Assembly: GCA_964629945.1 (NCBI GenBank)
Contig: CAZVTD010000002.1
Span: 1-54,541, forward strand
Origin: an uncultured Planctomycetota bacterium
Lineage (GTDB): Bacteria > Planctomycetota > DG-23 > DATKVD01 > CAZVTD01
Direction of reading: 5' to 3'
Length of the DNA stretch: 54,541 nt
Part shown: piece after piece, positions 1 to 54,541 of the stretch
Layout: the number at the start of each line of letters is the position of its first letter
How positions within the stretch are numbered: the stretch's first letter is position 1
Notes under the pieces: generated by a model
What the model saw: only the letters and a program-made list of their open reading frames with translations
What the model was told of the DNA's origin: nothing
Databases searched by the model: none
Translations under genes and position numbers: made by a program

Positions 1-414
1 CCCCTCGCAAACAACCCCGCCACCCCCGAAACCCGCGAGCACCGCCTCTACCAGGCCGATTGGCTCCTCCGCTTCTACGGCTTCTCCCTCCCCGAACTCC
101 CCTTCGAGGACTCCGGACTCCTCCCCGAAAAGCTCGACCCCAAGCACGCCTGGGCCCTGCACCACGTCGACTACTTCCCCGTCGAGGTCAACACCGCCTC
201 GCGCGAAATGCTCCTGCGCACCCCGGGCATCGGCCCCATTTCCGCCGACCGCATCCTCGCCGCTCGACGGGCCCATCGCTTCTCGCGGCTCACCGAACTC
301 TCACGCCTCGGCGTCGCCACCTCCCGCGCGCGCGACTTCATCACACTCTCCGGACGCTTCTATCCCACTCCGCCAAAACACCCTTCCCCACAGCTCGAAC
401 TCTTCCCCGTCTGA
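1..414 (+). CDS. C-terminal part of a putative DNA modification/repair radical-SAM family protein (helix-hairpin-helix tail); 5' end lies outside the window
   Basis: Frame 1 is open from base 1 to TGA 412-414. Translation ...HRLYQADWLLRFYGF...EMLLRTPGIGPISADRILAARR... contains a GIG-type helix-hairpin-helix motif. Family assigned from memory, not searched. Confidence 0.55.
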   Translation, partial: PLANNPATPETREHRLYQADWLLRFYGFSLPELPFEDSGLLPEKLDPKHAWALHHVDYFPVEVNTASREMLLRTPGIGPISADRILAARRAHRFSRLTELSRLGVATSRARDFITLSGRFYPTPPKHPSPQLELFPV

Positions 415-577
415 GCACGACAAGACCGGGCATTGTCGGATCAGAATCCATGGTGTATCCTGCTCACGACCTCGGCACGGAACGGAAGCCCCGGAAATGG
501 ACTGGAAATCCCGCCTGCACGTGTGACACGTCCTCGTTGAATAGAAGCATCACGCTTTTGTTCGGGAGAATGATAGG

Positions 578-898
578 GTGCGCTTCGTAACCATCCTAAT
601 CCTCGCCATGAGCCTTGGATTACTCTTGGCGGACACCCTCATTATCCTCCGCGTGTGGTCATTGTACCCCTCGAATCATCAAGGATACGATATCAGGTGG
701 ACCTACGCGGGAACGGCCGTCGTCTTCGCAATCTCCCTGTTCGGTCTCTTGTGGCGTCTCGTGTCGAAGAAACTTGCCATCTTCGGCATGTTACTCTCCC
801 TTGCCTCCTCCGTCGGCATCTTCATCCTCGACCACTTCAATATGCTTGTAGAGTATACTCGGTGGGTTAAGCGAGGCATGCCTCCTTTTGGAGGTTGA
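578..898 (+). CDS. small integral membrane protein, unknown function (start could also be ATG 608)
   Basis: 106-aa ORF with three clearly hydrophobic segments (ILILAMSLGLLLADTLIIL, GTAVVFAISLFGLLW, AIFGMLLSLASSVGIFIL). Locally lower GC than neighbours. Confidence 0.45.
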   Translation: MRFVTILILAMSLGLLLADTLIILRVWSLYPSNHQGYDIRWTYAGTAVVFAISLFGLLWRLVSKKLAIFGMLLSLASSVGIFILDHFNMLVEYTRWVKRGMPPFGG

Positions 899-958
899 CC
901 GCGCAGGAAGCCTCGTAAACAGGGAGGGGAGGTCTCAGCATCGTCACTTCCCTCCCCC

Positions 959-1222
959 TCAGAACAGGTCCTTCACGTGCGAGGCCAGCACCTCCGGCTT
1001 CTGTGTCGAAATGATGTGCTCGATCAGCTTCGGCTTCATCCCCAGGGTTTCCAGCGCCTTGCGCGCGCGAGCCCACAACTGCTGTCGCTTCTTCTCGCTG
1101 CTGGCCAGATACAGTTCCGTCACGATCTCCTGCAGGCTCGAAACCCCTCGCGTCTCCGCCGTCTTGTAGTAATTCGCAATCACCTTCTTCTGGTAGCTCG
1201 TGTACTCCCGCTCACCAGCCAT
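959..1222 (-). CDS. hypothetical small cytoplasmic protein
   Basis: 87-aa ORF with balanced, charged, helical-looking composition (MAGEREYTSYQKKVIANYYKTAETRG...), unlike the Arg/Pro-rich shadow ORFs overlapping it. Confidence 0.5.
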   Translation of the reverse strand: MAGEREYTSYQKKVIANYYKTAETRGVSSLQEIVTELYLASSEKKRQQLWARARKALETLGMKPKLIEHIISTQKPEVLASHVKDLF

Positions 1223-1493
1223 GCCTCACCTCGTAGAATGCCGCCCGACCTGACCGTTCCCTCCGCACTCTCCACCGCCGGGCACTCGGTGTCGAGCCGC
1301 TGCGTATCTATTCTGCCAGACCCGGACCACATCGGCAACCCCATAGTCGTCCCCCATCCACCACGCGGGAAACCGACGATCTCAGCACCCTCTTTTCCTG
1401 AATACTTCCCCGTCAAAGGGGGTATACTCTCCGTGGTGATGGCGCGTTCGCACGCTACAAAGGTTGGTGTTGTCTTTCGGGAGGGACCACCTG

Positions 1494-1748
1494 ATGTATC
1501 CAGGCGTCATGGACATCGTCGGCATCATGTTCCTCTCCGTCTGCCTCAGGTTCTTCTATATCTATGGCCGGCACGAGTCGCGCTGGGTCCCCTGGATCTG
1601 GCCGGTCTTTTCCTTCGCCATCTGGGCCGGCGTTGTCTTCCTTCTCAAAGGCGGTCTGATCACCCAGATGCTGGGACAGTTCGTGCTCTTCGTGCTGGCC
1701 ACGGGCGTCAACATCCTCTCCGAGCGCAAGAGCCATATCATCAGGTGA
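1494..1748 (+). CDS. small membrane protein, unknown function
   Basis: ATG 1494 is preceded by GGAGG (1482-1486). The product MYPGVMDIVGIMFLSVCL...WIWPVFSFAIWAGVVFLL...LGQFVLFVLATGVNIL has 3 predicted TM segments. The track ORF starts earlier at a TTG. Confidence 0.5.
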   Translation: MYPGVMDIVGIMFLSVCLRFFYIYGRHESRWVPWIWPVFSFAIWAGVVFLLKGGLITQMLGQFVLFVLATGVNILSERKSHIIR

Positions 1749-1842
1749 GAGCAGCCGCTCCCCGCCGCTGCGAAGTCGTCGACAATCCCATGCGGAATTT
1801 TTCCGCATTTCTCTGAAGAGACCGTTTCCCTCCTGCCGAAGT

Positions 1843-2562
1843 ATGAATAGCTCGCTTACCCTGAAGCGGCTTGCATTGTCCAACTCACCCCGCACGGGAG
1901 TTGCCATGTTCGGACGCTCCATGAGTGTGGGCGTGCTTGCTTCCATTTGTCTGTTCGTCCTCTTCGGTTCACCGTCGCATCCCAAGATCACCAACTTCTC
2001 GCCCGGTCGTCCGGCCCTCGCACAGGCTCGTTCCCTCACCAGGGAAACGCTGCCGCGTCGCTTCCCAGAGCTCACGCATGACGTGCTCTTCGGCGTCGAG
2101 TCCACCCGAAAATGGAAAACCATCGTCTTCCATCACTCCGCAACCACAGCCGGTAGTGCCGATGCCTTCGACCGCTACCACAGACAGAATCTTGGCGATC
2201 CCAACGGCATCAAATACCACTTCGTCATCGGCAACGGCGATGGCGCCGACGACGGACTCATCGAGGTCACCGACCGTTGGCGTTCCCAGAAGGAAGCCGA
2301 TCACCTGTTCCATCCCGACAATGCGCCCGATTCCATCGCCATCTGTCTGGTCGGCAACTTTGAGAACTCCCGACCCACCGCCGCACAGCAGTTGGCCGCC
2401 GCCAAGCTGGCCTATGTCCTGATGAGGCGTTTTGACATCCCGCTCAGTCGGGTCCTCACGCATCGCATGGTCGATGAGGACGCCACGGTCTGTCCCGGAC
2501 GCGGCTTCCAGGTCGAGAGCCTCGTCCAGACTCTCGCCGACTGGTCCCTGAAGACCGACTGA
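1843..2562 (+). CDS. N-acetylmuramoyl-L-alanine amidase (Amidase_2 / PGRP fold), secreted
   Basis: Hydrophobic N-terminal segment. Motifs IVFHHSAT, IKYHFVIGNGDG, IAICLVGNF and LTHRMVD...TVCPG match the zinc amidase_2 pattern (His...His...Cys). Confidence 0.75.
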   Translation: MNSSLTLKRLALSNSPRTGVAMFGRSMSVGVLASICLFVLFGSPSHPKITNFSPGRPALAQARSLTRETLPRRFPELTHDVLFGVESTRKWKTIVFHHSATTAGSADAFDRYHRQNLGDPNGIKYHFVIGNGDGADDGLIEVTDRWRSQKEADHLFHPDNAPDSIAICLVGNFENSRPTAAQQLAAAKLAYVLMRRFDIPLSRVLTHRMVDEDATVCPGRGFQVESLVQTLADWSLKTD

Positions 2563-2631
2563 CCCGGACGCTGCTTCCCCATCGAGGGTCTCGTCCAGAC
2601 TCTCGCCGACTGGTCCTTGAAGACGGACTGA
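2494..2631 (+). repeat. head-to-tail tandem duplication, 2 x 69 bp, containing the last 22 codons plus stop of the amidase gene
   Basis: Copy 1 (2494-2562) encodes PGRGFQVESLVQTLADWSLKTD*. Copy 2 (2563-2631) reads PGRCFPIEGLVQTLADWSLKTD* in the same frame. There are about 9 mismatches by hand alignment; the core ctcgtccagactctcgccgactggtcc is identical. Confidence 0.9.
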
Positions 2632-2704
2632 CCCCCCTTTCATATCCTTGACCCGGCCCAGGGGAAAGATTACACTCCTTCTCTTTCTGGGCCATTTTCG
2701 GGTC

Positions 2705-2770
2705 AATTCCGGTCGTTTTTCGTGCGAATTCGGGCCGTTTTTCGCCCGAATTTGACCGGTTTTTCAGGAC
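2705..2770 (+). repeat. 3 x 22-bp degenerate tandem repeat (AATTCCGGTCGTTTTTCGTGCG / AATTCGGGCCGTTTTTCGCCCG / AATTTGACCGGTTTTTCAGGAC); units 2-3 also form a 9-bp hairpin
   Basis: AATT occurs at 2705, 2727 and 2749, each followed by a GTTTTTC core. AATTCGGGC (2727-2735) pairs with GCCCGAATT (2744-2752). Lies about 30-95 bp upstream of ATG 2799. Confidence 0.8.
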
Positions 2771-2798
2771 CCCATCCGATCATATAGGGGACATCCCA

Positions 2799-4259
2799 AT
2801 GCGCACCCGCATCATGTTGTGCTTTCTGCTGGGCTTTGTGCTGGCGATCCCGGTGAGTCTGGCGGCGGAATCCGAGACACATTATTTTGTGCTGCTGATG
2901 GACGGTCAGAAGATCGGCTACGCGGAGAACACGCGCGTGGTGAAAGGGGACCGGGTGATCAACGCCGAGAAGACGGTCATGACCCTGTCACGGGGCGCAG
3001 TCAATCTGACCTCGGAGAAGGTTGATGAGCAGGTTGAGACGCGGAGCGGGAAGCCGATCAGTTTCAAGGTGGTCAGCAAGGAAAACGGCGTGGTGCAGAC
3101 CGTCGAGGGCGTGGTCAAGGGAGGCAAAGTCACGGTTGCCCGCACGGTGGGCGGGGTCACCGAGACACAGACGATCGACTGGCCTAAAGGTGCGTTGTTG
3201 AGCGAAGGCGCGGACCTGTTGACGAAGAAGATGGGGCTGAAGGAAGGCACGACGTATACGATTAAGGCGTTCGATCCGGAATCGCTGATGGTCATGGAGG
3301 TGGAGGTCCGAGTGGGTCCGCGGAAGGAGGTGGACCTTCTGGGCCGCGTGGTGATGCTAACGGAGGTGCGAGGCACGATGTCGATGGGCGGACCAGGTAA
3401 GATCAACATGGTCCTCTACAGCGACGACAAGTTCAACATGAAGAAGGTGGTGACCTCACTGATGGGGATGAAAATGGAGGCCGTCAGCTGCTCGAAGGAG
3501 GTGGCGCTGAGCAAGAATGACGTGGTGCATTTCTTCGACAAGACGGTCGTGCGGTGTCCGGTTCCCTTGGAGGGGTATGAGTCGGCGAAGTCGATCACGT
3601 ACACGCTGGAGGCGACCGACGGGGAAGAGCTGAAGATCATGACGTGCGACTCGCAGGCGGTGCGGAAGGGTGACGGGGGCACGCTGATCGTGACGGTGAC
3701 CCCGATCGCAGCGTCGAAGGGCGAAATGTTTCCGTATAAGGGTGGGGACAAGGACGCGCTGGAGAATCTGAAGTCCAACCGATATCTTCAATGTGATCGG
3801 AAGGAGATCAAGGACCTGGCGAAGGCCGCGGTGGGTGAGACGAAGGACGCCGCCGAGGCAGCGAAGACGCTGGAGGGCTTCGTGAGATCGTATATCACGA
3901 AGAAGGACCTGTCGGTGGGGTATGCAACGGCAGTGGAGGTGGCCGCGAGCAAACAGGGGGATTGCACGGAACACGCGGTGCTCCTGGCGGCGATGTGTCG
4001 GGCCGTGGGGATTCCGGCCAAGGTGGCGGTCGGTGTGTCCTATGCGCCGGAGTATGAGGGAGAGACGGACATTTTCGTTCCGCACGCGTGGGTGAAGGCG
4101 CTGATCGGCGGGAAGTGGGTTGACCTGGACGCGGCGGCGGGGGTCGACGCGGGACACATCGTCCTGGCAGTCGGGGACGGGGACATGGTCGGCTTCTTCG
4201 ACATGCTCAACACGCTTGGGCGGTTCCGTGTGGTCAAGGCGGAGGTGGAGAAGGAGTGA
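2799..4259 (+). CDS. secreted protein with C-terminal transglutaminase-like cysteine protease core
   Basis: Signal peptide MRTRIMLCFLLGFVLAIPVSLAAE. The C-terminus QGDCTEHAVLLAAMCRAVGIPAKV...VPHAWVKALIGGKWVDLDAA shows the Cys-His-Asp transglutaminase-core pattern. Confidence 0.75.
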   Translation: MRTRIMLCFLLGFVLAIPVSLAAESETHYFVLLMDGQKIGYAENTRVVKGDRVINAEKTVMTLSRGAVNLTSEKVDEQVETRSGKPISFKVVSKENGVVQTVEGVVKGGKVTVARTVGGVTETQTIDWPKGALLSEGADLLTKKMGLKEGTTYTIKAFDPESLMVMEVEVRVGPRKEVDLLGRVVMLTEVRGTMSMGGPGKINMVLYSDDKFNMKKVVTSLMGMKMEAVSCSKEVALSKNDVVHFFDKTVVRCPVPLEGYESAKSITYTLEATDGEELKIMTCDSQAVRKGDGGTLIVTVTPIAASKGEMFPYKGGDKDALENLKSNRYLQCDRKEIKDLAKAAVGETKDAAEAAKTLEGFVRSYITKKDLSVGYATAVEVAASKQGDCTEHAVLLAAMCRAVGIPAKVAVGVSYAPEYEGETDIFVPHAWVKALIGGKWVDLDAAAGVDAGHIVLAVGDGDMVGFFDMLNTLGRFRVVKAEVEKE

Positions 4260-4463
4260 GGGGGTCGGGCGATGATGGTTCCCCCGTCTGAGGGAGATGC
4301 GTTCCAGAGCCCAAGCTGTTGACCGAGGAGCCATGACGCAAGATCAAGCAACTGCTGCCTTCGCCCCCGGTGGGAGCGAAAGGCGGGCGGCTTCGCGTGC
4401 CCCATCGCCCGGTCTGGAAGGCCGACTGATACACCGTCTGCTGGCGTCGAGGCAACAATTAAA

Positions 4464-4544
4464 TATGGTGTCCCCATAACCTGGTGTCCCCATAACCATA
4501 ACCTCCCCATAACCCCATAACCCCATAACCATAACCCATAACCC
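4464..4544 (+). repeat. two head motifs (TATGGTGTCCCCA 4464-4476, CTGGTGTCCCCA 4481-4492) followed by a CCCCATAA/CCATAA short-period tail
   Basis: Direct reading: ...aatatggtgtccccataacctggtgtccccataaccataacctccccataaccccataaccccataaccataacccataaccc. Confidence 0.85.
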
Positions 4545-4580
4545 GACTGCTAACGGATTGATGCCGAAAGGGGATTGGAA

Positions 4581-5000
4581 ATGATGGACGTAAAACGTGA
4601 GGACATGCCGTCCCCATACTTGTGGGTAGTAGACAGAGGGCTTGTCGGGTTTGATGCGTTTACGACATTACAGCCTTGGTACTTCTTAAAAGGTCCTGAG
4701 ATTTTCGATGTCATGGAAAAATGGCCCGCCGGACCAGGAAATATCGTCGATGCAACGATGCAATCGTATCCGAGGCCAGAAATGTCAGGACTCCTTGCTT
4801 TCGCGAGGCGACAGGACTGTGATGACATTGCGTGTTTTGAATTGCCAAGTATCGAAACGCCTCGGGTGATTCTCATACAAGGATGGACTAGAAGCGGAGA
4901 GGCTTACGACCTTGTTGCCAGCTATTCGAATTTCTGGGACTGGATGAAATCGGTCATCGATGATATCGCAGAATGGAGTACGCGCGAGGACAAACTATAG
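4581..5000 (+). CDS. hypothetical protein, SUKH/SMI1-KNR4-like (possible orphan immunity protein)
   Basis: ATG 4581 follows AAAGGGGA. GC is clearly lower than the flanks. The pattern LLAFARRQDCDDIACFEL...VILIQGW...YSNFWDWMKSVIDDI resembles the SUKH family C-terminal half (ipFa..gGd.yCfd...Vv.w......sF.efl). Pattern memory only. Confidence 0.5.
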   Translation: MMDVKREDMPSPYLWVVDRGLVGFDAFTTLQPWYFLKGPEIFDVMEKWPAGPGNIVDATMQSYPRPEMSGLLAFARRQDCDDIACFELPSIETPRVILIQGWTRSGEAYDLVASYSNFWDWMKSVIDDIAEWSTREDKL

Positions 5001-5020
5001 ACTTCGCAATTCAAGTGGAG

Positions 5021-5080
5021 AGTTCTGGGAACAGGGATTCTGGGGAGGTGCTGGGGGAAGGTTCTGGGGACACCCATAAC
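5021..5080 (-). repeat. head motif in reverse orientation (TGGGGACACCCATA 5065-5078) with a TTCTGGGGA-type short-period tail (5021-5070)
   Basis: agttctgggaacagggattctggggaggtgctgggggaaggttctggggacacccataac. The reverse complement reads TATGGGTGTCCCCAGAACC... Confidence 0.8.
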
Positions 5081-5097
5081 TGTCGCGGGAAGCAATC

Positions 5098-5544
5098 TTA
5101 TAACCCACTATCCAAATTAAGGTAGCCGTCTTCATCAAGCGGGTTCATCTGGGAGTAGTGAGCTCGACACCCCCAAATACTTCTATCGTGATATTCAATA
5201 TGCACTTTCCTGCCGTTGATGAAGCCATCCTCTGGATTTGAAGTGAATTGGATTGATGCTTGGAAGTCGTTGATTTGTCCTTTCAACTCAAGCTCAACTC
5301 CTGAAGGTAGATTAACCTGACTGACACCTTCAAAAATAAACCCAATGGCACCATAGTCGCCTTCAGAAAGGTAAATCAGGAGTCGAACTAAGTATCCTCC
5401 GTTCCCCGAGGTAGCGCAGACCCTTTTCCCATCCTCAATAAAGTAGGATGGCGAAATCACATGCGCCTCCCGAATCATTCCATTGGCAGCATTGATGAGA
5501 TGAATAACTGAGTCGAGTTGCTCTTGTCCTAGAATTGGCGTCAT
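5098..5544 (-). CDS. hypothetical protein (low GC; possibly immunity-like)
   Basis: ATG 5544-5542 is preceded by GAGGAG 7 nt upstream. The 148-aa product MTPILGQEQLDSVIHLINAANGMIREAH...GFIFEGVSQVNLPSG... belongs to no family I can name. It is the most AT-rich coding stretch in the window. Confidence 0.55.
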   Translation of the reverse strand: MTPILGQEQLDSVIHLINAANGMIREAHVISPSYFIEDGKRVCATSGNGGYLVRLLIYLSEGDYGAIGFIFEGVSQVNLPSGVELELKGQINDFQASIQFTSNPEDGFINGRKVHIEYHDRSIWGCRAHYSQMNPLDEDGYLNLDSGL

Positions 5545-5565
5545 CGTTTTGCTCCTCACTCATCC

Positions 5566-5634
5566 GGGAATCTGGATCTGGGATCTGGGAGGATCTGGGG
5601 ACAGCATATTGGGAGGATCTGGGGACAGCATATT
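5566..5634 (-). repeat. GATCTGGG short-period tail plus a perfect 24-bp tandem duplicate (5587-5610 and 5611-5634, GGGAGGATCTGGGGACAGCATATT) carrying two reverse-oriented head motifs
   Basis: Direct reading of 5566-5634. The reverse complement of each unit reads AATATGCTGTCCCCAGATCCTCCC, the same head architecture as 4464 and 6342. Confidence 0.85.
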
Positions 5635-5638
5635 TAGT

Positions 5639-6298
5639 TCATCCCTTCCTCTTCTTCGGTCCTCGCTTTCCCGGAACAAGAGATCGGTCCAGCACGTGTT
5701 CCACTCGGTTCAGGAACGCCATCGTCCCCAACGGACGGCCTGTGCGTTCATGCTTCCTGAGGGTTCGGGATTCCTCCTCCGACGAAGCAACGTCCAGAAA
5801 ATCCTCCCAGTCCCCCACAAGCTCCAGCAACGGTTCCACCTTCACCAACTGATCATCCCGCCCACGTCGATGGGCTCGCGCACTGCTCCACTTCCACCTC
5901 CACGGCTTCTCGGCCAGTCCCGCGCGCACCGGGTTCAGTTCCACATAACGCGCCGCCGCCAGCAGATACCGTTCATCCATCACAAACGACGCGAATCGTC
6001 CCTGGAAGAGGTGTCCGCGCCAACCTTCCCGGAAGTTCACCCGACGGGAATATCTCCGATGTGCATCCCCGATCGCCCGTCTCAGCCCGTCTTCGGACTC
6101 CGGGTTCACGATCAGGTGAACGTGGTTCGGCATCAGACAATACGCCCACACCTCGACGCCGAGCTTGCGGCAGGATGCGCTCATGAGATCAAGATACGCC
6201 GCGTAGTCGTCATCCGAGAAGAAGACCTCCATGCAGCGGTTTCCCCGCTGGGTCACGTGATGAGGCAGTCCCGGCGCCACGGCTCTTGCGATTCTCAT
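5639..6298 (-). CDS. IS200-like Y1 (HUH) transposase of the REP-associated tyrosine transposase (RAYT) type
   Basis: HUH motif in CLMPNHVHLIV and catalytic-Tyr helix AARYVELNPVRAGL. The N-terminus LPHHVTQRGNR is typical of COG1943-type proteins. Confidence 0.8.
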   Translation of the reverse strand: MRIARAVAPGLPHHVTQRGNRCMEVFFSDDDYAAYLDLMSASCRKLGVEVWAYCLMPNHVHLIVNPESEDGLRRAIGDAHRRYSRRVNFREGWRGHLFQGRFASFVMDERYLLAAARYVELNPVRAGLAEKPWRWKWSSARAHRRGRDDQLVKVEPLLELVGDWEDFLDVASSEEESRTLRKHERTGRPLGTMAFLNRVEHVLDRSLVPGKRGPKKRKG

Positions 6299-6330
6299 GT
6301 CCTGATGCTAACGCCTGCTACCAACACAAT

Positions 6331-6389
6331 CAATAATTAAGTATGGGTGTCCCCAAAATACCAAATACCCAAAATACATACCCAAAATA
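6331..6389 (+). repeat. head motif TATGGGTGTCCCCA (6342-6355) with a CCCAAAATA short-period tail
   Basis: caataattaagtatgggtgtccccaaaataccaaatacccaaaatacatacccaaaataa. The leader CAATAATTAAGTATGG resembles CAACAATTAAATATGG at 4453-4468. Confidence 0.85.
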
Positions 6390-6470
6390 AGGTGGTGGTG
6401 GCTCCATGAAGAGGGCGGGTTCTTTGGAGAACCCGCCCCTGGGTTGATGCGGCGGCATGTGCCGATTCGT

Positions 6471-8975
6471 TCACGGTGCGACGGTGATGGTGAATTTCTG
6501 GGTGGCGTCGCCAACGTGCTCGGTGCCGGTGGAGACGATCTTTTCGTTACCCCATTTCCAGGTCGGCTCGTCGAGCTTTCTCACCTGCCGGTCGATGGAG
6601 GCGCTGACGGTCACCTCGAATTTTCCCGGACCGTCGGGCGTTCCGGAAAGCAGACCGGTCGCTTCGTCGATTTTCAGCCATTCCGGGGCCTGTTCGAGCT
6701 TGAAGCGTGGCGTCTCGACGTCCCAGAACTTCGCAACCACATCTTTTCCCTCCGTGTGATCCTGGAGGTCGCCGATGGATCGGGTGGCGGTCAGTTGATA
6801 GCGGTAGTCTTGTCCGACCCGCGCCGCGGTCACCGGCGCACTGTAGATGATGGGTCGGGGCGCCGTCGCGTAATCGGAGGGTCCGCTGCGCAGTCCTTTT
6901 GCATCCACGGCCACGACGCGATAGTACGTCTTGTTCGCGTTTTCGGGGGCGGCGGTTCCGAGCACGACCAGTTCCGTCGCCGTCGTCTCGGCGATGAAGT
7001 TCGCCGGGAAGGGGGACTTCAGATCCTTGGACGCGCCAAGGAGGACCTTGTAGGGCTCGTCGCTGGCGGAGAAGCCCTTCTCGTCGCTTCCGTAGATGCG
7101 GTACTTCGCCGGTTTCGTGCCCACGGGGTTGGCCTGCCACTTCAGCGTGCCGGTTCCTTTTTCCGCGTCATAGTCCAGTTTGAGTTCGACCGGATAGTTT
7201 ACGCCCCGAGCCGTGAAGCTCCATATCGGACTCCAGGGTCCCCAGACGCCTTTGCTGTCCATGGCCCGCACGCGCCAGTAGTATTTGGTTCCTGGTGCGA
7301 GGAGTCCGGGAGCGGGCAGGTTGTACTGTGCCTTGCCCTTGTCGGGGGTGCGTCCGATGAGCTTGTAGAAGTCCATGGAGAGGGGATAGGCGACGTCGGG
7401 ACGCTCAGAGAGAATGAACTGGTAGTCGGCGATGGCGTCGCCGTCGGGGTCGACGGCCGGGGTCCACTTGAAGACGACCTGTGTTCCGTCGGTTTCCCCG
7501 CCATTGGCGGGTGTTTCGGCGCCGGTCGGAGCCGCCGGGGGCTTGGAGGCGGAGCGTTCGACCCACTCATGGGTGATCTGCACTTTGCGGGCTCCGGTCG
7601 TCTGGTCGGTGTAGGTGAACTCGTTGGAGCCGACTTTCATCGCCGGCAGCATGAGGGGCGCCATCTGGATGTCATTGACGATCTTCAGGCTTTTGAGGCG
7701 TGCGTCACCGGTCAGCTCGCACTTCAACTGGTAGCCGTAAACGGTGGGATCCTTCGGGCTGAGCAGGGCGTCGAGGTCGGCTCCGGCGTCCTGCCAAGTT
7801 TTCTTGCCATCGTTACGCATCAGGGAGAATTTCGCGTCGTTGCCCTCGACCTGGAGCTTGCCACCGAGGAGGATGTAGGGGGCTTTGATGTCCCAGATGA
7901 TGGTTCCGGTTGCGCCGTCGGCCGCTGCCAGTCCCGTCGGGGTGCTTTTGACGTTCTCGACGGTCTGGGCGCCCTTCTTCCAGAGATCATTGGAGAAGTC
8001 GGGGCGGTATTCCCAGAGTCCGTTGCAGATGGTGTCGGGATATGAGATTCGGGTTGCGCGGATCTTGGTGGGGGTTTCGTGACCCCATCGCCAGACGATG
8101 GCTTCACCGGGACGCAGGGTCATGTTCATGTTGGTCTTGTAGATCATGCCGCGGTCCCCGACAGGTGGGAGTTCGTAGAAGTACATCGCGGCTTCGCGCT
8201 CGTCGGTGCTTCGACTTTCGGCGTAGGTGATTCCGAGATTGTGTGTTCGCTTGACGAGGTCATGGTCCCGCGCGATGTCCTGCTCGCAGGCGACGGTCTG
8301 GTTGTCGCGAAGGAGGAAGATGCTGTGCATGTCGCCATCGAAGAAATGGTAGGCGCCGTCGTAGTAGGCGTGACTGACGCAGTGACCCATGGCGTGAGCG
8401 GGGGTGACCTTCATGCCCGCGGTTTTCCAGAGTGAGGCCAGGCAGCCCGAGTCGTTTCCGCAGGTGTTGTATCCGTAGATGTTGAAGACCTTGACGGGGT
8501 CACCGAGTTCACTGTTTTCCCCGCCACCGAAGTGGTAGCGGTGGTTGATTTCCTGGAACCAGATGGCTTTGGCTTTTTCGCCGTCGGTCATTCCGGGGAG
8601 CACGGCGTGGGCGACGATCTCCTGGATGGTGCGGTAGTTGTTGCGTCCGTTGGAGAGCCATGGGTTGACGAGGTCGGTGTCTCCGACGTTTTCCATGCGA
8701 ACGGAGCGGTTCGATTCCCAGACCTGTTCCAGGGTTCCTTCGTGAGCCATTCCGCAGCCCATGGGACCCCGGCAGTTTTCACCGTCCATGGTTCCGCCCT
8801 GGACGATGGTATATTTCTGATCGCCTTGGGTGACGTCCTGGACGTGTTTTTTGGGCACGTCGCCCGGTTGGGCTTTTTTGGACCAAGGCTCCAGGGCCTG
8901 CCCCAGGACCACGCCCGACACCAGCAGCACCGTCAGAAGCGCCACACCCAGCATCAACCCTCGTACGCCGTCCAT
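6471..8975 (-). CDS. large secreted multidomain protein: N-terminal transglutaminase-like region, central Fn3-like modules, C-terminal putative-Ig (He_PIG-like) domains
   Basis: Signal/anchor MDGVRGLMLGVALLTVLLVSGVVLG. YGYNTCGNDSGCLASLWKTAGMKV...GHCVSHAYYDGAYHFFDGD follows the Cys-His-Asp order. KYYWRVRAMDSKGVWGPWSPIWSF is Fn3-like. PEWLKIDEATGLLSGTPDGPGKFEVTVSA is the putative-Ig motif. Confidence 0.7.
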   Translation of the reverse strand: MDGVRGLMLGVALLTVLLVSGVVLGQALEPWSKKAQPGDVPKKHVQDVTQGDQKYTIVQGGTMDGENCRGPMGCGMAHEGTLEQVWESNRSVRMENVGDTDLVNPWLSNGRNNYRTIQEIVAHAVLPGMTDGEKAKAIWFQEINHRYHFGGGENSELGDPVKVFNIYGYNTCGNDSGCLASLWKTAGMKVTPAHAMGHCVSHAYYDGAYHFFDGDMHSIFLLRDNQTVACEQDIARDHDLVKRTHNLGITYAESRSTDEREAAMYFYELPPVGDRGMIYKTNMNMTLRPGEAIVWRWGHETPTKIRATRISYPDTICNGLWEYRPDFSNDLWKKGAQTVENVKSTPTGLAAADGATGTIIWDIKAPYILLGGKLQVEGNDAKFSLMRNDGKKTWQDAGADLDALLSPKDPTVYGYQLKCELTGDARLKSLKIVNDIQMAPLMLPAMKVGSNEFTYTDQTTGARKVQITHEWVERSASKPPAAPTGAETPANGGETDGTQVVFKWTPAVDPDGDAIADYQFILSERPDVAYPLSMDFYKLIGRTPDKGKAQYNLPAPGLLAPGTKYYWRVRAMDSKGVWGPWSPIWSFTARGVNYPVELKLDYDAEKGTGTLKWQANPVGTKPAKYRIYGSDEKGFSASDEPYKVLLGASKDLKSPFPANFIAETTATELVVLGTAAPENANKTYYRVVAVDAKGLRSGPSDYATAPRPIIYSAPVTAARVGQDYRYQLTATRSIGDLQDHTEGKDVVAKFWDVETPRFKLEQAPEWLKIDEATGLLSGTPDGPGKFEVTVSASIDRQVRKLDEPTWKWGNEKIVSTGTEHVGDATQKFTITVAP

Positions 8976-9100
8976 CGTTATTCTCCTGTGTAAGGGAAAC
9001 CGGCCCTTCTATGAGTTATGCCGTTCGGGATCATCTTACCTTCTTCCGGCAGATTTTGGAAGTGTACTTCCGAGTCCCGGAGCAGGGAGAGTTTTCCGGG

Positions 9101-9832
9101 CTATCTGTTTTCGAACCAGCCCATCTGTTTTTTTGGGGCTTCGATCGACATGGTTCCGGTGGGGGCGGTCCAGCGGACCGCGTTGCTGATGATGCGCAGG
9201 ACGGAGGGGTGGAAGTAGGTGGGGTAGGTTTCGTGACCCGGACGGAAGTAGAAGACCTTGCCGGCTCCTCGACGCCAAGTGCATCCGGAGCGAAAGACTT
9301 CGCCCCCCGTGAAGCTGCTGATGAGGAGGGTTTCCTGTGGCTCGGGGACGTCGAAGTGTTCGCCATACATCTCTTCGTGTTCGAGGATGACGGGGTCTTC
9401 CACCCCTTCCAGGATGGGGTGACCCGGACACGATCTCCACAACAGTTCCCGCTCGCCGGCTTCGCGCCATTTCAACTGGCAGGTGGTCCCCATGAGTCGG
9501 CGGAAGATTTTGGAGAAGTGTGCGGAGTGGAGGCAGATGAGTCCCATGCCCTGGAGGACGCGAAGCTGGACGCGATCGACAATGCGATCATCCACCTCCT
9601 GATGTGCACGGTGGGCCCACCAGAGGAGCACGTCCGTTCGGGCCAGGACCTCTTCGGAGAGGCCGTGTTCGGGTTCTTCCAGTGTTGCGGTCCGGACGGT
9701 CATGTTTTTCTGTTTGCCGAGGTGGTCGGCGAGAGCCCCGTGGATTCCGGCAGGATAGACCCGCCGCACGGCTTCGTCTTGTTTCTCGTGGACGCCTTCG
9801 TTCCAGACCATGACGCGAATCTCATTGCTCAC
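9101..9832 (-). CDS. ThuA domain protein (trehalose-utilisation-like, class I glutamine amidotransferase-like fold)
   Basis: [12 protein letters not shown]...[14 protein letters not shown]...[11 protein letters not shown]...[13 protein letters not shown] matches the ThuA family in pattern and in length (243 aa). Confidence 0.75.
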
Positions 9833-9872
9833 GATGATTTCCCCTTCAGAAAGAACTGTTTTCCGTTCGGTT

Positions 9873-10994
9873 TCATTTTGCGGTCGTCGCGTCGTCGGTG
9901 AACGTCACCGGAAGCGAGATTCCGTCCCCGTCGTAGACGCAGAAGTGGAGGTGTGGAATCATCGCCGAGCCCGAGTTGCCCACTCGTCCCAGCGGGGTGC
10001 CGGCTTTCACCGTCTGGCCCGGTTTCACGACAATCGATCCGCGTTTCAGGTGTGCATACAGTGTGTACTCCCCGCTCGGGTGCTTGATGCACACGCTGTT
10101 GGCCTCCTCGAATTTTCCGGGTTTCCCCACGGGTGTGTCAGGGTAGTTGTTCAGCACCGCGAACACCTCTCCACCGGCGGCTGCGTACACCGGCGTGTTG
10201 AACGTGTAGTGACTTTCCAGTCTTCCCGCATCACCGGTGTAGGAACGTCCCTCCGTGTCCACCTTCACCAAGTCCAGCGCGTTCAGCATGAAGGCGGCTT
10301 CGGGGTGATCATCTCCCATCACCACCCGTGTTGTTCCGTCGAGGGGATTGCGATAGTGGTTCTTCAGTTTGCGTTCCGTCAGGTAAGGACCGATCAGCTT
10401 CAGCGCCTCTTTGTGTCTCGGGTCCGCCATCAGGGCCTTGCGAAACGCGTTTTCAGCCGGAGCCGAGAGCTTTTTCCCGGCGAACGTTTTGCCCAGTTCC
10501 ACGCAGGCGTCCGCCGCCCCCGAACCGAATCCCTGAGCCGCACGTGCAATCTGCTCGCTCGGCACGTCAACCCACTTATCGCCCTCGCGACGGTATCCCA
10601 GGACTTTCCGTGTCGACGCGTGATTCGGGTCCAGCTCGATCGCCCTGGTGTAGTATTTCTGTGCCTCGTCGTACTGGAGGTGCTTGTCGAGCCACTTCCC
10701 GACGTTGAATTGTCCCTGTGCCCCCTCCCGCTCCGACTGCAATTTCAACCGTTCCAGGTCTTTCCGCTCGCCCTCGGTCAATTCGATCCTGGCGATCATC
10801 GCACGCGGCACGCTCGTGGTCGCAAAGGTTCCGGACACGGACACGTCGCGTTTCCCCGCCGTGCACTTTCCCGTAAGCCGGGTCCCATCGCGCATGACCA
10901 CCACCTCGGCCGCGTTCCGTCCTCCCACGCACGTCATCATCACGAGGATCGCGCCAAGCACCCGTCCTGTCCGTCCCAGCCGCCAGTCCGACAT
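9873..10994 (-). CDS. secreted M23 family metallopeptidase with TPR-like middle region
   Basis: I prefer ATG 10994 ([25 protein letters not shown], signal-like) over the longer track ORF. The C-terminus ...[45 protein letters not shown] is the LytM/M23 signature. Confidence 0.75.
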
Positions 10995-11121
10995 ATCCCT
11001 CTCCCCGGCCACCCCGTATTTCCTGGTCCGACAAGCACCTTGCTCCGGTCCTTTTCCCCGTCTACAATATATCATACTGCACGTTGTCCGGCACGTCTGG
11101 ACCGGGTTGGAGGTTCGAGAT

Positions 11122-12036
11122 ATGATCCGTCGCGGCGTGTCCCTGGTTTCTGTCGTTCTCTTTCTGTGTCTGTTCGTCCGTGCCGACGAACCCGCGAAGC
11201 CCGATCCACGCTACCAGCGGGCAGTCGCCTCGCTCCAGAAGGCCCTCGGAGCGGGTTTTACCGTCGATCGGGTGGGGATGTTCGTGGCGGCCTTCGAACT
11301 CGACCCGGAGCGCACCGCGCAGTTCCGGTCGCTCATCGGTCGGCTCGAAACGACCCTCTACCGGGACATCATCTCACGTCGCCCAAATTACATCATCCGT
11401 ATCGTCCTTTTCAAGGACAATGCTTCGCTCCAGACGAACGCGAAGAAGATCCTGCAGAAGAGTCCTCTGCCCGGACCAGGCGGGTTTTATTTCGAGTATG
11501 AGCGAGCCGTGCTGGCCGACGGGTCAATGGGAGAGTGGCTGCTGAGACATGAGCTGACCCACGCACTGCTTCAGGCCGAATTCGGTGTCAACAAACCCGC
11601 CCCGTGGATGCACGAGGGACTTGCGTCACTTTTCGAGACCGCCTCCGTCGAAGAGGACCTCGTTTTCCATCCCGATTGGCGTCTGGGCACGCTCATCAAG
11701 CTCAAGGACGTCGACAAGCTTCCGCACCTCGAAGACGTTTTGAAGCTCGACTTCCGCAATTACTACACCAAGCCCGCTGACCGTCAGGTCAGCGACACCG
11801 TCGGTGCAGGTTTTCTGTTCTACCTTCATCAGAAGGGACTGCTTGCCGAGTTCTGCAAGCGTTATCGCGGCGATTTCTCCGCCGACCCCACCGGAATCAA
11901 GTTCGCCGAACAGGTTCTCAAGAAGAAGATCCATGAGATTGAATCCGACTGGCTTGTCTGGCTGAGCGAACAGGCTCCCCAGCTTCCCCGTCCGGTCCGT
12001 CCGGGACCGGAGAAGCCGGAACCTCCTCGGGATTGA
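11122..12036 (+). CDS. secreted HExxH metalloprotease-like protein (DUF1570-like)
   Basis: ATG 11122 is preceded by GGAGG (11109-11113). Signal peptide MIRRGVSLVSVVLFLCLFVRADE. Zinc motif LLRHELTHALL. The upstream 146 codons of the track ORF overlap the M23 gene antisense and look non-coding. Confidence 0.65.
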   Translation: MIRRGVSLVSVVLFLCLFVRADEPAKPDPRYQRAVASLQKALGAGFTVDRVGMFVAAFELDPERTAQFRSLIGRLETTLYRDIISRRPNYIIRIVLFKDNASLQTNAKKILQKSPLPGPGGFYFEYERAVLADGSMGEWLLRHELTHALLQAEFGVNKPAPWMHEGLASLFETASVEEDLVFHPDWRLGTLIKLKDVDKLPHLEDVLKLDFRNYYTKPADRQVSDTVGAGFLFYLHQKGLLAEFCKRYRGDFSADPTGIKFAEQVLKKKIHEIESDWLVWLSEQAPQLPRPVRPGPEKPEPPRD

Positions 12037-12105
12037 GACGGGATTTCCCATTCGGAAGGGGTGATCGGAAACGGAACAGCACTGTCCATCACGTGGTCCG
12101 CAGAC

Positions 12106-12130
12106 CGCGGGGTTTTATTCTTCCCCCGCG
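12106..12130. terminator. 7-bp GC hairpin (CGCGGGG-N11-CCCCGCG) between convergent genes
   Basis: 12106-12112 pairs perfectly with 12124-12130, with a T-rich loop ttttattcttc. There is no clean U-tract after the stem, so terminator function is uncertain. Confidence 0.4.
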
Positions 12131-12153
12131 CACCACCCCGACGGAAGTGTTCT

Positions 12154-12483
12154 TCACGAGGATTTCGGGAAGGACATCGTGACGCCCTCGACCGTGAGCA
12201 CCCGCTTTTCGCGTGGCGACTTCAACAGTCTCGGGTTGATCTGGTAGAACACCTGCTGTCCGCGACGTTCGTTGGTCACCAGTCCCGAGTATCGGAGCTT
12301 GGTCAGGTGGAACGAGATCGTCGGCGTGTCCAGCTCCAGCGTCGTGCCGAGATCGGTCACGCACATCTCCCCGTCCAGCAGCTTCAACAGGATCGACAGA
12401 CGCGTGCGGTCCCCCATCGCCCTGAATGTTTCGGCCCAGGCCGCTTCGTGACCCGCGTTTGCCGTCCGACGTGATTTCGCCAT
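12154..12483 (-). CDS. ArsR/SmtB family transcriptional regulator
   Basis: FRAMGDRTRLSILLKLLDGEMCVTDLGTTLELDTPTISFHLTKLRYSGLVTNERRGQQVFYQI is a canonical ArsR winged helix-turn-helix. I prefer start ATG 12483 (MAKSRR...). Confidence 0.8.
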   Translation of the reverse strand: MAKSRRTANAGHEAAWAETFRAMGDRTRLSILLKLLDGEMCVTDLGTTLELDTPTISFHLTKLRYSGLVTNERRGQQVFYQINPRLLKSPREKRVLTVEGVTMSFPKSS

Positions 12484-12604
12484 GGCCACCCTCCTAGGAT
12501 TGGCGTCACGACATTTTCTTATGCTGACTCGTCCCAATTATACACGCTCATGTCGATAGTTCAAAGCAGAAAGTGTTTCCCTGACGCCCTTTCAGCACGC
12601 CCTC

Positions 12605-12633
12605 TGGAAACCGACGGCACCGGTGTCTATAAT
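12605..12633 (+). promoter_or_regulatory. candidate sigma70-type promoter for the giant gene (TGGAAA-N17-TATAAT)
   Basis: TATAAT at 12628-12633 and a weak -35 at 12605-12610 with a 17-bp spacer. The roughly 85-nt leader contains nested inverted repeats (TTGTTGTG 12644-12651 / CACAACAA 12684-12691). Confidence 0.3.
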
Positions 12634-12718
12634 CATTCGGATTGTTGTGAACTTCCGGACCGTCCAGCGGTCTAACGGGTCAACACAACAACGGTCTCAA
12701 GTATGAAGGGGGATCCCG

Positions 12719-15700
12719 ATGCGAACACGATGGATGGTCCTTGCCTGTGTCGTTTTCGTCCTCACCACAAGCGTATCCCTTGCCGAAGAAATAGGTTACA
12801 TTGAGGACTTCGCGCTGTCCAAGGACCGGGCACAAGCGCTCAAACAGCTCATCCCGGGCACCGAGGACTATTACTACTACCACTGTCTCCACTACCAGAA
12901 CACCGGACAATGGGAGAAGTATGACGAGGTGTTCAGGCTCTGGGTGGCCCGCTACAAGGACACTCCCGGCATCACCGAGATGCGCAATCGTCAGGCTCTT
13001 TTATTATATGAGACCCAGCCCCGTCAGTCCCTGGACCACATTATCCAGGCGCTCGACCTCCATTTCGACCACCAGCCCCTCATTCAGGGACAGAAGCCCC
13101 AGCTTCCCACGCGTCTCGACGCCAATCTCATCTCCGTCCGCACCCTCACCGAGCTGGCCGTCGCGCGTTACCCGGACACCCTCAACGGCATGGAGGACTC
13201 CGCGCTGGATTGGCTGGTCAACATCGATCTCGGACCCAAGCGTCTTCGTCATTTTCTCCAGCGGCTCCAGCGGCCCGACTATCCCAATCTCGTGAAGCTC
13301 ATCGCCCGGGACCTCGAACAGGAGAACTCCCGTGGCTTCGGGTATCTCGACATCCACAAGCAGCTCCTGTTGTCCCAACTCGAAGAACTCCTCAAGCTCA
13401 AGCCCGAACTGATCTCCAACACCCACTTCGTCAACGCCTGGCTCATCCGGCTGCGACCGGCCGACGACGTGGACTGGCAGCACGACCCCGAGGCGCGTCA
13501 GGAGTACCTCGACCGGCTCTGGGACTTCGCCGACAAACTTCCCCCCGCGTTCAACTCGCTCAAAACCTGCGTCCTTTACCACCGGCTGCTTCACGATCGC
13601 GAGCTCGGCGTCTATGACAAGACGCGCTTCATGACGTACATCAAGCTCCCGCGCAACGTCGCTTACATCGAACCTCGATATCTCCAGGCCGGCGACAACC
13701 GCCGATACCAAGCCAACCTCGACGCGGACTTCCGCGAGCCGCTCGTGCTCGATCCCGTGCACAGCGACCACGAACTCGTCCGCAGCTACCTCGAACATTT
13801 CTTCGTCGAAGACATCTCCTACCAGCCTTACGCCGCGTTCATCCGCGACACCTGGCTCAAGCCGGTCTTCGCCGAGACCAAGCTTACCCAGGGCATCGGC
13901 GATCCCGAACAGTGGTATTCCCTTCTGACCCCGGAAGCGGTCCAGCAGCTCAAGGACCGCGTCGATCTCGACTTCGCCTGCACCAACAAGACGATGTTCC
14001 AGCCCGACGAGCCGGTCAAGCTTGCCCTCTGGATCAAGAACGTCGACAAGCTCATGGTGAAGGTCTACGAGGTCAACACGCTCAACTATTACCTCGAACA
14101 GGACAAGCCGGTCGACCTGGACATCAACCTGGACGGACTGGTGGCCAACGCCGAGGAGGTGTACACCTACAGTGAACCCCCGCTGCGCCGCGTTTCCAGG
14201 GAGTTCCCCTTCGACCGTCTGAAGAGCCGGGGCGTCTACGTGGTCGAGTTCATCGGCAACGGACAGCGCAGCCGGGCGCTCATCCGCAAGGGTGAACTCC
14301 GCTTCCTGGAGGAATCCACCACCGCCGGTCACGTTTTCCGGATTCTCGATGAGAAGAACACCCTGCTGAAGGACGCCACCCTGTGGATGGGCGGTGCCGA
14401 ATACAAGCCCGACAAGGATGGGGTCATCCTCGTGCCCTTCAGCACCAGTCCCAGATCCCAGTCCATCCTTCTCAAGCAGGGGGATTTCACCACGCTGGCC
14501 CGGTTCAACCACCAGGCCGAGGAATACCGCTTCCAGGCCGGCTTCTGGGTGGATCGCGAGCAGCTTCTGTCGCGACGACAGGCGACGCTCCTGGTGCGTC
14601 CATCGCTTTCCGTCCACGGCCAGCCCGTCACACTGTCGGTGCTCGAGGACATCAAGCTCCTGATCATCTCGACCGACCTTGACGGCGTCGCGACGACCAA
14701 GGAAGTTCCCGACTTCAAGCTCAGCGAGGGCATCGAGACGGCCTATCCCTTCCGTGTCCCCGAACGGCTCGCGTCCATCCGCTTCGTGCTGTCCGCCCAG
14801 GTGCGCAACCTCAGCACCGACAAGAAGCTGCCCCTCGGCGACGAGATGACGCTCAATCTCAACGGGATCGACTACACCGCCTGTGTCGAGGACCTGCACC
14901 TGCTGCGCAGCAGCGGCAGCTATATCCTCGAAGTGCTCGGCCGCACCGGCGAACCCCGTGCCGACCGTCCCGTCACATTCGTCTTCAAGCACCGCGATTT
15001 CAAGGACCCGGTCACCGTCGCACTCCAGACCGACAACGAGGGACGCATCGCCCTCGGGAACCTCAGCGACATCGTCTCCGTCTCCGTCGTGGGACCCGAG
15101 ACCACGCAGCACACGTGGACGCTCAGCCAGGACGTGCACAGCAATCCGGGTTCCCTCCACGGCCGCGTCGGTGACACCCTCTACGTGCCCTACATGGGTT
15201 CGGCGAAGGAGCCGCTGAGGTCCGAGCTTTCGCTGCTGGAGATGCGAGGCAGCACGTTCGTTGCGGACCGTTTCTCGGCGCTGGCGATCAAGGACGGGTT
15301 TATCCAGATCAGCGATCTTGCGCGCGGGGACTACGACCTCCTCATGAAGTCCAGCAACACCCGGATCCGTCTGCGCGTGAGCGAGGGGACGCTCGATCTC
15401 GGATACGTCCTCGGCGAGACGCGTCAACTCGAGGTCATCAACCCGAAGCCGCTCCAGATCACTTCCGTCCTGGCCGACAAAGACAACCTCACCATCCGTC
15501 TGGCCAATGCCAACGCGTGGACCCGTGTGCACGTTGCCGTCGATCGTTATCTCCCGGAGTTTCCGATCGAAGGGCTGCTGGGGCGGACGGGCTTTGCCGA
15601 TCCGACGTTGATCGGCATCGACCAGCCCGAATCGCGCTACGTCGCCGGGGTCGCTATCGGGGATGAATATCGCTACATCCTCGAACGCAAGTACGCCAAG

Positions 15701-18700
15701 AAGTTCGCCGGCAACATGCTCGAACGACCGTCGCTGCTGCTGAACCCGTGGGACCTGGCGGAAACCCGCACGGGCAAGGAATGGCTGGGAGAGGGCGGGC
15801 CCTGGGGCGCCGCGAGAGGCCTGTCCGGAGAGCTGTCCGCCAAGAACTGGGGAGGACGCATCAAGAACCTCCAGGCGGGCAAGATCACGCCGGACCTCGA
15901 CTTCCTGGCCCGGGCTTCGGTGGTGCTGGTCAACCTGAAGCCGGACGAAAAGGGCGTCATCACGATCAAGCGTGCTGACCTGGGCGACCGTCAGGACATT
16001 TACATCTTCGCTGCCGATCCCCTGAACTCCGTCTACCGGAGTTTCACGCTCCCCGAGCCCAAGGACGTCCAGTTCCTCGACCTTCGTCTGGCGGAGAACC
16101 TGGACCCCGCGAAGCACTTCACCGAGCAGAAGCAGGTGACCGTCGCCCCGGCGGGAAAACCCTTCACCATCGCTGATCTGACGACCTCCAAGATGGAGAC
16201 CTATGACACGCTGGCGAAGGTGTATCGTCTTTACGCCACGCTTTCGGAGGATGAAACGCTGGGCGAGTTCAGCTTCATCCTCGACTGGCCCACGTTTGAC
16301 CGCGCGAAGAAGCTGGAGCTGTATTCGAAGTACGCCTGTCACGAACTCCACTTCTTCCTCTACCGGAAGGATCCCGACTTCTTCAACGAGGTGGTGAAGC
16401 CTTATCTGGCCAACAAGAAGGACAAGACGTTCCTGGATCGCTGGTTCCTGGGGGAGAACCTGTCGACGTATCTGACTCCCTGGAACTTCGAACAGTTGAA
16501 CCTCGTCGAACGCGTCCTGCTGGGCCGGGTTGTCAAGGACGAGCCCGCACGCGTCGCCAGACACGTCAAGGATCTGTATGATCTCATCCCGCCGGACGTG
16601 GAATCGCTGAACCTGCTCTTCCAGACGGCACTCAAGGGATCGGCCCTGGAGGTCGCCCCTGACGCCGGCAGGCCAGCCGAAGCCGACAAGGAGAAGAATC
16701 TCGAACAGGCCAGGTTCTCCCGAGGCGGCCGAGCGGGTCTCTGGGCCGCTACAGGAGGGGCCACGGGTGCATCAGAAGCCGCGATGGAATCTCCGGCTGC
16801 ACCCGCCGATGCTCCGGCACCAACACCCAAGAAGTCGGAGATGAAGGCCACGGCCGAGAGACTCGACAAGGATGCGGACGGGGCCTATTTCAGCGAGGAC
16901 CGCAAGAGAACGGAGGGCCGACGGCTCTACCTGGAGATCGATAAAACCAAGGAGCTGGTCGAGAACAACTACTATCACCTGCCCATCGCGGACGCCGGAG
17001 CGGACCTGGTTCCCGTCAACGCGTTCTGGAAGGATTACGCCGCCCACGATCCCGGGACGCCCTTCTTCAGCACGCACCTGACCGAGGCCTGCACGAACTT
17101 CACCGAGATCATGTTCGCGTTGTCCGTGCTGGACCTGCCCTTCAAGGCGGGTGAACATAAGAGCGAATCGGCCAGCCGTTCCTGGACGCTGACACCCGCT
17201 TCACCGGCGATCATCTTCCACCAGGAGATCAAGGAGGCCAAGCCGCTTGCGGAACGTCTGCCCATCCTGGTCAGTCAGAACTTCTTCCGACAGGACGACC
17301 GTTACCGCTTCGTCGACAACGAGCGCACGGACAAGTACGTCACGGAGGAGTTCCTGACCCACGTGGTCTACGGCTGCCAGGTGGTCCTGACCAACCCGAC
17401 GTCCGCCCCCCAGAAGCTCGACCTGCTGATCCAGGTGCCTCGCGGCGCGGTCCCGGTCCTCAAATCCCACTACACCCGGGGCGTGCACGTGGACCTGGCG
17501 CCTTACAACACCACCACGCTCGAATACGCCTTCTACTTCCCGGCTCCCGGACAGTACGTCCACTTCCCCGTGCACGTCGCACGCAACGAGCAGCTGGCCG
17601 TCTCGGCGCAGCCGTTCTCCTTCAAGGTCGTCGTCGAGCCTTCCGTGATCGACAAGGAATCCTGGGACTGGGTCTCCCAGTCCGGCACGGAGAAACAGGT
17701 GTTCGATTACCTGGACACCCATAACCTCGAACGGACCGACCTCGACCGCATCGCCTGGCGCATGAAGAACGCCGATTTCTTCCGCAAGGTCACCGGTCTC
17801 CTTAAGACGCGTCACGTCTATAACAACACGCTGTGGTCGTATGCGCTCAAGCTCAACCTCCTCCCCGAAGCTTCCGAGTTCCTCTCCCACGCCGAGGCGT
17901 TCATCGACGGCTGCGGCGACGGCATCTCCTCCAGACTGCTCACCATCGACCCGGTCGTTCGCAAGTCCTATCAGCACATGGAATACGATCCCTTGGTCAA
18001 CGCGCGTGCCCACAAGCTCGGACCGCAGTGGTCCATCCTCAACAACCAGTTCCACCAGCAATATACCCACCTGCTGCGTGTGCTGAGTTGTCGTCCCGCG
18101 CTCGACAACGACGACCTGATGGCCGTCACCTATTACCTCCTGCTCCAGGACCGCGTCGAGGACGCGCTGACTTTCTTCCAGCGCGTCGATCCGGCCAAGC
18201 TCGAAACGCGGCTCCAATACGATTACTTCCAGGTCTACCTGGATTTCTCCACCCTCAACCTCGCCGACGTGCGCAAGGTCGCCACGCCGTACGCTTCCTA
18301 CCCCGTCGAGCGGTGGCGAAAACGCTTCCAGAACGTGCTGGCTCAACTGGACGAGGCCGAAGGCAAGGCTCCCGCAGTGGCCGACACCACCCGTCCGGAC
18401 CAGGCACAGCTTGCCGCGTCGCAGCCCGCGTTCGACTTCACCGTCGAAGCACGGAACGTCACCCTCAACTATCAGAACCTCACCCGCGTCACCGTCAATT
18501 ACTACCTCATGGACGTCGAGCTGCTCTTCTCGCAGAATCCCTTCCCCGACCCTGCGGGTGTTTCCGGCCGCTTCGCCTGGATCCGACCCAACCACTCGCA
18601 GGTCCTTGACCTGGACCCCGGGAAGAAGTCCGTCGCCTTCGAGCTTCCCGAGGCGTTCCGCTCGGCCAACGTGGCCGTGGAAGTGGTCGGCGCGGGTCTC

Positions 18701-19003
18701 CGGAAATCCCAGACCTACTACGCCAACACGCTCGCCGTCCAGCTCATCGAGAACTACGGACAGCTCCGCGTCACGGACCAGGCTTCCGGCAAACCGCTCC
18801 CCAAGACCTACGTCAAGGTCTACGCCAGGATGACAAACGGCAAGGTCCTCTTCTACAAGGACGGCTACACCGACCTCCGGGGACGGTTCGATTACGCTTC
18901 GGTCTCCGGAACTCCCATGGATGCGGTCGAGAAGTTCTCCATCCTCCTCATGAGCGAGGAGCAGGGCGCCGTGGTCCGCGAGGCCGACCCACCCAAGCGA
19001 TGA
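12719..19003 (+). CDS. giant (2094 aa) secreted protein of unknown family; repeated beta-sandwich-like modules, a low-complexity Ala/Pro/Gly linker and a C-terminal carboxypeptidase-regulatory-like module
   Basis: ATG 12719 follows GAAGGGGGA. Signal peptide MRTRWMVLACVVFVLTTSVSLAEE. The frame is uninterrupted for 6.3 kb with coding-like composition. I saw no thioester (CGEQ) or catalytic motif. Confidence 0.85.
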   Translation: MRTRWMVLACVVFVLTTSVSLAEEIGYIEDFALSKDRAQALKQLIPGTEDYYYYHCLHYQNTGQWEKYDEVFRLWVARYKDTPGITEMRNRQALLLYETQPRQSLDHIIQALDLHFDHQPLIQGQKPQLPTRLDANLISVRTLTELAVARYPDTLNGMEDSALDWLVNIDLGPKRLRHFLQRLQRPDYPNLVKLIARDLEQENSRGFGYLDIHKQLLLSQLEELLKLKPELISNTHFVNAWLIRLRPADDVDWQHDPEARQEYLDRLWDFADKLPPAFNSLKTCVLYHRLLHDRELGVYDKTRFMTYIKLPRNVAYIEPRYLQAGDNRRYQANLDADFREPLVLDPVHSDHELVRSYLEHFFVEDISYQPYAAFIRDTWLKPVFAETKLTQGIGDPEQWYSLLTPEAVQQLKDRVDLDFACTNKTMFQPDEPVKLALWIKNVDKLMVKVYEVNTLNYYLEQDKPVDLDINLDGLVANAEEVYTYSEPPLRRVSREFPFDRLKSRGVYVVEFIGNGQRSRALIRKGELRFLEESTTAGHVFRILDEKNTLLKDATLWMGGAEYKPDKDGVILVPFSTSPRSQSILLKQGDFTTLARFNHQAEEYRFQAGFWVDREQLLSRRQATLLVRPSLSVHGQPVTLSVLEDIKLLIISTDLDGVATTKEVPDFKLSEGIETAYPFRVPERLASIRFVLSAQVRNLSTDKKLPLGDEMTLNLNGIDYTACVEDLHLLRSSGSYILEVLGRTGEPRADRPVTFVFKHRDFKDPVTVALQTDNEGRIALGNLSDIVSVSVVGPETTQHTWTLSQDVHSNPGSLHGRVGDTLYVPYMGSAKEPLRSELSLLEMRGSTFVADRFSALAIKDGFIQISDLARGDYDLLMKSSNTRIRLRVSEGTLDLGYVLGETRQLEVINPKPLQITSVLADKDNLTIRLANANAWTRVHVAVDRYLPEFPIEGLLGRTGFADPTLIGIDQPESRYVAGVAIGDEYRYILERKYAKKFAGNMLERPSLLLNPWDLAETRTGKEWLGEGGPWGAARGLSGELSAKNWGGRIKNLQAGKITPDLDFLARASVVLVNLKPDEKGVITIKRADLGDRQDIYIFAADPLNSVYRSFTLPEPKDVQFLDLRLAENLDPAKHFTEQKQVTVAPAGKPFTIADLTTSKMETYDTLAKVYRLYATLSEDETLGEFSFILDWPTFDRAKKLELYSKYACHELHFFLYRKDPDFFNEVVKPYLANKKDKTFLDRWFLGENLSTYLTPWNFEQLNLVERVLLGRVVKDEPARVARHVKDLYDLIPPDVESLNLLFQTALKGSALEVAPDAGRPAEADKEKNLEQARFSRGGRAGLWAATGGATGASEAAMESPAAPADAPAPTPKKSEMKATAERLDKDADGAYFSEDRKRTEGRRLYLEIDKTKELVENNYYHLPIADAGADLVPVNAFWKDYAAHDPGTPFFSTHLTEACTNFTEIMFALSVLDLPFKAGEHKSESASRSWTLTPASPAIIFHQEIKEAKPLAERLPILVSQNFFRQDDRYRFVDNERTDKYVTEEFLTHVVYGCQVVLTNPTSAPQKLDLLIQVPRGAVPVLKSHYTRGVHVDLAPYNTTTLEYAFYFPAPGQYVHFPVHVARNEQLAVSAQPFSFKVVVEPSVIDKESWDWVSQSGTEKQVFDYLDTHNLERTDLDRIAWRMKNADFFRKVTGLLKTRHVYNNTLWSYALKLNLLPEASEFLSHAEAFIDGCGDGISSRLLTIDPVVRKSYQHMEYDPLVNARAHKLGPQWSILNNQFHQQYTHLLRVLSCRPALDNDDLMAVTYYLLLQDRVEDALTFFQRVDPAKLETRLQYDYFQVYLDFSTLNLADVRKVATPYASYPVERWRKRFQNVLAQLDEAEGKAPAVADTTRPDQAQLAASQPAFDFTVEARNVTLNYQNLTRVTVNYYLMDVELLFSQNPFPDPAGVSGRFAWIRPNHSQVLDLDPGKKSVAFELPEAFRSANVAVEVVGAGLRKSQTYYANTLAVQLIENYGQLRVTDQASGKPLPKTYVKVYARMTNGKVLFYKDGYTDLRGRFDYASVSGTPMDAVEKFSILLMSEEQGAVVREADPPKR

Positions 19004-19010
19004 AATAAGC

Positions 19011-19051
19011 AGGGGGACAGTTCTCCGGCTGGTGTGGAGAGCTGTCCCCCT
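19011..19051. terminator. strong 16-bp hairpin between the convergent giant gene and gltD (probable bidirectional terminator)
   Basis: AGGGGGACAGTTCTCC (19011-19026) pairs with GGAGAGCTGTCCCCCT (19036-19051) with one mismatch and a 9-nt loop. Confidence 0.6.
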
Positions 19052-19069
19052 ATCGGTTGTCCTGCCGCG

Positions 19070-20494
19070 TCATCCTTTCCGCAGGTCCGCGTCGATCCGG
19101 TGCGCCGCTTCCCGGCCGCCCACGATCGCGTGCACCACCAGTGACGCGCCTCGGCCCGCGTCCCCCGCGCAATACAAGCGCGGCACGGAGGTCCTGTAGT
19201 CCTCGTCCATCTTGACGTTGCCGCGCGCGTCCAGGGCCAGGCCCAACTGCTCCACCAGCCCGCTGTGCCTCACATGAACGAACCCCAGCGCAAGCAGCAC
19301 AAGCTCCGCTTCGATCCGGAACTCGCTGCCGGGGATTTCCCTCATCTGAAAGCCCCGGTCGCCTTTCGTCCATTCGACCCGGCAGCACTCCACCGCACGG
19401 ACGCGACCGTCGCGACCTTCAAAACGCTTCGTCAGCACCGACCATTCCCGCACGCATCCTTCCTTGTGCGACGTCGAGGTGCGCAGCACATTCGGCCATG
19501 TCGGCCAGGGCGTGCTTTCGGGTCTCGTCTCCGGCGGCTTCGGCAGAATCTCCAACTGAAACACCTCCGCCGCGCCCTGTCGACGCGCCGTCCCGACGCA
19601 ATCGCTTCCCGTGTCGCCCCCGCCGATCACGACCACCCTCTTATTCCGCGCGTGGATCCGCTCCACGCTTCCCAGGGTTTCCCCGTCGTTCGCACGGTTC
19701 TGCTGAGCCAGGTAATCCAAGGCGAGATGAACCCCCTTGAGTTCCCGTCCCGGCACGTCGAGGTCCCGCGGCTCGCCCGCTCCCAGGGTCAGAAGGATCG
19801 CGTCGAACGTCTCGCGCAGCTTCTCCACCGGCACGTCCCGTCCGATTTCCACTCCCGTCTCGAACCGGACCCCTTCCGCTTCCATCTGTGCCAGTCGTCT
19901 CTCCAGGACGCGCTTTTCCAGCTTGAAGTCCGGGATTCCGTATCGCAGCAATCCCCCGACACGCTTGTCCTTCTCGTACACCACCGTCTCGTGTCCCATG
20001 CGTGCGAGTTCCTGTGCCGCCGCCAGTCCCGCCGGTCCGGAGCCGACCACGGCAACCCGTCGTCCCGTCTTGTGCCTGGCGATTTTCGGTGTGATCCAGC
20101 CTTCCCGCCAGCCCCGCTCCACGATCTCCAGTTCGATCTGTCGGATCGTCACCGCCTCGCCGTGCATGCCCAGGGTGCACGACGCCTCGCACAGGGCCGG
20201 GCACAGTCGTCCGGTCAGTTCCGGAAAGTTGTTCGTCGCCTCCAGGATCTCCAGTGCTTCCCGCCAGCGTCCGCGGTACACCAGGTCGTTCATCTCCGGA
20301 ACCGCATTGGCCACCGGACATCCCCATCCGTGACAGAACGGAATCCCGCAGTCCATGCACCGTGCCGCCTGCTCCCGAAGCACCGCTTCCCCCAGTCCCC
20401 GCGTGAACTCCCTCCAGTGCTCCAGTCGCTCCGCCACGCCGTCGTGTTCCGCGTCGTGCCGGCGATATTCCAGAAAACCCGTATGTTTAGACAC
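19070..20494 (-). CDS. gltD: glutamate synthase (NADPH) small subunit
   Basis: MSKHTGFLEYRR...AARCMDCGIPFCH...CPVANAVPEMNDLVYRGRWREA...RLCPALCEASCTLG, then VAVVGSGPAGLAAAQEL and VVVIGGGDTGSDCVGT. Overlaps the gltB stop by 8 nt. Confidence 0.92.
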   Translation of the reverse strand: MSKHTGFLEYRRHDAEHDGVAERLEHWREFTRGLGEAVLREQAARCMDCGIPFCHGWGCPVANAVPEMNDLVYRGRWREALEILEATNNFPELTGRLCPALCEASCTLGMHGEAVTIRQIELEIVERGWREGWITPKIARHKTGRRVAVVGSGPAGLAAAQELARMGHETVVYEKDKRVGGLLRYGIPDFKLEKRVLERRLAQMEAEGVRFETGVEIGRDVPVEKLRETFDAILLTLGAGEPRDLDVPGRELKGVHLALDYLAQQNRANDGETLGSVERIHARNKRVVVIGGGDTGSDCVGTARRQGAAEVFQLEILPKPPETRPESTPWPTWPNVLRTSTSHKEGCVREWSVLTKRFEGRDGRVRAVECCRVEWTKGDRGFQMREIPGSEFRIEAELVLLALGFVHVRHSGLVEQLGLALDARGNVKMDEDYRTSVPRLYCAGDAGRGASLVVHAIVGGREAAHRIDADLRKG

Positions 20495-23400
20495 CGAACA
20501 CCTCCTCCGTCGCGGGCGTCACCTCGTCCTGTCGTCCCTCGCGTTCCCGCATCTTTCTCAGCGCGTTGCGATAATCCAGGGGCATCACTTTCACGAATCG
20601 CCCCACCATGTCCGTCCAGCTTTCCAGGACCCACTTGGCCCGTGCGCTGCCCGTCAGGGCCTCGTGCCGCTCCAGGCAGCTCCGCAGGAACTGGATGTCC
20701 TCCGGACGGTACACCGTCTCCAGATCCACCATGTCCAGGTTGCACAACGTGTCGAACAACTGGTTCTCATCCAGCACGTACGCGATGCCGCCGCTCATCC
20801 CGGCGGCGAAGTTGTGTCCGGTCGGTCCCAGGACCACCACGCGTCCCGCGGTCATGTATTCGCACGCGTGATCCCCGACGCCTTCCACCACCGCCAGGGC
20901 CCCGCTGTTGCGCACGCAGAAGCGCTCGCCCGCGATCCCGTTGATGAACACCTCGCCGGACGTCGCGCCATACAGGATGGTGTTCCCCGCGATCACGTTC
21001 TCAAACGCGCGGAACGCCGACTCCGTCGGCTTCTCCACCACGATGCGTCCACCCGAAAGCCCCTTACCGAGATAGTCGTTGCAGTCTCCGACCAGGTGCA
21101 GCGTCACCCCCGGCGCAAGGAACGCGCCGAAGCTCTGGCCCGCCGATCCGCGGAACGTGATCTCGATCGTCCCGTCGGGCAGACCCGCCGCACCATATCG
21201 CTTGACGATCCGATGACTCAGGATCGTCCCCACGGTCCGGTTCACGTTCCGGATCGGCATCTCCAGCGTCACCCGTTCCCGACGTTCCAGGGCCCCTTCC
21301 ACCTTCTCCAGGATCTGCCAATCGAGGTGGTCCGCCAGCTTGTCGGCCTGCGCCTTCACCCGGCGCACCGCCGGCTCGCCCTCGCGCGCCTTCGGCGGTG
21401 CAAGGATCCCGCCCAGGTCCAGCCCCTGTCGTTTCCAGTGGTCCAGTGCCTTGCGCATCACCAGCCGCTCGACGTGTCCCACCATGTCGTCGAACGTCCG
21501 GAAGCCGAGTTCCGCCATCCACTCCCGGACCTCCTCGGCCACGAACATCATGTAATTCACCAGGTGTTCGGGCTTACCGACGAAGTTTTTGCGAAGTTCC
21601 GGAAGCTGCGTGGCGATTCCCGCCGGGCACGTCCCGTGATGACATTTCCGGACCAGCACGCAGCCCAGCGTCACCAGCGCCGAGGTCCCGAACCCGAAGC
21701 GTTCCGCACCCAGAAGCGCTCCGATCACCACGTCCCGACCCGTCCGCAGTTGTCCGTCCACCTGAAGCAGAACGCGGTCCCGCAGTCCGTTGGCGACCAG
21801 CGTCTGCTGGGTTTCCGCCAGTCCCAGTTCCCACGGACAACCCGCGTGCCGAATGCTCGAAAGCGGACTGGCCCCCGTGCCTCCGTCGCCTCCCGAAATC
21901 AGGATTTCATCCGCGTTGCCCTTGGCCACGCCCGCCGCCCCCGTGCCCACGCCGCCCTCGCTCACCAGTTTCACCGAGATCATCGCCGCCGGGTTGGCGC
22001 ATCGCAGGTCATAGATCAACTGTGCCAGGTCCTCGATCGAGTAGATGTCGTGATGGGGAGGCGGAGAAATCAGCGACACCCCGGGCGTCGCGTGACGCAG
22101 CCTCGCGATCTCCTCGGTCACCTTGTGGCCCGGCAGGTGTCCCCCTTCGCCGGGCTTGGCCCCCTGGGCCATCTTGATCTGGATCATCCGCGCGTGCGCC
22201 AGGTACTGCGCCGTCACTCCGAACCGTGCGCTGGCCACCTGCTTGATGCCGCAGTTCGCCGAATCCCCCTCACCCGTCGCCAGATATCGCCCCGGGTCCT
22301 CCCCGCCCTCACCGGTGTTGCTGTAACTGCCCAGGCGGTTCATCGCCCGAGCCATCGTCTCGTGTGCCTCGGCCGAAATCGATCCGTGCGACATCGCACC
22401 CGTCACGAACCGCTTCACGATCTCACCGGCGCTCTCCACCTCCTCCAGCGGAACCTTCTCGCCCGGCGTCAACTCGAACAGTCCCCTCATCGTGCACAGT
22501 CGTTCGGACTGCTCGTTGATCAGTTTCGCGAACTGACGGTACTTTGCCGCGTCCCCCTCGCGCACCGCCTGCTGCAGAAGCGTCACCGTCTCCGGACTCC
22601 ACAGGTGCTTCTCGCCGTCCTTCCGATACTGGTACTCCCCACCGAACCCCAGCGCCGGCTCGCCGGGCCGACGTTCCTGATACGCGTACGCGTGCCGGCG
22701 AAGCGTTTCCTCGGCGATCTCTTTCAGACCCACGCCGCCGATTCGGCTGGACGTCCCCGCGAAATACCGGTCCACCACGTCGCGACGGATCCCGATGCAC
22801 TCGAACATCTGTGCCGACCGGTAACTCCGCAGCGTCGAAACCCCCATCTTCGACATCACCTTCAGCAGTCCCTTCTTGAGGGCCGTCACGTAGTTGTCCA
22901 CCACGCGCGTCGCTTCCAGGCTTCCCGGCAGGATGCCCTTCCGACGCAAGTCCGACAGCGTCTCCAGTGCCAGGTACGGGTTCACCGCGTTCGCCCCGAA
23001 GCCCATCAGCAGAGCGATGTGCATCACCTCCCGGGCCTCGCCCGTTTCCACCGCCAGCCCCGCTTCGCCCCGCAGGTTGTGGTCCAGAAGACCGTGGTGC
23101 ACCGCCGAGACGGCCAGCAGGCTCGGAATCGGCGCCTTCTCGACACGATCGCAGCGGTCCGACAGGATCACCAGCGACGCCCCGTCGGCGATCGCCTTTT
23201 CCACGTCCCGCTGAAGCTCAGCCAGCCCGTGCTCCAGGGCCGCCCCTGCGTCTCGGCTGTTCGCGTCGAACAGTGCCGGGACCGTCGCGACCTTGTAATA
23301 ATCCCGGTGCGTCCCGCGAAGACGTCCCATGTCGTCGTTCGTCAGAATCGGATGGGGCAGCTTCAACTGCCGGCAATGTTCGGGCGTCTCCGACAGCAGG

Positions 23401-25058
23401 TTCTGCCGCTTCCCCGCGAACGTCATCAGCGACATTACCAGCCCTTCCCGCAGGGGATCGATCGGCGGGTTCGTCACCTGCGCGAACAACTGCTTGAAGT
23501 AGTCGAACAGCAGCCTCGGCCGTTCCGAAAGGATCGCCAGAGGCGTGTCCGTCCCCATCGACCCCAGCGGCTCCTGTCCATCCGCCGCCATCGGCTTCAG
23601 CACCACCTCCAGCTCTTCCCGCGTGTACCCGAACTCCCGCTGCCTGCGCACGAGCGTCGCCTCATCCGTCTTCTGTTCGCGCGACGCGTCGAACAACCCC
23701 CGCAGCTCGATCCGGTTCTCCTCCACCCACCTGCGATACGGACGCTGCCGGCTCATCTTGCTCTTGATCTCGTTGTCCGTGATGATCCGACCGGAAACCG
23801 TGTCCACCAGGAACATCTTCCCGGGCTGAAGTCGTCCCTTCTGCTTCACCTGGTGGGGCGCAAACTCCACCACCCCCGTCTCGCTGCCCAGAACCACCAG
23901 TCCGTCCGTCGTCACCACGTACCGTGACGGCCTCAGTCCGTTCCGGTCCAGCGTTCCCACCACCAGCCGCCCGTCCGTGGCCACCATCGCCGCCGGACCG
24001 TCCCAGGGCTCCATGATCGACGCGTGATATTCATAGAACGCCCGCTTGTCCGTGCTCATGTGATACCGTGTCCCGAACGCTTCCGGGATCATCATCATCA
24101 GGGAATGGGGCAGTGCCCGTCCCGCCCTCACCAGGAGTTCCAGACAGTTGTCGAACTGCGCCGAGTCGCTGGTGCCGGGCGTCAACACCGGAAACAGGTC
24201 GCTCAGGTCTTCCGACAGCAGCGGACACACCACCCGGCGTTCACGGGCGCGCATCCGGTTGATGTTCGCGCTCAGCGTGTTGATCTCGCCGTTGTGTGCC
24301 GCCATCCGGAAGGGCTGCGCCAGACGCCAGTTCGGGAATGTGTTCGTGCTGTACCGCTGATGAACCAGGGCCAGCGCCGTCACCACGCGCTCGTCCACCA
24401 GGTCCGGGTAATACGCGAACAACTGGTGTGCGAAGAACATCCCCTTGTAGACGAGGGTCCGGCACGACTGACTGGACACGTAGAAATCCGTCGCGGCTTT
24501 GCCCAGGCGCTCCCGCACCAGGCGTTCCGCCCGCTTGCGTGCCATGTACAGCCGACGCTCCAGCTGCTCGTCGTGCAGTCCGCACCCGTCGATGAAGACC
24601 TGCTTGATGCTCGGCTCGGCCTGCCGGGCGATCTCACCCAGAGACCGGTTGTCCGAAGGCACGTCACGCCAGCCCAGCACCTTTAACCCGTAGTGCTCCG
24701 CCGCCGTGACCAGCGCCAGGTCACACTGATGCTGGATTTCCGCGTCCTGACGCGGACCGAACACCATCCCCACCCCGTAACTCCCCCGCCGACACAGCCT
24801 GAAACCCACACGGTCCGCTTCATCGAGCAGGAACTCGTGTGGAAGCTGGATCAGAATCCCCGCACCGTCTCCGGTCTTCTCGTCCGCCCCGGCGGCACCC
24901 CGATGCCGCAGGTTCAGCAGCACTTCCCTGGCCCGCTCGACCACCGCGTGGTCCCGCCGACCCGACACATTCACCACCGCACCTACCCCGCAGGCGTCGT
25001 GCTCCCGCCTGGCTTCGTACAGTCCCTCACCCTCAGGAGCCCTTGGTCCTTTATCCAT
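20487..25058 (-). CDS. gltB: glutamate synthase large subunit
   Basis: 1523 aa. It has the N-terminal amidotransferase Cys in HDACGVGAVV, followed by central, FMN and C-terminal GXGXG-type domains throughout. Confidence 0.95.
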   Translation of the reverse strand: MDKGPRAPEGEGLYEARREHDACGVGAVVNVSGRRDHAVVERAREVLLNLRHRGAAGADEKTGDGAGILIQLPHEFLLDEADRVGFRLCRRGSYGVGMVFGPRQDAEIQHQCDLALVTAAEHYGLKVLGWRDVPSDNRSLGEIARQAEPSIKQVFIDGCGLHDEQLERRLYMARKRAERLVRERLGKAATDFYVSSQSCRTLVYKGMFFAHQLFAYYPDLVDERVVTALALVHQRYSTNTFPNWRLAQPFRMAAHNGEINTLSANINRMRARERRVVCPLLSEDLSDLFPVLTPGTSDSAQFDNCLELLVRAGRALPHSLMMMIPEAFGTRYHMSTDKRAFYEYHASIMEPWDGPAAMVATDGRLVVGTLDRNGLRPSRYVVTTDGLVVLGSETGVVEFAPHQVKQKGRLQPGKMFLVDTVSGRIITDNEIKSKMSRQRPYRRWVEENRIELRGLFDASREQKTDEATLVRRQREFGYTREELEVVLKPMAADGQEPLGSMGTDTPLAILSERPRLLFDYFKQLFAQVTNPPIDPLREGLVMSLMTFAGKRQNLLSETPEHCRQLKLPHPILTNDDMGRLRGTHRDYYKVATVPALFDANSRDAGAALEHGLAELQRDVEKAIADGASLVILSDRCDRVEKAPIPSLLAVSAVHHGLLDHNLRGEAGLAVETGEAREVMHIALLMGFGANAVNPYLALETLSDLRRKGILPGSLEATRVVDNYVTALKKGLLKVMSKMGVSTLRSYRSAQMFECIGIRRDVVDRYFAGTSSRIGGVGLKEIAEETLRRHAYAYQERRPGEPALGFGGEYQYRKDGEKHLWSPETVTLLQQAVREGDAAKYRQFAKLINEQSERLCTMRGLFELTPGEKVPLEEVESAGEIVKRFVTGAMSHGSISAEAHETMARAMNRLGSYSNTGEGGEDPGRYLATGEGDSANCGIKQVASARFGVTAQYLAHARMIQIKMAQGAKPGEGGHLPGHKVTEEIARLRHATPGVSLISPPPHHDIYSIEDLAQLIYDLRCANPAAMISVKLVSEGGVGTGAAGVAKGNADEILISGGDGGTGASPLSSIRHAGCPWELGLAETQQTLVANGLRDRVLLQVDGQLRTGRDVVIGALLGAERFGFGTSALVTLGCVLVRKCHHGTCPAGIATQLPELRKNFVGKPEHLVNYMMFVAEEVREWMAELGFRTFDDMVGHVERLVMRKALDHWKRQGLDLGGILAPPKAREGEPAVRRVKAQADKLADHLDWQILEKVEGALERRERVTLEMPIRNVNRTVGTILSHRIVKRYGAAGLPDGTIEITFRGSAGQSFGAFLAPGVTLHLVGDCNDYLGKGLSGGRIVVEKPTESAFRAFENVIAGNTILYGATSGEVFINGIAGERFCVRNSGALAVVEGVGDHACEYMTAGRVVVLGPTGHNFAAGMSGGIAYVLDENQLFDTLCNLDMVDLETVYRPEDIQFLRSCLERHEALTGSARAKWVLESWTDMVGRFVKVMPLDYRNALRKMREREGRQDEVTPATEEVFGV

Positions 25059-25259
25059 ATCTCTTCGACTCTTTGTCCCGTTACAGAAACCGCTCGCTGC
25101 GCTCCCGGCGGCGCGACCTGCCCTCAGACCTGTTATTATAGCATATTCTTTTCCCGCCCGCTATCCCCTTTGCCCACACACCGCGGGATGTTCCCCCGAT
25201 GCGCCCACCGGTCATGACGACACTCCACCTCCAGCCATCTTGCACGAAACGGTTCCGCC

Positions 25260-27023
25260 GTGTATCCTTGCGACATGGAGACCTCCACCAGACCGCCGAT
25301 CGAGCCCGAGTTCCTGCCCATGTCCCGGGCTGAAATGGAGACGCTGGGCTGGGATGCGCTGGACGTCCTGATCGTCACCGGGGATGCCTACGTCGATCAC
25401 CCGACGTTCGGGATGGCCCTCCTTGGACGCTGGCTGTCGGCCCACGGCTATCGCGTCGGAATCGTGGCACAGCCCTCCTGGAAGACCGTCGAAGACGTGG
25501 CACGACTGGGACGACCCAGGTTGTTCGTCGGGGTGACCGCGGGTGCCCTGGACTCGATGCTCGCACACTACACCGCCTTCAAGAAGCCTCGCTCCGACGA
25601 CGCCTACACCCCCGGAGGGAAACACGGAGCCCGGCCGAACCGCGCGACACTCGTCTATGCCGGACTTGTCCGACAGGCGTTTCCGGGACTGCCTGTGGTC
25701 ATCGGGGGAATCGAAGCATCGCTCAGACGGGCAACACATTACGACTTCTGGAGCGACAAGCTGCGTCGCAGCATCGCGATCGATTCGCAGGCACAGGTGC
25801 TCGCCTGCGGCATGGCGGAAAACGTGGTGCTGGAGGTGGCCCGGCGGCTGGAGCAGGGGAAGCCCCTGACCGGAATCCCGGGAACCGCGTGGACCAGCAC
25901 CCGCGACGCAGATCGCGTCGGAATCGGGCAAATTGCACCCGAAATTCCCTCCGAAACCCACGTGTTTCGCCTGCCTTCGCATGAGGAAATCGAGCAGGAC
26001 CCCAGGAAGCTGATGGAAGCCACCCTGGCACTGGAACGACAGAACCACGAAACGCAAACCTGGGCCTACCAGACCGTTGCGGGACGAACGGTCCTCTTTG
26101 CACCACGCGCCAAGGCGCTTGAGACCGATGAGCTGGATCGACTGTATGCCCTGCCTTTCGCCAGGCGGGCCCATCCCTCATACAAAAAAGCGATCCCCGC
26201 GGTCGAGATGATCCAGTTCAGCATGACGACCCACCGGGGATGCGGCGGGGGGTGCTCTTTTTGTTCACTGGCACTCCACCAGGGACGACGGATCAGCTCT
26301 CGAAGCCGCCGGGGGATTCTGACGGAAGCCGAGAGACTGACCGGACATCCGGCGTGGAAGGGGACCATCACGGACGTCGGGGGACCGACGGCGAACATGT
26401 GGGGGGCCACGTGTGCTGCCGATGCTTTCCACTGCAGCAGAAGCTCGTGTCTTTGGCCTCAGCGCTGCCCGAATTTCCGCGTAAATCAGGGGGAAATCCT
26501 GCAATTACTTGGGGAAATTCGACGGATAACGGGGGTGAAATCGGTGCGGGTGGCCTCCGGCGTGAGGCACGACCTAGCCCTTCAGGACATGGACTACGTG
26601 AAGGGGTTAGTCGGGGAGTTCACGGGAGGACAGTTGAAACTGGCGCCTGAGCATGCCTGCGAAGACGTCCTGAAACTGATGAGAAAGCCCGCTTTCGGCG
26701 TGTTCGAGGAGTTTCTGACCGTGTTCGAGCACGTCTCGCGCGGGGCCGGCAAGGAGCAGTACGTGATCCCGTATCTGATCAGCGCATTCCCGGGAACCAC
26801 GGACGAGGACATGAGGACGCTGGCGACATGGCTGCGAAAACGGGGCTGGCGACCTCAACAGGTCCAGTGTTTCATCCCCACGCCCGGGACGGTGGCTACG
26901 GCCATGTTCTATGCGGGGATCGATACGGAAGGTCATGCCATCCCCGTGGCAAAAACCGAGGGGGAACGGCGGCGCCAACATCGCATTCTGATCCCCGATA
27001 CCGGCCGGGGGGAGGGTGCGTAA
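25260..27023 (+). CDS. ygiQ: YgiQ family (UPF0313) radical SAM protein
   Basis: FLPMSRAEMETLGWDALDVLIVTGDAYVDHPTFGMALLGRWL matches the YgiQ N-terminus as I remember it from E. coli. Radical-SAM-like Cys motif TTHRGCGGGCSFCS. The start could be ATG 25275. Confidence 0.85.
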   Translation: MYPCDMETSTRPPIEPEFLPMSRAEMETLGWDALDVLIVTGDAYVDHPTFGMALLGRWLSAHGYRVGIVAQPSWKTVEDVARLGRPRLFVGVTAGALDSMLAHYTAFKKPRSDDAYTPGGKHGARPNRATLVYAGLVRQAFPGLPVVIGGIEASLRRATHYDFWSDKLRRSIAIDSQAQVLACGMAENVVLEVARRLEQGKPLTGIPGTAWTSTRDADRVGIGQIAPEIPSETHVFRLPSHEEIEQDPRKLMEATLALERQNHETQTWAYQTVAGRTVLFAPRAKALETDELDRLYALPFARRAHPSYKKAIPAVEMIQFSMTTHRGCGGGCSFCSLALHQGRRISSRSRRGILTEAERLTGHPAWKGTITDVGGPTANMWGATCAADAFHCSRSSCLWPQRCPNFRVNQGEILQLLGEIRRITGVKSVRVASGVRHDLALQDMDYVKGLVGEFTGGQLKLAPEHACEDVLKLMRKPAFGVFEEFLTVFEHVSRGAGKEQYVIPYLISAFPGTTDEDMRTLATWLRKRGWRPQQVQCFIPTPGTVATAMFYAGIDTEGHAIPVAKTEGERRRQHRILIPDTGRGEGA

Positions 27024-27057
27024 GTCCGGAAAAGCCAGGGAGGTCCGTCATAAGGTA

Positions 27058-27071
27058 TTGGCATATGCCAA
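27058..27071. promoter_or_regulatory. perfect 14-bp palindrome TTGGCATATGCCAA, function unknown
   Basis: Read directly. Lies 35 bp after the ygiQ stop in a 560-bp AT-richer spacer. Confidence 0.25.
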
Positions 27072-27235
27072 AAGCCCAGATAGCCCGGAACTGTCGCATT
27101 TTGCCACAGGTTGCCGGATTCCGACACCCCACAAATCAGGGCAGAATCGGGATCCCCTGCTTAAAAACGACGTAACTTACTTTAAGAAAACAAGTTAGAT
27201 TGACTCAAGATGGCCGATAATTCCTCCGAAAAAGC

Positions 27236-27264
27236 TTGACAGGTCTCGTGATTTGGGGTATATT
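27236..27264 (+). promoter_or_regulatory. sigma70-type promoter TTGACA-N17-TATATT
   Basis: TTGACA at 27236-27241 and TATATT at 27259-27264 with an exact 17-bp spacer. It is the only consensus-quality promoter I found in the window. Confidence 0.6.
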
Positions 27265-27279
27265 GTGATTAGAATCACA
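27264..27279 (+). promoter_or_regulatory. Rex operator, TGTGA-N6-TCACA perfect palindrome (in context TTGTGATTAGAATCACAG), abutting the -10 box
   Basis: TGTGA at 27264-27268 and TCACA at 27275-27279. This matches the published Rex consensus TTGTGAA-N4-TTCACAA, and a rex gene lies downstream. Confidence 0.65.
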
Positions 27280-27581
27280 GCGTTACCGTCATCACGATAG
27301 ATGATTGTGTCCGGTTATGAGCACACGACAAGCCAACAGGTAACGTCCCATGATTCAGGCTCACAAGCACGAGGTCGCGGGGGACCGATATCGTGCGGAT
27401 TCATCGCGCGTGTGTCTGAAGACCGTTGTCCAACTCACCCAGAGGACGACTACGGGAGATCCGTTAAGCGGTTTGAGAGGAAGAGGATGCAGGTTGGCTG
27501 GCTGAACATCGATCAAGGGCATCGGAATCAGTCCGCAGCGGCGCGGCAGTCGGCTGGGGTCGTAACCGAGGAGGGAAACTG

Positions 27582-28193
27582 ATGCTCAGCGACAACGTGG
27601 TGGCCCGGTTGAGTCTTTACCGTCGACTTCTGCGTGTGTTGACCAGCCGCGGTGTGCAGTATGTGTTCAGTCACGAGATGGCGGTGATGGCCCGTGTGAC
27701 GGCTGCGCAGGTCAGGCGGGACGTGATGCAGTTGAATTTTTCCGGGAACCCCGCACGCGGGTATGAAGTGTCCGGACTGATGGAAAGCATCGGGCGTGCC
27801 CTAGACAACCCCGCCGGTGAAGAGGTGGCTCTGGTGGGGATCGGGAAGCGCGGGCGGGCGATCCTGGCCTATTTCGAGGGAAGGCGTCCAAAGCTTCGGA
27901 TCACGGCGGCATTCGACGTGGATCCGGCCAAGGTCAACCGAGTGATTCACGGCTGTCGGTGTCATCACCTGGACGAACTGGAGGGTGTTCTGAAGGAAAA
28001 GGGCATCCGCTGTGCGATTATCACGGTTTCCGTGGACGCGGCCCAGGACGTGGCAACGCGCCTGGTCCAGGCCGGGGTGAAGGGGGTCCTGAACTTCGCC
28101 CCTCGCCCTCTGCAGACGCCCGGGAACGTTTACATGGAGGCGATGGACGTGACGACGGCCCTGGAGCGGGTGGCTTATTTTGCACGACAGTAG
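27582..28193 (+). CDS. rex: redox-sensing transcriptional repressor Rex
   Basis: ARLSLYRRLL..., a Rossmann GxGxxG region VALVGIGKRGRAILAY, and the C-terminal VKGVLNFAP...MDVTTALE. Preceded by GAGGAGGGA. Confidence 0.88.
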   Translation: MLSDNVVARLSLYRRLLRVLTSRGVQYVFSHEMAVMARVTAAQVRRDVMQLNFSGNPARGYEVSGLMESIGRALDNPAGEEVALVGIGKRGRAILAYFEGRRPKLRITAAFDVDPAKVNRVIHGCRCHHLDELEGVLKEKGIRCAIITVSVDAAQDVATRLVQAGVKGVLNFAPRPLQTPGNVYMEAMDVTTALERVAYFARQ

Positions 28194-28244
28194 TCTCCCG
28201 GAAGGCGTCAAGCGAACCGGGGGTTCGATAGACCAGATGAGGAT

Positions 28245-28757
28245 GTGGCGAAAATCTTTGCACGAAAGGAAGGCGAAAACGTGAGTGAGATTGATGTGGG
28301 CACGATATTGGCCGGTTTTCCGAATGCGGGTCGTGATGACCTGATTCCGATCCTGCAGGTCATGCAGGAGCGATGCGGCTATCTTTCGCACGAGGTGGTG
28401 CGACAAGTGGGACGTCACCTGAACCTGCCGGCCAGCAAGGTGTATGGTGTGGCGACGTTCTACAACCAGTTCCGGTTCCAGCCGATCGGCCGGCAGCACG
28501 TCCAGGTGTGTCGGGGGACGGCGTGTCACGTGAAGGGTTCGCTTGAGCTTCTGGAGACGATCGAAGGTGAGCTGAAGATCAAGCCCGGACACACGACGCG
28601 GGACGGGATGTTCAGTCTGGAAGTGGTGGCCTGCCTGGGAGCGTGTGGACTTTCGCCCGTCATGTGTGTCAACGGGGAGTTCCACGCACGCATGACCCCG
28701 GCGAAGGCCAGAACACTCATCGAGGGTCTGCGCAAGGAGGAGGTAGTGACCGCATGA
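28245..28757 (+). CDS. NuoE-like [2Fe-2S] subunit (HydC/HndA type) of a multimeric [FeFe] hydrogenase
   Basis: YGVATFYNQFRFQPIGRQHVQVCRGTACHVKG...VVACLGACGLSPVMCVNG shows the thioredoxin-like 2Fe-2S Cys pattern. The stop overlaps the next start (ATGA). Confidence 0.85.
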   Translation: MAKIFARKEGENVSEIDVGTILAGFPNAGRDDLIPILQVMQERCGYLSHEVVRQVGRHLNLPASKVYGVATFYNQFRFQPIGRQHVQVCRGTACHVKGSLELLETIEGELKIKPGHTTRDGMFSLEVVACLGACGLSPVMCVNGEFHARMTPAKARTLIEGLRKEEVVTA

Positions 28758-31700
28758 GCAAAGCAAATGAAACATTGACCGGACCGGCGGATCATCCCCA
28801 CGTGGCGGACAGCATCGTGATGGAGTATCTGCGTGCGGAGGGTGTGACGCGCACGGCGGAGCACCGTGAGCACATGGAGCGTCTGCGGCGCGAGGACGTG
28901 ACGGTTCCGACGATCTACGTTGGCACAGGGACGTGCGGGCTGGGAGCGGGTGCAGGCAAGGTCCTCAAGGCGATCAAGGCCCACCTGGCGGACAAGAGGA
29001 TCAAGGCAGAGATCGTCGAGGTCGGCTGCGTGGGTCTGTGTGCGTTCGAGCCGGTGATGGACGTGCAGGTCCCGGGACGGCACCGCGTGTCGTTCATGGA
29101 AGTCACCGAGGAGAACGCCGGGAAGATCATCGACGCGATGCTCGCCGGCCAGGTTCCGGAAGAGAACCTGATCGGTCAGTTTCGTTCGTCCAAGACGCAG
29201 GCGTGGGACAACGTGGCCTACCTAGACGAGCATCCGTTCTTCAAGCCCCAGCTGCGGTGGGTTCTGGAGCACAGCGGGATCATCGAGCCGACGAGCATCG
29301 AGGAGTACATCGCGCGGGGCGGCTATCTGACGCTGCTGAAGGCCGTGCGGACCTGGACCCGGGAAGAGATCTGCGACATCATCGAGAAGAGCGGGCTGCG
29401 GGGCCGAGGCGGCGGCGGCTTCCCGACCGGAAAGAAGTGGAAGTTCGCGCTCAAGGAAGCCAGCGACCAGAAGTATCTCATCTGCAACGCCGACGAAGGC
29501 GATCCCGGCGCGTTCATGGACCGTGCGCTGATCGAAAGCGACCCGCACCGACTGCTCGAGGGCATGATGCTGGCCGCGTATGCCATCGGAGCCAACAAGG
29601 CGTACGTGTACATCCGTGCGGAGTATCCGCTGGCCATCCGCCGGCTCAAGACGGCGATCGCCCAGGCCCGTGCATACGGTCTGGTGGGCGAGGACATCAT
29701 GAAGAGCGGTTTCGCGCTGGAGTTCGTGATCAAGATGGGAGCGGGTGCGTTCGTGTGCGGTGAGGAAACGGCGCTCATCCACAGCATCGAGGGGAAGCGC
29801 GGCATGCCGAGACCGAGACCGCCTTATCCGGCGGTGTCGGGTCTGTTCGGGAAGCCCACGGTGATTAACAACGTGGAGACCCTGGCGAACGTTCCGGCGA
29901 TCGTGCGCAACGGTGCGGCCTGGTTTGCCGGCGTGGGGACCGAGAAGAGCAAGGGCACGAAGATCTTCGCCCTGTCGGGGAAGGTCAACCGGACGGGACT
30001 GGTCGAGGTGGCGATGGGCACGACCATCCGCCAGGTGGTCTTCGACATCGGCGGCGGCATCCCGGGAGGCAAGGCCTTCAAGGCGGTGCAGATCGGTGGC
30101 CCGTCGGGCGGATGTCTTCCGACACAACTGCTGGACACGCCAATCGACTACGAGTCGGTGAAGTCGGCCGGCGCGATCATGGGCTCGGGCGGACTGGTGA
30201 CGCTGGACGAGACGACGTGCATGGTGGACCTGGCGAAGTTCTTCCTGCAGTTCGTTCAGAACGAGAGCTGCGGGAAGTGCATCCCCTGTCGCGAGGGGAC
30301 CAAGCGGATGCTCGAGATCCTGGAAGGGATCACGCGTCCCGCGCACCAGGAGCGCGACATGGACGCTCTCACGCGATTCCAGGGCGTGCTGCGTCTGAAG
30401 AACCTCGCCGAGATGATCCGTCAGACGAGCCTGTGCGGACTCGGACAGACGGCACCCAGTCCCGTGCTGAGCACACTGCGGTGGTTCCGAGACGAGTATG
30501 AAGCTCACGTGTTCGAGCGACGCTGTCCGGCGGGGGCCTGCAAGGATCTCGTGGGGGCGGTGTGCCAGAACGCGTGTCCGGTGGGGACGGAAGTGTGGCG
30601 TTACGTGGCGCACGTGGCCCGCGGGGAATACGAGGACGCTTACCGGACGATCCGCAGTGCGAACCCGTTCCCGTCGGTCTGCGCGCGCGTGTGCAACCAT
30701 CCGTGCGAGGCATATTGCCGGGCGGGTGCAACCGGTGGAGAGGCGATCGCGGTCCGGACCCTGAAGCGTTTCGTGGTGGATCATGTGTCCCCGAGCGCGT
30801 TCTTCGAGGAAGTCAAGCCCGCAGCCGCCGACGCCCCACGCATTGCCGTGGTGGGCGCCGGACCGGCGGGTCTCACCGCGGCACATCAACTGAGCAAGCT
30901 GGGCTTCCTGGTGACGATCTTCGAGCGCGAATCCGTGGCGGGTGGGATGCTGAGAGCAGGCATCCCGGCGTACCGGCTGCCCCGGGCACGCCTGGAGGAG
31001 GAGATCGAGCTGCTGCTGAACGGGAACGTGGAGCTGAAGCTGAACCAGGAACTGGGGAAGGACTTCACGGTCGATTCGCTGCTGAAGCAGGGATACAAGG
31101 CGGTGTATCTGGCGATGGGTGCGCACGCCAGCCGGAAGCTGGGTGTTCCGGGTGAAGACGTCGATGGCGTCATCCACGGCATCCGCTTCCTGAAGGCCTT
31201 CAACCTGGCGGGCAAGTCCCTGGCCAAGGGCAAGGTGGGCATCATCGGTGGCGGGAATTCCGCGCTGGACGCGGCCCGTGTGGCGATTCGTCAGCAGGGC
31301 GTCGAGGCGGTCACGATCTACTATCGTCGGACACGTCACGAGATGCCGGCGTATGCCGAGGAGATCGAGGCGGCGCTGGAGGAAGGCGTCCAGCTGAAGA
31401 CGCTGGTGTCTCCGGTCGAAGTGCTGTCCAAGGGAGGCAAGCTCACGGGTGTGAAGTTCCTCAAGAACGAGCTGGGTCCCGCGGACGCCAGTGGACGGCG
31501 AAGTCCCGTGCCGGTTCCGGGCACGGAGTATGTCGAGGAGATGGACACGCTGATCGTGGCCATCAGTGAGAACCCGGAGACGACGGCCGTCGACGGTGGA
31601 CTGAAGCGGAGTCGCGACGGACGGGTGACGGTGAGCTCGGAGTCGCACGCGACGGACCGTGAAGGCGTCTTCGCGGGTGGCGACGTCGTGAGAGGTCCCA

Positions 31701-31996
31701 ACACGGTGATCGAGGCCATCGCGGACGGGAAGCACGCGGCCCGCATGATCTACAATTACGTGACGGGTCGGCTGCTGAAGACGCTTCCGAAGGTCCGCAT
31801 GCCGAGCTTTTACATCGAGCCTCTGGAGGAAGAGGAAGAGCCTCCGGTCAACCGGATCGCCTCTCCCACGCTCGGTGTTTCGGAGCGACGCGGGAACTGT
31901 GATGAAGTGGAGTTGTGTGTTTCGGAAAGCGCCGCGCGTTGCGAAGCGAGGCGGTGTCTGCGCTGCGACCTGAGCTTCACGCAGCCGAGGTCATGA
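28754..31996 (+). CDS. fusion protein: NuoF-like flavoprotein (HydB type; NADH/FMN/4Fe-4S) joined to a GltD/NfnB-like FAD-NAD(P)H oxidoreductase module
   Basis: N-terminal half: GLRGRGGGGFPTGKKWKF, ICNADEGDPGAFMDR, ESCGKCIPCREG. From about 30.5 kb: CPAGAC...CQNACP...ANPFPSVCARVCNHPCEAYC, IAVVGAGPAGLTAAHQL, VGIIGGGNSALDAARVA. Start ATG 28754 (MSKANETL). Confidence 0.85.
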   Translation: MSKANETLTGPADHPHVADSIVMEYLRAEGVTRTAEHREHMERLRREDVTVPTIYVGTGTCGLGAGAGKVLKAIKAHLADKRIKAEIVEVGCVGLCAFEPVMDVQVPGRHRVSFMEVTEENAGKIIDAMLAGQVPEENLIGQFRSSKTQAWDNVAYLDEHPFFKPQLRWVLEHSGIIEPTSIEEYIARGGYLTLLKAVRTWTREEICDIIEKSGLRGRGGGGFPTGKKWKFALKEASDQKYLICNADEGDPGAFMDRALIESDPHRLLEGMMLAAYAIGANKAYVYIRAEYPLAIRRLKTAIAQARAYGLVGEDIMKSGFALEFVIKMGAGAFVCGEETALIHSIEGKRGMPRPRPPYPAVSGLFGKPTVINNVETLANVPAIVRNGAAWFAGVGTEKSKGTKIFALSGKVNRTGLVEVAMGTTIRQVVFDIGGGIPGGKAFKAVQIGGPSGGCLPTQLLDTPIDYESVKSAGAIMGSGGLVTLDETTCMVDLAKFFLQFVQNESCGKCIPCREGTKRMLEILEGITRPAHQERDMDALTRFQGVLRLKNLAEMIRQTSLCGLGQTAPSPVLSTLRWFRDEYEAHVFERRCPAGACKDLVGAVCQNACPVGTEVWRYVAHVARGEYEDAYRTIRSANPFPSVCARVCNHPCEAYCRAGATGGEAIAVRTLKRFVVDHVSPSAFFEEVKPAAADAPRIAVVGAGPAGLTAAHQLSKLGFLVTIFERESVAGGMLRAGIPAYRLPRARLEEEIELLLNGNVELKLNQELGKDFTVDSLLKQGYKAVYLAMGAHASRKLGVPGEDVDGVIHGIRFLKAFNLAGKSLAKGKVGIIGGGNSALDAARVAIRQQGVEAVTIYYRRTRHEMPAYAEEIEAALEEGVQLKTLVSPVEVLSKGGKLTGVKFLKNELGPADASGRRSPVPVPGTEYVEEMDTLIVAISENPETTAVDGGLKRSRDGRVTVSSESHATDREGVFAGGDVVRGPNTVIEAIADGKHAARMIYNYVTGRLLKTLPKVRMPSFYIEPLEEEEEPPVNRIASPTLGVSERRGNCDEVELCVSESAARCEARRCLRCDLSFTQPRS

Positions 31997-32050
31997 AAGA
32001 CAGATCTGCCTCCGGGCAGACAGGAAATGAGCGACACGAGGGAGTAGCGG

Positions 32051-33772
32051 ATGATAACGATAGAAGTGGACGACCGGAGTTTCCAGGCGCGAGAAGGCGA
32101 GACGATCCTGTCGGTTCTGAAGCGTGAGGGCATCAGTGTTCCGACGCTCTGTCACGTGGAGGGACTTCCCCCGACCGGAGCGTGCCGACTGTGTCTGGTG
32201 GAGTTGGTGGGTCCCGGGACACTGGTGCCGTCGTGTTCCTTTCCCGTGGCGAACGGGATGAAGATCAGGTCCAATTCGGCGAAGGTTCTGCACGCGCGAC
32301 GGACGATCCTGGAGCTGCTCCTTGCCGACCATCCCGACGACTGTCTGTATTGCAGTCGAAACGGAAATTGTCAGCTCCAGCGGCTTGCGGAAGAGCTGGG
32401 TGTGCGTGAGCGGCGGTACCACGGTCACAAGAACAGTCGCGACATGGACGTTTCCAGTCCGTCGATCATTCGTGATCCGGACAAGTGCGTGCTGTGCGGG
32501 AAGTGTGTCCGGGTTTGCGAAGAGGTCCAGGGGGTGGCGGCCATCGACTTCATCGGTCGCGGCGCCAAGACCACCGTGGGCACCGTTTTCGACACCGGAC
32601 TGAACCTGTCGAGCTGCGTTAACTGCGGACAGTGCATCCTCGCCTGTCCGACCGGCGCCTTGAGCGAGCATTCGTACGTGGATGACGTGGTGGCGGCCCT
32701 GTCGGACCCGAGGAAAACCGTGGTGGTCCAGCACGCGCCGGCCGTGTCCGTCTCCCTGGCGGAGGAGTTCGGCGTGAAACCGGGCAAGGACATCGACGGA
32801 AAGATGGTCGGCGCCCTGCGTCAGGTGGGCTTCCGCTGGGTGTTCGACACGTCGTTCAGCGCGGACCTGACCATCATGGAAGAGGGTTCGGAGCTGGTCG
32901 AGCGGATCAAGACGGGCGGGGTGCTGCCCCTGTTGACAAGCTGCTCCCCCGGCTGGATCAAGTTCGTGGAGCAGTTCTATCCCGAGTTCATTCCCAACGT
33001 TTCGACGTGCAAGAGTCCCCAGCAGATGCTGGGCGCCCTGATCAAGAGCTACTTCGCCGAGAAACAGGGGCTGAACCCTGAAGAGATCGTGAGCGTTTCG
33101 ATCATGCCCTGCACAGCCAAGAAGTTCGAGTGCAGTCGTGAGGAGATGTCGCAGGATCACGTCCCCGACGTGGACTACGTGCTGACGACCCGTGAACTCG
33201 GAGCCCTGCTGCGGATGGTCGGGGGCGATCACGTCAACATGAAACCTGCCCCGGCGGACACGCCCTTCGGCGAGCGTTCCAGCGCGGGGAAGATCTTCGG
33301 GGCATCGGGCGGCGTGATGGAAGCGGCCATCCGAAGTGCACACTACCTGCTGACCGGTCAGGAGCTGGCGGACCTGAAGGTCGAGCCGGTTCGTGGTCTG
33401 GACGGGATCAAGGAGGCGCACCTCAAGATCAACGGGCTGGAAGTCGGCGTGGCCGTGGTGAACGGATTGGGAAACGCCCGGAAGCTCCTCGACCAGCTGC
33501 GTGCCGGCCGGAAGGACCTTCACTTCATCGAGGTGATGACCTGTCCGGGCGGCTGCATCGGTGGCGGCGGTCAGCCGATGGGCGCCGACATCAACGCCCT
33601 GAAGGCGCGTATGCAGGCCCTGTATCGGATCGACCGTGACGAGACGCTCCGTGTCAGTCACAAGAACGAGATGGTGCAGCGTCTGTATAAGGAATTCCTG
33701 GGACAACCTCTGGGCGAGGTCAGTCACCGCCTGTTGCACACACACTACCACCACCGTGACGTGGCCGTGTGA
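32051..33772 (+). CDS. hydA: [FeFe] hydrogenase catalytic subunit (M3-type: 2Fe-2S, His-ligated 4Fe-4S, two ferredoxin clusters, H-domain)
   Basis: HPDDCLYCSRNGNC; CVLCGKCVRVCEE; CVNCGQCILACPTGA. H-cluster motifs are TSCSPGW (L1, with a Ser variant), MPCTAKKFE (L2) and EVMTCPGGCIGGGGQP (L3). Confidence 0.9.
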   Translation: MITIEVDDRSFQAREGETILSVLKREGISVPTLCHVEGLPPTGACRLCLVELVGPGTLVPSCSFPVANGMKIRSNSAKVLHARRTILELLLADHPDDCLYCSRNGNCQLQRLAEELGVRERRYHGHKNSRDMDVSSPSIIRDPDKCVLCGKCVRVCEEVQGVAAIDFIGRGAKTTVGTVFDTGLNLSSCVNCGQCILACPTGALSEHSYVDDVVAALSDPRKTVVVQHAPAVSVSLAEEFGVKPGKDIDGKMVGALRQVGFRWVFDTSFSADLTIMEEGSELVERIKTGGVLPLLTSCSPGWIKFVEQFYPEFIPNVSTCKSPQQMLGALIKSYFAEKQGLNPEEIVSVSIMPCTAKKFECSREEMSQDHVPDVDYVLTTRELGALLRMVGGDHVNMKPAPADTPFGERSSAGKIFGASGGVMEAAIRSAHYLLTGQELADLKVEPVRGLDGIKEAHLKINGLEVGVAVVNGLGNARKLLDQLRAGRKDLHFIEVMTCPGGCIGGGGQPMGADINALKARMQALYRIDRDETLRVSHKNEMVQRLYKEFLGQPLGEVSHRLLHTHYHHRDVAV

Positions 33773-33786
33773 GGACGGGGACCGAG

Positions 33787-34257
33787 ATGAAACAGGGTGA
33801 CGAAAACAAAAACAAAGGACTGACGATGAACCAAGCGAAGAAGAAAATTCTGGTGGTGGACGACGATCCGGACATTATCGTACAGCTGAAGGCCCTCCTG
33901 GATCAGGAGTACGTGGTGGAGACGGCCCCCCCGGGGGCCGAGGCGGAGGAGATCCTCATGGGTTCGCGTCCGGATCTGGCGATCATCGACCTGATGATGG
34001 AGACGCGTGACTCCGGCTTTATGCTGTGTCACAACATCAAGCGACTGTATCCCGGGACCCCCGTCATGATGCTGACGGGAGTCAAGGCCACCACGGGCAT
34101 GTCGTTCACGGCCGGACCGGGTGAAGAAGACTCGTGGTTCGAGGCCAACCTTCTGCTGGACAAGCCTGTGCGTCCCGATCAGCTCCGCAGGGACGTTCGG
34201 CGACTTCTGAGCAAGGATCCACAGGCGAAGAAGGAAGGGGCTCATAAGAAAGGGTGA
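33787..34257 (+). CDS. stand-alone response-regulator receiver (REC) protein
   Basis: KILVVDDDPDII...PDLAIIDLMME...VMMLTG...LLDKPVRPDQL. There is no output domain. The start could be ATG 33826 or GTG 33769. Confidence 0.8.
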   Translation: MKQGDENKNKGLTMNQAKKKILVVDDDPDIIVQLKALLDQEYVVETAPPGAEAEEILMGSRPDLAIIDLMMETRDSGFMLCHNIKRLYPGTPVMMLTGVKATTGMSFTAGPGEEDSWFEANLLLDKPVRPDQLRRDVRRLLSKDPQAKKEGAHKKG

Positions 34258-36287
34258 GGGGACGTCGAGAAAAGGACGCAGGCGTCATGGGCGCGACCCG
34301 GTTTGTAGAGACCATCAAAGAGCGCTGCAGGATGTGCTACACGTGCGTGCGCGAGTGCCCTGCCAAGGCGATCCGGATTGTTGAGGGACAGGCCGAGGTG
34401 ATGGGGGAGCGGTGCATCGCCTGTGGAAACTGTGTGCGGGTCTGTTCCCAGAAGGCCAAGCAGGTCGTGCACTCGGTGAAGGAGGTGGAGGACCTTCTTG
34501 CGGGGGACGTCGACGTCGCGGCCATCCTGGCACCGAGCTTCCCGGCGGAGTTTGCCGAATGCGACTACGAACGGGTCGTCGGGATGCTCCGGGCGCTGGG
34601 GTTCACCTACGTTAACGAAGTGGCCTTCGGTGCAGACCTGGTGGCCGACTGGTACCGACGCACGCTGCAGAACGGGGATTCCTCCCGTCAGATCGCAACG
34701 GCTTGTCCGGCGGTCGTGGCCTACGTGGAGAAGCACCAGCCGGACCTGATCAAGAGTCTGGCCCCGGTCGTTTCGCCCATGATCGCGACGGCACGAGCCC
34801 TGCGACAGATCCACGGACCGGCACTCCGGGTGGTCTTCATCGGTCCCTGCGTGGCCAAGAAGGCGGAGATGCAAAGCTCTCCCGTTTCCGGAGAGGTCGA
34901 CGCCGTCCTGACCGTCGTCACCCTGCGCGAGATGCTGAAGGCACATGATCTCACCCCGGAAAGTGTATCGCCCAGTGATTTCGACGAGCCTCGGGGAGGG
35001 TTGGGCGCCCTCTTCCCCATCAGCCGGGGAATGCTGCAAGCCGCGGGACTCAACGAGAACCTCATGAACGGGGAGGTCGTCACCACGGAGGGTCGGACGA
35101 ACTTCGTGGAAGCCCTGGAGGAATTCCCCCGTGGCGACGTTCGGACCCGGCTGCTCGAAGTCCTGGCCTGTCAGGGATGCATTCTCGGTCCGGGCATGAG
35201 CCACCGGACGCCCCTGTTTTCGGCACGGGCCCGCGTCGCACACTACGTGACGGAACGGACCAAACGACAGGACCTGGAAGCCTGGCGCAAGCAGGTGGAG
35301 AGCTTCAGGAACCTGGACCTCGCCCGCACGTACGAGGCGAGTGATCAGCGAATCTGGCCCCCAGAGGAGCACGAGATCCAGCAGATCCTCATCAACATGG
35401 GGAAGAAGTCCATCCAGGATGAGCTGAACTGCGGGGCATGCGGATACGACACCTGTCGCGAGCACGCCGTGGCGATCCACCGGGGACTGGCCGAGAGCGA
35501 GATGTGTCTGCCTTACACCATCGACCAGCTTCGCAAGACGATCCAGGACCTTGCGGTCACAAACGATCGTCTGGCGAATACCCAGGCGGCACTGATCCAG
35601 TCCGAGAAACTGGCCAGCATGGGACAACTGGCCGCCGGGATCGCCCACGAGGTAAACAACCCCCTGGGTGTCGTCCTCATGTATGCCCATCTCCTTCAGG
35701 ACGAACACGGGAAGGATCCCACGATGGCGGCCGACCTCGACATGGTTGTCCGTCAGGCGGACCGCTGTCGCAAGATCGTCGCCGGACTGCTTCATTTCGC
35801 CCGTCAGAACAAGGTGGTCAGGGAGCCGACGGACGTTCGGAAGCTGGTGGAGGAGACCCTCCGTGCCTTGAGTCCACCCGACAACGTCCAGGTGGTCATC
35901 GACTGTCAGATGAAGGACCCGATCGCTGAGCTGGACCATGACCAGACCTGTCAGATGCTGACCAACCTGATCACCAACGCCTACGCGGCCATGAGCGATC
36001 GGAACGGGACCCTCACGGTGCTCATCGAAGAGAAGGGAGATGACGTGCTGTTTTCGGTCATCGACACCGGTGTGGGGATCAAGCCGGAGCACATGTCGAA
36101 GATCTTCGAGCCGTTCTTCACCACCAAGCAAATCGGCAAAGGCACCGGACTGGGACTGGCGATAACGTACGGGATCGTTAAGATGCACCGTGGGGATATT
36201 TCGGTGAAATCCAATGCGGACCCTGCCAAGGGGCCGACGGGCACAACATTTACCGTGAGGCTGCCCCGCAAGGGGCAGGAGGATTGA
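34254..36287 (+). CDS. [FeFe]-hydrogenase-like sensory domain fused to a histidine kinase (HydS-like, kinase-linked)
   Basis: Two ferredoxin motifs (CRMCYTCVRECP, CIACGNCVRVC). H-domain-like motifs ATACPAVV, GPCVAKKAE, LACQGCILGPG. CGACGYDTC-N16-C motif. Then a coiled linker and the kinase boxes GIAHEVNNPLG (H), LTNLITNAYAAM (N), DTGVGI, GKGTGLGLAI. Alternative start ATG 34287. Confidence 0.85.
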   Translation: MRGRREKDAGVMGATRFVETIKERCRMCYTCVRECPAKAIRIVEGQAEVMGERCIACGNCVRVCSQKAKQVVHSVKEVEDLLAGDVDVAAILAPSFPAEFAECDYERVVGMLRALGFTYVNEVAFGADLVADWYRRTLQNGDSSRQIATACPAVVAYVEKHQPDLIKSLAPVVSPMIATARALRQIHGPALRVVFIGPCVAKKAEMQSSPVSGEVDAVLTVVTLREMLKAHDLTPESVSPSDFDEPRGGLGALFPISRGMLQAAGLNENLMNGEVVTTEGRTNFVEALEEFPRGDVRTRLLEVLACQGCILGPGMSHRTPLFSARARVAHYVTERTKRQDLEAWRKQVESFRNLDLARTYEASDQRIWPPEEHEIQQILINMGKKSIQDELNCGACGYDTCREHAVAIHRGLAESEMCLPYTIDQLRKTIQDLAVTNDRLANTQAALIQSEKLASMGQLAAGIAHEVNNPLGVVLMYAHLLQDEHGKDPTMAADLDMVVRQADRCRKIVAGLLHFARQNKVVREPTDVRKLVEETLRALSPPDNVQVVIDCQMKDPIAELDHDQTCQMLTNLITNAYAAMSDRNGTLTVLIEEKGDDVLFSVIDTGVGIKPEHMSKIFEPFFTTKQIGKGTGLGLAITYGIVKMHRGDISVKSNADPAKGPTGTTFTVRLPRKGQED

Positions 36288-36311
36288 GGTCCGGACCCAA
36301 GGAGGCCTGTC

Positions 36312-36689
36312 ATGGCAAAGGTATTGCTGGTGGATGACGACGAGGACCTGGTGACGATGAACAGGAAAGTCCTGGAAGCACGGGGACACCAGGTGCTGAG
36401 CGCCTTCTCGGGAAAGGAAGCGCGTGAGGTTCTGAAGAAAGAAGCCCCGGACGTGGCGGTCCTGGACGTGATGATGGAGTCGCTCAGCGCGGGTTTTGAA
36501 CTCGCACGAGAGATGAATCGAACCCACCCGAAAATGCCGATACTGATGTTGTCGGGCATCGAGGAAAAGACGGGTCTCGGTTTCAAGGGGCTCGAGGACG
36601 ACCAGTGGCTCCCCGTTTTCAGGTTCATCGATAAGCCGCTTTCACCCGACAAATTGGCTGAAAAGGTGGAAGAAGTCCTGAAGAAGTGA
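36312..36689 (+). CDS. stand-alone response-regulator receiver (REC) protein, paralogous to 33787-34257
   Basis: KVLLVDDDEDLV...PDVAVLDVMME...ILMLSG...FIDKPLSPDKL. Confidence 0.85.
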   Translation: MAKVLLVDDDEDLVTMNRKVLEARGHQVLSAFSGKEAREVLKKEAPDVAVLDVMMESLSAGFELAREMNRTHPKMPILMLSGIEEKTGLGFKGLEDDQWLPVFRFIDKPLSPDKLAEKVEEVLKK

Positions 36690-36720
36690 GGGGACGAAAC
36701 GCCCAGAGGAGATCAGGGAC

Positions 36721-37887
36721 ATGGAAACTCTACGTGTTCTGGTGGCGGACGACGAGCCGGGGATGCGTATGGGGGCGGCGCGTGCCCTGAAGGATCTCCG
36801 CATGAAATTGCCCGCCATGGAGGAAGAATACGGCCTCAGCATCTCGGAGGCGGCTTCCGGGGAGGAAGCCATGGAGTTCATCCGGAAGAACGGCACGGAC
36901 ATCCTGCTGCTGGACCACAAGATGCCCGGAATCTCGGGACTCGATCTCCTGCGCACGCTTGCCGAAGAGCAATACGACGTCCTCGCGATCATGATCACCG
37001 CCTACGCGTCACTCGACGTGGCCATCTCGGCAACACGTCGCGGCGCGTACGATTTCCTCGCCAAGCCATTCACCCCGGAAGAGTTGAGGGGGACCGTGCG
37101 CAAAGCAGCCAAGCACGTGCTCCTCGAACGCCAGGCCCGCAGGCTTGCCGAGGAAAAGAAACAGGTCCGCTTTCAGTTTCTGTCGGTCCTCGCCCACGAA
37201 CTCAAGGCCCCCCTGGCCGCCCTGGAAGGATATCTCCAGATCCTGGGCAACAAGTCGCTGGGCAACGATCCGGCGGCGTATGAAGGGATGATCGACCGGT
37301 GTCTCGTGCGCTCCGAGCACATGCGCAAGCTCATCACCGACCTGCTCGACCTCACACGGATCGAGTCCGGTCAGAAACGCAGGACGCTGAGCATGGTTGA
37401 CGTTGCCGAAATCGCTCGCCTGGCGCTGGAGACGGCGGGACCCCAGGCGGCGGAGCGCCAGATCAACCTCAAGCTGGAGTCGGCCGGTCCCGTGACGATG
37501 CAGGCCGATGCGGGCGAAATCGAGGTCATTCTCAACAATCTCGTCTCCAATGCGGTAAAATATAATAGGCAGGAAGGCAAGGTCACGGTCACGCTGGATC
37601 GGGAGGCTGATAGGGTCAGGATCGCGGTGTCCGACACCGGCATCGGTATCCGTCCGGAGGACCGCGAAAAACTGTTCACGGAGTTTTTCAGGGTGAAAAG
37701 CGAACAGACGCGTTCGATCTTGGGAAGCGGTCTGGGTTTGTCGATCGTGCGGAAGCTGGCAATGCTGTATGGCGGCGAGGCGACCGTGGAAAGCGAGCCG
37801 GGGAAAGGCTCGACGTTCACCGTCACGCTGCGAGATGAGCCGCCCGGGGGGGCCAATGAAGCACCAAGGACCCGGGAGGTGAATTGA
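36721..37887 (+). CDS. hybrid receiver-histidine kinase (N-terminal REC + HisKA + HATPase_c)
   Basis: LRVLVADDEPGM...DILLLDHKMPGISG...FLAKPF; H-box FLSVLAHELKAPLAAL; N/G boxes LNNLVSNAVKYN, DTGIGI, GSGLGLSIV. Confidence 0.88.
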   Translation: METLRVLVADDEPGMRMGAARALKDLRMKLPAMEEEYGLSISEAASGEEAMEFIRKNGTDILLLDHKMPGISGLDLLRTLAEEQYDVLAIMITAYASLDVAISATRRGAYDFLAKPFTPEELRGTVRKAAKHVLLERQARRLAEEKKQVRFQFLSVLAHELKAPLAALEGYLQILGNKSLGNDPAAYEGMIDRCLVRSEHMRKLITDLLDLTRIESGQKRRTLSMVDVAEIARLALETAGPQAAERQINLKLESAGPVTMQADAGEIEVILNNLVSNAVKYNRQEGKVTVTLDREADRVRIAVSDTGIGIRPEDREKLFTEFFRVKSEQTRSILGSGLGLSIVRKLAMLYGGEATVESEPGKGSTFTVTLRDEPPGGANEAPRTREVN

Positions 37888-37888
37888 A

Positions 37889-38944
37889 GTGGCTGGTCTG
37901 AGTCGTGCGGAGGTGCTGAAATGGCTGTGCACGGAGGACGAGGAGGCGCTGTGCGAACTCCGTGAGCGTGCCGATGCGGAGCGTCGGCGACGGGTCGGGG
38001 ACCAGGTCCACCTGCGGGGACTCATCGAGATATCCAACCACTGCGTGCGAAGCTGTCATTACTGTGGTCTGCGCGGACCGAACCACGGGCTGAAACGGTA
38101 CCGTCTCACCCGGGAACAGGTGCTCCAGAGCGCCCGGCTGGCGTTGAGCCTGGGTTATGGAACGGTGGTGATCCAGTCCGGAGAGGACCCGGGTCTCACG
38201 AGCGACTGGGTGACGGAACTGATCGAAACCATCCGTCGACAGACCCGGCTTGCGGTAACACTCAGCCTAGGAGAGCGTTCGGACGAGGAGTTGGCCGCGT
38301 GGCGATACGCGGGAGCCGACCGTTATCTCCTGCGCTTCGAGACGTCCAGGCGGGATCTCTACGAACGCATTCATCCGCCTCTCGCGTCGACACCCAGTGA
38401 TCGCATCCGCCTGCTGAGACGGCTTCGGGAGCTGGGCTACGAGATGGGCACGGGAATGATGATCGGAATCCCGGGGCAAACCCTCGAAGACCTGACCGAT
38501 GACATCATGCTGCTGGCCGAACTCGACCCGGACATGATCGGTCTGGGGCCGTTCGTTCCTCATCCGGATACGCCGCTGGGCAAGGTGGTCCCGGTCACTT
38601 CCGGACAGGCTCCCAATTCGGAAAACATGGTTCTCAAGGTACTGGCTTTGGTGAGGCTGGTCTGTCCGATGTCGAACATCCCGGCGACAACGGCACTGGC
38701 CTCGATCGACCCCGAAGGGGGATATGAAGCCGGGCTGCGTTGGGGCGCAAATGTGATCATGCCCAACGTCAGTCCGGCCGAGGTGCGCAAGTTCTATCAG
38801 ATTTACCCGGGAAAGGTGTGTGTCACGGAGACCATCGAGTTTCATGAGCGCCTGGTCCGTCGGATTCAGGAGATGGGACGCAGCGTGGGTGTCGGACGGG
38901 GCGACTCGGCGGCCTACCTGGCGCGACAGAAGGGAGCGGTGTAG
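37889..38944 (+). CDS. hydE: [FeFe] hydrogenase H-cluster radical SAM maturase HydE
   Basis: LIEISNHCVRSCHYCGLRGPN is a CX3CX2C motif in HydE/BioB-like context. Length is 351 aa. GTG start lies 1 nt after the upstream stop. Confidence 0.85.
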   Translation: MAGLSRAEVLKWLCTEDEEALCELRERADAERRRRVGDQVHLRGLIEISNHCVRSCHYCGLRGPNHGLKRYRLTREQVLQSARLALSLGYGTVVIQSGEDPGLTSDWVTELIETIRRQTRLAVTLSLGERSDEELAAWRYAGADRYLLRFETSRRDLYERIHPPLASTPSDRIRLLRRLRELGYEMGTGMMIGIPGQTLEDLTDDIMLLAELDPDMIGLGPFVPHPDTPLGKVVPVTSGQAPNSENMVLKVLALVRLVCPMSNIPATTALASIDPEGGYEAGLRWGANVIMPNVSPAEVRKFYQIYPGKVCVTETIEFHERLVRRIQEMGRSVGVGRGDSAAYLARQKGAV

Positions 38945-38946
38945 AG

Positions 38947-40371
38947 ATGACTGACCTGGCCCAGATGACGTTGAGTCGCGGGGCGGTGGATTTTATCAAC
39001 GATGATGAGCTGACGAACCTGCTGGCGCAGCCAAGTCCGCAGCCGGAGCGAGTCCGCGAGGTGATCGCCAAGAGCCTCGCGAAGGAACCCCTGACCGTTG
39101 AGGAGACGGCCGTGCTGCTGCGGGCCGAGGACCCCGAGATGGTGAACGAGATCTTCGAGGCGGCACGCCGACTCAAGCGGGAGGTTTACGGAAACCGGAT
39201 CGTCCTGTTCGCCCCGCTGTATATCGGAAACTACTGCGTGAACGACTGCGCCTACTGCGCGTTCAAGCGCTCGAACCGCGAGGCGGTAAGGCGCACGCTG
39301 ACCCGTGACGAACTGGTCGGACAGGTGGAAGCCCTGGAACGCCAGGGGCACAAACGCCTCATCCTGGTCTTCGGGGAGCATTCGGCCTACAACGCGGATT
39401 TCATCGCGGACTGCGTGCGGACCGTGTATGGCGTGCGTCTCGGACATGGCGAGATCCGGCGGGTGAACATCAACGCGGCCCCACTGGACCACGAGGGATA
39501 CCGCAAGGTCAAAGAGGCCGGGATCGGCACATATCAGGTCTTCCAGGAGACTTATCACCACGCAACCTACGAACGCTATCATCCGGCCGGGACACGCAAG
39601 GGAGATTTCCAGTACCGTCTGGACGCCCTGAGCCGGGCCATGGAGGCCGGCCTCGACGACGTCGGCATCGGAGCGCTGTTCGGACTCTACGACTGGCGTT
39701 TCGAAGTCCTGGGACTGGTCTCTCACGCGCGATATCTCGCCGAACGGTACCACTGCGGACCACACACCATCAGCTTCCCCCGACTGCGTCCGGCGGCAGG
39801 GGTCCGGTTCGACGAAAAATGGTTCGTCCGTGACGAGCACTTCAAACGTGTCATCGCGATTCTGAGACTCGCGGTGCCTTATACGGGACTGATTCTCACG
39901 GCCAGGGAAAACCCCGAGCTTCGACGGGAGGTCATGGCCTTCGGCGTCTCCCAGATCGACGCCGGCAGCCGCATTGAAATTGGCGGCTACACCGAGGCGG
40001 GCGACGCCCAGGTGATGGAGCGTGAGCAGTTCTCGCTCGGGGACATCCGGTCGCTGGACACCGTCATGCGCGAACTGATGGCGGATGGGTACGTCCCCAG
40101 CTTCTGCACGGCGTGCTATCGCCTGGGACGCACCGGTGAGCATTTCATGGAGTTCGCCATCCCGGGGTTCATCCGCAACTTCTGCACACCCAATGCGCTT
40201 TCAACGCTTGAGGAATACCTCGTCGATTATGCCTCTCCGGAGACGCGCAAAACGGGTGAGACGCTCATCGCCCGCGCACTCGATGCGATGGACGAAGGGC
40301 CGGTCAAGACGGAACTGATCGAGCGGCTGAAACGCATCAAAGCAACCGACGACCGCGACCTCTATTTCTGA
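38947..40371 (+). CDS. hydG: [FeFe] hydrogenase H-cluster radical SAM maturase HydG
   Basis: PLYIGNYCVNDCAYCAFKRSN, with a ThiH-like body and the C-terminal Cys motif PSFCTACYRLGRTGEHF. Length is 474 aa. Confidence 0.9.
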   Translation: MTDLAQMTLSRGAVDFINDDELTNLLAQPSPQPERVREVIAKSLAKEPLTVEETAVLLRAEDPEMVNEIFEAARRLKREVYGNRIVLFAPLYIGNYCVNDCAYCAFKRSNREAVRRTLTRDELVGQVEALERQGHKRLILVFGEHSAYNADFIADCVRTVYGVRLGHGEIRRVNINAAPLDHEGYRKVKEAGIGTYQVFQETYHHATYERYHPAGTRKGDFQYRLDALSRAMEAGLDDVGIGALFGLYDWRFEVLGLVSHARYLAERYHCGPHTISFPRLRPAAGVRFDEKWFVRDEHFKRVIAILRLAVPYTGLILTARENPELRREVMAFGVSQIDAGSRIEIGGYTEAGDAQVMEREQFSLGDIRSLDTVMRELMADGYVPSFCTACYRLGRTGEHFMEFAIPGFIRNFCTPNALSTLEEYLVDYASPETRKTGETLIARALDAMDEGPVKTELIERLKRIKATDDRDLYF

Positions 40372-40389
40372 GCCGAACCGGAGACGCAC

Positions 40390-41802
40390 ATGAGCGAATA
40401 CCGCACCGAGAAAGACCTGCTGGGCGAATACCAGGTGCCCGCCAACGCGCTCTTCGGGGTTCACACCGCGCGCGCCATCGAGAACTTCCCTCTGGCCCGA
40501 CGGAAGGTCAACCCGGCCCTGATCCACGCGTACGGACAGGTGAAGCTGGCCTGCACGCGCACCAATCGTGAACTCGGGTTCCTTCAGGACACCATCGCGG
40601 CGGCGTTGGAAAGGGCCTGCGACGAACTTGCCGAGGGACTTCTCGACGAACACATCGTGGTGGATGCCCTCCAGGGAGGCGCCGGAACCTCGACGAACAT
40701 GAACGTCAACGAGGTGCTCGCCAACCGTGCACTCGACATCCTGGGTAAGCCGCGCGGCGACTACGTCACGATCAGTCCCCTCGGTCACGTGAACCTCCAC
40801 CAGTCCACCAACGACACTTACCCGACGGCGCTGAAGGTGGCGGCGATGCGTCGGCTGGACGTCCTGGAGCGGGAGGTCGTCGGACTTCAGGAGGCATTCC
40901 AGAAGAAGGAAAAGGAATTCGCCCACGTGGTGAAGGTAGGCCGAACGCAGCTCCAGGACGCCGTGCTCGTGACACTGGGTCGCGAGATGTCGGCTTACGC
41001 CGAGGCGTTCGCACGTGATCGCTGGCGCGTTTATAAGTGCCGGGAACGCATCCGCGTAATCAACCTCGGCGGAACCGCCGTCGGCACGGGACTGGGTGCG
41101 CCGCGGCGCTATATCTTCCGCGTCATTGAGCAGCTTCGCGAGATCACCGGACTCGGACTCGCACGCGCCGAGAACATGGTCGAAGCCACCCAGAACACCG
41201 ATGCCTTCGTCGAGGTCTCCGGCATCCTCAAGGCCCTGGCTTCGAACCTCCTCAAGGTCGCTACGGATCTCCGCCTCCTCTCCTCGGGACCCGTCGCGGG
41301 ACTGGGCGAACTGCATCTTCCCCCGCGACAGGCCGGCAGTTCCATCATGCCGGGGAAGGTGAACCCCGTGATCCCCGAGGCCGTGTCCCAGGCGGCGCTC
41401 GTCGTCTTCGGAAACGACCAGGCCCTGACCATGGCTTGTTCACTCGGCAACCTCGAACTCAATGCTTTCATGCCGCTGGTGGCCGACGCCCTTCTCGGAA
41501 GCATCGACCTCCTGATTGGAGCCTGTGACATCCTCCGAAGGCTGTGTGTCGAAGAACTCCAGGCCGATGAAGTGCGCTGCCGTGCTGCGGTCGAAACCGC
41601 CACGGCCAGCGTGACGGCGCTGGTGGAGCGGATCGGATACACCCAGGCGCAGGAGGTTGCCAAGTCCGCGGCGGCCCAGGGGAAATCCGTCCGTCAGGTC
41701 GTCCTGGAAAAAGGACTGCTCCGTCCTGAAGAGTTCGACGCACTCATCTCGGCCGAACGCGTCACCCGTCTGGGTTCCCCCGACACGGAGATCAACCGAT
41801 GA
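40390..41802 (+). CDS. aspA: aspartate ammonia-lyase-like protein (class II fumarase/aspartase superfamily)
   Basis: MSEYRTEKDLLGEYQVPANALFGVHTARAIENF... and the superfamily signature GSSIMPGKVNPVIPE. The stop overlaps the hydF start (ATGA). Confidence 0.85.
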   Translation: MSEYRTEKDLLGEYQVPANALFGVHTARAIENFPLARRKVNPALIHAYGQVKLACTRTNRELGFLQDTIAAALERACDELAEGLLDEHIVVDALQGGAGTSTNMNVNEVLANRALDILGKPRGDYVTISPLGHVNLHQSTNDTYPTALKVAAMRRLDVLEREVVGLQEAFQKKEKEFAHVVKVGRTQLQDAVLVTLGREMSAYAEAFARDRWRVYKCRERIRVINLGGTAVGTGLGAPRRYIFRVIEQLREITGLGLARAENMVEATQNTDAFVEVSGILKALASNLLKVATDLRLLSSGPVAGLGELHLPPRQAGSSIMPGKVNPVIPEAVSQAALVVFGNDQALTMACSLGNLELNAFMPLVADALLGSIDLLIGACDILRRLCVEELQADEVRCRAAVETATASVTALVERIGYTQAQEVAKSAAAQGKSVRQVVLEKGLLRPEEFDALISAERVTRLGSPDTEINR

Positions 41803-43046
41803 TCAAGACCCCGAAAGGACTTCGACTGCACATCGCCCTCTTTGGCCGACGGAACGTCGGCAAATCGTCGCTCCTCAATGCGCTCACCCGCCAGGAGGTC
41901 TCCATCGTTTCCGACATCGCGGGAACGACCACCGACCCCGTGGAAAAACCTATGGAGCTTCTGCCCATCGGTCCCGTACTGTTCATCGACACGGCCGGCA
42001 TCGACGACGTGGGTGCTCTCGGTCAGATGCGCGTGCAGCGGACTCGCAAGATTTTCGACCGTGCGGACGTGGGCGTCGTGGTGACCGAAGCCGGGACGTG
42101 GGGAGAGTTCGAGCAGGCCATCCTCGACGAACTGACCCGCCGGAAGATCGCACCCATCGTGGTCTTCAACAAGATCGACCTCGCGCCACCCGACCAGGCA
42201 CTGATCGCGCGGCTGAAGCAGGACAAGATTCCCATGCTGCTGACCTCGGTCCCGAAGGACGGCGAGGTCCGGGGAATGCTCGATTTCCGCGAAGCCCTCA
42301 TCCGGCAGGCCCCCGAAGAGTTCATCAACGCCCCCACCATCCTGGGCGACCTGGTCCGTGCCGGGGAACTGGCCGTGCTCGTGGTTCCCATCGATCTGGA
42401 AGCCCCCAAGGGTCGGCTCATCCTGCCCCAGGTCCAGGCGATCCGGGACGTGCTGGACAACGACGCCTACTGCATGGTCGTGAAAGAGCGGGAGCTGCGC
42501 GACGCGCTCGACGGACTCAAGCGGCCGCCGAAGATCGTCGTCACCGATTCGCAGTCCTTCCTCAAAGTGGCCGGGGACACGCCGCCCGAGATTCCGATGA
42601 CGTCCTTTTCCATCCTCTTCGCGCGTTTCAAAGGCGACTTGAACACCCTGGTTCGGGGCGCACTGGCCATCGAAACCCTGCACCCGGGAGATCGCGTGCT
42701 CGTGGCGGAGGCCTGTTCGCATCACCCCATCGGCGACGACATCGGGCGCGTCAAAATACCACGCTGGCTCACCCAATACATCGGTGGAAAAGTGGAGTTC
42801 ACCACCGTCCAGGGGCACGATTTCCCCGACGATCTCTCCGGATACAAGCTGGTCATCCACTGCGGAGCCTGCATGTGGAATCGTCGCGAGATGCTGACGC
42901 GGATGATGAAATGCCGCGAGGCTGGCGTGCCCATCACGAACTATGGCGTCGCCATCTCCTATCTCCTGGGAATCTTCGAACGAGCGCTCTCGCCCTTCCC
43001 GGGAGCACTCGAAGAACTGGCACGGACACGAAAATCCGGTTCGTGA
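41799..43046 (+). CDS. hydF: [FeFe] hydrogenase H-cluster maturation GTPase HydF
   Basis: P-loop ALFGRRNVGKSSLLNAL, DIAGTTTD, NKIDL. C-terminal cluster Cys residues EACSHHP and IHCGACMWNRREM. Confidence 0.9.
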   Translation: MIKTPKGLRLHIALFGRRNVGKSSLLNALTRQEVSIVSDIAGTTTDPVEKPMELLPIGPVLFIDTAGIDDVGALGQMRVQRTRKIFDRADVGVVVTEAGTWGEFEQAILDELTRRKIAPIVVFNKIDLAPPDQALIARLKQDKIPMLLTSVPKDGEVRGMLDFREALIRQAPEEFINAPTILGDLVRAGELAVLVVPIDLEAPKGRLILPQVQAIRDVLDNDAYCMVVKERELRDALDGLKRPPKIVVTDSQSFLKVAGDTPPEIPMTSFSILFARFKGDLNTLVRGALAIETLHPGDRVLVAEACSHHPIGDDIGRVKIPRWLTQYIGGKVEFTTVQGHDFPDDLSGYKLVIHCGACMWNRREMLTRMMKCREAGVPITNYGVAISYLLGIFERALSPFPGALEELARTRKSGS

Positions 43047-43088
43047 TTGGCCGGTCGCTCCTCTTCATCGACCTGCCGCACGCCATGT

Positions 43089-45059
43089 TCAGAGCCGACC
43101 GCTCTCCGGAGGTCTGCGATACACCCGCAGCCAGTTGAAGATGTTATGGACACGGTCGTTGTCCGGCTGGAACCCCAACGCAACCATCTCGTCGGCCTCG
43201 TCGAGTCTCGTGACAATGTCCAGTGACGGGGACGCCCCAAGCCACTCTTTCCACTTCGCCTTCCCGACGTCCTCTCCGTGACGTTCGATCCAGAGGTCAC
43301 GCAGTTGCGTGGCCACCGGAACCTCATCGGCAAAATACCAGACGAGCGCCGCGTCGGGCTTGCGCCAGGAAGCCACCCGAATGCGTTCCGCATCCCGTTC
43401 CACCTGGAGCGAAACCGCCATGCGCTCCAGCGCGTTCCACTTGTACGTCCAGATGTCCTCGCGCGTCAGGAACGAAAGTTCCCCGAGAAACACCGCCACG
43501 AAGAGAAACGCCATCGCCCACTGGAGTACACCCTTGCGAAGGGACAACCACGAGCCCCAGAGCGGCAGGGCGGCACAGATCGCCACGATCAGGATGTGGA
43601 CGACACGCAGCTTGAAGAAACCCGGCGACAGGAAAATCCCGATCAGGCCGCCATAGACACATAAAGACATCACGACGGCCGCCGCCACAATGAAGAACCG
43701 GACGAAGCGTATCGAAACCCACTTATGCTCGAAGAACGCGTCCTCGGCAAAACAACCCATCAGAAGACACGCCGCCGGAAGCGCGGGCAGGATATACTGA
43801 TCGTGCTTGCCAACGGCCACCGAGAACAACAGCACCAGCCCGAAGATCCAGAGGAAGAGGAAGACCAGGCCCTCGTGGAATTTCTGGAAGCGTTTCATGA
43901 AGGGAAGTGCCAGGGCGCCCGGGAAGAAAACGATCCAGGGAAGCGTCCACTTGGCCAACGCCTGGACATAATACCCCCGGAGCGGCGAAGCGGAACGCTC
44001 AAGCCAGCCACCCGTCCCCAGCCCCCGTTCCATCGTCTGGTGGGAAAGCACGTCCTCCGTCTGGGGAAAAGCGTGCGCCAGATGCAGCATCCAAGGCACA
44101 AACAACACCGCCACGATGAGCACGCCCGGCAGCACGGTCACCAAGAACGGCGGAAGCCGGCGCCAGAGACGACACTGAAGTGCATACCAACCGGCTGGAA
44201 GCCCCAGCGTGAGAGCAACCGTCACGGCGATCCCGAGAGTGTCGGAAAGCCCGACCGCACGCCACCAGTGCAGTGCAGGTGTGATGCGGACCAGGATGCA
44301 GATAACGAAGGCGATGGAAGCCGAGACGAGATACCACGACAGGAACTTCCGGGAAGACCGACGCTCGCCCTCACAAGCAGCGCTTTGCTGCCAGGCGAGG
44401 TAAAGCAGCACGGGAAGCGCCAGGAAAAGGGGAACGAACTGCTTGGCCATGTTGCCCAGCGCGATGGCCGTCCACGCCAGGAGCAGCAGAAGATGCCGCC
44501 GGGGACGTTCGTCGTGAGCTGCGAGGTAGAACAGGAACATCGCCAGGGACATCCAGAAGGTCATCTGGATGTCCGAGCGGGCACTGCGTCCCCAACCGAT
44601 GACGCCAAGCGACGTCGTGAACATGAGCGTTCCGAGCAGCGCCGCGCGCGACGAAAGCATCGCACGTCCGAGAGCCAGCGTCACAACGGCCAGCAGCACC
44701 GCGAAGATCGCCGACGGAAGACGAGTTGTGAAATCGTTGAGAGGCATTCCCAGCTTCGCCGGGACCGCAAGGCACCAGTACGCCAGGGGTGGCTTCTCAA
44801 GGCGGGCCTGCCCGTTGAACACGGGAACCATCCAGTGGTTGAGCGTATTGTTGACGGGTATGGAGCCCGAAACGAGTTCGGCGTCCAGCCAGTGGTCGGG
44901 CTGAGTCATGTTCCGTGCAACGACGGCCACGTACGCCTCGTGTCCGTTCAGCGGCGTGCGGTCAAGATTCCACGTCATCATCAGCGCCGCCACCGCCGCG
45001 ACAAGCATGTAGTGGGACAGGGCTTCCCGTCGAGGCGAAGAGGAGGCGATGGATTCCAT
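43089..45059 (-). CDS. GT39/ArnT-like polytopic membrane glycosyltransferase
   Basis: More than 10 hydrophobic segments, with an early loop motif ...GHEAYVAVVARNM...RLEKPPLAYW typical of ArnT/PMT-type GT-C enzymes. The start is uncertain (ATG 45059 or GTG 45134). Confidence 0.7.
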   Translation of the reverse strand: MESIASSSPRREALSHYMLVAAVAALMMTWNLDRTPLNGHEAYVAVVARNMTQPDHWLDAELVSGSIPVNNTLNHWMVPVFNGQARLEKPPLAYWCLAVPAKLGMPLNDFTTRLPSAIFAVLLAVVTLALGRAMLSSRAALLGTLMFTTSLGVIGWGRSARSDIQMTFWMSLAMFLFYLAAHDERPRRHLLLLLAWTAIALGNMAKQFVPLFLALPVLLYLAWQQSAACEGERRSSRKFLSWYLVSASIAFVICILVRITPALHWWRAVGLSDTLGIAVTVALTLGLPAGWYALQCRLWRRLPPFLVTVLPGVLIVAVLFVPWMLHLAHAFPQTEDVLSHQTMERGLGTGGWLERSASPLRGYYVQALAKWTLPWIVFFPGALALPFMKRFQKFHEGLVFLFLWIFGLVLLFSVAVGKHDQYILPALPAACLLMGCFAEDAFFEHKWVSIRFVRFFIVAAAVVMSLCVYGGLIGIFLSPGFFKLRVVHILIVAICAALPLWGSWLSLRKGVLQWAMAFLFVAVFLGELSFLTREDIWTYKWNALERMAVSLQVERDAERIRVASWRKPDAALVWYFADEVPVATQLRDLWIERHGEDVGKAKWKEWLGASPSLDIVTRLDEADEMVALGFQPDNDRVHNIFNWLRVYRRPPESGRL

Positions 45060-45158
45060 AGCGGGTTCGTCCTTGCGATTCACGTGTCTCAAGGCAGCAC
45101 AGTTTCCTGGAAATGAAACTATAGCCCGAAGCACGTCAAGTGCAAGGAGATGTTGTCG

Positions 45159-47276
45159 TCAGTCGTGCACGGTCGTGTCGTAGCGGACCCCCTCGGGCAC
45201 CGGAACCGGGACGTTGACCGTGGTCCCGGAGTCGCCCGCGGTCCGCGAAAGCGCATCGACCGCCACGAACGCCGTAAAGGCCGAAACCAGGTTGTGCTGC
45301 AGCGCGACCTTGCGAATCTCCCGCTCCGGCGAACCGCCCGAACGCAGCAGGGCCTGGTTCGACAGGTCGGCAATCTTCATCCGTGCCCACACCTTGTCGA
45401 GTCCCGGATGCTGGCCGTCCGCCACCACCGGCACGTCGAACTGGACTGTGCGCCTGCTCGACTTTCCGCCCACCCGGACCGTGGCGTTCCCCTCCGGAGC
45501 TTTGAACCGCCCGGTAAGGACCACCGGTCGTCCGACGAACAGGTCCGGAACCTGTCGCGGATAAACGTCCTCCACCTTCATCCCGCCCCAGTCGATCTGG
45601 ATGTCCGTCAGCGCCGGGTGACGGATGCGCTCATAGAAAAGGTCCACCGTCTTCACCGCCCCCTCGTCCAGATTCACATCAGCCACCGCCCCGCGTCCCA
45701 TCAGCGCCATGTTTTCGAGCAGATAGCGGTTGGGCGACTCACCCACGCCGAATGAGAAAATCCGCGTCTCCCCCAGACGCTTGCCGATCTCGCCCAGGAT
45801 TTCCGTTTCGTTGCCGATGTAGCCGTCCGTCATAAACGAGACCAGCCGGAGCCGTTCCGGGTTGTGCGGAAAATCCAGTGCCGCGCGGATGCCGTTGATC
45901 ATCATCGTCCCGCCGCCCGGCTTCAGCGACTCCACGTAACGAACTCCCCGGGCGATGTTTTCGCGCGTCGCGGGCAGTGGCGCAGGTCCAAGCGTCGAGG
46001 AGGATTCCGAGAACGAGATCACCTGGAACGTGTCGTCACGATCGAGCCGGCGGAGCGCACGTGTGACGGCGTCTTTGGCCAGATTGAGCGGTTTGCCCTG
46101 CATCGAACCCGAACAGTCGATCACGAAAACCATCTCCACTGGGTCGCGCACCAACTGGGCCGACGCGTCGGGCGGCTGCAGCATCAGCGTGAAGTATCCT
46201 CCTGTCGGATCGGTATGCGCAAGGAACACGCTCTTGATCCCCTCACCCGCCACCTTGTAGCGCAGGATGAAGTCCCGGTTGGGAATCGCGTCATTTTCCG
46301 ACAGCTTCACCGCCGCGTGGCGTCCGTCGGGCCGCGTTACACCGACCACGTGCGATGGACAGGCGACCGCCTCGATGGGCACCCCGGCGTCCAGGTCCAC
46401 GAACAGGCTGATGTCATGCCCGGAGCGTTGACGCGGACGCAAATACCCCACCTCTGTCTTCTGGCCGGACCGTCCTCGTGCGCGGGCCCCCACTGCTCCG
46501 ACACCCTCTGTGCTCCCCGGCGGGTTGAATCGCGGACCGACCACCATCGGAAACGTATATTCATACCACCCGTCCACGCACGCCAACGTGTGGAAGTAAC
46601 GGATGTTGACCTCGATCTCCTTCGCCGGTTCGATGTTGGCGACTCGCTGTGTGAAAATATTCGGACGCTCCTGCGTCAGAAGCGAGGCCACGTGCCCTTG
46701 CTTACGTGCCTCGTAGTAGATTTTCTCCGCCTCCTCGCGCTCGCGGATGATCCCGCGGATGCGACGCGTGCCCACCGTCATGAGAAAATCATGCACCGCC
46801 GCGTTGGTCGGAAGCGGAAACACATATGCCGCCTCAATCTTCGAGCCGTACGGATTGCTGAAGGTCTGGGTGACGTCCACCGACGCCACGTACGCGGAAA
46901 TGCGCGTCTTCACGTCCGTGTGCTTGAGCGGGACGGGCACCTCCTCTTCAGCATCCGGAAGCTTCACCATCATCGACCCGCAGCCCGGCACGTCGTCCCC
47001 CGGAGCCGACGACTCCGGACGCACGACGACCCACAACTCCTCTCCAGGACGCAGAAGCGTCGCGTCAAGCGCAGAATATCCCGTCTTGATGGCGGGGGAC
47101 CCGGAAACAGGAGCCCAATGAAACGACCCGTCCTCCCGTGTCGCGCTCGACTCTCCTGCCTGCCTGGTTGCTTGTGGAGCCTCCTGCGGCATGGCCCCGC
47201 AGCCGACAAGAAAAGCCATTACCACAACACATGACATCCCCAGCCCGGCGAGCAAGACGAGACCTGCTCTTCTCAT
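45159..47276 (-). CDS. VIT + von Willebrand factor A domain lipoprotein
   Basis: Lipobox MAFLVGCG. VIT-like KTRISAYVASVDVTQTFSNPYGSKIEAAYVFPLPTNAAVHDF. The vWA MIDAS start VFVIDCSGSMQG is followed by ...ISFSESS. Confidence 0.85.
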   Translation of the reverse strand: MRRAGLVLLAGLGMSCVVVMAFLVGCGAMPQEAPQATRQAGESSATREDGSFHWAPVSGSPAIKTGYSALDATLLRPGEELWVVVRPESSAPGDDVPGCGSMMVKLPDAEEEVPVPLKHTDVKTRISAYVASVDVTQTFSNPYGSKIEAAYVFPLPTNAAVHDFLMTVGTRRIRGIIREREEAEKIYYEARKQGHVASLLTQERPNIFTQRVANIEPAKEIEVNIRYFHTLACVDGWYEYTFPMVVGPRFNPPGSTEGVGAVGARARGRSGQKTEVGYLRPRQRSGHDISLFVDLDAGVPIEAVACPSHVVGVTRPDGRHAAVKLSENDAIPNRDFILRYKVAGEGIKSVFLAHTDPTGGYFTLMLQPPDASAQLVRDPVEMVFVIDCSGSMQGKPLNLAKDAVTRALRRLDRDDTFQVISFSESSSTLGPAPLPATRENIARGVRYVESLKPGGGTMMINGIRAALDFPHNPERLRLVSFMTDGYIGNETEILGEIGKRLGETRIFSFGVGESPNRYLLENMALMGRGAVADVNLDEGAVKTVDLFYERIRHPALTDIQIDWGGMKVEDVYPRQVPDLFVGRPVVLTGRFKAPEGNATVRVGGKSSRRTVQFDVPVVADGQHPGLDKVWARMKIADLSNQALLRSGGSPEREIRKVALQHNLVSAFTAFVAVDALSRTAGDSGTTVNVPVPVPEGVRYDTTVHD

Positions 47277-47304
47277 TCGTTACCTCCTTGCGACAGAAAA
47301 TCCG

Positions 47305-48048
47305 TCACCGTGATGCCGTCCGGGAGGCCAGCACAACCTCCGCGATCAAACGCCTGCAGCCGGTCTGCAGATCCTTCAAACTCTTCTCGGTGGTTTGCTT
47401 GACGATCTTCTCCTCGCCCACCGAAGTCCACGCGGCGGGCGTCGTCCGTCGGTGTTCGTCCTCGCCCGTCGCCGTCCCCAGCACCGCACCCGTTCGCGAA
47501 TCCACCAGCACCGCCTGGCACACCGTCCGGTGTTCCAGGTCCGTCCCGGGAACCACCCACAACCCCACGATCGTCCAATACAGAATCGACGCCCCGTTCA
47601 GGTTCTCCAGGTCCCGGTCGTCCTGAAGATAAACCAGAAGCAGTTCGCAGTTCTGCGTCCCGGCCGCCTCGCGCAGACTCTTCAGCGAAATTCGCTTATC
47701 CTTCTCCGAAAGACTGATAGCAACGGGCACGATCGGCTGCACCCCTGTGATCAGGGGCTCATCCGCAACCACCTTCTCCCACGAATGCAACTCCTCCGCC
47801 CCGATCGTCTCCACGTACGGACCGCTGTAGTTCGTCCCCAGCTTCGCGATGGCAAGGTTCGTGGGAAGTTTCGCCCGCACACGGGCATCCAGCCGCGTCG
47901 CGATGTCACGATCCGTAAAGGCCTGCTCCGGACACTCCGCCATGGCCGATGCCATCGGGTTAGACGGGAATCGGCTCATGCTGTGATGTGTCTCGCAGCC
48001 GGCCAACACGAGAACCAGGACCAGCGTCGAACCGGTCAGTATCTTCAT
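47305..48048 (-). CDS. lipoprotein, unknown function
   Basis: Lipobox LVLVLAGCE. Its start overlaps the upstream gene stop by 4 nt. Confidence 0.65.
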   Translation of the reverse strand: MKILTGSTLVLVLVLAGCETHHSMSRFPSNPMASAMAECPEQAFTDRDIATRLDARVRAKLPTNLAIAKLGTNYSGPYVETIGAEELHSWEKVVADEPLITGVQPIVPVAISLSEKDKRISLKSLREAAGTQNCELLLVYLQDDRDLENLNGASILYWTIVGLWVVPGTDLEHRTVCQAVLVDSRTGAVLGTATGEDEHRRTTPAAWTSVGEEKIVKQTTEKSLKDLQTGCRRLIAEVVLASRTASR

Positions 48049-48485
48049 TCACGTTCTCCTTGGGTCTGAACGGAAACGGTTGCAGGAATTGGTTTGCCGT
48101 CGATCGAGCCAGCGGTAACCAGTTTGGCCTCATACTTCGGTTCCACACCCCCGGAAACCTGCACGTGCACGCGGGCCACGCGAACCCGTCCGTGCGGCAG
48201 GTCCTTCCCCGTCGAGAACGCCGCCAGGATCACGCGGTCGTTGGCCATCGCCGCAGGATCATAATAAGGCGGCTCGACAAACGCGGGATGCTCACCCCCC
48301 TCGATGCCCACGATCTCAACGGAGCCTGCCTTCGTCACCATCTCCACCTGCCAGGCCGCCAGCGGCGTATCTCCCGAATCGACCAGGACATCGATCGTCG
48401 TGAACCGCACCGGAACCGCTTCCTGTGCCGGACTGCCGGAAACCAGACAGGTGAAAATGAGTGCGAGCGCGAGGATCCGTTTCAT
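48045..48485 (-). CDS. small secreted protein, cohesin-like beta-sandwich pattern (tentative)
   Basis: Signal peptide MKRILALALIFTCLVSGSPAQE. LAAWQVEMVTKAGSVEIVGIEGGE...RVILAAFS...GRVRVARVHVQV resembles the alternating-strand pattern of cohesin modules. Has 4-nt overlaps with both neighbours. Confidence 0.6.
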   Translation of the reverse strand: MKRILALALIFTCLVSGSPAQEAVPVRFTTIDVLVDSGDTPLAAWQVEMVTKAGSVEIVGIEGGEHPAFVEPPYYDPAAMANDRVILAAFSTGKDLPHGRVRVARVHVQVSGGVEPKYEAKLVTAGSIDGKPIPATVSVQTQGERE

Positions 48486-48973
48486 CGATACACTCCCGGG
48501 CTCAAACTGACCGCTGCTTGTGCGATCAACGTCACGTCGTCCGAATCGATGCGACCGTCGTGGTTCAGGTCCGCACGCGGATCGGGCTCACGCCGATCGC
48601 GAAGGTCTCGCGCCACGGCAAACGCGTCCAGAATGTCCACACGACCGTTGTGGTCGATGTCTTCCCGCAGGGGAACACCGGCGTAGTTCTGACGCACCTC
48701 ACCGGGTTCCTGACGCCCTTGTTGATAGGGCCACAGAAGAAGGACCGCCACCAGCAGCCCCGCGGCGGCCGCCGAACCCACCGCCCAACGCAGCACCCAC
48801 CGCCGTCGTCCACGCCTCCCGGAAAGACGCATTCGGGCAAGATCAAGAATCCGATGATCGACCCCTTGAGGAACGGGAACCTCGCGGTCATAAAGTTGAC
48901 GCAGGTCGCGTTCAAGCTGCCCGCCCTCGATGGATTGAAGTCGATCATCATGTGCCTTATTTTCAGGGTCCAT
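48482..48973 (-). CDS. putative anti-sigma factor: short cytoplasmic N-terminus, one TM helix, extracytoplasmic pair of dockerin-type calcium-binding repeats
   Basis: Lies immediately downstream of the ECF sigma gene. TM segment WAVGSAAAAGLLVAVLLLW. Repeats DIDHNGRVDILDAF and DLNHDGRIDSDDV. ATG 48973 is preceded by GGAG. Confidence 0.65.
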   Translation of the reverse strand: MDPENKAHDDRLQSIEGGQLERDLRQLYDREVPVPQGVDHRILDLARMRLSGRRGRRRWVLRWAVGSAAAAGLLVAVLLLWPYQQGRQEPGEVRQNYAGVPLREDIDHNGRVDILDAFAVARDLRDRREPDPRADLNHDGRIDSDDVTLIAQAAVSLSPGVYR

Positions 48974-49032
48974 GACTTTCTCCAACCTGTTAAGCGAACG
49001 AAAGGACGAAAAGGTTCATCAAAAAACGGAAT

Positions 49033-49584
49033 TCATTCCCCCAGGAAGTAATCCCGGGTTCCGGGATCCTCTCTGAGTATCGCCAAAGCGTTATGGAGCC
49101 GGGACTTGACCGTCCCCAGAGGCAGCTCCAATGCCAGCGCGATCTCCTGCAGCGACATCCCGTCCAGAAACCGCATGAGCAGCACTTCGCGCTGCGGAGC
49201 CGAAAGACGCCCCAGGACACGGGAAAGATCTTCCGGATAAGGTTCGGAGGTTGCCCCCTCCTCTGGAGCCGGCACCACGGCCAGCAGGTCGTCATCGCTG
49301 ACCAGTCGCCGGCGGCGGCGCAGCACCGCGATCGAAAGGTTCCGCACGACCGGATATAGAAACGTGCTGAGGCGTGCCGTCAGATGAAAACCCGGAAAAC
49401 GGTCCAGGAACCACGTGAACGTCTCCTGCAGAACGTCGAGCGCGTCGTGATGATCGCGGGTGAAACGGAACGCCAGGCGGACCACCCAGTCCCGGTGACG
49501 CGCGTACAGCACCTCGAAAGCGGCGACCTCCCCGCGGTTCAGCGCCTCGACAAGATCGTGGTCCGACCGGGAATCCGGCTGCAT
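49033..49584 (-). CDS. ECF-type RNA polymerase sigma factor
   Basis: Region 2: FEVLYARHRDWVVRLAFRFTRDHHDALDVLQETF. Region 4: MSLQEIALALELPLGTVKSRLHNA. I prefer start ATG 49584 (MQPDS...). Confidence 0.85.
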   Translation of the reverse strand: MQPDSRSDHDLVEALNRGEVAAFEVLYARHRDWVVRLAFRFTRDHHDALDVLQETFTWFLDRFPGFHLTARLSTFLYPVVRNLSIAVLRRRRRLVSDDDLLAVVPAPEEGATSEPYPEDLSRVLGRLSAPQREVLLMRFLDGMSLQEIALALELPLGTVKSRLHNALAILREDPGTRDYFLGE

Positions 49585-49615
49585 GGGCACCCCGCAAAAT
49601 AGCAGGCTCGCGAAT

Positions 49616-49624
49616 ATTATAGCA
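49616..49624 (-). promoter_or_regulatory. candidate extended -10 element TGCTATAAT upstream of the ECF sigma gene
   Basis: The reverse complement of 49616-49624 reads TGCTATAAT, about 32 nt upstream of ATG 49584. There is no convincing -35 and no obvious ECF-type GGAAC...CGT promoter. Confidence 0.3.
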
Positions 49625-49758
49625 ACCCCGCGCAAAGAACCCAGCCACCCCCTTCAGGCTTTTTGACCCGCCCCTTCAGACATTTCCTCATTGCATCCAG
49701 GCCCCTTGCGTCGGTAGTCTTAAGAAAACGCGTCGCGAACAAAAGCGGAGAACACGGA

Positions 49759-50499
49759 ATGGCGCTCATACACATCCATGCCGACCAGGAAGCCCTCAGT
49801 CGGACCGCCGCTGACCTGTTCATCGAAACCGCTGCCGACGCCATCAGCCGACGTGGACGCTTTGCCGTCGCCCTGGCCGGAGGCAGCACCCCTCGACGGA
49901 CCTACGAGCTATTGGCCCAGCCTGATCGGACAGCACGCGTCGATTGGCCGCATGTCCATGTCTTCTGGACTGACGAACGCTGTGTGCCGCCTGACGACCT
50001 GCGCTCCAACGAGCGATTCGCCATCCGTTCACTCCTCCAGAGCGTGCCCGTCCCCGTCGAACAGGTCCATCCCTTCCGCTGTGAGCCGGACCCGGACCGG
50101 GCCGCGGAGAATTACCAACAGGTCCTGGCCCGCTTCTTCGGCGACGCCCCCCCGACGTTCGACCTCGTCCTTCTGGGACTGGGAATCGACGGACATACGG
50201 CCTCCCTCTTTCCACACACCCCTGCCCTTCGGGAAACACAGCGCTGGACCACCCTCGTAGCCCCCGATCCGGACGCACCAAAGCGCCTCACGATGACCGT
50301 CCCCCTCATCAACCAGGCGCGTCGCGTCGTGTTCCTGGTGTCCGGCATCGACAAAGCCCCCGTCCTCAAAGAGGTCCTGGAAGGACCGAGTGAGCCCGAC
50401 CGCCTTCCGGCACAACATATCCACCCGCAGGACGGCTTGACCTGGCTGATCGACCGATCGGCAGCCACCCTGCTTTGCAGCGAAGGAGAGAATGCATGA
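49759..50499 (+). CDS. pgl: 6-phosphogluconolactonase
   Basis: FAVALAGGSTPRRTYELL...VHVFWTDERCVP...DLVLLGLGIDGHTASLFP. I prefer start ATG 49759 (MALIHIH). Confidence 0.85.
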   Translation: MALIHIHADQEALSRTAADLFIETAADAISRRGRFAVALAGGSTPRRTYELLAQPDRTARVDWPHVHVFWTDERCVPPDDLRSNERFAIRSLLQSVPVPVEQVHPFRCEPDPDRAAENYQQVLARFFGDAPPTFDLVLLGLGIDGHTASLFPHTPALRETQRWTTLVAPDPDAPKRLTMTVPLINQARRVVFLVSGIDKAPVLKEVLEGPSEPDRLPAQHIHPQDGLTWLIDRSAATLLCSEGENA

Positions 50500-51104
50500 A
50501 GGTGCTCATCGTCTACTACAGCATGTACGGAAACTGCTACAGGATGTCCAGGTGTGTCGCCGAAGGCGTCACGAGAGTCCCGGGGGCCGAGCCCGTCCTT
50601 CGCAAGGTCAAAGAACTGGTCCCGGAATCCGTCATCGAGTCGCGCGACGATCTGAAAAAAGGCCGAGACTTGCAAAGCGACGTCCCCTTCGTCACCGAGG
50701 ACGACTTCCGCCAGGCCCACGCTGTCATCTTCGGCACCCCAACACGCTTCGGAAACGTCTCAGCCCAGCTTAAAAACCAGATCGACCAGCTCGGTGGACT
50801 GTGGACGGAAGGCGTATTCGAGGGAAAGCCCGCCGGACTCTTCGTCTCCACCGCAAGTCTTCACGGCGGGCAGGAAACGACGCTCCTGACCTTGATGGCG
50901 CCGCTCCTCCATCTTGGGTTCATCCTGGTGGGCGTCCCGTCGTCGGTGGAGGAACTGTTCACCACCACCGGCGGGGGCTCGCCCTATGGGGCCGGACACG
51001 TCGCCGGACAGGACGGCCAGCGTGAACTCGACGAGCAGGAAAAAGCCATTTGCCGGGCGCTGGGCCAACGCGTCGCCGAGGTGGCATCAAAGCTGTCTCG
51101 TTGA
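50496..51104 (+). CDS. wrbA: NAD(P)H:quinone oxidoreductase, WrbA-type flavodoxin-like protein
   Basis: MKVLIVYYSMYGN...IFGTPTRFGNVSAQLKNQIDQ...GGQETTLL... The start overlaps the pgl stop (ATGA) and is preceded by GGAGAG. Confidence 0.85.
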   Translation: MKVLIVYYSMYGNCYRMSRCVAEGVTRVPGAEPVLRKVKELVPESVIESRDDLKKGRDLQSDVPFVTEDDFRQAHAVIFGTPTRFGNVSAQLKNQIDQLGGLWTEGVFEGKPAGLFVSTASLHGGQETTLLTLMAPLLHLGFILVGVPSSVEELFTTTGGGSPYGAGHVAGQDGQRELDEQEKAICRALGQRVAEVASKLSR

Positions 51105-51135
51105 ACGCAGCACGTCTTAACACGGGAGGCATCCC

Positions 51136-51828
51136 ATGAACCGCACCGCATCTCATGGGGTTTTGATCCTTGCGCTGCTCCCCTGGACCGCCATCGGCTG
51201 CAATCAGCCCATCGCACCGGAATATCGACAGCAGGCTGGCAGCGGACCGGACTTCCCGCAGGCACTTCCCAATCCCAACGCGTTCGCCGGAAAAACCGTC
51301 ATCTGGGGCGGACACGTCGTCACCCTCGAAAGCCGTGGAGTCGGCAGCGACCTCATCGTCCTCCAGACCCCTCTGGACAACAATCAGGAGCCCCGCTCGA
51401 CCACCCTGTCCACCGGCCAGTTCATCGCCCGAAACCCCTCACCCCTCGATCCGACCCTCTACACCACCGGCAGCAAAGTCACCGTCGCCGGAACCCTCAT
51501 CGGCTCCGAAACCCGAACCTTCGGAGACCTCCAGCGCACCTACCCCCTCATCGAGATCAAACAGATCCACCTCTGGGGCAAACCCTACCATCCGGAACCC
51601 TACGTCTACAGCCCCGGTTACACCTACGAATATTTCTACTGGCCCTATGCTTACCTGCCTTACGACTACGCACCCCACTACGGGGATTATTTCGGTGAAC
51701 ACTACTTCTCCAGCTACGGACTCAACCTCCGTTTCAGAATCGGGGATCATGACGATTGGGTAAAAGGGTCCTGGCGAGGCGGCGGACATCGGCCAGGACA
51801 TGGAAGACTACCCGGTCGGCATCGATGA
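51136..51828 (+). CDS. slp: Slp family outer-membrane lipoprotein with an atypical Tyr-rich C-terminal extension
   Basis: Lipobox TAIGCN. VIWGGHVV...LIVLQTPLD...GQFIARNPSPLDPTLYTTGSKVTVAG...YPLIEIKQIHLW matches the Slp pattern. The tail has 15 Tyr in about 48 residues. Confidence 0.75.
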   Translation: MNRTASHGVLILALLPWTAIGCNQPIAPEYRQQAGSGPDFPQALPNPNAFAGKTVIWGGHVVTLESRGVGSDLIVLQTPLDNNQEPRSTTLSTGQFIARNPSPLDPTLYTTGSKVTVAGTLIGSETRTFGDLQRTYPLIEIKQIHLWGKPYHPEPYVYSPGYTYEYFYWPYAYLPYDYAPHYGDYFGEHYFSSYGLNLRFRIGDHDDWVKGSWRGGGHRPGHGRLPGRHR

Positions 51829-51870
51829 GTGCTCCGCATCCTCGCCCATACCGGCGGTGTTCTCGGAACC

Positions 51871-53307
51871 TCACTTCTCCTCTGCTGCCAGCGCCCCCGT
51901 GGCCCGTTCGAACCGTGCCCGGCTCATGAAATACCCCCACTGCGCTCTCACCAGTGAACCCTCCGCCCCCGCAAGTTCCGCCTCCGCATCCAGGAGGTCC
52001 GTGATCGTATTCGTCCCCGCCTCGTAGCGCTCCTGCGTCCGCCGCAGGCTCTCTTTCGCGTCGCTGACCAGCACCTGTGCCGCGGCCACCGCCTCATAGG
52101 ACTGCACCAGTTCCGAATACGCCGTCCAGACCTCGCGCCTCACCACCAGCACCTTCTGCCTTGTCTGGGCCTCTTCCTGCGACAGTTCGCTCTGCGCCCG
52201 ACTCAGCCGATGCACCCTCGCGAACCCCGTGAAGATCGGCCACTCCACCGCCGCCCCGATGGCCCAGTCGTCATCCTCGGGGAAGAACGCGTCGTCGCGA
52301 CGTCCATATAATCCCTGCGCTGTCAATCGCGGCCCAAACGCGCTCCTGGCCGCTTCCACTTCGCTCCGCTTCCCCGCGATCCGCTGGAGCGCACCCTTTA
52401 GCTCACTCCGACCGTGCAACGCCCTCACCAGCGCCTCCGCCAGGTCGATCCCCTCGGGCGACTTGATCTCCCCCGTCGCGCCCGCCAGCTCCGTCGCCAG
52501 TTCCACCGGCAGCCCCATGGCCGTGTTCAGGTTCCCCCGGCTCACGCGGACCGTGTCCTCGGCCTGCACCACCTCCAGCTTCGCCTTCGCCACGGACACT
52601 TTGGCCCTCAGCACGTCCGCTTCCACCGCCACCCCGATCTCGCGGCGTCTCTGTGCCAGTCGCTGATGGTCTTCCGCACGGGCCAGGTTGTCCTTTGCCA
52701 CGTTCCGTGCGGCCAATGCCGCCGCGTGACTGTAATATGCCTCGTGAACGTTCAACACGATGTCCTGGCGGATGCTCCACGCTTCCTCTGACGCCGCGCC
52801 CAGACCCGCCTTTGCCGCCAGCAATTTCGCCCGGCGTTCTCCGCTGTCGAACAACACGTAATGCCCGCTCATGTTCACGCTATAATCATCCAGCGGCCCC
52901 AGAATCGTCGGGATCGCAACCATTCCCCCGCCCAATCCCCCTGGAAGAAACGCGTGCGTCTTCCACCGCTTATATCCTCCGTTCAGGCTGAACTCCGGAT
53001 AATACGACGCCCGCGCCTCACCCACCCTCTCCCGGGCCGCCGCCAACCCCTGTCGCGCCGCTTCGTTCATCGGGTTCTCCGCCAGCGCGACCTTCACGCA
53101 CTCCGCCAGCGTCAATGTCTTCGACCCTTCCTCAACGCGCTTCCCCGCCTGGTCTTCTCCTGGCGCCTTCTCCATCCTCCTCGGAAGGTAATTCTCGATC
53201 GGGTCCAGCCGCGGCTCATACGTCTCCGCGCAGCCCAGTGTCCCCGCCAGAAGCGCCCCGGCCGCCACCGCCACCCACCATCCGCCCCAAACCCTCGCGC
53301 ACCTCAT
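51871..53307 (-). CDS. TolC-family outer membrane efflux protein
   Basis: Signal/lipobox-like LLAGTLGCA. Two repeated halves with the typical LTLAECVKVALAENP and RVSRGNLNTAMG patterns. Length is 478 aa. Confidence 0.85.
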   Translation of the reverse strand: MRCARVWGGWWVAVAAGALLAGTLGCAETYEPRLDPIENYLPRRMEKAPGEDQAGKRVEEGSKTLTLAECVKVALAENPMNEAARQGLAAARERVGEARASYYPEFSLNGGYKRWKTHAFLPGGLGGGMVAIPTILGPLDDYSVNMSGHYVLFDSGERRAKLLAAKAGLGAASEEAWSIRQDIVLNVHEAYYSHAAALAARNVAKDNLARAEDHQRLAQRRREIGVAVEADVLRAKVSVAKAKLEVVQAEDTVRVSRGNLNTAMGLPVELATELAGATGEIKSPEGIDLAEALVRALHGRSELKGALQRIAGKRSEVEAARSAFGPRLTAQGLYGRRDDAFFPEDDDWAIGAAVEWPIFTGFARVHRLSRAQSELSQEEAQTRQKVLVVRREVWTAYSELVQSYEAVAAAQVLVSDAKESLRRTQERYEAGTNTITDLLDAEAELAGAEGSLVRAQWGYFMSRARFERATGALAAEEK

Positions 53308-53341
53308 GCCGATCTCCTGTCCTCTGCGTTCCCGGCCCGGC

Positions 53342-54472
53342 TCAGGCCAGCGTCTTCCGGAACCGGCTCGTCGCCAGCTTCAACGTCAACACCCCCAGCA
53401 CACCCAGCGCCGCAAACTGAGGCCACAACACCCCCATTCCCACGCCCTTTAGAAAGATCCCCCGGATGATCACCAGAAAATACCTCAACGGGTTGGCATA
53501 CGTCAGCCACTGGATTACCCGGGGCATGTTCTCGATCGGGAACACGAACCCCGAAAGCAGGATCGCCGGAAACAGGAACAGGAACGTCGTCATGATCGCC
53601 TGCTGCTGCGTCCGGCTCAGGGTCGAGATCAGAAGACCGATCCCCAGGCTCGTCATCAGATATACTGCCGTCGCCCCAAGCAGAAGCAGCAGACTTCCCC
53701 GGATCGGCACCTCGAACCAGAACACCCCCACCGCCGTGATCATCAGAACGTCCGCAAAACCCACCAGCGCGAACGGCACCGTCTTCCCCAGAATGAACTC
53801 CGTCGACGTGATGGGCGTCACCAGAATCTGCTCCATCGTCCCCAGCTCTTTCTCCCGCACGATCGCCATGCTCGTCAGCATCAGCGTGATCAGCGTCACC
53901 AGGATCGCTATCACCCCCGGCACAAAAAAATTCCGGCTGATCAGGTTCTCGTTGAACCATGCCCGGCTCTTCAGCGTCACGCCTCCCGGCAGCTTTGCCG
54001 CTCCACCACTCCGCTCCAGACGCTCCACCAGCACCTGCCGCGAATACTCCGACGCGATCCCCGCCATGTACGTCAGCACGATGCTCGCCGTGTTCGAGTC
54101 CGTCCCGTCCAGGACCAGCTGCACCTGCGCCGTCCGTCCCGACCGCAGGTCGCTGCCGAATCCCCGGTTCATCCTCAGCAGTGCACGCACCGCCCCGCGG
54201 TCCACCAGTTCCTGCGCGCGCTCGTCGTCGTACACGTGCTCGGCGACGTCGAAATACCCCGAGTTCGTCATCCGCCCCACCAGTTCCCGGCTCTCCACGC
54301 TGTTGTCCAGGTCGTACACCGCCGTCGCCACGTGTCGCACGTCCGTGTTTACCGCGTACCCGAAAATGATGAGCTGAAAGATCGGCGCCACAAAAATGAC
54401 GCCCCTCATCCGCGGATCGCGGAACGTCTGAATGAACTCCTTCACCAGCATGTGCCGGATTCGTCCCAGCAT
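53342..54472 (-). CDS. ABC-2 type transporter permease
   Basis: MLGRIRHMLVKEFIQTFRDPRMRGVIFVAPIFQLIIFGYA..., a large periplasmic loop, then 5 C-terminal TM segments. This is the typical YhhJ/ABC2_membrane_3 layout. Confidence 0.85.
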   Translation of the reverse strand: MLGRIRHMLVKEFIQTFRDPRMRGVIFVAPIFQLIIFGYAVNTDVRHVATAVYDLDNSVESRELVGRMTNSGYFDVAEHVYDDERAQELVDRGAVRALLRMNRGFGSDLRSGRTAQVQLVLDGTDSNTASIVLTYMAGIASEYSRQVLVERLERSGGAAKLPGGVTLKSRAWFNENLISRNFFVPGVIAILVTLITLMLTSMAIVREKELGTMEQILVTPITSTEFILGKTVPFALVGFADVLMITAVGVFWFEVPIRGSLLLLLGATAVYLMTSLGIGLLISTLSRTQQQAIMTTFLFLFPAILLSGFVFPIENMPRVIQWLTYANPLRYFLVIIRGIFLKGVGMGVLWPQFAALGVLGVLTLKLATSRFRKTLA

Positions 54473-54488
54473 TGTCCACCTCGAAAGT

Positions 54489-54541
54489 TCACTCCAGCTT
54501 CTTCCTGAACTTCACGTTCGCCAGCACCACCATCACCACCC
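54489..54541 (-). CDS. 3' end of a second ABC-2 permease-like gene (partial; continues beyond the window)
   Basis: The reverse strand reads ...VVMVVLANVKFRKKLE* with stop at 54489-54491. The tail resembles the C-terminus of the neighbouring permease (...LATSRFRKTLA*). Confidence 0.5.
   Translation of the reverse strand, partial: VVMVVLANVKFRKKLE

Follow-up and report, generated by a model that had tools for sequence, protein, structure and literature searches.

Within 54,541 nucleotides of planctomycete DNA (the window), we identified a locus that reads best as a Rex-repressed [FeFe]-hydrogenase cluster equipped with an H2-sensor kinase and its own maturases in a Phycisphaerae-like planctomycete, an interpretation to which, taken as a whole, we assign a probability of about 70%. 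Twelve plus-strand genes extend from 27582 to 43046 with −4 to 87 nt between neighbors, in the order rex, hydC, hydB fused to a GltD-like module, hydA, a receiver (REC) gene, hydS-HK, a second receiver gene, a REC-kinase gene, hydE, hydG, aspA and hydF. ORF calling combined with Pfam and NCBIfam profile searches recovered all twelve genes in the order given by an initial annotation, and the profile (HMM) searches confirmed each of its gene identities. The host belongs to the Planctomycetota, as that annotation had suspected, and probably to the class Phycisphaerae.

With corrected starts, the eleven successive gaps measure 87, −4, 54, 53, 29, 24, 31, 1, 2, 18 and −4 nt. Position 27236 was rejected as a gene start, as it marks the −35 hexamer of a promoter and the rex coding sequence begins at 27582. 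For hydC, an alternative GTG start at 28245 is less likely than the GTG at 28281, which has the ribosome-binding site AAGGAAGG and agrees with the JGI gene call, while the first receiver may begin at ATG 33787 or ATG 33826. Two ATGA overlaps noted in the initial annotation, at 28754 and 41799, are real; the GTGA overlap it placed at 34254 is probably unused, because HydS-HK starts at ATG 34287 in agreement with the JGI call (P0001, 666 aa) and with the N-termini of the family (alignment A1). The gene downstream of the locus (43089–45134) is convergent to it. A second, independent JGI assembly (L102) differs by 25 mismatches in 20 kb and is identical from the promoter to rex, so the join between these elements is not an assembly artefact.

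The operon head contains a sigma-70-type promoter, TTGACA-17 nt-TATATT (27236..27264, plus strand), that matches 11 of 12 consensus positions and is the top site between 26500 and 44000. A predicted Rex operator (ROP), TTGTGATTAGAATCACAG (27263..27280, plus strand), overlaps the −10 hexamer and the expected transcription start; it has one mismatch to TTGTGAnnnnnnTCACAA, is the sole such site in the window, and forms the inverted repeat TTGTGAA-N4-TTCACAA expected of a Rex target promoter. The first gene encodes the NADH/NAD+-sensing repressor itself (rex, 27582..28193, plus strand; 203 aa), with the Pfam domains Put_DNA-bind_N and CoA_binding (PF06971, PF02629) corresponding to an N-terminal winged helix and a C-terminal Rossmann NAD(H) domain, a GxGxxG motif in the form GIGKRG, and NCBIfam scores of 187 for NF003995 (cut-off 126) and 159 for NF003996 (cut-off 138). 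In 21 of 32 related loci a comparable Rex box precedes rex by 35–140 nt or, if rex lies elsewhere, stands just ahead of hydC, and such boxes are ~38-fold enriched at these positions (19 sites in ~14 kb, versus 19 in ~552 kb elsewhere); loci L098, L099 and L100 provide additional cases. The strong promoter, the operator overlapping it and the retention of the box at the operon head in relatives all support the Rex-controlled promoter proposed in the initial annotation. In the Firmicute Caldicellulosiruptor bescii, EMSA has shown Rex repression through operators of the same consensus upstream of the [FeFe]-hydrogenase genes, of hydG and of rex (PMC6391272); those targets are separate operons and rex does not head a hyd operon. 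In the window, 320 nt separate the box from the rex ATG, compared with 35–140 nt in relatives, and an additional promoter may lie closer to rex. The long 5′ leader between operator and rex (27281..27581, plus strand), also identical in the second assembly, shows no excess of RNA structure (z = +0.71) and no match in Rfam, and a 93-aa ORF within it has no Pfam match.

The three genes following rex encode a HydABC-type hydrogenase. HydC (28281..28757, plus strand; 158 aa in the JGI call) is a NuoE-like [2Fe-2S] subunit (Pfam 2Fe-2S_thioredx, E = 5e-49), and HydB (28754..31996, plus strand; 1080 aa) combines a NuoF-like FMN/NADH part (Complex1_51K, NADH_4Fe-4S) with a GltD/NfnB-like module composed of Fer4_20 and a FAD/NAD(P)-binding domain (Pyr_redox_2). 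Residues 58–603 of the fusion match HydB/NfnB/StnB structures, and residues 603–1072 correspond to the GltD-like portion of StnC (8oh5_C) and of NfnA (9n5u_A). The definition of Bfu enzymes by Schut 2022 requires a C-terminal ferredoxin-type 2x[4Fe-4S] domain in HydB (clusters B3 and B4); Pfam detects no Fer4 domain after NADH_4Fe-4S in the fusion, with Fer4_20 and Pyr_redox_2 in its place, and the electron partner of this HydB may therefore be NADP(H) instead of ferredoxin. The Stn and NfnABC (Nfn-Bfu) transhydrogenases (see also PMC7483475 and PMC10482914) likewise join a HydB/NuoF-like core with a GltD/NfnB-like FAD-NADP(H) module, although in those enzymes the GltD-like module belongs to a HydA-like subunit that lacks the H-cluster, whereas in the window HydB carries the module as a fusion and the H-cluster is retained in HydA. 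HydA (32051..33772, plus strand; 573 aa), the predicted catalytic subunit, carries Fe_hyd_lg_C (E = 2e-94), Fe_hyd_SSU, Fer2_4 and NADH-G_4Fe-4S_3 and scores 825 against NCBIfam NF040763 (cut-off 765). Its H-cluster motifs and N-terminal [2Fe-2S]/[4Fe-4S] domains are those of group A3, among solved structures the bifurcating HydA1 chain 8a6t_A (E = 4e-186) is closest to it, with a further strong match to A. woodii HydA1 (7q4v_A), and its motif L1, TSCSPGW, is the same as in A. woodii HydA1.

A complete set of maturases closes the locus, as the initial annotation had stated, with each of the three proteins assigned at the equivalog level in NCBIfam: HydE (37889..38944, plus strand; TIGR03956 score 333, cut-off 255), HydG (38947..40371, plus strand; TIGR03955 score 506, cut-off 312) and HydF (41799..43046, plus strand; TIGR03918 score 559, cut-off 326; Pfam HydF_dimer and HydF_tetramer). 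Between hydG and hydF lies a gene for an AspA-like aspartate ammonia-lyase (40390..41802, plus strand; Pfam Lyase_1 and FumaraseC_C) that scores 642 against the subfamily model NF008909 (cut-off 510) and 513 against the equivalog TIGR00839 (cut-off 681). Its 4-nt overlap with hydF is consistent with the known association of aspA and hydF, in which AspA provides ammonium for the bridging ligand of the H-cluster (JBC 2024, PMC11736057).

The center of the locus encodes a signaling module built around HydS-HK (34287..36287, plus strand; 666 aa), a sensory-type [FeFe]-hydrogenase domain fused to a histidine kinase (Pfam Fer4, Fe_hyd_lg_C, FeS (PF04060), HisKA and HATPase_c). This protein is flanked by two stand-alone receivers, REC1 (33787..34257, plus strand, or from 33826), in which Response_reg is the only Pfam match even at E ≤ 1 and which keeps the acidic pocket, phospho-Asp, Thr and Lys, and REC2 (36312..36689, plus strand; 125 aa; Response_reg E = 5e-19), in which Pfam finds no output domain; they are followed by a REC-HisKA-HATPase_c kinase defined by its Pfam domains (36721..37887, plus strand; 388 aa). 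The H-box and the N, G1, F and G2 boxes are readable in the translations of both kinases, alongside Pfam HisKA and HATPase_c, and all three receivers match Response_reg and have the acidic pocket, phospho-Asp, Thr/Ser and Lys. The window contains no Hpt domain and no DNA-binding or other output domain, and the term phosphorelay used in the initial annotation is thus too strong. Neither a DNA-binding response regulator nor a sigma-54 activator nor an Hpt was found in the window or in six annotated related clusters, and feedback onto the locus is therefore put forward as a hypothesis only. The same finding makes it possible, if short of probable, that the kinase module has its targets elsewhere, for example a fermentation switch, or works through protein–protein contacts, and owes its position only to the sensor's need for the same maturases and expression conditions; HydS-HK and REC-HK also occur as a pair more than 10 kb from any hydCBA in L053, L058 and L072. 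Against such a detached role, 44 of 58 loci (76%) have hydA immediately ahead of hydS-HK, and known HydS genes are co-located with the trimeric hydrogenases they presumably regulate (PMC8163306). The kinase pair itself is nearly constant, with a REC-kinase ortholog downstream of hydS-HK in 58 of 59 related loci.

Synteny comparison places the locus within a recurrent family. The same twelve-gene order is present in metagenome contigs L025 and L028, L097 agrees in order but is truncated upstream, and variants without the GltD module are found in several phyla (L022, L024, L057, L098 and L099, among others), so the description of the locus as unusual does not hold. The maturase block varies among relatives: 13 of 31 lack any maturase within 8 kb, none are present in L016 and L100, a gap of ~460–530 nt separates REC-HK from hydE in L001 and L057, and in L098 hydE is preceded by a separate Rex box. 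These absences, distances of more than 400 nt and the separate Rex box mark the block as a separable module. Together with L071 and L076, in which rex, hydS-HK and REC-HK come ahead of the maturases and hydCB, they favor a reading in which the locus comprises several transcription units: rex-hydCBA would form a Rex-controlled core, the sensor-kinase and maturase modules behind it would have promoters of their own, and the shared gene orientation would reflect modular accretion. We regard this division as doubtful for the window, where the junction gaps are only 1–87 nt in addition to the two 4-nt overlaps, no terminator-like site occurs on the plus strand in any intergenic gap, and no second promoter-like site reaches 10/12.

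HydS-HK, which the initial annotation had recognized as a second hydrogenase-like protein, resembles known sensory HydS in keeping all H-cluster cysteines and in having lost the proton-relay cysteine. The H-cluster residues C140, C188, C295 and C298 (P0001 numbering) align with HydA motifs L1–L3 and are invariant among 20 relatives of 61–73% identity; the APS motif and the Lys and Glu residues in GPCxAKKxE are likewise invariant in this set. Where CpI has C299, the proton-relay cysteine, HydS-HK has Ala (ATACP) and most relatives have Thr, and the position of M353 is Gly (GPC), the same substitutions as described for HydS (PMC8163306). That HydS-HK, instead of sensing H2, is a redox kinase responding to ferredoxin or NAD(P)H poise via its iron–sulfur clusters, or has an incomplete H-cluster, is improbable given these invariant residues and the frequent co-location of maturases with HydS-HK, even with three accessory cluster motifs in the protein, low AF2 confidence around the cluster sites, and some kinase-domain group C1 proteins in which Zheng & Huang found no H-cluster motifs (PMC11406978).

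HydS-HK resembles the PAS-type HydS of group C (Thermotoga maritima HydS, M2f class) in its two N-terminal [4Fe-4S] motifs, the full set of H-domain cysteine ligands, the changes at C299 and M353, a C-terminal Cx2Cx4Cx16C motif and a gene that adjoins a group A trimeric hydrogenase. In HydS-HK this last motif comprises C382, C385, C390 and C407, is invariant in the 20 relatives and corresponds to Pfam FeS (PF04060). HydS-HK differs from the PAS-type proteins in that no PAS domain is matched in Pfam even at E ≤ 1, in that the cluster domain leads directly into HisKA and HATPase_c, and in its receiver and receiver-kinase partners. Only ~45 residues, helical in character, separate the last cluster cysteine from the H-box; a low-confidence AF2 model joins the two through helices 411–429 and 434–474 and contains no PAS-like sheet.

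Sensors of this kind have precedents, and the combination is less novel than the initial annotation implied: the grouping of Rex with a kinase-fused sensor and a trimeric hydrogenase, the GltD-type HydB and the kinase-type sensor are all in earlier literature. In the groundwater Elusimicrobia lineage V, an HATPase-fused group C hydrogenase adjoins a trimeric group A enzyme with Rex nearby, the same triple association (bioRxiv 10.1101/765248, 2020), in a brief remark without operator analysis, description of receivers or a receiver-kinase, GltD fusion or linked maturase block. Zheng & Huang (2024, PMC11406978) described BfuABC clusters of Hydrogenedentota in which the BfuT of sub-type V is a His-kinase and the BfuB of sub-type I is of the DPD_II/FAD kind. 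Kinase-type BfuT proteins, assigned to HydDB subgroup C3 in that work, have the same kinase-fused sensor architecture as HydS-HK, which shares 62% identity with two named Hydrogenedentes proteins (P0060 and P0067); sub-type I BfuB has the same GltD-like C-terminus replacing the ferredoxin-type domain, and motif P1 of HydA likewise has the TSC[S]P form. However, Zheng & Huang link bfuT with sub-types IV and V only, whereas the window pairs a sub-type I-like HydB with a kinase-type sensor, and their paper mentions neither Rex nor response regulators, both of which the window has. The host phylum also differs, Planctomycetota as opposed to Hydrogenedentota. Among [NiFe] systems, HoxBC-HoxJ-HoxA and HupUV-HupT-HupR use a slow sensor-type hydrogenase to control an H2-reporting histidine kinase, with sensor and kinase as separate proteins joined via PAS and an NtrC-type DNA-binding regulator as output. 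The logic of HydS-HK is similar, but the metal centers are unrelated and the window contains no NtrC-type regulator.

These features suggest a model in which, at low NADH/NAD+, Rex would occupy its palindrome and thereby block a strong promoter whose −10 hexamer and start site the palindrome overlaps, preventing transcription of rex and the downstream genes. A rise in NADH would release Rex from the DNA, and the cluster would then probably be transcribed through as one unit. Its predicted products are a HydABC-type [FeFe]-hydrogenase in which the ferredoxin-side clusters of HydB are swapped for a GltD/NfnB-like NAD(P)H-FAD module; a group C-like sensory [FeFe]-hydrogenase fused to a histidine kinase, with two stand-alone receivers and a receiver-kinase; and HydE, HydG, AspA and HydF, which would build the H-clusters of both hydrogenase proteins. 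H2 binding to the presumed slow-turnover H-cluster of the sensor would reduce its iron–sulfur chain, and the redox state of the last cluster (Cx2Cx4Cx16C), located where the helix leading into the phospho-accepting His begins, would accordingly set kinase activity, with phosphate then passing to the receivers and the receiver-kinase in an order we can only infer. The arrangement recurs in many uncultured anaerobes and most of its parts have already been described, and the planctomycete locus is therefore a further example of this group rather than a novel type of system.

ORF calling placed 12 consecutive genes on the plus strand at 27.2–43.0 kb of the window, and profile searches matched each of the 12 gene identities proposed in the initial annotation, confirming its order and strand and showing the annotation to be correct. 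The leading gene rex encodes a Put_DNA-bind_N and a Rossmann domain and scores above the NCBIfam Rex cut-off; it is followed by a NuoE-like hydC with a 2Fe-2S_thioredx domain, a 1,080-aa hydB in which Complex1_51K and NADH_4Fe-4S precede Fer4_20 and Pyr_redox_2, and hydA (32051–33772), which carries Fe_hyd_lg_C and Fe_hyd_SSU and scores 825 against the NCBIfam NF040763 cut-off of 765. The stand-alone receiver REC1 then precedes HydS-HK, a sensory-type [FeFe]-hydrogenase domain fused to a histidine kinase (Fer4, Fe_hyd_lg_C, the FeS domain PF04060, HisKA and HATPase_c), a second receiver, REC2, and the REC-kinase REC-HK (REC-HisKA-HATPase_c). Downstream lie hydE, hydG, an aspA-like gene for an aspartate ammonia-lyase family protein, and hydF, and the HydE, HydG and HydF equivalog models all score above their cut-offs, upholding the proposal of a full maturation set.

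With revised starts, the intergenic gaps are, in order, 87, −4, 54, 53, 29, 24, 31, 1, 2, 18 and −4 nt, and the gene downstream of hydF is convergent. The hydC start is most likely the GTG at 28281, preceded by a good ribosome-binding site. HydS-HK starts at ATG 34287, the JGI call and the position that agrees with family N-termini in the HydS-HK alignment, and the GTGA overlap suggested at 34254 is therefore probably unused. A single transcript, H2 sensing by the sensor and regulatory feedback to these genes are each plausible. The hydB–hydA gap holds a hairpin, CTGCC-tccg-GGCAG (~32006–32019), that lacks a U-run on the plus strand and may act in mRNA processing or stability.

The locus had been called unusual, but comparison with relatives reveals a recurrent and conserved arrangement. 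A single-protein search of genome contigs returned one full-length relative only (L001); the metagenome search with the HydS-HK alignment was the productive one. The sensor-kinase family is very large, with at least 8,000 matches and at least 60% identity among the best matches listed, where named members come from Planctomycetota/Phycisphaerae, Hydrogenedentes, Latescibacteria and Verrucomicrobia; the genome-contig search added one member from Neomarinimicrobiota. We queried 82 related loci with the window proteins by tblastn. Of 58 loci, 44 have hydA immediately ahead of the sensor; 30 of 38 have hydC-hydB-hydA upstream; and 11 of 31 have both hydG and hydF in the 8 kb downstream, with 13 of the 31 having no maturase gene in that interval. 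Two related contigs (L025 and L028) have the identical 12-gene order, the contig of the closest relative (L097) shows this order too but ends within hydB, and versions without the GltD module occur in L022, L024, L057, L098 (12 genes) and L099 (11 genes), among others; the arrangement is therefore no oddity.

Two associations stand out across these loci, neither of them mentioned in the related literature we found. A REC-kinase lies downstream of the sensor in 58 of 59 loci and is an almost obligatory partner. A receiver gene separates hydA from the sensor only in loci with a GltD-like module in HydB, 11/11 versus 0/19 among those with enough upstream sequence to judge, counts that ignore kinship and span at least two divergent lineages; shorter GltD-carrying contigs follow the same pattern (comparison set L023, L025, L027, L028, L047, L050–L052, L055, L059, L068, L075, L081, L082, L086 and L090–L092 versus other loci). 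Seven loci (L081, L082, L090–L092, L096 and L099) carry, after the REC-kinase or hydF, a second set of hydC, short hydB and hydA with its own preceding receiver gene, of which the leading genes alone are visible on shorter contigs. In L053, L058 and L072, the 10 kb upstream of the HydS-HK and REC-kinase pair contain no hydCBA, and the sensor module can thus occur apart from a hydrogenase operon.

Upstream of rex, a TTGACA-17-TATATT promoter with its −35 hexamer at 27236 matches at 11 of 12 positions and scores highest among promoter-like sites across 17.5 kb. The palindrome TTGTGATTAGAATCACAG (27263–27280) overlaps the −10 hexamer of this promoter, differs by one mismatch from TTGTGAnnnnnnTCACAA and is the sole such site in the 54.5-kb window. 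Because a single site is little proof alone, we examined relatives for Rex boxes and found one with at most two mismatches 35–140 nt upstream of rex in 18 of 29 rex-carrying loci, directly upstream of hydC in three loci where rex is not ahead of hydC (L071, L077 and L079), and in three further cases (L098, L099 and L100). Box density is ~1.3 sites per kb in rex and hydC upstream regions versus ~0.03 per kb in the rest of these loci. Caldicellulosiruptor bescii Rex binds upstream of FeFe hydrogenase genes, hydG and rex itself in EMSA experiments (PMC6391272), and with the recurrence of the box in relatives this leaves the predicted Rex control of the window promoter, as first proposed, well supported by comparison. 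In L098 an extra Rex box occupies the REC-HK/hydE gap (14056–14073), and in L099 a perfect box (19020–19037) stands ahead of the second hydCBA set with short HydB; Rex would thus separately control the maturases and a second hydrogenase in some relatives.

In the window, 320 nt separate the Rex box from the rex ATG, versus 35–140 nt in relatives, and an unusually long leader of ~300 nt (27281–27581) runs from the box and promoter to the start codon. An assembly artefact was suspected because the JGI contig carrying the 666-aa HydS-HK gene call ends within rex, but a second, independent assembly has the same sequence throughout this region, which dismisses this explanation. A riboswitch, attenuator or small gene was also considered, but the leader shows no excess RNA structure, no Rfam match, and no Pfam match for its 93-aa ORF that would account for it.

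In an alignment of the sensor with 20 relatives (61–73% identity), eight N-terminal cysteines forming two [4Fe-4S] motifs, the four H-cluster ligand positions and a Cx2Cx4Cx16C motif are invariant. Sensor ATACP aligns with HydA TSCSP, placing an alanine at the position of the proton-relay cysteine C299 of the reference hydrogenase CpI, and GPC replaces MPC; the same changes are reported for sensory HydS proteins (PMC8163306). A relaxed Pfam scan detected no PAS domain in HydS-HK, and the scan together with an AF2 model revealed no hidden PAS or output domain. The model has a mean pLDDT of 68, too low for a fold search, and predicts with low confidence that ~45 helical residues link the last cysteine to the phospho-accepting histidine; no sensory HydS with a solved structure was found for comparison. 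Catalytic residues are kept in both kinases and all three receivers. The signalling genes had been described as a phosphorelay, but the locus contains no Hpt domain and no output domain, and is therefore better named a multi-kinase two-component module. No DNA-binding regulator was found across the whole window or in six annotated relatives. We know of no [FeFe] sensory hydrogenase that has been shown to signal.

HydB residues 58–603 match HydB, NfnB and StnB structures, and the GltD-like part of StnC and NfnA matches residues 603–1072. The GltD-like module stands in place of the ferredoxin-type clusters B3 and B4, which belong to the Bfu definition of bifurcating hydrogenases (PMC9304861). 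This is exactly the form of sub-type I BfuB described by Zheng & Huang, which also occurs in Planctomycetota and whose chemistry is unknown by their account (PMC11406978). We found no literature report on the biochemistry of a HydABC with an NADP(H)-type flavin module in HydB; a ferredoxin-independent, NADP(H)-linked reaction is a reasonable guess. After the FAD/NAD(P) domain, HydB ends in a Cys-rich tail, CVSESAARCEARRCLRC (~31890–31996), that may bind an additional metal or cluster. HydA motif L1 (residues ~295–301) reads TSCSPGW, with a serine at the position of CpI C300, which we take to be a [4Fe-4S] cluster-ligand cysteine. Acetobacterium woodii HydA1 (7q4v) has the same residue there and Zheng & Huang note TSCSP as common in BfuA (PMC11406978), so we rejected it as an anomaly; a literature query for 'TSCSP' returned nothing relevant.

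A genuine gltB-gltD glutamate synthase pair (19070–25058, minus strand) lies 2.5 kb upstream of the locus, and the genome thus holds a free GltD in addition to the module fused to HydB. Named best matches of the large subunit are from Planctomycetota only, the top one a Phycisphaerae bacterium at 72% identity, supporting the suggested Planctomycetota-like host. A neighboring 2,094-aa ORF (12719–19003, plus strand) has zero Pfam matches and is also called as a gene in the second assembly.

Related gene associations have been described. Zheng & Huang report that BfuABC can be accompanied by BfuT, a sensor with a kinase domain; their paper makes no mention of Rex or response regulators (PMC11406978). 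A study of Elusimicrobia describes a HATPase-fused group C hydrogenase that adjoins a trimeric group A enzyme and has Rex in its vicinity (bioRxiv 10.1101/765248). An aspA gene adjoining hydF is documented, and AspA can supply the bridging-ligand nitrogen in vitro (PMC11736057). These reports indicate that each element, and the association of Rex, sensor kinase and HydABC, had already been observed.

One reading of the signalling genes is an H2-sensing pathway without a transcription-factor output of its own, in which the stand-alone receivers would act as the output by contacting the hydrogenase complex or Rex directly. We give this roughly one chance in ten; it is allowed by the lack of a DNA-binding regulator in the window and the annotated related clusters, by the near-obligatory REC-kinase (58/59 loci), and by the restriction of the hydA/hydS-HK receiver gene to loci with GltD-fused HydB (11/11 versus 0/19). 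If receivers do serve as the output, a single promoter or a single enzyme would physically unite the sensing of H2 with that of NADH.

Since the locus family is widespread and partly described already, what the window contributes is one more example, from a planctomycete, and comparative evidence in favor of Rex control; it establishes no new principle. A kinase-fused [FeFe] sensor offers a simple readout, autophosphorylation under H2 versus argon, and here the sensor, its likely partners and the maturases are all on one DNA fragment. The sensor is paired with a HydABC in which an NADP(H)-type flavin module takes the place of the ferredoxin-side one. The locus is chiefly valuable as a compact system in which to test H2 sensing by [FeFe] sensor kinases and the uncharacterized GltD-fused form of HydABC.

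What the first reader, a model, noticed from the sequence alone, without database searches (positions are those of the whole stretch)
34254..36287. Hydrogenase-like H2-sensor domain fused directly to a histidine kinase, with sensor-type substitutions and one deviant motif
The N-terminal 430 aa carry two ferredoxin 4Fe-4S motifs and H-domain-like motifs.
- L1 is ATACP (34698-34709) instead of TSCCP. The proton-relay Cys position is Ala while the cluster-ligand Cys is kept.
- L2 is GPCVAKKAE (Cys codon 34848-34850), with Gly where catalytic enzymes have Met.
- A Cx2Cx4Cx16C motif (CGACGYDTC...C, 35430-35507) follows the H-domain.
As I recall, exactly these features (Cys to Ala, Met to Gly, extra Cx2Cx4Cx16C cluster) were described for the putative sensory hydrogenase HydS of Thermotoga maritima. 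Here there is no PAS domain; a coiled linker runs straight into the DHp H-box (GIAHEVNNPLG).
The L3 equivalent is LACQGCILGPG (35169-35180). The two Cys are spaced CxxC rather than the canonical CxxxC of ExMACxxGCxxGGGQP, and the GGGQP tail is missing. It is therefore open whether a canonical H-cluster is bound at all. Kinase-linked hydrogenase-like proteins have been predicted in classification schemes, but I know of no mechanistic characterisation.
Basis: partly seen in the sequence, partly recalled or inferred. Interest (0 to 1): 0.85.

Follow-up and report, generated by a model that had tools for sequence, protein, structure and literature searches.

The report
Hydrogenase-like sensor fused to histidine kinase
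This gene encodes a soluble signalling kinase whose input half is a modified iron-iron hydrogenase; it belongs to a widespread class that databases already list as putative hydrogen sensors but nobody has tested, and it sits inside the operon for the hydrogenase it probably helps to control.

Summary
ORF 34254..36287 (+), probably starting at ATG 34287 (666 aa), encodes 2x[4Fe-4S] ferredoxin motifs, an [FeFe]-hydrogenase H-domain, a Cx2Cx4Cx16C cluster motif, a coiled-coil linker and a HisKA/HATPase_c kinase core, with no PAS domain.

It is not a one-off. Thousands of homologues exist, in at least 585 species-level genomes across many phyla (the 80 loci fetched are all MAGs). It corresponds to HydDB [FeFe] Group C1, "histidine kinase-linked (putative)"; I infer this and did not run the classifier.

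The short CxxC spacing in L3 is an almost perfect clade marker. It separates sensors fused to signalling outputs (kinase, sigma-54 activator, GGDEF, some via PAS or GAF) from PAS-only sensors, which keep CxxxC. TamHydS, which binds an H-cluster, also has CxxxC, with Leu at M497 and no GGGQP tail. Only the shortened Cys loop lacks a biochemical precedent.

All four H-cluster Cys and the residues that contact only the [2Fe] subcluster are conserved. The last cluster Cys lies exactly 47 residues from the phospho-His in 121 of 121 homologues, in heptad register.

The gene sits in a conserved 12-gene operon: Rex-HydCBA-REC-sensor-REC-REC/kinase-HydE-HydG-AspA-HydF.

Most likely it is an H2-responsive kinase. 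H2 sensing itself is unproven.

The parts
34287..36287 (+). Sensor histidine kinase CDS. The maximal ORF starts at GTG 34254; the likely start is ATG 34287 (666 aa).
34326..34445 (+). Two ferredoxin-type CxxCxxCxxxC motifs (Cys 25/28/31/35 and 54/57/60/64), predicted to bind two relay [4Fe-4S] clusters.
   Evidence: All eight Cys are kept in 119-121 of 121 homologues.
34515..35192 (+). [FeFe]-hydrogenase H-domain, aa 88-313.
   Evidence: Pfam PF02906, E = 1e-46. AF2 pLDDT is mostly above 90. Foldseek top hits are solved [FeFe] hydrogenases, TM 0.65-0.68 normalised to DdH.
34695..34709 (+). L1 equivalent ATACP. Ala150 sits at the proton-relay Cys (CpI C299) position; Cys151 is the cluster ligand (C300).
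34842..34868 (+). L2 equivalent GPCVAKKAE. Gly197 sits at CpI M353; Cys199 = C355, Lys202 = K358, Glu205 = E361.
35163..35195 (+). L3 equivalent LACQGCILGPG. Leu304 sits at CpI M497; Cys306 = C499 and Cys309 = C503. The Cys loop is one residue shorter than canonical.
35430..35507 (+). C-terminal Cx2Cx4Cx16C motif (Cys 393/396/401/418), predicted to bind a [4Fe-4S] cluster as in HydS-type proteins.
   Evidence: Pfam PF04060. Invariant in 121 of 121. 35% identical to the same motif region of TamHydS.
35508..35645 (+). Coiled-coil signalling helix, aa 419-464. It links the last cluster Cys to the phospho-His, with a 3-4-3-4 hydrophobic pattern and no gaps in the family.
35619..36272 (+). Kinase core: HisKA (aa 456-518, phospho-acceptor His465 at nt 35646-35648) and HATPase_c (aa 561-673).
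33769..34257 (+). REC-only response regulator RR1. The JGI call starts at 33826. Its stop overlaps the maximal sensor ORF.
36312..36689 (+). REC-only response regulator RR2.
36721..37887 (+). REC-HisKA-HATPase_c hybrid. A counterpart follows the sensor in about 69-70 of 80 related loci.
27236..27280 (+). Operon promoter: TTGACA, 17-nt spacer, TATATT (11 of 12 matches), with a Rex-type palindrome TTGTGATTAGAATCACAG starting within or just after the -10 box.
27582..28193 (+). Rex-family redox-sensing repressor, first gene of the operon.
28245..33772 (+). HydC (28245-28757), HydB as a NuoF-GltD fusion (28754-31996) and HydA, a group A [FeFe] hydrogenase (32051-33772). This enzyme is the presumed target of regulation.
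37889..43046 (+). H-cluster maturation genes HydE (37889-38944), HydG (38947-40371) and HydF (41799-43046), with an AspA homologue (40390-41802) between HydG and HydF.

Best explanation
**Identity.** This is a cytoplasmic, soluble sensor histidine kinase. Its input module is a sensory-type [FeFe] hydrogenase of the HydDB Group C1 kind.

**Proposed mechanism. Steps 1-6 are inferred, none is shown; the closing sentence states what is shown.**
1. The N-terminal half binds two relay [4Fe-4S] clusters, an H-cluster matured by the co-encoded HydE, HydG and HydF, and a C-terminal [4Fe-4S] cluster.
2. The proton-relay Cys and the rest of the group A proton pathway are missing, so turnover should be slow. 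The redox and ligand state of the H-cluster would then report H2 partial pressure relative to the cell's redox poise.
3. That state changes the conformation of the H-domain and C-terminal cluster domain.
4. The change travels down a rigid coiled coil of fixed length and fixed register. The coil begins directly at the last cluster Cys (Cys418) and runs into the DHp helix, so it alters autophosphorylation at His465.
5. The phosphoryl group passes to the adjacent REC-only proteins and/or the REC-kinase hybrid.
6. This multi-step relay, together with the NADH-sensing repressor Rex at the single operon promoter, adjusts production or activity of the co-transcribed HydABC hydrogenase.

The architecture, the residue conservation, the linker geometry and the synteny are shown. 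Cofactor binding, H2 responsiveness, the sign of the response and the final output are inferred.
For: - **Domains and fold:**
- **Cys ligands:** the four H-cluster Cys are invariant in 121 of 121 close homologues and kept in 83-84 of 84 CxxC-class representatives.
- **[2Fe]-specific contacts:** residues that contact only the [2Fe] subcluster are conserved about as well as in the CxxxC class. A230 62/84, P231 78/84, S232 68/84, P324 79/84, K358 67/84 plus 5 Arg, E361 79/84.
- **Sensor-type losses:** C299 to Ala, M353 to Gly, M497 to Leu, and Tyr/Thr/Gly/Ala at E279/E282/R286/S319. These match the published sensory-type traits (PMC8163306, PMC10055695).
- **Affiliation:** the module is closer to TamHydS (E = 1e-21, plus a match over the C-terminal motif) than to the neighbouring HydA (E = 1e-15).
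- **Portable input module:** the same CxxC module is fused to a kinase, PAS-kinase, GAF-kinase, sigma-54 activators and GGDEF.
- **Linker:** Cys418 to His465 is 47 aa in 121 of 121 homologues. 28 of 33 more distant direct fusions have 47 +/- 7n; 11 of 16 when the 47-aa class is excluded, P = 1e-6.
- **Synteny:** HydA lies upstream in 66 of 80 loci, a REC-kinase hybrid downstream in about 69-70 of 80, and HydE/G/F downstream in 22-28; many loci are truncated.
- **Operon:** one strong promoter and gene spacing from -4 to 54 nt from rex to hydF.
Against: - No member of the CxxC clade has been characterised, and no solved or characterised [FeFe] hydrogenase I could check has this L3 spacing. CpI, DdH, TmHydA, TkHydA and TamHydS all have CxxxC.
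- AF2 confidence around L3 is lower (pLDDT about 76-82) than in the rest of the H-domain.
- In TamHydS the C-terminal cluster is not reduced by H2 (PMC13104023). Redox change of that cluster is therefore not an established signalling step.
- The maturases in the operon are needed by HydA anyway, so they do not prove the sensor is matured.
- No DNA-binding response regulator is encoded in the operon or in most related loci. The output is unknown.
Confidence: 0.6

Rival explanations
1. A redox or iron-sulfur sensor without a [2Fe] subcluster. On this reading the shortened L3 loop leaves only a [4Fe-4S] cluster in the H-domain, as in Nar1/NARF-type proteins. The kinase would then report the ferredoxin or NADH pool, or oxygen or iron status, and not H2.
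For: - The L3 loop is one residue shorter than in every hydrogenase checked.
- The canonical L1, L2 and L3 signatures all fail. The authors of PMC11406978 could hardly find P1-P3 in C1 proteins and called H2 sensing unclear.
- The M497L change in CpI is reported to lack a properly integrated [2Fe] cluster (PMC10055695).
Against: - Residues whose only known role is to hold the [2Fe] subcluster (the APS motif, SP, K358, E361) are under strong conservation.
- TamHydS has Leu at M497 and no GGGQP tail, and it still takes up [2Fe]-adt spontaneously (PMC8163306).
- A rare member that lost one Cys ligand lost all four together (P0164). The site behaves as one functional unit.
Confidence: 0.2
2. An accessory or regulatory subunit of the HydABC complex, in the sense of the 'BfuT' subunits described for C3 proteins. 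The hydrogenase-like half would dock on or exchange electrons with HydABC. Signalling would then act mainly after translation, through the REC-only proteins, and not through transcription.
For: - The sensor is tightly co-transcribed next to HydA.
- Only REC-only and REC-kinase proteins are conserved near it, and no DNA-binding regulator.
- PMC11406978 treats group C3 proteins as a T subunit of BfuABC.
Against: - There is no evidence of complex formation.
- The same sensor module is fused directly to sigma-54 transcriptional activators in relatives, which points to transcriptional control as a common output.
- In five loci where I found no Rex, an NtrC-type REC-sigma-54 activator lies 5.9-9.4 kb upstream of the sensor on the opposite strand.
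Confidence: 0.12
3. A sensor of H-cluster inhibitors or damage (CO, O2, NO) and not of H2. The slow, CO-tolerant sensory-type site would serve as a sentinel that protects or shuts down the catalytic enzyme.
For: Characterised sensory-type enzymes react unusually with CO and O2 (PMC8163306). The active-site pocket here is altered in the same way.
Against: Nothing in the sequence specifically supports this reading. H2 is the natural ligand of the conserved site, and the operon encodes an H2-metabolising enzyme.
Confidence: 0.06

Closest known systems
HydDB [FeFe] Group C1, 'histidine kinase-linked (putative)' hydrogenases (PMC5037454; Hydrogenedentota examples in PMC11406978)
   Same: - A sensory-type H-domain associated with a histidine kinase.
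- Often located next to a group A hydrogenase.
- A HATPase_c domain and poorly matching P1-P3 motifs are reported for the Hydrogenedentota members.
- MAGs from that study's dataset carry homologues 56-62% identical to this protein (L001, L053).
   Different: Nothing substantive. I could not run the HydDB classifier, and that paper notes that its best-matching HydDB C1 reference lacks the kinase ATPase domain. No member has been characterised biochemically.
TmHydS of Thermotoga maritima (group C, M2f), the characterised putative sensory [FeFe] hydrogenase
   Same: - Two N-terminal [4Fe-4S] motifs.
- Ala at the C299 position and Gly at the M353 position.
- A C-terminal Cx2Cx4Cx16C cluster motif.
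   Different: - TmHydS ends in a PAS domain and has no kinase.
- It has Ser at M497 where this protein has Leu.
- Its L3 spacing could not be checked here. All 50 representatives in which a PAS domain but no other output was detected, and that keep both L3 Cys at the canonical spacing, belong to the CxxxC class; one PAS-only representative is CxxC.
TamHydS of Thermoanaerobacter mathranii (group D, M2e)
   Same: - Ala at C299 and Leu at M497.
- A GGP tail in place of GGGQP.
- The C-terminal Cx2Cx4Cx16C motif and no PAS domain.
- 29% identity over 215 aa.
   Different: - TamHydS is a stand-alone protein with the kinase-like ATPase encoded separately.
- It has Ser at M353.
- Its L3 spacing is the canonical CxxxC.
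- Its L1-to-L2 spacing matches group A (55 residues between the two Cys, against about 48 here).
Regulatory [NiFe] hydrogenase HoxBC with the kinase HoxJ and regulator HoxA (HydDB [NiFe] group 2b)
   Same: The same logic: a slow hydrogenase acts as the H2 receptor for a histidine kinase that controls hydrogenase genes. This rests on established knowledge and the HydDB table (PMC5037454).
   Different: An unrelated metal centre and protein fold. Sensor and kinase are separate polypeptides joined through a PAS-like domain, and the output regulator (HoxA) is a known DNA-binding protein.

Membership tests
[FeFe] hydrogenase H-domain superfamily | Significant match to the Fe_hyd_lg_C profile and the same fold | tested here: met
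   Pfam E = 1e-46. PDB sequence hits down to E = 5e-23. Foldseek top hits are [FeFe] hydrogenases.
[FeFe] hydrogenase H-domain superfamily | Four Cys ligands of the H-cluster (CpI C300, C355, C499, C503) | tested here: met
   Cys151, 199, 306 and 309 are each invariant in 121 of 121 homologues.
Catalytic (group A) [FeFe] hydrogenases | Canonical signatures TSCCP, MPCxxKxxE and ExMxCxxxCxxGGGQP | tested here: not met
   The protein has ATACP, GPCVAKKAE and EVLACQGCILGPG. The L3 loop is one residue shorter.
Catalytic (group A) [FeFe] hydrogenases | Proton-transfer pathway C299, E279, S319, E282, R286 | tested here: not met
   Ala, Tyr, Ala, Thr and Gly occupy these positions. The window's own HydA keeps all five.
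Any H-cluster-binding protein | Actual incorporation of the [2Fe] subcluster and reaction with H2 | not testable with these tools
   Needs maturation followed by FTIR or EPR. Conservation of the [2Fe] contact residues is only indirect support.
Putative sensory [FeFe] hydrogenases (groups C and D, HydS type) | N-terminal 2x[4Fe-4S] motifs, loss of C299 and of both Met, and a C-terminal Cx2Cx4Cx16C motif | tested here: met
   compared against the descriptions in PMC8163306 and PMC10055695.
Putative sensory [FeFe] hydrogenases (groups C and D, HydS type) | Genomic linkage to a group A hydrogenase | tested here: met
   The gene lies one gene downstream of HydA in the same operon. HydA is upstream in 66 of 80 related loci.
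TmHydS-type (M2f) sensors | PAS domain after the C-terminal cluster motif | tested here: not met
   No PAS hit. Only 35 helical residues separate the PF04060 match from the HisKA match.
HydDB [FeFe] Group C1 (histidine kinase-linked) | Assignment by the HydDB classifier or its sequence-similarity network | not testable with these tools
   HydDB is not available here. Membership is inferred from the architecture and from homologues in MAGs of the PMC11406978 dataset.
HisKA-type sensor histidine kinases | H-box His plus N, G1, F and G2 boxes | tested here: met
   His465, the NLxxN box, DTGVGI, FEPFFTTK and GTGLGL are invariant in the family. The core matches the ZraS structure.
HisKA-type sensor histidine kinases | Autophosphorylation and phosphotransfer to a partner receiver | not testable with these tools
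   Needs in-vitro phosphorylation assays with RR1, RR2 and the REC-kinase hybrid.
Nar1/NARF-like proteins (no [2Fe] subcluster) | Closer relationship to Nar1/NARF than to bacterial hydrogenases, and loss of the [2Fe]-binding residues | tested here: inconclusive
   The nearest relatives are all bacterial HydS-like proteins, and the [2Fe] contact residues are conserved. No Nar1 sequence was available for a direct comparison.

The most novel reading that the evidence does not exclude
The one-residue-shorter L3 loop may define a distinct and so far unstudied H-cluster environment, or possibly a different cofactor state. This module would then serve as a general, portable gas or redox input domain. 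It would be wired by a register-locked coiled coil to at least four classes of signalling output: histidine kinase, sigma-54 activator, diguanylate cyclase, and PAS- or GAF-linked kinases. In the Rex-type operons, which lack any DNA-binding response regulator, its phosphorelay might act after translation on the hydrogenase or on Rex, and not through a classical transcription factor.
Probability: 0.2. Interest if true: 0.75.

Novelty: new member of a known kind. Interest (0 to 1): 0.5.

Why it matters
[quoted passage not shown] Both characterised models lack a built-in output, so their 'signal' cannot be read directly.

**What this family offers.** In a direct kinase fusion the output is an enzymatic activity on the same polypeptide. 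A single purified protein could show whether H2 changes autophosphorylation.

**What this analysis adds**
- The short L3 loop marks the whole clade of sensors fused to signalling outputs.
- The linker is register-locked to the last cluster Cys.
- The system sits in a widely conserved operon with Rex, two kinds of receiver protein and the maturases.

**Where it occurs.** The organisms are mostly uncultured anaerobes (Planctomycetota, Hydrogenedentota and others) from habitats where H2 turnover shapes community metabolism.

Tried and rejected
- **Unbiased gene-family census.** I picked non-overlapping ORFs by length in the 80 loci. It failed because long antisense shadow ORFs in high-GC DNA displaced the real genes. 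I discarded it and used probe-based tblastn and a REC-centred ORF census.
- **Rooting the NJ tree on the window's HydA.** This gave an uninformative result on a long outgroup branch. I used the best unrooted split instead.
- **Rex-operator count.** Two matches against 0.86 expected, so the count alone is not significant. The site matters only because it is a perfect TGTGA-N6-TCACA palindrome starting within or just after the -10 box of the one strong promoter.
- **TmHydS sequence.** Text searches of four papers and two supplements and numbering-based matching to the representatives all failed. Its L3 spacing stays untested. TamHydS was recovered from an OCR-noisy supplement; one dropped base in the L3 codons was restored by inference.
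- **5' leader.** Rfam found nothing in the 300-nt leader upstream of rex.
- **REC-only proteins.** PDB searches gave only generic receiver matches.
- **Nar1/NARF affiliation.** I considered it and think it unlikely, but I could not test it directly.
Full report
**1. The observation**

The ORF exists as described: 34254..36287 on the + strand, 677 aa from a GTG.
- Two CxxCxxCxxxC ferredoxin motifs: aa 25-35 and 54-64.
- ATACP: aa 148-152.
- GPCVAKKAE: aa 197-205.
- LACQGCILGPG: aa 304-314.
- Cx2Cx4Cx16C: aa 393-418.
- H-box GIAHEVNNPLG: aa 462-472.

Pfam gives Fer4-family matches, Fe_hyd_lg_C (aa 88-313, E = 1e-46), PF04060 'FeS' (391-420), HisKA (456-518) and HATPase_c (561-673), and no PAS domain.

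The likely start is ATG 34287 (666 aa). The JGI call for the identical protein starts there. It fits the homologue N-termini and has an AAGGA 11-15 nt upstream.

HMMER aligns L3 to solved hydrogenases with a one-residue gap, so the CxxC spacing is a real indel.

**2. How common it is**

The word-indexed search returned 7996 hits. The best 120 are full-length, 60-73% identical and share the architecture. A scan of one genome per species found at least 585 encoded relatives. The 80 loci fetched are all MAGs, labelled Planctomycetota, Hydrogenedentota, Lentisphaerota, Myxococcota, Acidobacteriota, Fermentibacteria, Marinimicrobia, Fibrobacteria, Bacteroidales and others.

In the query plus its 120 closest homologues, the four H-cluster Cys, the CxxC spacing, the Cx2Cx4Cx16C motif and the H-box His are each invariant. 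The position of the proton-relay Cys is Thr, Ser or Ala.

**3. Wider relatives and the L3 indel**

An exhaustive HMMER search with the sensor half found 4962 representative proteins at E <= 0.001. I aligned the best 150, which are 32-56% identical.
- L3 is CxxC in 84, CxxxC in 58 and degenerate in 3.
- An unrooted split of the NJ tree puts 56 CxxxC proteins on one side and all 84 CxxC proteins on the other. Two CxxxC proteins are outliers.
- The CxxxC proteins are about 555-620 aa, and 50 of them have a detectable PAS domain.
- The CxxC proteins carry a kinase (45), GAF plus kinase (1), sigma-54 activator (10), PAS plus sigma-54 activator (4), GGDEF (4) or PAS only (1); 18 have no detected output. 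Pfam confirmed examples of each fusion type, including a PAS-kinase.

The module behaves as a portable input domain, and the short loop marks the clade fused to signalling outputs.

**4. Does it bind an H-cluster?**

This cannot be shown by computation. Indirect evidence favours binding.
- Residues whose known role is to hold the [2Fe] subcluster are conserved in the CxxC class about as well as in the CxxxC class. These are the equivalents of CpI A230-P231-S232, P324, K358 and E361 (CpI numbering from established knowledge, cross-checked).
- One representative that lost a Cys ligand lost all four together (P0164).
- The AF2 model has pLDDT above 90 over most of the H-domain, but only 76-82 around L3. 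Its best structural matches are [FeFe] hydrogenases.
- I recovered the TamHydS coding sequence from a paper supplement. It reads DFFEGLACIGGCIGGP. That is Leu at M497, no GGGQP tail and canonical CxxxC spacing. TamHydS takes up [2Fe]-adt spontaneously (PMC8163306).

The shortened loop does not. I could not obtain the TmHydS sequence.

**5. Sensor-type traits**

Ala replaces C299, Gly replaces M353 and Leu replaces M497. The proton-pathway positions E279, E282, R286 and S319 are Tyr, Thr, Gly and Ala, while the neighbouring HydA keeps all of them. This matches what is published for groups C and D (PMC8163306, PMC10055695). The module is closer to TamHydS than to its own HydA.

**6. Coupling to the kinase**
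- The last cluster Cys (Cys418) and the phospho-His (His465) are exactly 47 residues apart, without gaps, in 121 of 121 homologues.
- Invariant hydrophobic residues follow a 3-4-3-4 pattern from Leu419 onward.
- Among 33 more distant direct fusions, 28 have spacings of 33, 40, 47, 54 or 68, all equal to 47 +/- 7n. Leaving out the 47 class, 11 of 16 are in register (P = 1e-6). Counting distinct lengths only, 4 of 9 are in register (P = 0.03). Relatedness inflates the first figures.
- AF2 predicts helices over this stretch, with low confidence, as expected when a dimeric coiled coil is modelled as a monomer.
- The kinase boxes are invariant, and the core resembles ZraS and AtoS.

**7. Genomic context**

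The gene is the sixth of twelve genes with spacing from -4 to 54 nt.

| Gene | Coordinates |
|---|---|
| Rex | 27582-28193 |
| HydC | 28245-28757 |
| HydB (NuoF-GltD fusion) | 28754-31996 |
| HydA | 32051-33772 |
| REC-only RR1 | 33769-34257 |
| Sensor kinase | 34287-36287 |
| REC-only RR2 | 36312-36689 |
| REC-HisKA-HATPase hybrid | 36721-37887 |
| HydE | 37889-38944 |
| HydG | 38947-40371 |
| AspA homologue | 40390-41802 |
| HydF | 41799-43046 |

- One strong promoter (11 of 12 matches) lies at 27236-27264. A Rex-type palindrome at 27263-27280 starts within or just after its -10 box. There are no convincing internal terminators.
- In the 80 related loci, HydA is upstream in 66, HydB in 59, HydC in 57 and Rex in 47. 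A REC-kinase hybrid follows the sensor in about 69-70. HydE, HydG and HydF follow in 22-28. Many loci are cut short.
- Receiver-domain ORFs in those loci are REC-only (77), REC-kinase (69) or, in only 6 loci, NtrC-type REC-sigma-54 activators. Five of those six are loci where I found no Rex.
- The relay therefore has no conserved DNA-binding output next to it.

**8. Comparison with what is known**

HydDB defines [FeFe] Group C1 as 'histidine kinase-linked (putative); may sense H2' (PMC5037454). A 2024 study of Hydrogenedentota found 53 C1 genes, 21 of them next to group A3 genes. It detected HATPase_c in them, could 'hardly' find P1-P3, and called H2 sensing unclear (PMC11406978). MAGs from that dataset carry homologues of this protein. 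A June 2026 preprint still calls C1 'putatively sensory'.

Only TmHydS and TamHydS have been characterised, and the signalling mechanism is unresolved (PMC13104023). This gene is thus a new member of a known, predicted class.

What appears not to be in the papers I read:
- the clade-marking L3 indel;
- the range of fused outputs;
- the register-locked linker;
- the conserved Rex/REC/REC-kinase/maturase operon.

**9. Verdict**

The most likely function is an H2-responsive kinase that tunes the co-transcribed hydrogenase together with Rex. I put about 0.6 on that reading. Interest is moderate. The class is already catalogued, but a direct kinase fusion is probably the most tractable system for testing whether sensory [FeFe] hydrogenases sense H2.

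Noticed in passing
window 32936-32950 and 33002-33025 (HydA, 32051-33772): The catalytic HydA next to the sensor reads TSCSP where canonical L1 is TSCCP. Ser therefore sits at the position of the [4Fe-4S] ligand Cys (CpI C300), while the proton-relay Cys is kept. The variant appears in 63 of 72 tblastn matches to this L1 segment in the related loci, and it usually comes with an extra Cys at the CpI-321 position (STCKSPQQ; 59 of the 63 TSCSP matches). The only literature mention I found is a passing remark on Melainabacteria hydrogenases (PMC3787301). Which residue ligates the cluster is unknown.
   Followed up: partly
window 28754-31996 and 19070-25058: HydB is a fusion of a NuoF-type flavoprotein with a GltD-like (glutamate synthase small subunit) module. 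The genes for glutamate synthase large and small subunits (gltB 20487-25058, gltD 19070-20494, minus strand) lie divergently upstream. The fused HydB occurs in about 10 of the 80 related loci, and in most of those a REC-only gene sits between HydA and the sensor.
   Followed up: partly
window 27236-27581: A near-consensus promoter (TTGACA, 17-nt spacer, TATATT) is followed within or just after its -10 box by a Rex-type palindrome TTGTGATTAGAATCACAG (27263-27280). A roughly 300-nt leader then precedes rex. No Rfam family matches the leader.
   Followed up: partly
window 35766-35768 (Cys505 of the sensor kinase): A Cys in the second DHp helix (motif DRC) is conserved in 120 of 121 close homologues. 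It lies outside any cluster motif. It could be structural or a redox-sensitive site.
   Followed up: no
window 40390-41802: An aspartate ammonia-lyase homologue sits between HydG and HydF, and its stop overlaps the HydF start. The same placement recurs in most of the 15 related loci that carry this gene, which suggests a link to H-cluster maturation.
   Followed up: partly
loci L008, L017, L021, L027, L060 (5.9 to 9.4 kb upstream of the sensor, opposite strand): In related loci where I found no Rex, an NtrC-type REC-sigma-54 activator lies upstream of the hydrogenase genes on the opposite strand. It may be the transcriptional output of the relay in those lineages.
   Followed up: partly
protein P0164 (also P0163 and P0243): A few relatives of the sensor module have lost their H-cluster Cys ligands. 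P0164 has lost all four. These look like cofactor-free pseudo-sensors.
   Followed up: no
window 35646-35660 and 36721-37887: The sensor's H-box reads HEVNN, with Asn at the position linked to phosphatase activity in HisKA kinases (from my own knowledge). The downstream REC-kinase hybrid reads HELKA and lacks it. The two kinases may therefore differ in phosphatase capacity.
   Followed up: no

Follow-up and report, generated by a model that had tools for sequence, protein, structure and literature searches.

A set of four genes, encoding an ECF sigma factor, a single-pass anti-sigma-like membrane protein, a secreted protein of 146 aa (p146) and a VIT-vWA lipoprotein, has been found to be conserved across Planctomycetota. 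We propose, at a probability of about one half, that these genes constitute an envelope-signalling module, in which p146 docks on a type I dockerin carried by the putative anti-sigma factor and gates the proteolysis of the latter. Cohesin-dockerin pairs are the structural glue of extracellular enzyme complexes, and the four-gene set suggests that this 'plug and socket' pair of the cellulosome may be used as a signalling interface as well. ECF anti-sigma factors sense by means of CBMs, TonB-box partners, RseB-like proteins, lysozyme binding and similar modes. An anti-sigma factor that senses by a dockerin alone, together with a co-translated partner of cohesin-type fold, would, if true, give this module pair a role in signalling. 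The searchable literature has yielded no account of an anti-sigma factor with a dockerin, nor of the module; a mention outside it, such as in a supplement on ECF classification, is possible.

In the window, i.e., the whole 54.5-kb stretch of DNA that has been analysed, five genes follow one another on the minus strand, encoding the ECF sigma factor, the anti-sigma-like protein, p146, a 247-aa lipoprotein and the 705-aa VIT-vWA lipoprotein, and the independent gene calls of JGI have returned the identical five genes (183, 163, 146, 247, and 705 aa). The product of the first gene (49033-49584, 183 aa from the ATG at 49584) contains Sigma70_r2 and Sigma70_r4_2 with no further domains in Pfam and reaches 97.8 bits against the NCBIfam profile TIGR02937 (sigma70-ECF, cut-off 42.9); by these profiles it is assigned to the ECF (group 4) sigma-70 factors, with the sigma-2 and sigma-4 regions alone. 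After a gap of 59 nt follows the anti-sigma-like gene (48482-48973), whose ATG at 48973 is preceded by GGAG and whose TGA overlaps with the ATG of p146 (48045-48485) in the stop/start sequence ATGA at 48482-48485. A second ATGA overlap, at 48045-48048, connects p146 to the gene of the 247-aa lipoprotein (47305-48048, lipobox LAGC). The latter protein aligns weakly and partially with the rhombotarget lipoprotein family TIGR04179 (41 bits, cut-off 150) and has a homologue in 4 of 80 related loci; its gene is a rare, accessory insertion outside the conserved core. The VIT-vWA lipoprotein (45159-47276, lipobox LVGC, MIDAS sequence DCSGS) matches the Pfam domains VIT with 118.5 bits and VWA_3 with 55.8 bits, and DUF3520 has given no match in the Pfam scan. 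A PADLOC scan for membership in defence systems has returned nothing of note, and all runs in which the sequence of the locus has been detected are DNA runs of metagenomes from anaerobic digesters. As to an ECF-type promoter, AAGTG-N17-GTTC recurs weakly in front of the sigma genes, in 10-11 of the 57 upstream regions compared; the pattern is probably restricted to a clade, and the window lacks it with this spacing.

The gene order has been compared among 80 related p146 loci. Directly upstream of p146, an anti-sigma homologue with a two-repeat dockerin is encoded in 77 of them, the three others being cut by contig ends, and in 74 of these 77 homologues two dockerin loops lie ∼30 aa apart behind a TM helix near residue 63. 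Directly downstream, a VIT-vWA homologue is found in 71 of the 80 loci, with contig-end cases making up the remainder, so that this protein, whose gene is in most genomes coupled to p146 at translation, is the fourth conserved and obligatory member of the module. ECF sigma orthologues (E 1e-40 to 1e-68) adjoin in 62 of the 80 loci and the rest are again mostly contig-end cases; in some loci the sigma gene is missing or divergent, and for those from Planctomycetaceae and Fuerstiella, where it is divergent, this indicates that anti-sigma, p146 and VIT-vWA genes form a separate unit. The anti-sigma and p146 genes overlap by 4 nt in 10 and by 1 nt in another 10 of 77 loci and are otherwise mostly separated by short gaps, and the 4-nt overlap of p146 with the VIT-vWA gene occurs in 24 of the 68 loci in which the start can be placed; in these 68, the DxSxS motif has been found in 57 VIT-vWA homologues. 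Among the 7,675 ORF segments of the 80 loci, at least two strict dockerin loops are present in anti-sigma homologues only, and the pairing is therefore not due to chance. A further dockerin ORF within 6 kb of the module has not been found in any of the 80 loci, nor have homologues of the genes that flank the module in the window, and clustering of the flanks has yielded only shadow ORFs of the module genes, with no recurrent family, a site-1 protease included. Both the VIT-vWA partner and the phylum-wide conservation had been missing from the initial annotation of this DNA.

On one NCBI MAG contig that is otherwise intact (P0213), the anti-sigma part, TM helix, dockerin, a 65-aa linker and the p146 domain have been found in one single ORF, which lacks an internal signal peptide and is flanked by the ECF sigma gene and the VIT-vWA gene. 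This intact fusion is a single case from one MAG. A second candidate (P0261; dockerin, signal peptide, p146) has been rejected, as its contig is full of split genes, among them a histidine kinase gene and a VIT-vWA gene in four or five pieces, a sign of indel errors.

The p146 protein starts with a Sec-type signal peptide (residues 1-21, 48423-48485, MKRILALALIFTCLVSGSPA followed by QE), behind which a single domain extends over residues ∼25-141 (48063-48413). The AF2 model of p146 is all-beta, with a mean pLDDT of 91.6 and a pTM of 0.80, and in a Foldseek search of the PDB cohesins have been obtained as ∼30 of the best 50 matches, nearly all of them with probabilities of 0.9-1.00 and TM-scores of 0.46-0.59. 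The best-ranked matches are almost all cohesins (probability 1.00) at TM-scores of 0.53-0.59, which is a moderate similarity; the cohesins matched derive from at least eight organisms and include the non-cellulosomal structures 2xdh, 2vo8 and 2jh2, and the Foldseek E-values, which start at 0.004, do not reach significance on their own. With high confidence, p146 is thus predicted to adopt a beta-sandwich that has cohesins as its nearest folds in the PDB. As only seven strands have been predicted in its ∼120-aa domain, compared to the nine-stranded beta-sandwich (jelly-roll) of cohesins, it would represent a trimmed version of the fold.

At the level of sequence, p146 alone has matched nothing in Pfam, NCBIfam or the PDB, Pfam Cohesin (PF00963) has given no hit up to E = 10 among 51 members of the p146 family, and the family profile has not matched any PDB sequence. 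Alignment by hhalign with the CipA cohesin and with an eight-sequence cohesin alignment, a shallow profile, has resulted in a probability of 0.2%, although the alignment, not significant as such, pairs topologically equivalent strands. The cohesin probe was validated as 1AOH-like (E 3e-88); the database search seeded with it returned 10 close CipA relatives only, hence the shallowness of the profile. Since similarity to cohesins is not detectable by sequence, the term 'cohesin' is for p146 a statement on the fold only, and in view of the missing match to PF00963 the protein is classed as having a cohesin fold and not as a member of the family. The cohesin-like character that the initial annotation had read from the strand pattern, naming any other fold as a refutation, therefore stands for the predicted structure and fails for sequence and profile similarity. 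The family itself has given 326 matches and comprises 1365 clusters at 50% identity, in Planctomycetota, with ∼200 distant members (E between 1e-10 and 1e-3) and ∼290 genomic loci, and the putative interface residues are invariant to near-invariant on both the dockerin and the p146 side. Its most conserved stretch, the loop IEGGEHxAFxEPPYYDPAAM, in which the acidic residues E62, E65 and D76 are invariant to near-invariant, has no counterpart in cohesins, which suggests a function beyond dockerin binding.

This acidic loop, along with the missing sequence link to cohesins, would be in line with p146 being a dedicated partner of the VIT-vWA protein only, be it as chaperone, anchoring subunit or MIDAS ligand, and the dockerin binding another target, e.g., a glycan of the cell envelope or a cohesin whose gene lies elsewhere. 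In such an arrangement, p146 and the VIT-vWA protein would belong to the downstream regulon of the sigma factor, and the divergent sigma genes of the Planctomycetaceae and Fuerstiella loci would find an explanation, as would the 4-nt overlap being commoner between p146 and the VIT-vWA gene than between the anti-sigma gene and p146. We consider this account unlikely, because the dockerin anti-sigma gene never occurs apart from p146 in the testable loci, because neither a cohesin nor another dockerin is encoded nearby, and because in P0213 it is the dockerin, and not the VIT-vWA protein, to which p146 is fused. The cohesin-type fold predicted for p146, to our knowledge the sole fold known to bind dockerins, argues in the same direction.

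The dockerin module covers residues 104-151 of the 163-aa protein (48521-48664), where Pfam Dockerin_1 (PF00404) scores 30.9 bits against a gathering cut-off of 22.9 (E 3.3e-7), and the C-terminal module is on this curated threshold classified as a type I dockerin. Its two Ca loops, DIDHNGRVDILD (48626-48661) and DLNHDGRIDSDD (48536-48571), are spaced by 30 residues and are the only dockerin loop motifs in all six frames of the window. PF00404 is also precomputed for all 11 of the 11 anti-sigma homologues found. Two helices are predicted for the module (residues 114-126 and 144-155) in an AF2 model that has been derived from an 11-sequence alignment and reaches a mean pLDDT of only 62; with this low-confidence model, Foldseek has retrieved dockerins as 11 of 13 matches at E ∼2-8. 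The initial annotation had described an anti-sigma candidate with one TM helix and two EF-hand-like repeats, interpreted as a type I dockerin that forms the whole extracytoplasmic part, and a gene for a 146-aa signal-peptide protein overlapping it by 4 nt, all of which has been recovered on the minus strand at the positions given there.

Calcium is required for the folding of dockerins, and each of the two repeats carries all five Ca ligands (positions 1, 3, 5, 9 and 12), which gives ten positions, most of them conserved among the homologues. Weak EF-hand matches in Pfam have been noted over residues 134-147. These features would suit a dockerin that acts alone as a sensor of periplasmic Ca2+ (or divalent cations), resistant to proteases in its folded, Ca2+-bound state and subject to unfolding and degradation at low Ca2+, with the cohesin resemblance of p146 being convergent or meaningless, as its modest Foldseek E-values might allow. 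Such a sensor appears rather improbable to us when the surface of the module is regarded. Type I dockerins contact cohesins by positions 10, 11, 14, 17 and 18, and in repeat 1 the corresponding residues I114, L115, F118, A121 and R122 are near-invariant among 73 homologues (entropy 0-0.5 bit), whereas a pure ion sensor would need none of the helix 1 surface positions 10, 11, 14 and 18. Of the five contact positions of repeat 2, four vary (1.6-3.1 bits), and the fifth, position 17, is an Ala without variation in either repeat; as all recognition residues are kept in repeat 1 only, a single binding mode is implied. ILDAFxLAR has been retained even in three lineages that no longer have the first Ca loop, which argues for selection on the helix surface beyond Ca binding alone, and the strict linkage to p146 would be left unexplained by a sensor of ions.

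The remaining parts of the anti-sigma-like protein are laid out as a cytoplasmic N-domain (residues 1-62), a TM helix (residues 63-81, WAVGSAAAAGLLVAVLLLW, 48731-48787), a linker and the dockerin. The Kyte-Doolittle profile contains a single hydrophobic helix, with its maximum of 2.05 at residue 63, in the AF2 model residues 38-84 form a continuous helix, and the Arg-rich segment in front of the TM helix indicates an N-in topology. Besides the dockerin, the periplasmic part (∼residues 82-163) has just a linker of ∼20 aa and a tail of 12 aa; the juxtamembrane linker (residues 83-106) is little conserved and modelled with pLDDT below 50. The Pfam scan of the protein has detected no anti-sigma domain (ASD I, zf-HC2, RskA), and no profile for such a domain in Pfam or NCBIfam exceeds its threshold here; the NCBIfam entry NF052375 'anti-sigma factor' matches weakly (E 0.0079, 16 bits, cut-off 100). 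From this match and the gene position, on a protein with single-pass N-in topology that adjoins an ECF sigma gene, we infer that residues 1-62 may be a sigma-binding domain. That the 163-aa protein is instead an inner-membrane anchor, whose dockerin tethers a p146/VIT-vWA complex as a minimal scaffold akin to cellulosome anchoring, with the sigma factor driving transcription only and being controlled otherwise, would agree with the lack of an anti-sigma profile over threshold, the poor conservation of the N-terminal ∼60 residues and the absent or divergent sigma gene in some loci, but we regard it as very improbable given the adjoining ECF sigma orthologues in most loci, the gene order and size that fit classical sigma/anti-sigma pairs, the NF052375 match, and the three helices predicted in the cytoplasmic part together with the conserved pre-TM motif vP...D.ail..A (PxxD..IL..A), which are typical of anti-sigma factors.

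For the four-gene module, the following course of events can be envisaged, in which the binding of p146 to the dockerin, the protection from proteolysis, the role of the VIT-vWA protein and the signal are inferred from the findings above. The N-domain of the anti-sigma factor would hold the sigma factor, and the Ca2+-binding type I dockerin alone would be displayed on the periplasmic side. By ribosomes restarting at the ATGA, p146 would be translated from the same mRNA, then exported, and would fold as a cohesin-type beta-sandwich that docks on the hydrophobic face of dockerin helix 1 (I114, L115, F118, A121, R122). In the docked state it may shield the disordered juxtamembrane linker from site-1 proteolysis, similar to RseB on RseA, and once the complex is lost, regulated intramembrane proteolysis would act on the anti-sigma factor, and the sigma factor would be set free. 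Two routes to such a loss can be envisaged. In the first, the VIT-vWA protein encoded alongside would take over p146, by capture or by hand-over; its MIDAS needs an acidic ligand, for which the E62/E65/D76 loop of p146 is a candidate. In the second, a fall in periplasmic Ca2+ would make the dockerin unfold.

A more far-reaching interpretation, which we put forward as tentative and rather doubtful, takes p146 as the founder of a cohesin family that is invisible to profiles and universal in Planctomycetota, acting as a switchable dockerin/MIDAS adaptor for the release of the ECF sigma factor. One sheet face of p146 would then sit on the dockerin while the acidic loop is plugged into the MIDAS of the VIT-vWA protein, so that sigma release would follow from the binding of a ligand to the vWA domain or from the level of periplasmic Ca2+. 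If true, this would be the first cohesin-dockerin pair in transmembrane signalling, and it might show where the partners of 'orphan' planctomycetal dockerins are to be sought. Planctomycetota reportedly carry many dockerins and few recognisable cohesins, a puzzle on which a cohesin-fold family missed by profiles bears. The module reading would furthermore, if true, provide a function for the unannotated p146 family with its more than 1300 clusters and connect the VIT-vWA proteins of bacteria, which are poorly understood, with gene regulation, and a dockerin of 60 aa with a partner of 120 aa, probably switchable by Ca2+, would be an attractive orthogonal part for synthetic biology if the two are a binding pair.

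The initial annotation had spoken of a new signalling principle, which is an overstatement, since a co-operonic periplasmic protein that acts on the periplasmic domain of an anti-sigma factor follows the already known logic of RseA/RseB; the new element is the pair of modules used and not the regulatory logic. With RseA/RseB (MucA/MucB, sigma-E, Proteobacteria), the locus shares the order of sigma factor, single-pass anti-sigma factor and secreted periplasmic protein, and by analogy the working, with a secreted protein that is proposed to attach to the periplasmic part of the anti-sigma factor and thus to gate site-1 proteolysis. Homology does not exist between the two systems, and neither MucB_RseB nor RseA domains have been detected by Pfam in the proteins of the locus; for p146, MucB_RseB domains are absent in Pfam and NCBIfam, and the likeness concerns position and proposed role only. 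In RseA, unlike here, the periplasmic domain does not form a folded Ca2+ module, and RseB senses lipid/LPS with two domains, whereas here the interface would be of the dockerin-cohesin kind, with the VIT-vWA protein as third periplasmic member.

The type I cohesin-dockerin pairs, both the cellulosomal ones (1OHZ, 2CCL, 2VN5) and the non-cellulosomal ones of Clostridium perfringens (2VO8/2JH2) and Archaeoglobus (2XDH), have in common with the module the two Ca-binding F-hand repeats of PF00404, and the cohesin beta-sandwich is the best PDB match to the modelled p146. The Ile-Leu at positions 10 and 11 of dockerin helix 1 is hydrophobic, which we take to be as in the Ala-Ile/Ala-Leu type of Clostridium cellulolyticum. 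Compared to cohesins, p146 is shorter and without sequence or profile similarity. Unlike in cellulosomes, the dockerin is borne by an anti-sigma factor and faces the periplasm of a Gram-negative cell, neither carbohydrate-active enzymes nor a scaffoldin are present at the module, and the role would be signalling instead of enzyme assembly.

The RsgI proteins of Acetivibrio thermocellus are membrane anti-sigma factors with a module of the cellulosome toolbox outside the cytoplasm (PMC10328401, PMC6056542), and in this the 163-aa protein resembles them. RsgI pairs with sigma-I, whereas the 163-aa protein adjoins an ECF sigma gene, and no RsgI_N domain has been detected in Pfam up to E = 1. In place of the dockerin, RsgI carries CBM or other sugar-binding modules together with an autoproteolytic periplasmic domain, and its ligand is a polysaccharide, whereas the candidate ligand here is a co-encoded protein.

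On the side of the VIT-vWA protein, nearly the full VIT-vWA profile of the marine proteobacterial sortase targets, TIGR03788, is aligned by the 705-aa protein, with a score of 472.7 bits that stays under the equivalog cut-off of 551.65. In difference to this family, an N-terminal lipobox is present; LPXTG, an anchor and a TM helix are absent from the C-terminus of the protein, which ends in ...GVRYDTTVHD, and there is no sortase gene near its gene. A von Willebrand A domain linked with the part of an ECF anti-sigma factor outside the cytoplasm is also known from ECF289, whose anti-sigma factors carry a fused vWA-DUF3520 region (Casas-Pastor et al., 2021, PMC7826278). There the vWA domain lies within the anti-sigma polypeptide, whereas here it belongs to a separate VIT-vWA lipoprotein, and the dockerin and a putative adaptor of cohesin fold would be placed in between.

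Five co-directional genes occupy 45159-49584 on the minus strand of the window, headed by that of a 183-aa ECF sigma factor (49033-49584), in which Pfam and NCBIfam searches have found the Sigma70_r2 and r4_2 domains only, TIGR02937 being matched with 97.8 bits (cut-off 42.9). After a gap of 59 nt follows the gene of a 163-aa dockerin protein (48482-48973, minus strand), whose ATG is preceded by GGAG and whose TGA shares an ATGA with the start of p146 (48045-48485, minus strand), a 146-aa protein with a Sec signal peptide. The p146 stop overlaps in the same way, as ATGA, with the start of a 247-aa lipoprotein (lipobox LAGC; 47305-48048, minus strand), which lies between p146 and the 705-aa VIT-vWA lipoprotein (45159-47276, minus strand). 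In two other metagenome contigs that contain this locus, JGI annotation gives exactly these five genes, and the locus sequence derives from anaerobic-digester metagenomes. A PMT/ArnT-like membrane glycosyltransferase (PF02366/PF13231; 43089-45134, minus strand) is encoded directly downstream of VIT-vWA. Elsewhere in the window, ORFs of 2094 aa (12719-19003, plus strand) and 761 aa (34242-36527, minus strand) have given no Pfam match at E <= 1e-5, and are surrounded by housekeeping genes such as those for glutamate synthase (20487-25058) and a Nuo51/Pyr_redox fusion (28643-31996).

When one genome per species was scanned by pattern, p146 relatives were located at 292 loci, the best 80 of which underlie the following counts and belong to Planctomycetia (Pirellulales, Planctomycetales, Fuerstiella), Phycisphaerae (Sedimentisphaerales, Phycisphaerales) and Brocadiia (Kuenenia). 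Of the 80, 77 encode a homologue of the 163-aa protein that stops at the p146 start or shortly before it, the other three having p146 at a contig edge, and a VIT-vWA homologue comes next after p146 in 71, downstream sequence being absent in the remaining nine. Among the 68 loci with a placeable VIT-vWA start, 24 show a 4-nt overlap of this start with the p146 stop, and 57 have the metal-site (MIDAS) motif DxSxS. The orthologous ECF sigma gene adjoins in 62/80, mostly co-directionally and divergently in the Planctomycetaceae/Fuerstiella group. The 247-aa lipoprotein has homologues at only 4/80 loci, the glycosyltransferase gene adjoins the module at 0/80, no other window neighbour recurs among the 80, and clustering of their flanking ORFs has found no additional recurrent family. 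As these four genes recur and no other neighbour does, sigma factor, anti-sigma-dockerin, p146 and VIT-vWA form a self-contained four-gene module, a well-supported phylum-wide architecture.

Several features vary around this core. The 247-aa lipoprotein matches TIGR04179 (rhombotarget lipoprotein family) weakly and partially (41 bits, cut-off 150), and its homologues occupy the same position at one locus (L002) and stand downstream of VIT-vWA at three (L004, L061, L076). The VIT-vWA orthologues (L003-L080) begin either with a lipobox (..AGC or ..LGC) or with an uncleaved-looking signal anchor ending in a recurrent LLxPSLxRxRE, which recalls the ends of planctomycetal prepilin-like (DUF1559-type) N-termini. 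Of 57 regions upstream of sigma genes (L001-L080), 10-11 share the two blocks AAGTG-N17-GTTC (TGAAG..TGGTTCAA), which may represent a clade-specific ECF promoter; in the window, TGAAG and GGTTC stand at a different spacing. Five loci with a typical planctomycetal module (L005, L010, L014, L023, L032) are recorded as 'uncultured Verrucomicrobiota' or 'Candidatus Thorarchaeota', probably through mis-binning or mislabelling of MAG contigs.

The 163-aa protein comprises an Arg-rich cytoplasmic part of 62 residues, a single transmembrane helix (residues 63-81), a weakly conserved linker predicted to be disordered, and a Dockerin_1 domain (residues 104-151; 30.9 bits, Pfam gathering score 22.9). The calcium loops DIDHNGRVDILD and DLNHDGRIDSDD both carry D/N at positions 1, 3, 5, 9 and 12, and six-frame translation of the whole window has revealed no further such motif. 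The initial annotation had described an extracytoplasmic part consisting entirely of two EF-hand-like repeats, which is correct because only the dockerin with its linker sits outside the membrane. The AF2 model is poor (pLDDT 62, 11-sequence alignment); it places helices at the expected dockerin sites, and dockerins make up 11 of the 13 fold matches in the PDB, none significant. The transmembrane helix near residue 63, followed by a pair of dockerin loops spaced by about 30 residues, is retained in 74/77 homologues, and no locus contains a second ORF with two such loops within 6 kb of the p146 gene.

For p146, no match has been found in Pfam, NCBIfam or PDB sequences, and the family is large (326 matches by word-indexed search; 1365 clusters at 50% identity by exhaustive profile search, 648 with E < 1e-30). 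Its AF2 model (51-sequence alignment) is confidently all-beta, with a pLDDT of 91.6 and a pTM of 0.80, and nearly all top-ranked Foldseek matches in the PDB are cohesins (probability 1.00), both cellulosomal types I and II (Acetivibrio, Ruminiclostridium, Pseudobacteroides, C. acetobutylicum, Ruminococcus) and non-cellulosomal ones (Archaeoglobus, C. perfringens), with TM-scores of 0.53-0.59 normalised to all 146 residues, signal peptide included; other beta-sandwiches such as pilins, CBM2 and adhesin domains score lower. Pfam searches of 51 members, comparison of the family profile with the PDB, and hhalign have given no sequence-level link to cohesins; therefore, p146 is cohesin-like in predicted fold only and is not a Pfam cohesin member. 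The cohesin-like character proposed initially for this protein has held at the level of predicted fold and not of sequence or profile similarity, and the translational coupling of its gene to the dockerin gene is borne out by the 4-nt overlap. A near-invariant acidic loop, IEGGEHxAFxEPPYYDPAAM, has no cohesin counterpart. Some homologues (P0233, P0173 and those at L031 and L067) carry Pro/Thr/Arg-rich low-complexity insertions of 20-100 aa between the strands LAAYQFEL and VKIVGIEGGEH, and those of Planctomycetaceae/Fuerstiella have N-terminal extensions of 30-70 aa past the signal sequence.

From fold, synteny, conservation and fusion we infer that the dockerin binds p146. The cohesin fold is the sole known dockerin receptor, and, contig-edge cases aside, the two genes are never separated in the 80 loci. 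At positions 10, 11, 14, 17 and 18 of each repeat, which contact cohesin in type I dockerins (1OHZ, 2CCL class of structures), 73 homologues show I, L, F, A and R in repeat 1 with entropies of 0.10, 0.10, 0.21, 0 and 0.51 bit, against 2.5, 3.1, 1.6, 0 and 2.6 bits in repeat 2, an asymmetry that would be expected if the dockerin bound a conserved partner in one mode only. ILDAFxLAR persists in three lineages whose first calcium loop has been lost. In one MAG (GCA_040902585.1; contig JBBDXA010000184.1; 5001-6071 of locus L081), an intact 356-aa ORF (P0213) joins anti-sigma N-domain, transmembrane helix, dockerin, a 65-residue non-hydrophobic linker and p146 domain, with no internal signal peptide and no other frame restoring two genes; its neighbours are an ECF sigma gene on one side and a VIT-vWA gene, also intact, on the other. 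The dockerin helix 1 (IIDAYLLQR) and p146 strands (LAVYQLD, ITGIEGGEH) of P0213 bear substitutions at otherwise near-invariant positions. An apparent second fusion (P0261; ENA ERZ25039595 contig_9150) has been rejected as an assembly artefact: this contig contains many split genes, with VIT-vWA in four or five pieces and HisKA/HATPase divided, which points to an indel-rich assembly with a spurious dockerin-p146 fusion.

In the mechanism that we propose, with a confidence of about 0.5, the 163-aa protein would act at the membrane to sequester the ECF sigma factor, and translational coupling would supply p146 stoichiometrically for export. The calcium-folded dockerin would be bound by p146 at helix 1, shielding the disordered juxtamembrane linker against site-1 cleavage. 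VIT-vWA may compete for or remodel p146, possibly with the acidic loop as MIDAS ligand, or calcium loss may unfold the dockerin; either way, the broken complex would permit regulated intramembrane proteolysis and free the sigma factor. The data show the domain identities, the predicted folds, the coupling, the synteny and the fusion; the binding, the shielding of the linker, the part played by VIT-vWA and the kind of signal are proposals. Of the alternatives, it is unlikely that VIT-vWA is the only client of p146 and that the dockerin binds something else. A stand-alone Ca2+ sensor role of the dockerin appears more doubtful still, and that the 163-aa protein is a membrane anchor and not an anti-sigma factor is the least probable alternative.

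Neither a dockerin-bearing anti-sigma factor nor the four-gene module is described in the full-text literature searched, and the module appears to be undescribed. Its central claim, the putative binding of dockerin protein and p146, is directly testable. RseB shields RseA from site-1 cleavage, and the proposed logic of the module resembles that of this pair, without homology. With cellulosomes it shares the cohesin-dockerin pair, but without enzymes or scaffoldin, and its putative receptor p146, cohesin-like in predicted fold, is invisible to the cohesin profile. For freshwater Planctomycetes, a 'planctosome' that would degrade peptides and is built from cohesin and dockerin domains detectable by Pfam has been proposed (PMC6461901); its setting is non-regulatory and unlike that of the sigma/anti-sigma module. 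The RsgI/SigI biomass sensors are related in concept, whereas sigma class, sensor module and ligand all differ (PMC10328401, PMC6056542). In ECF289, the anti-sigma factor itself carries a fused vWA-DUF3520 (PMC7826278), which provides a precedent for the link between ECF anti-sigma factor and vWA seen in the module.
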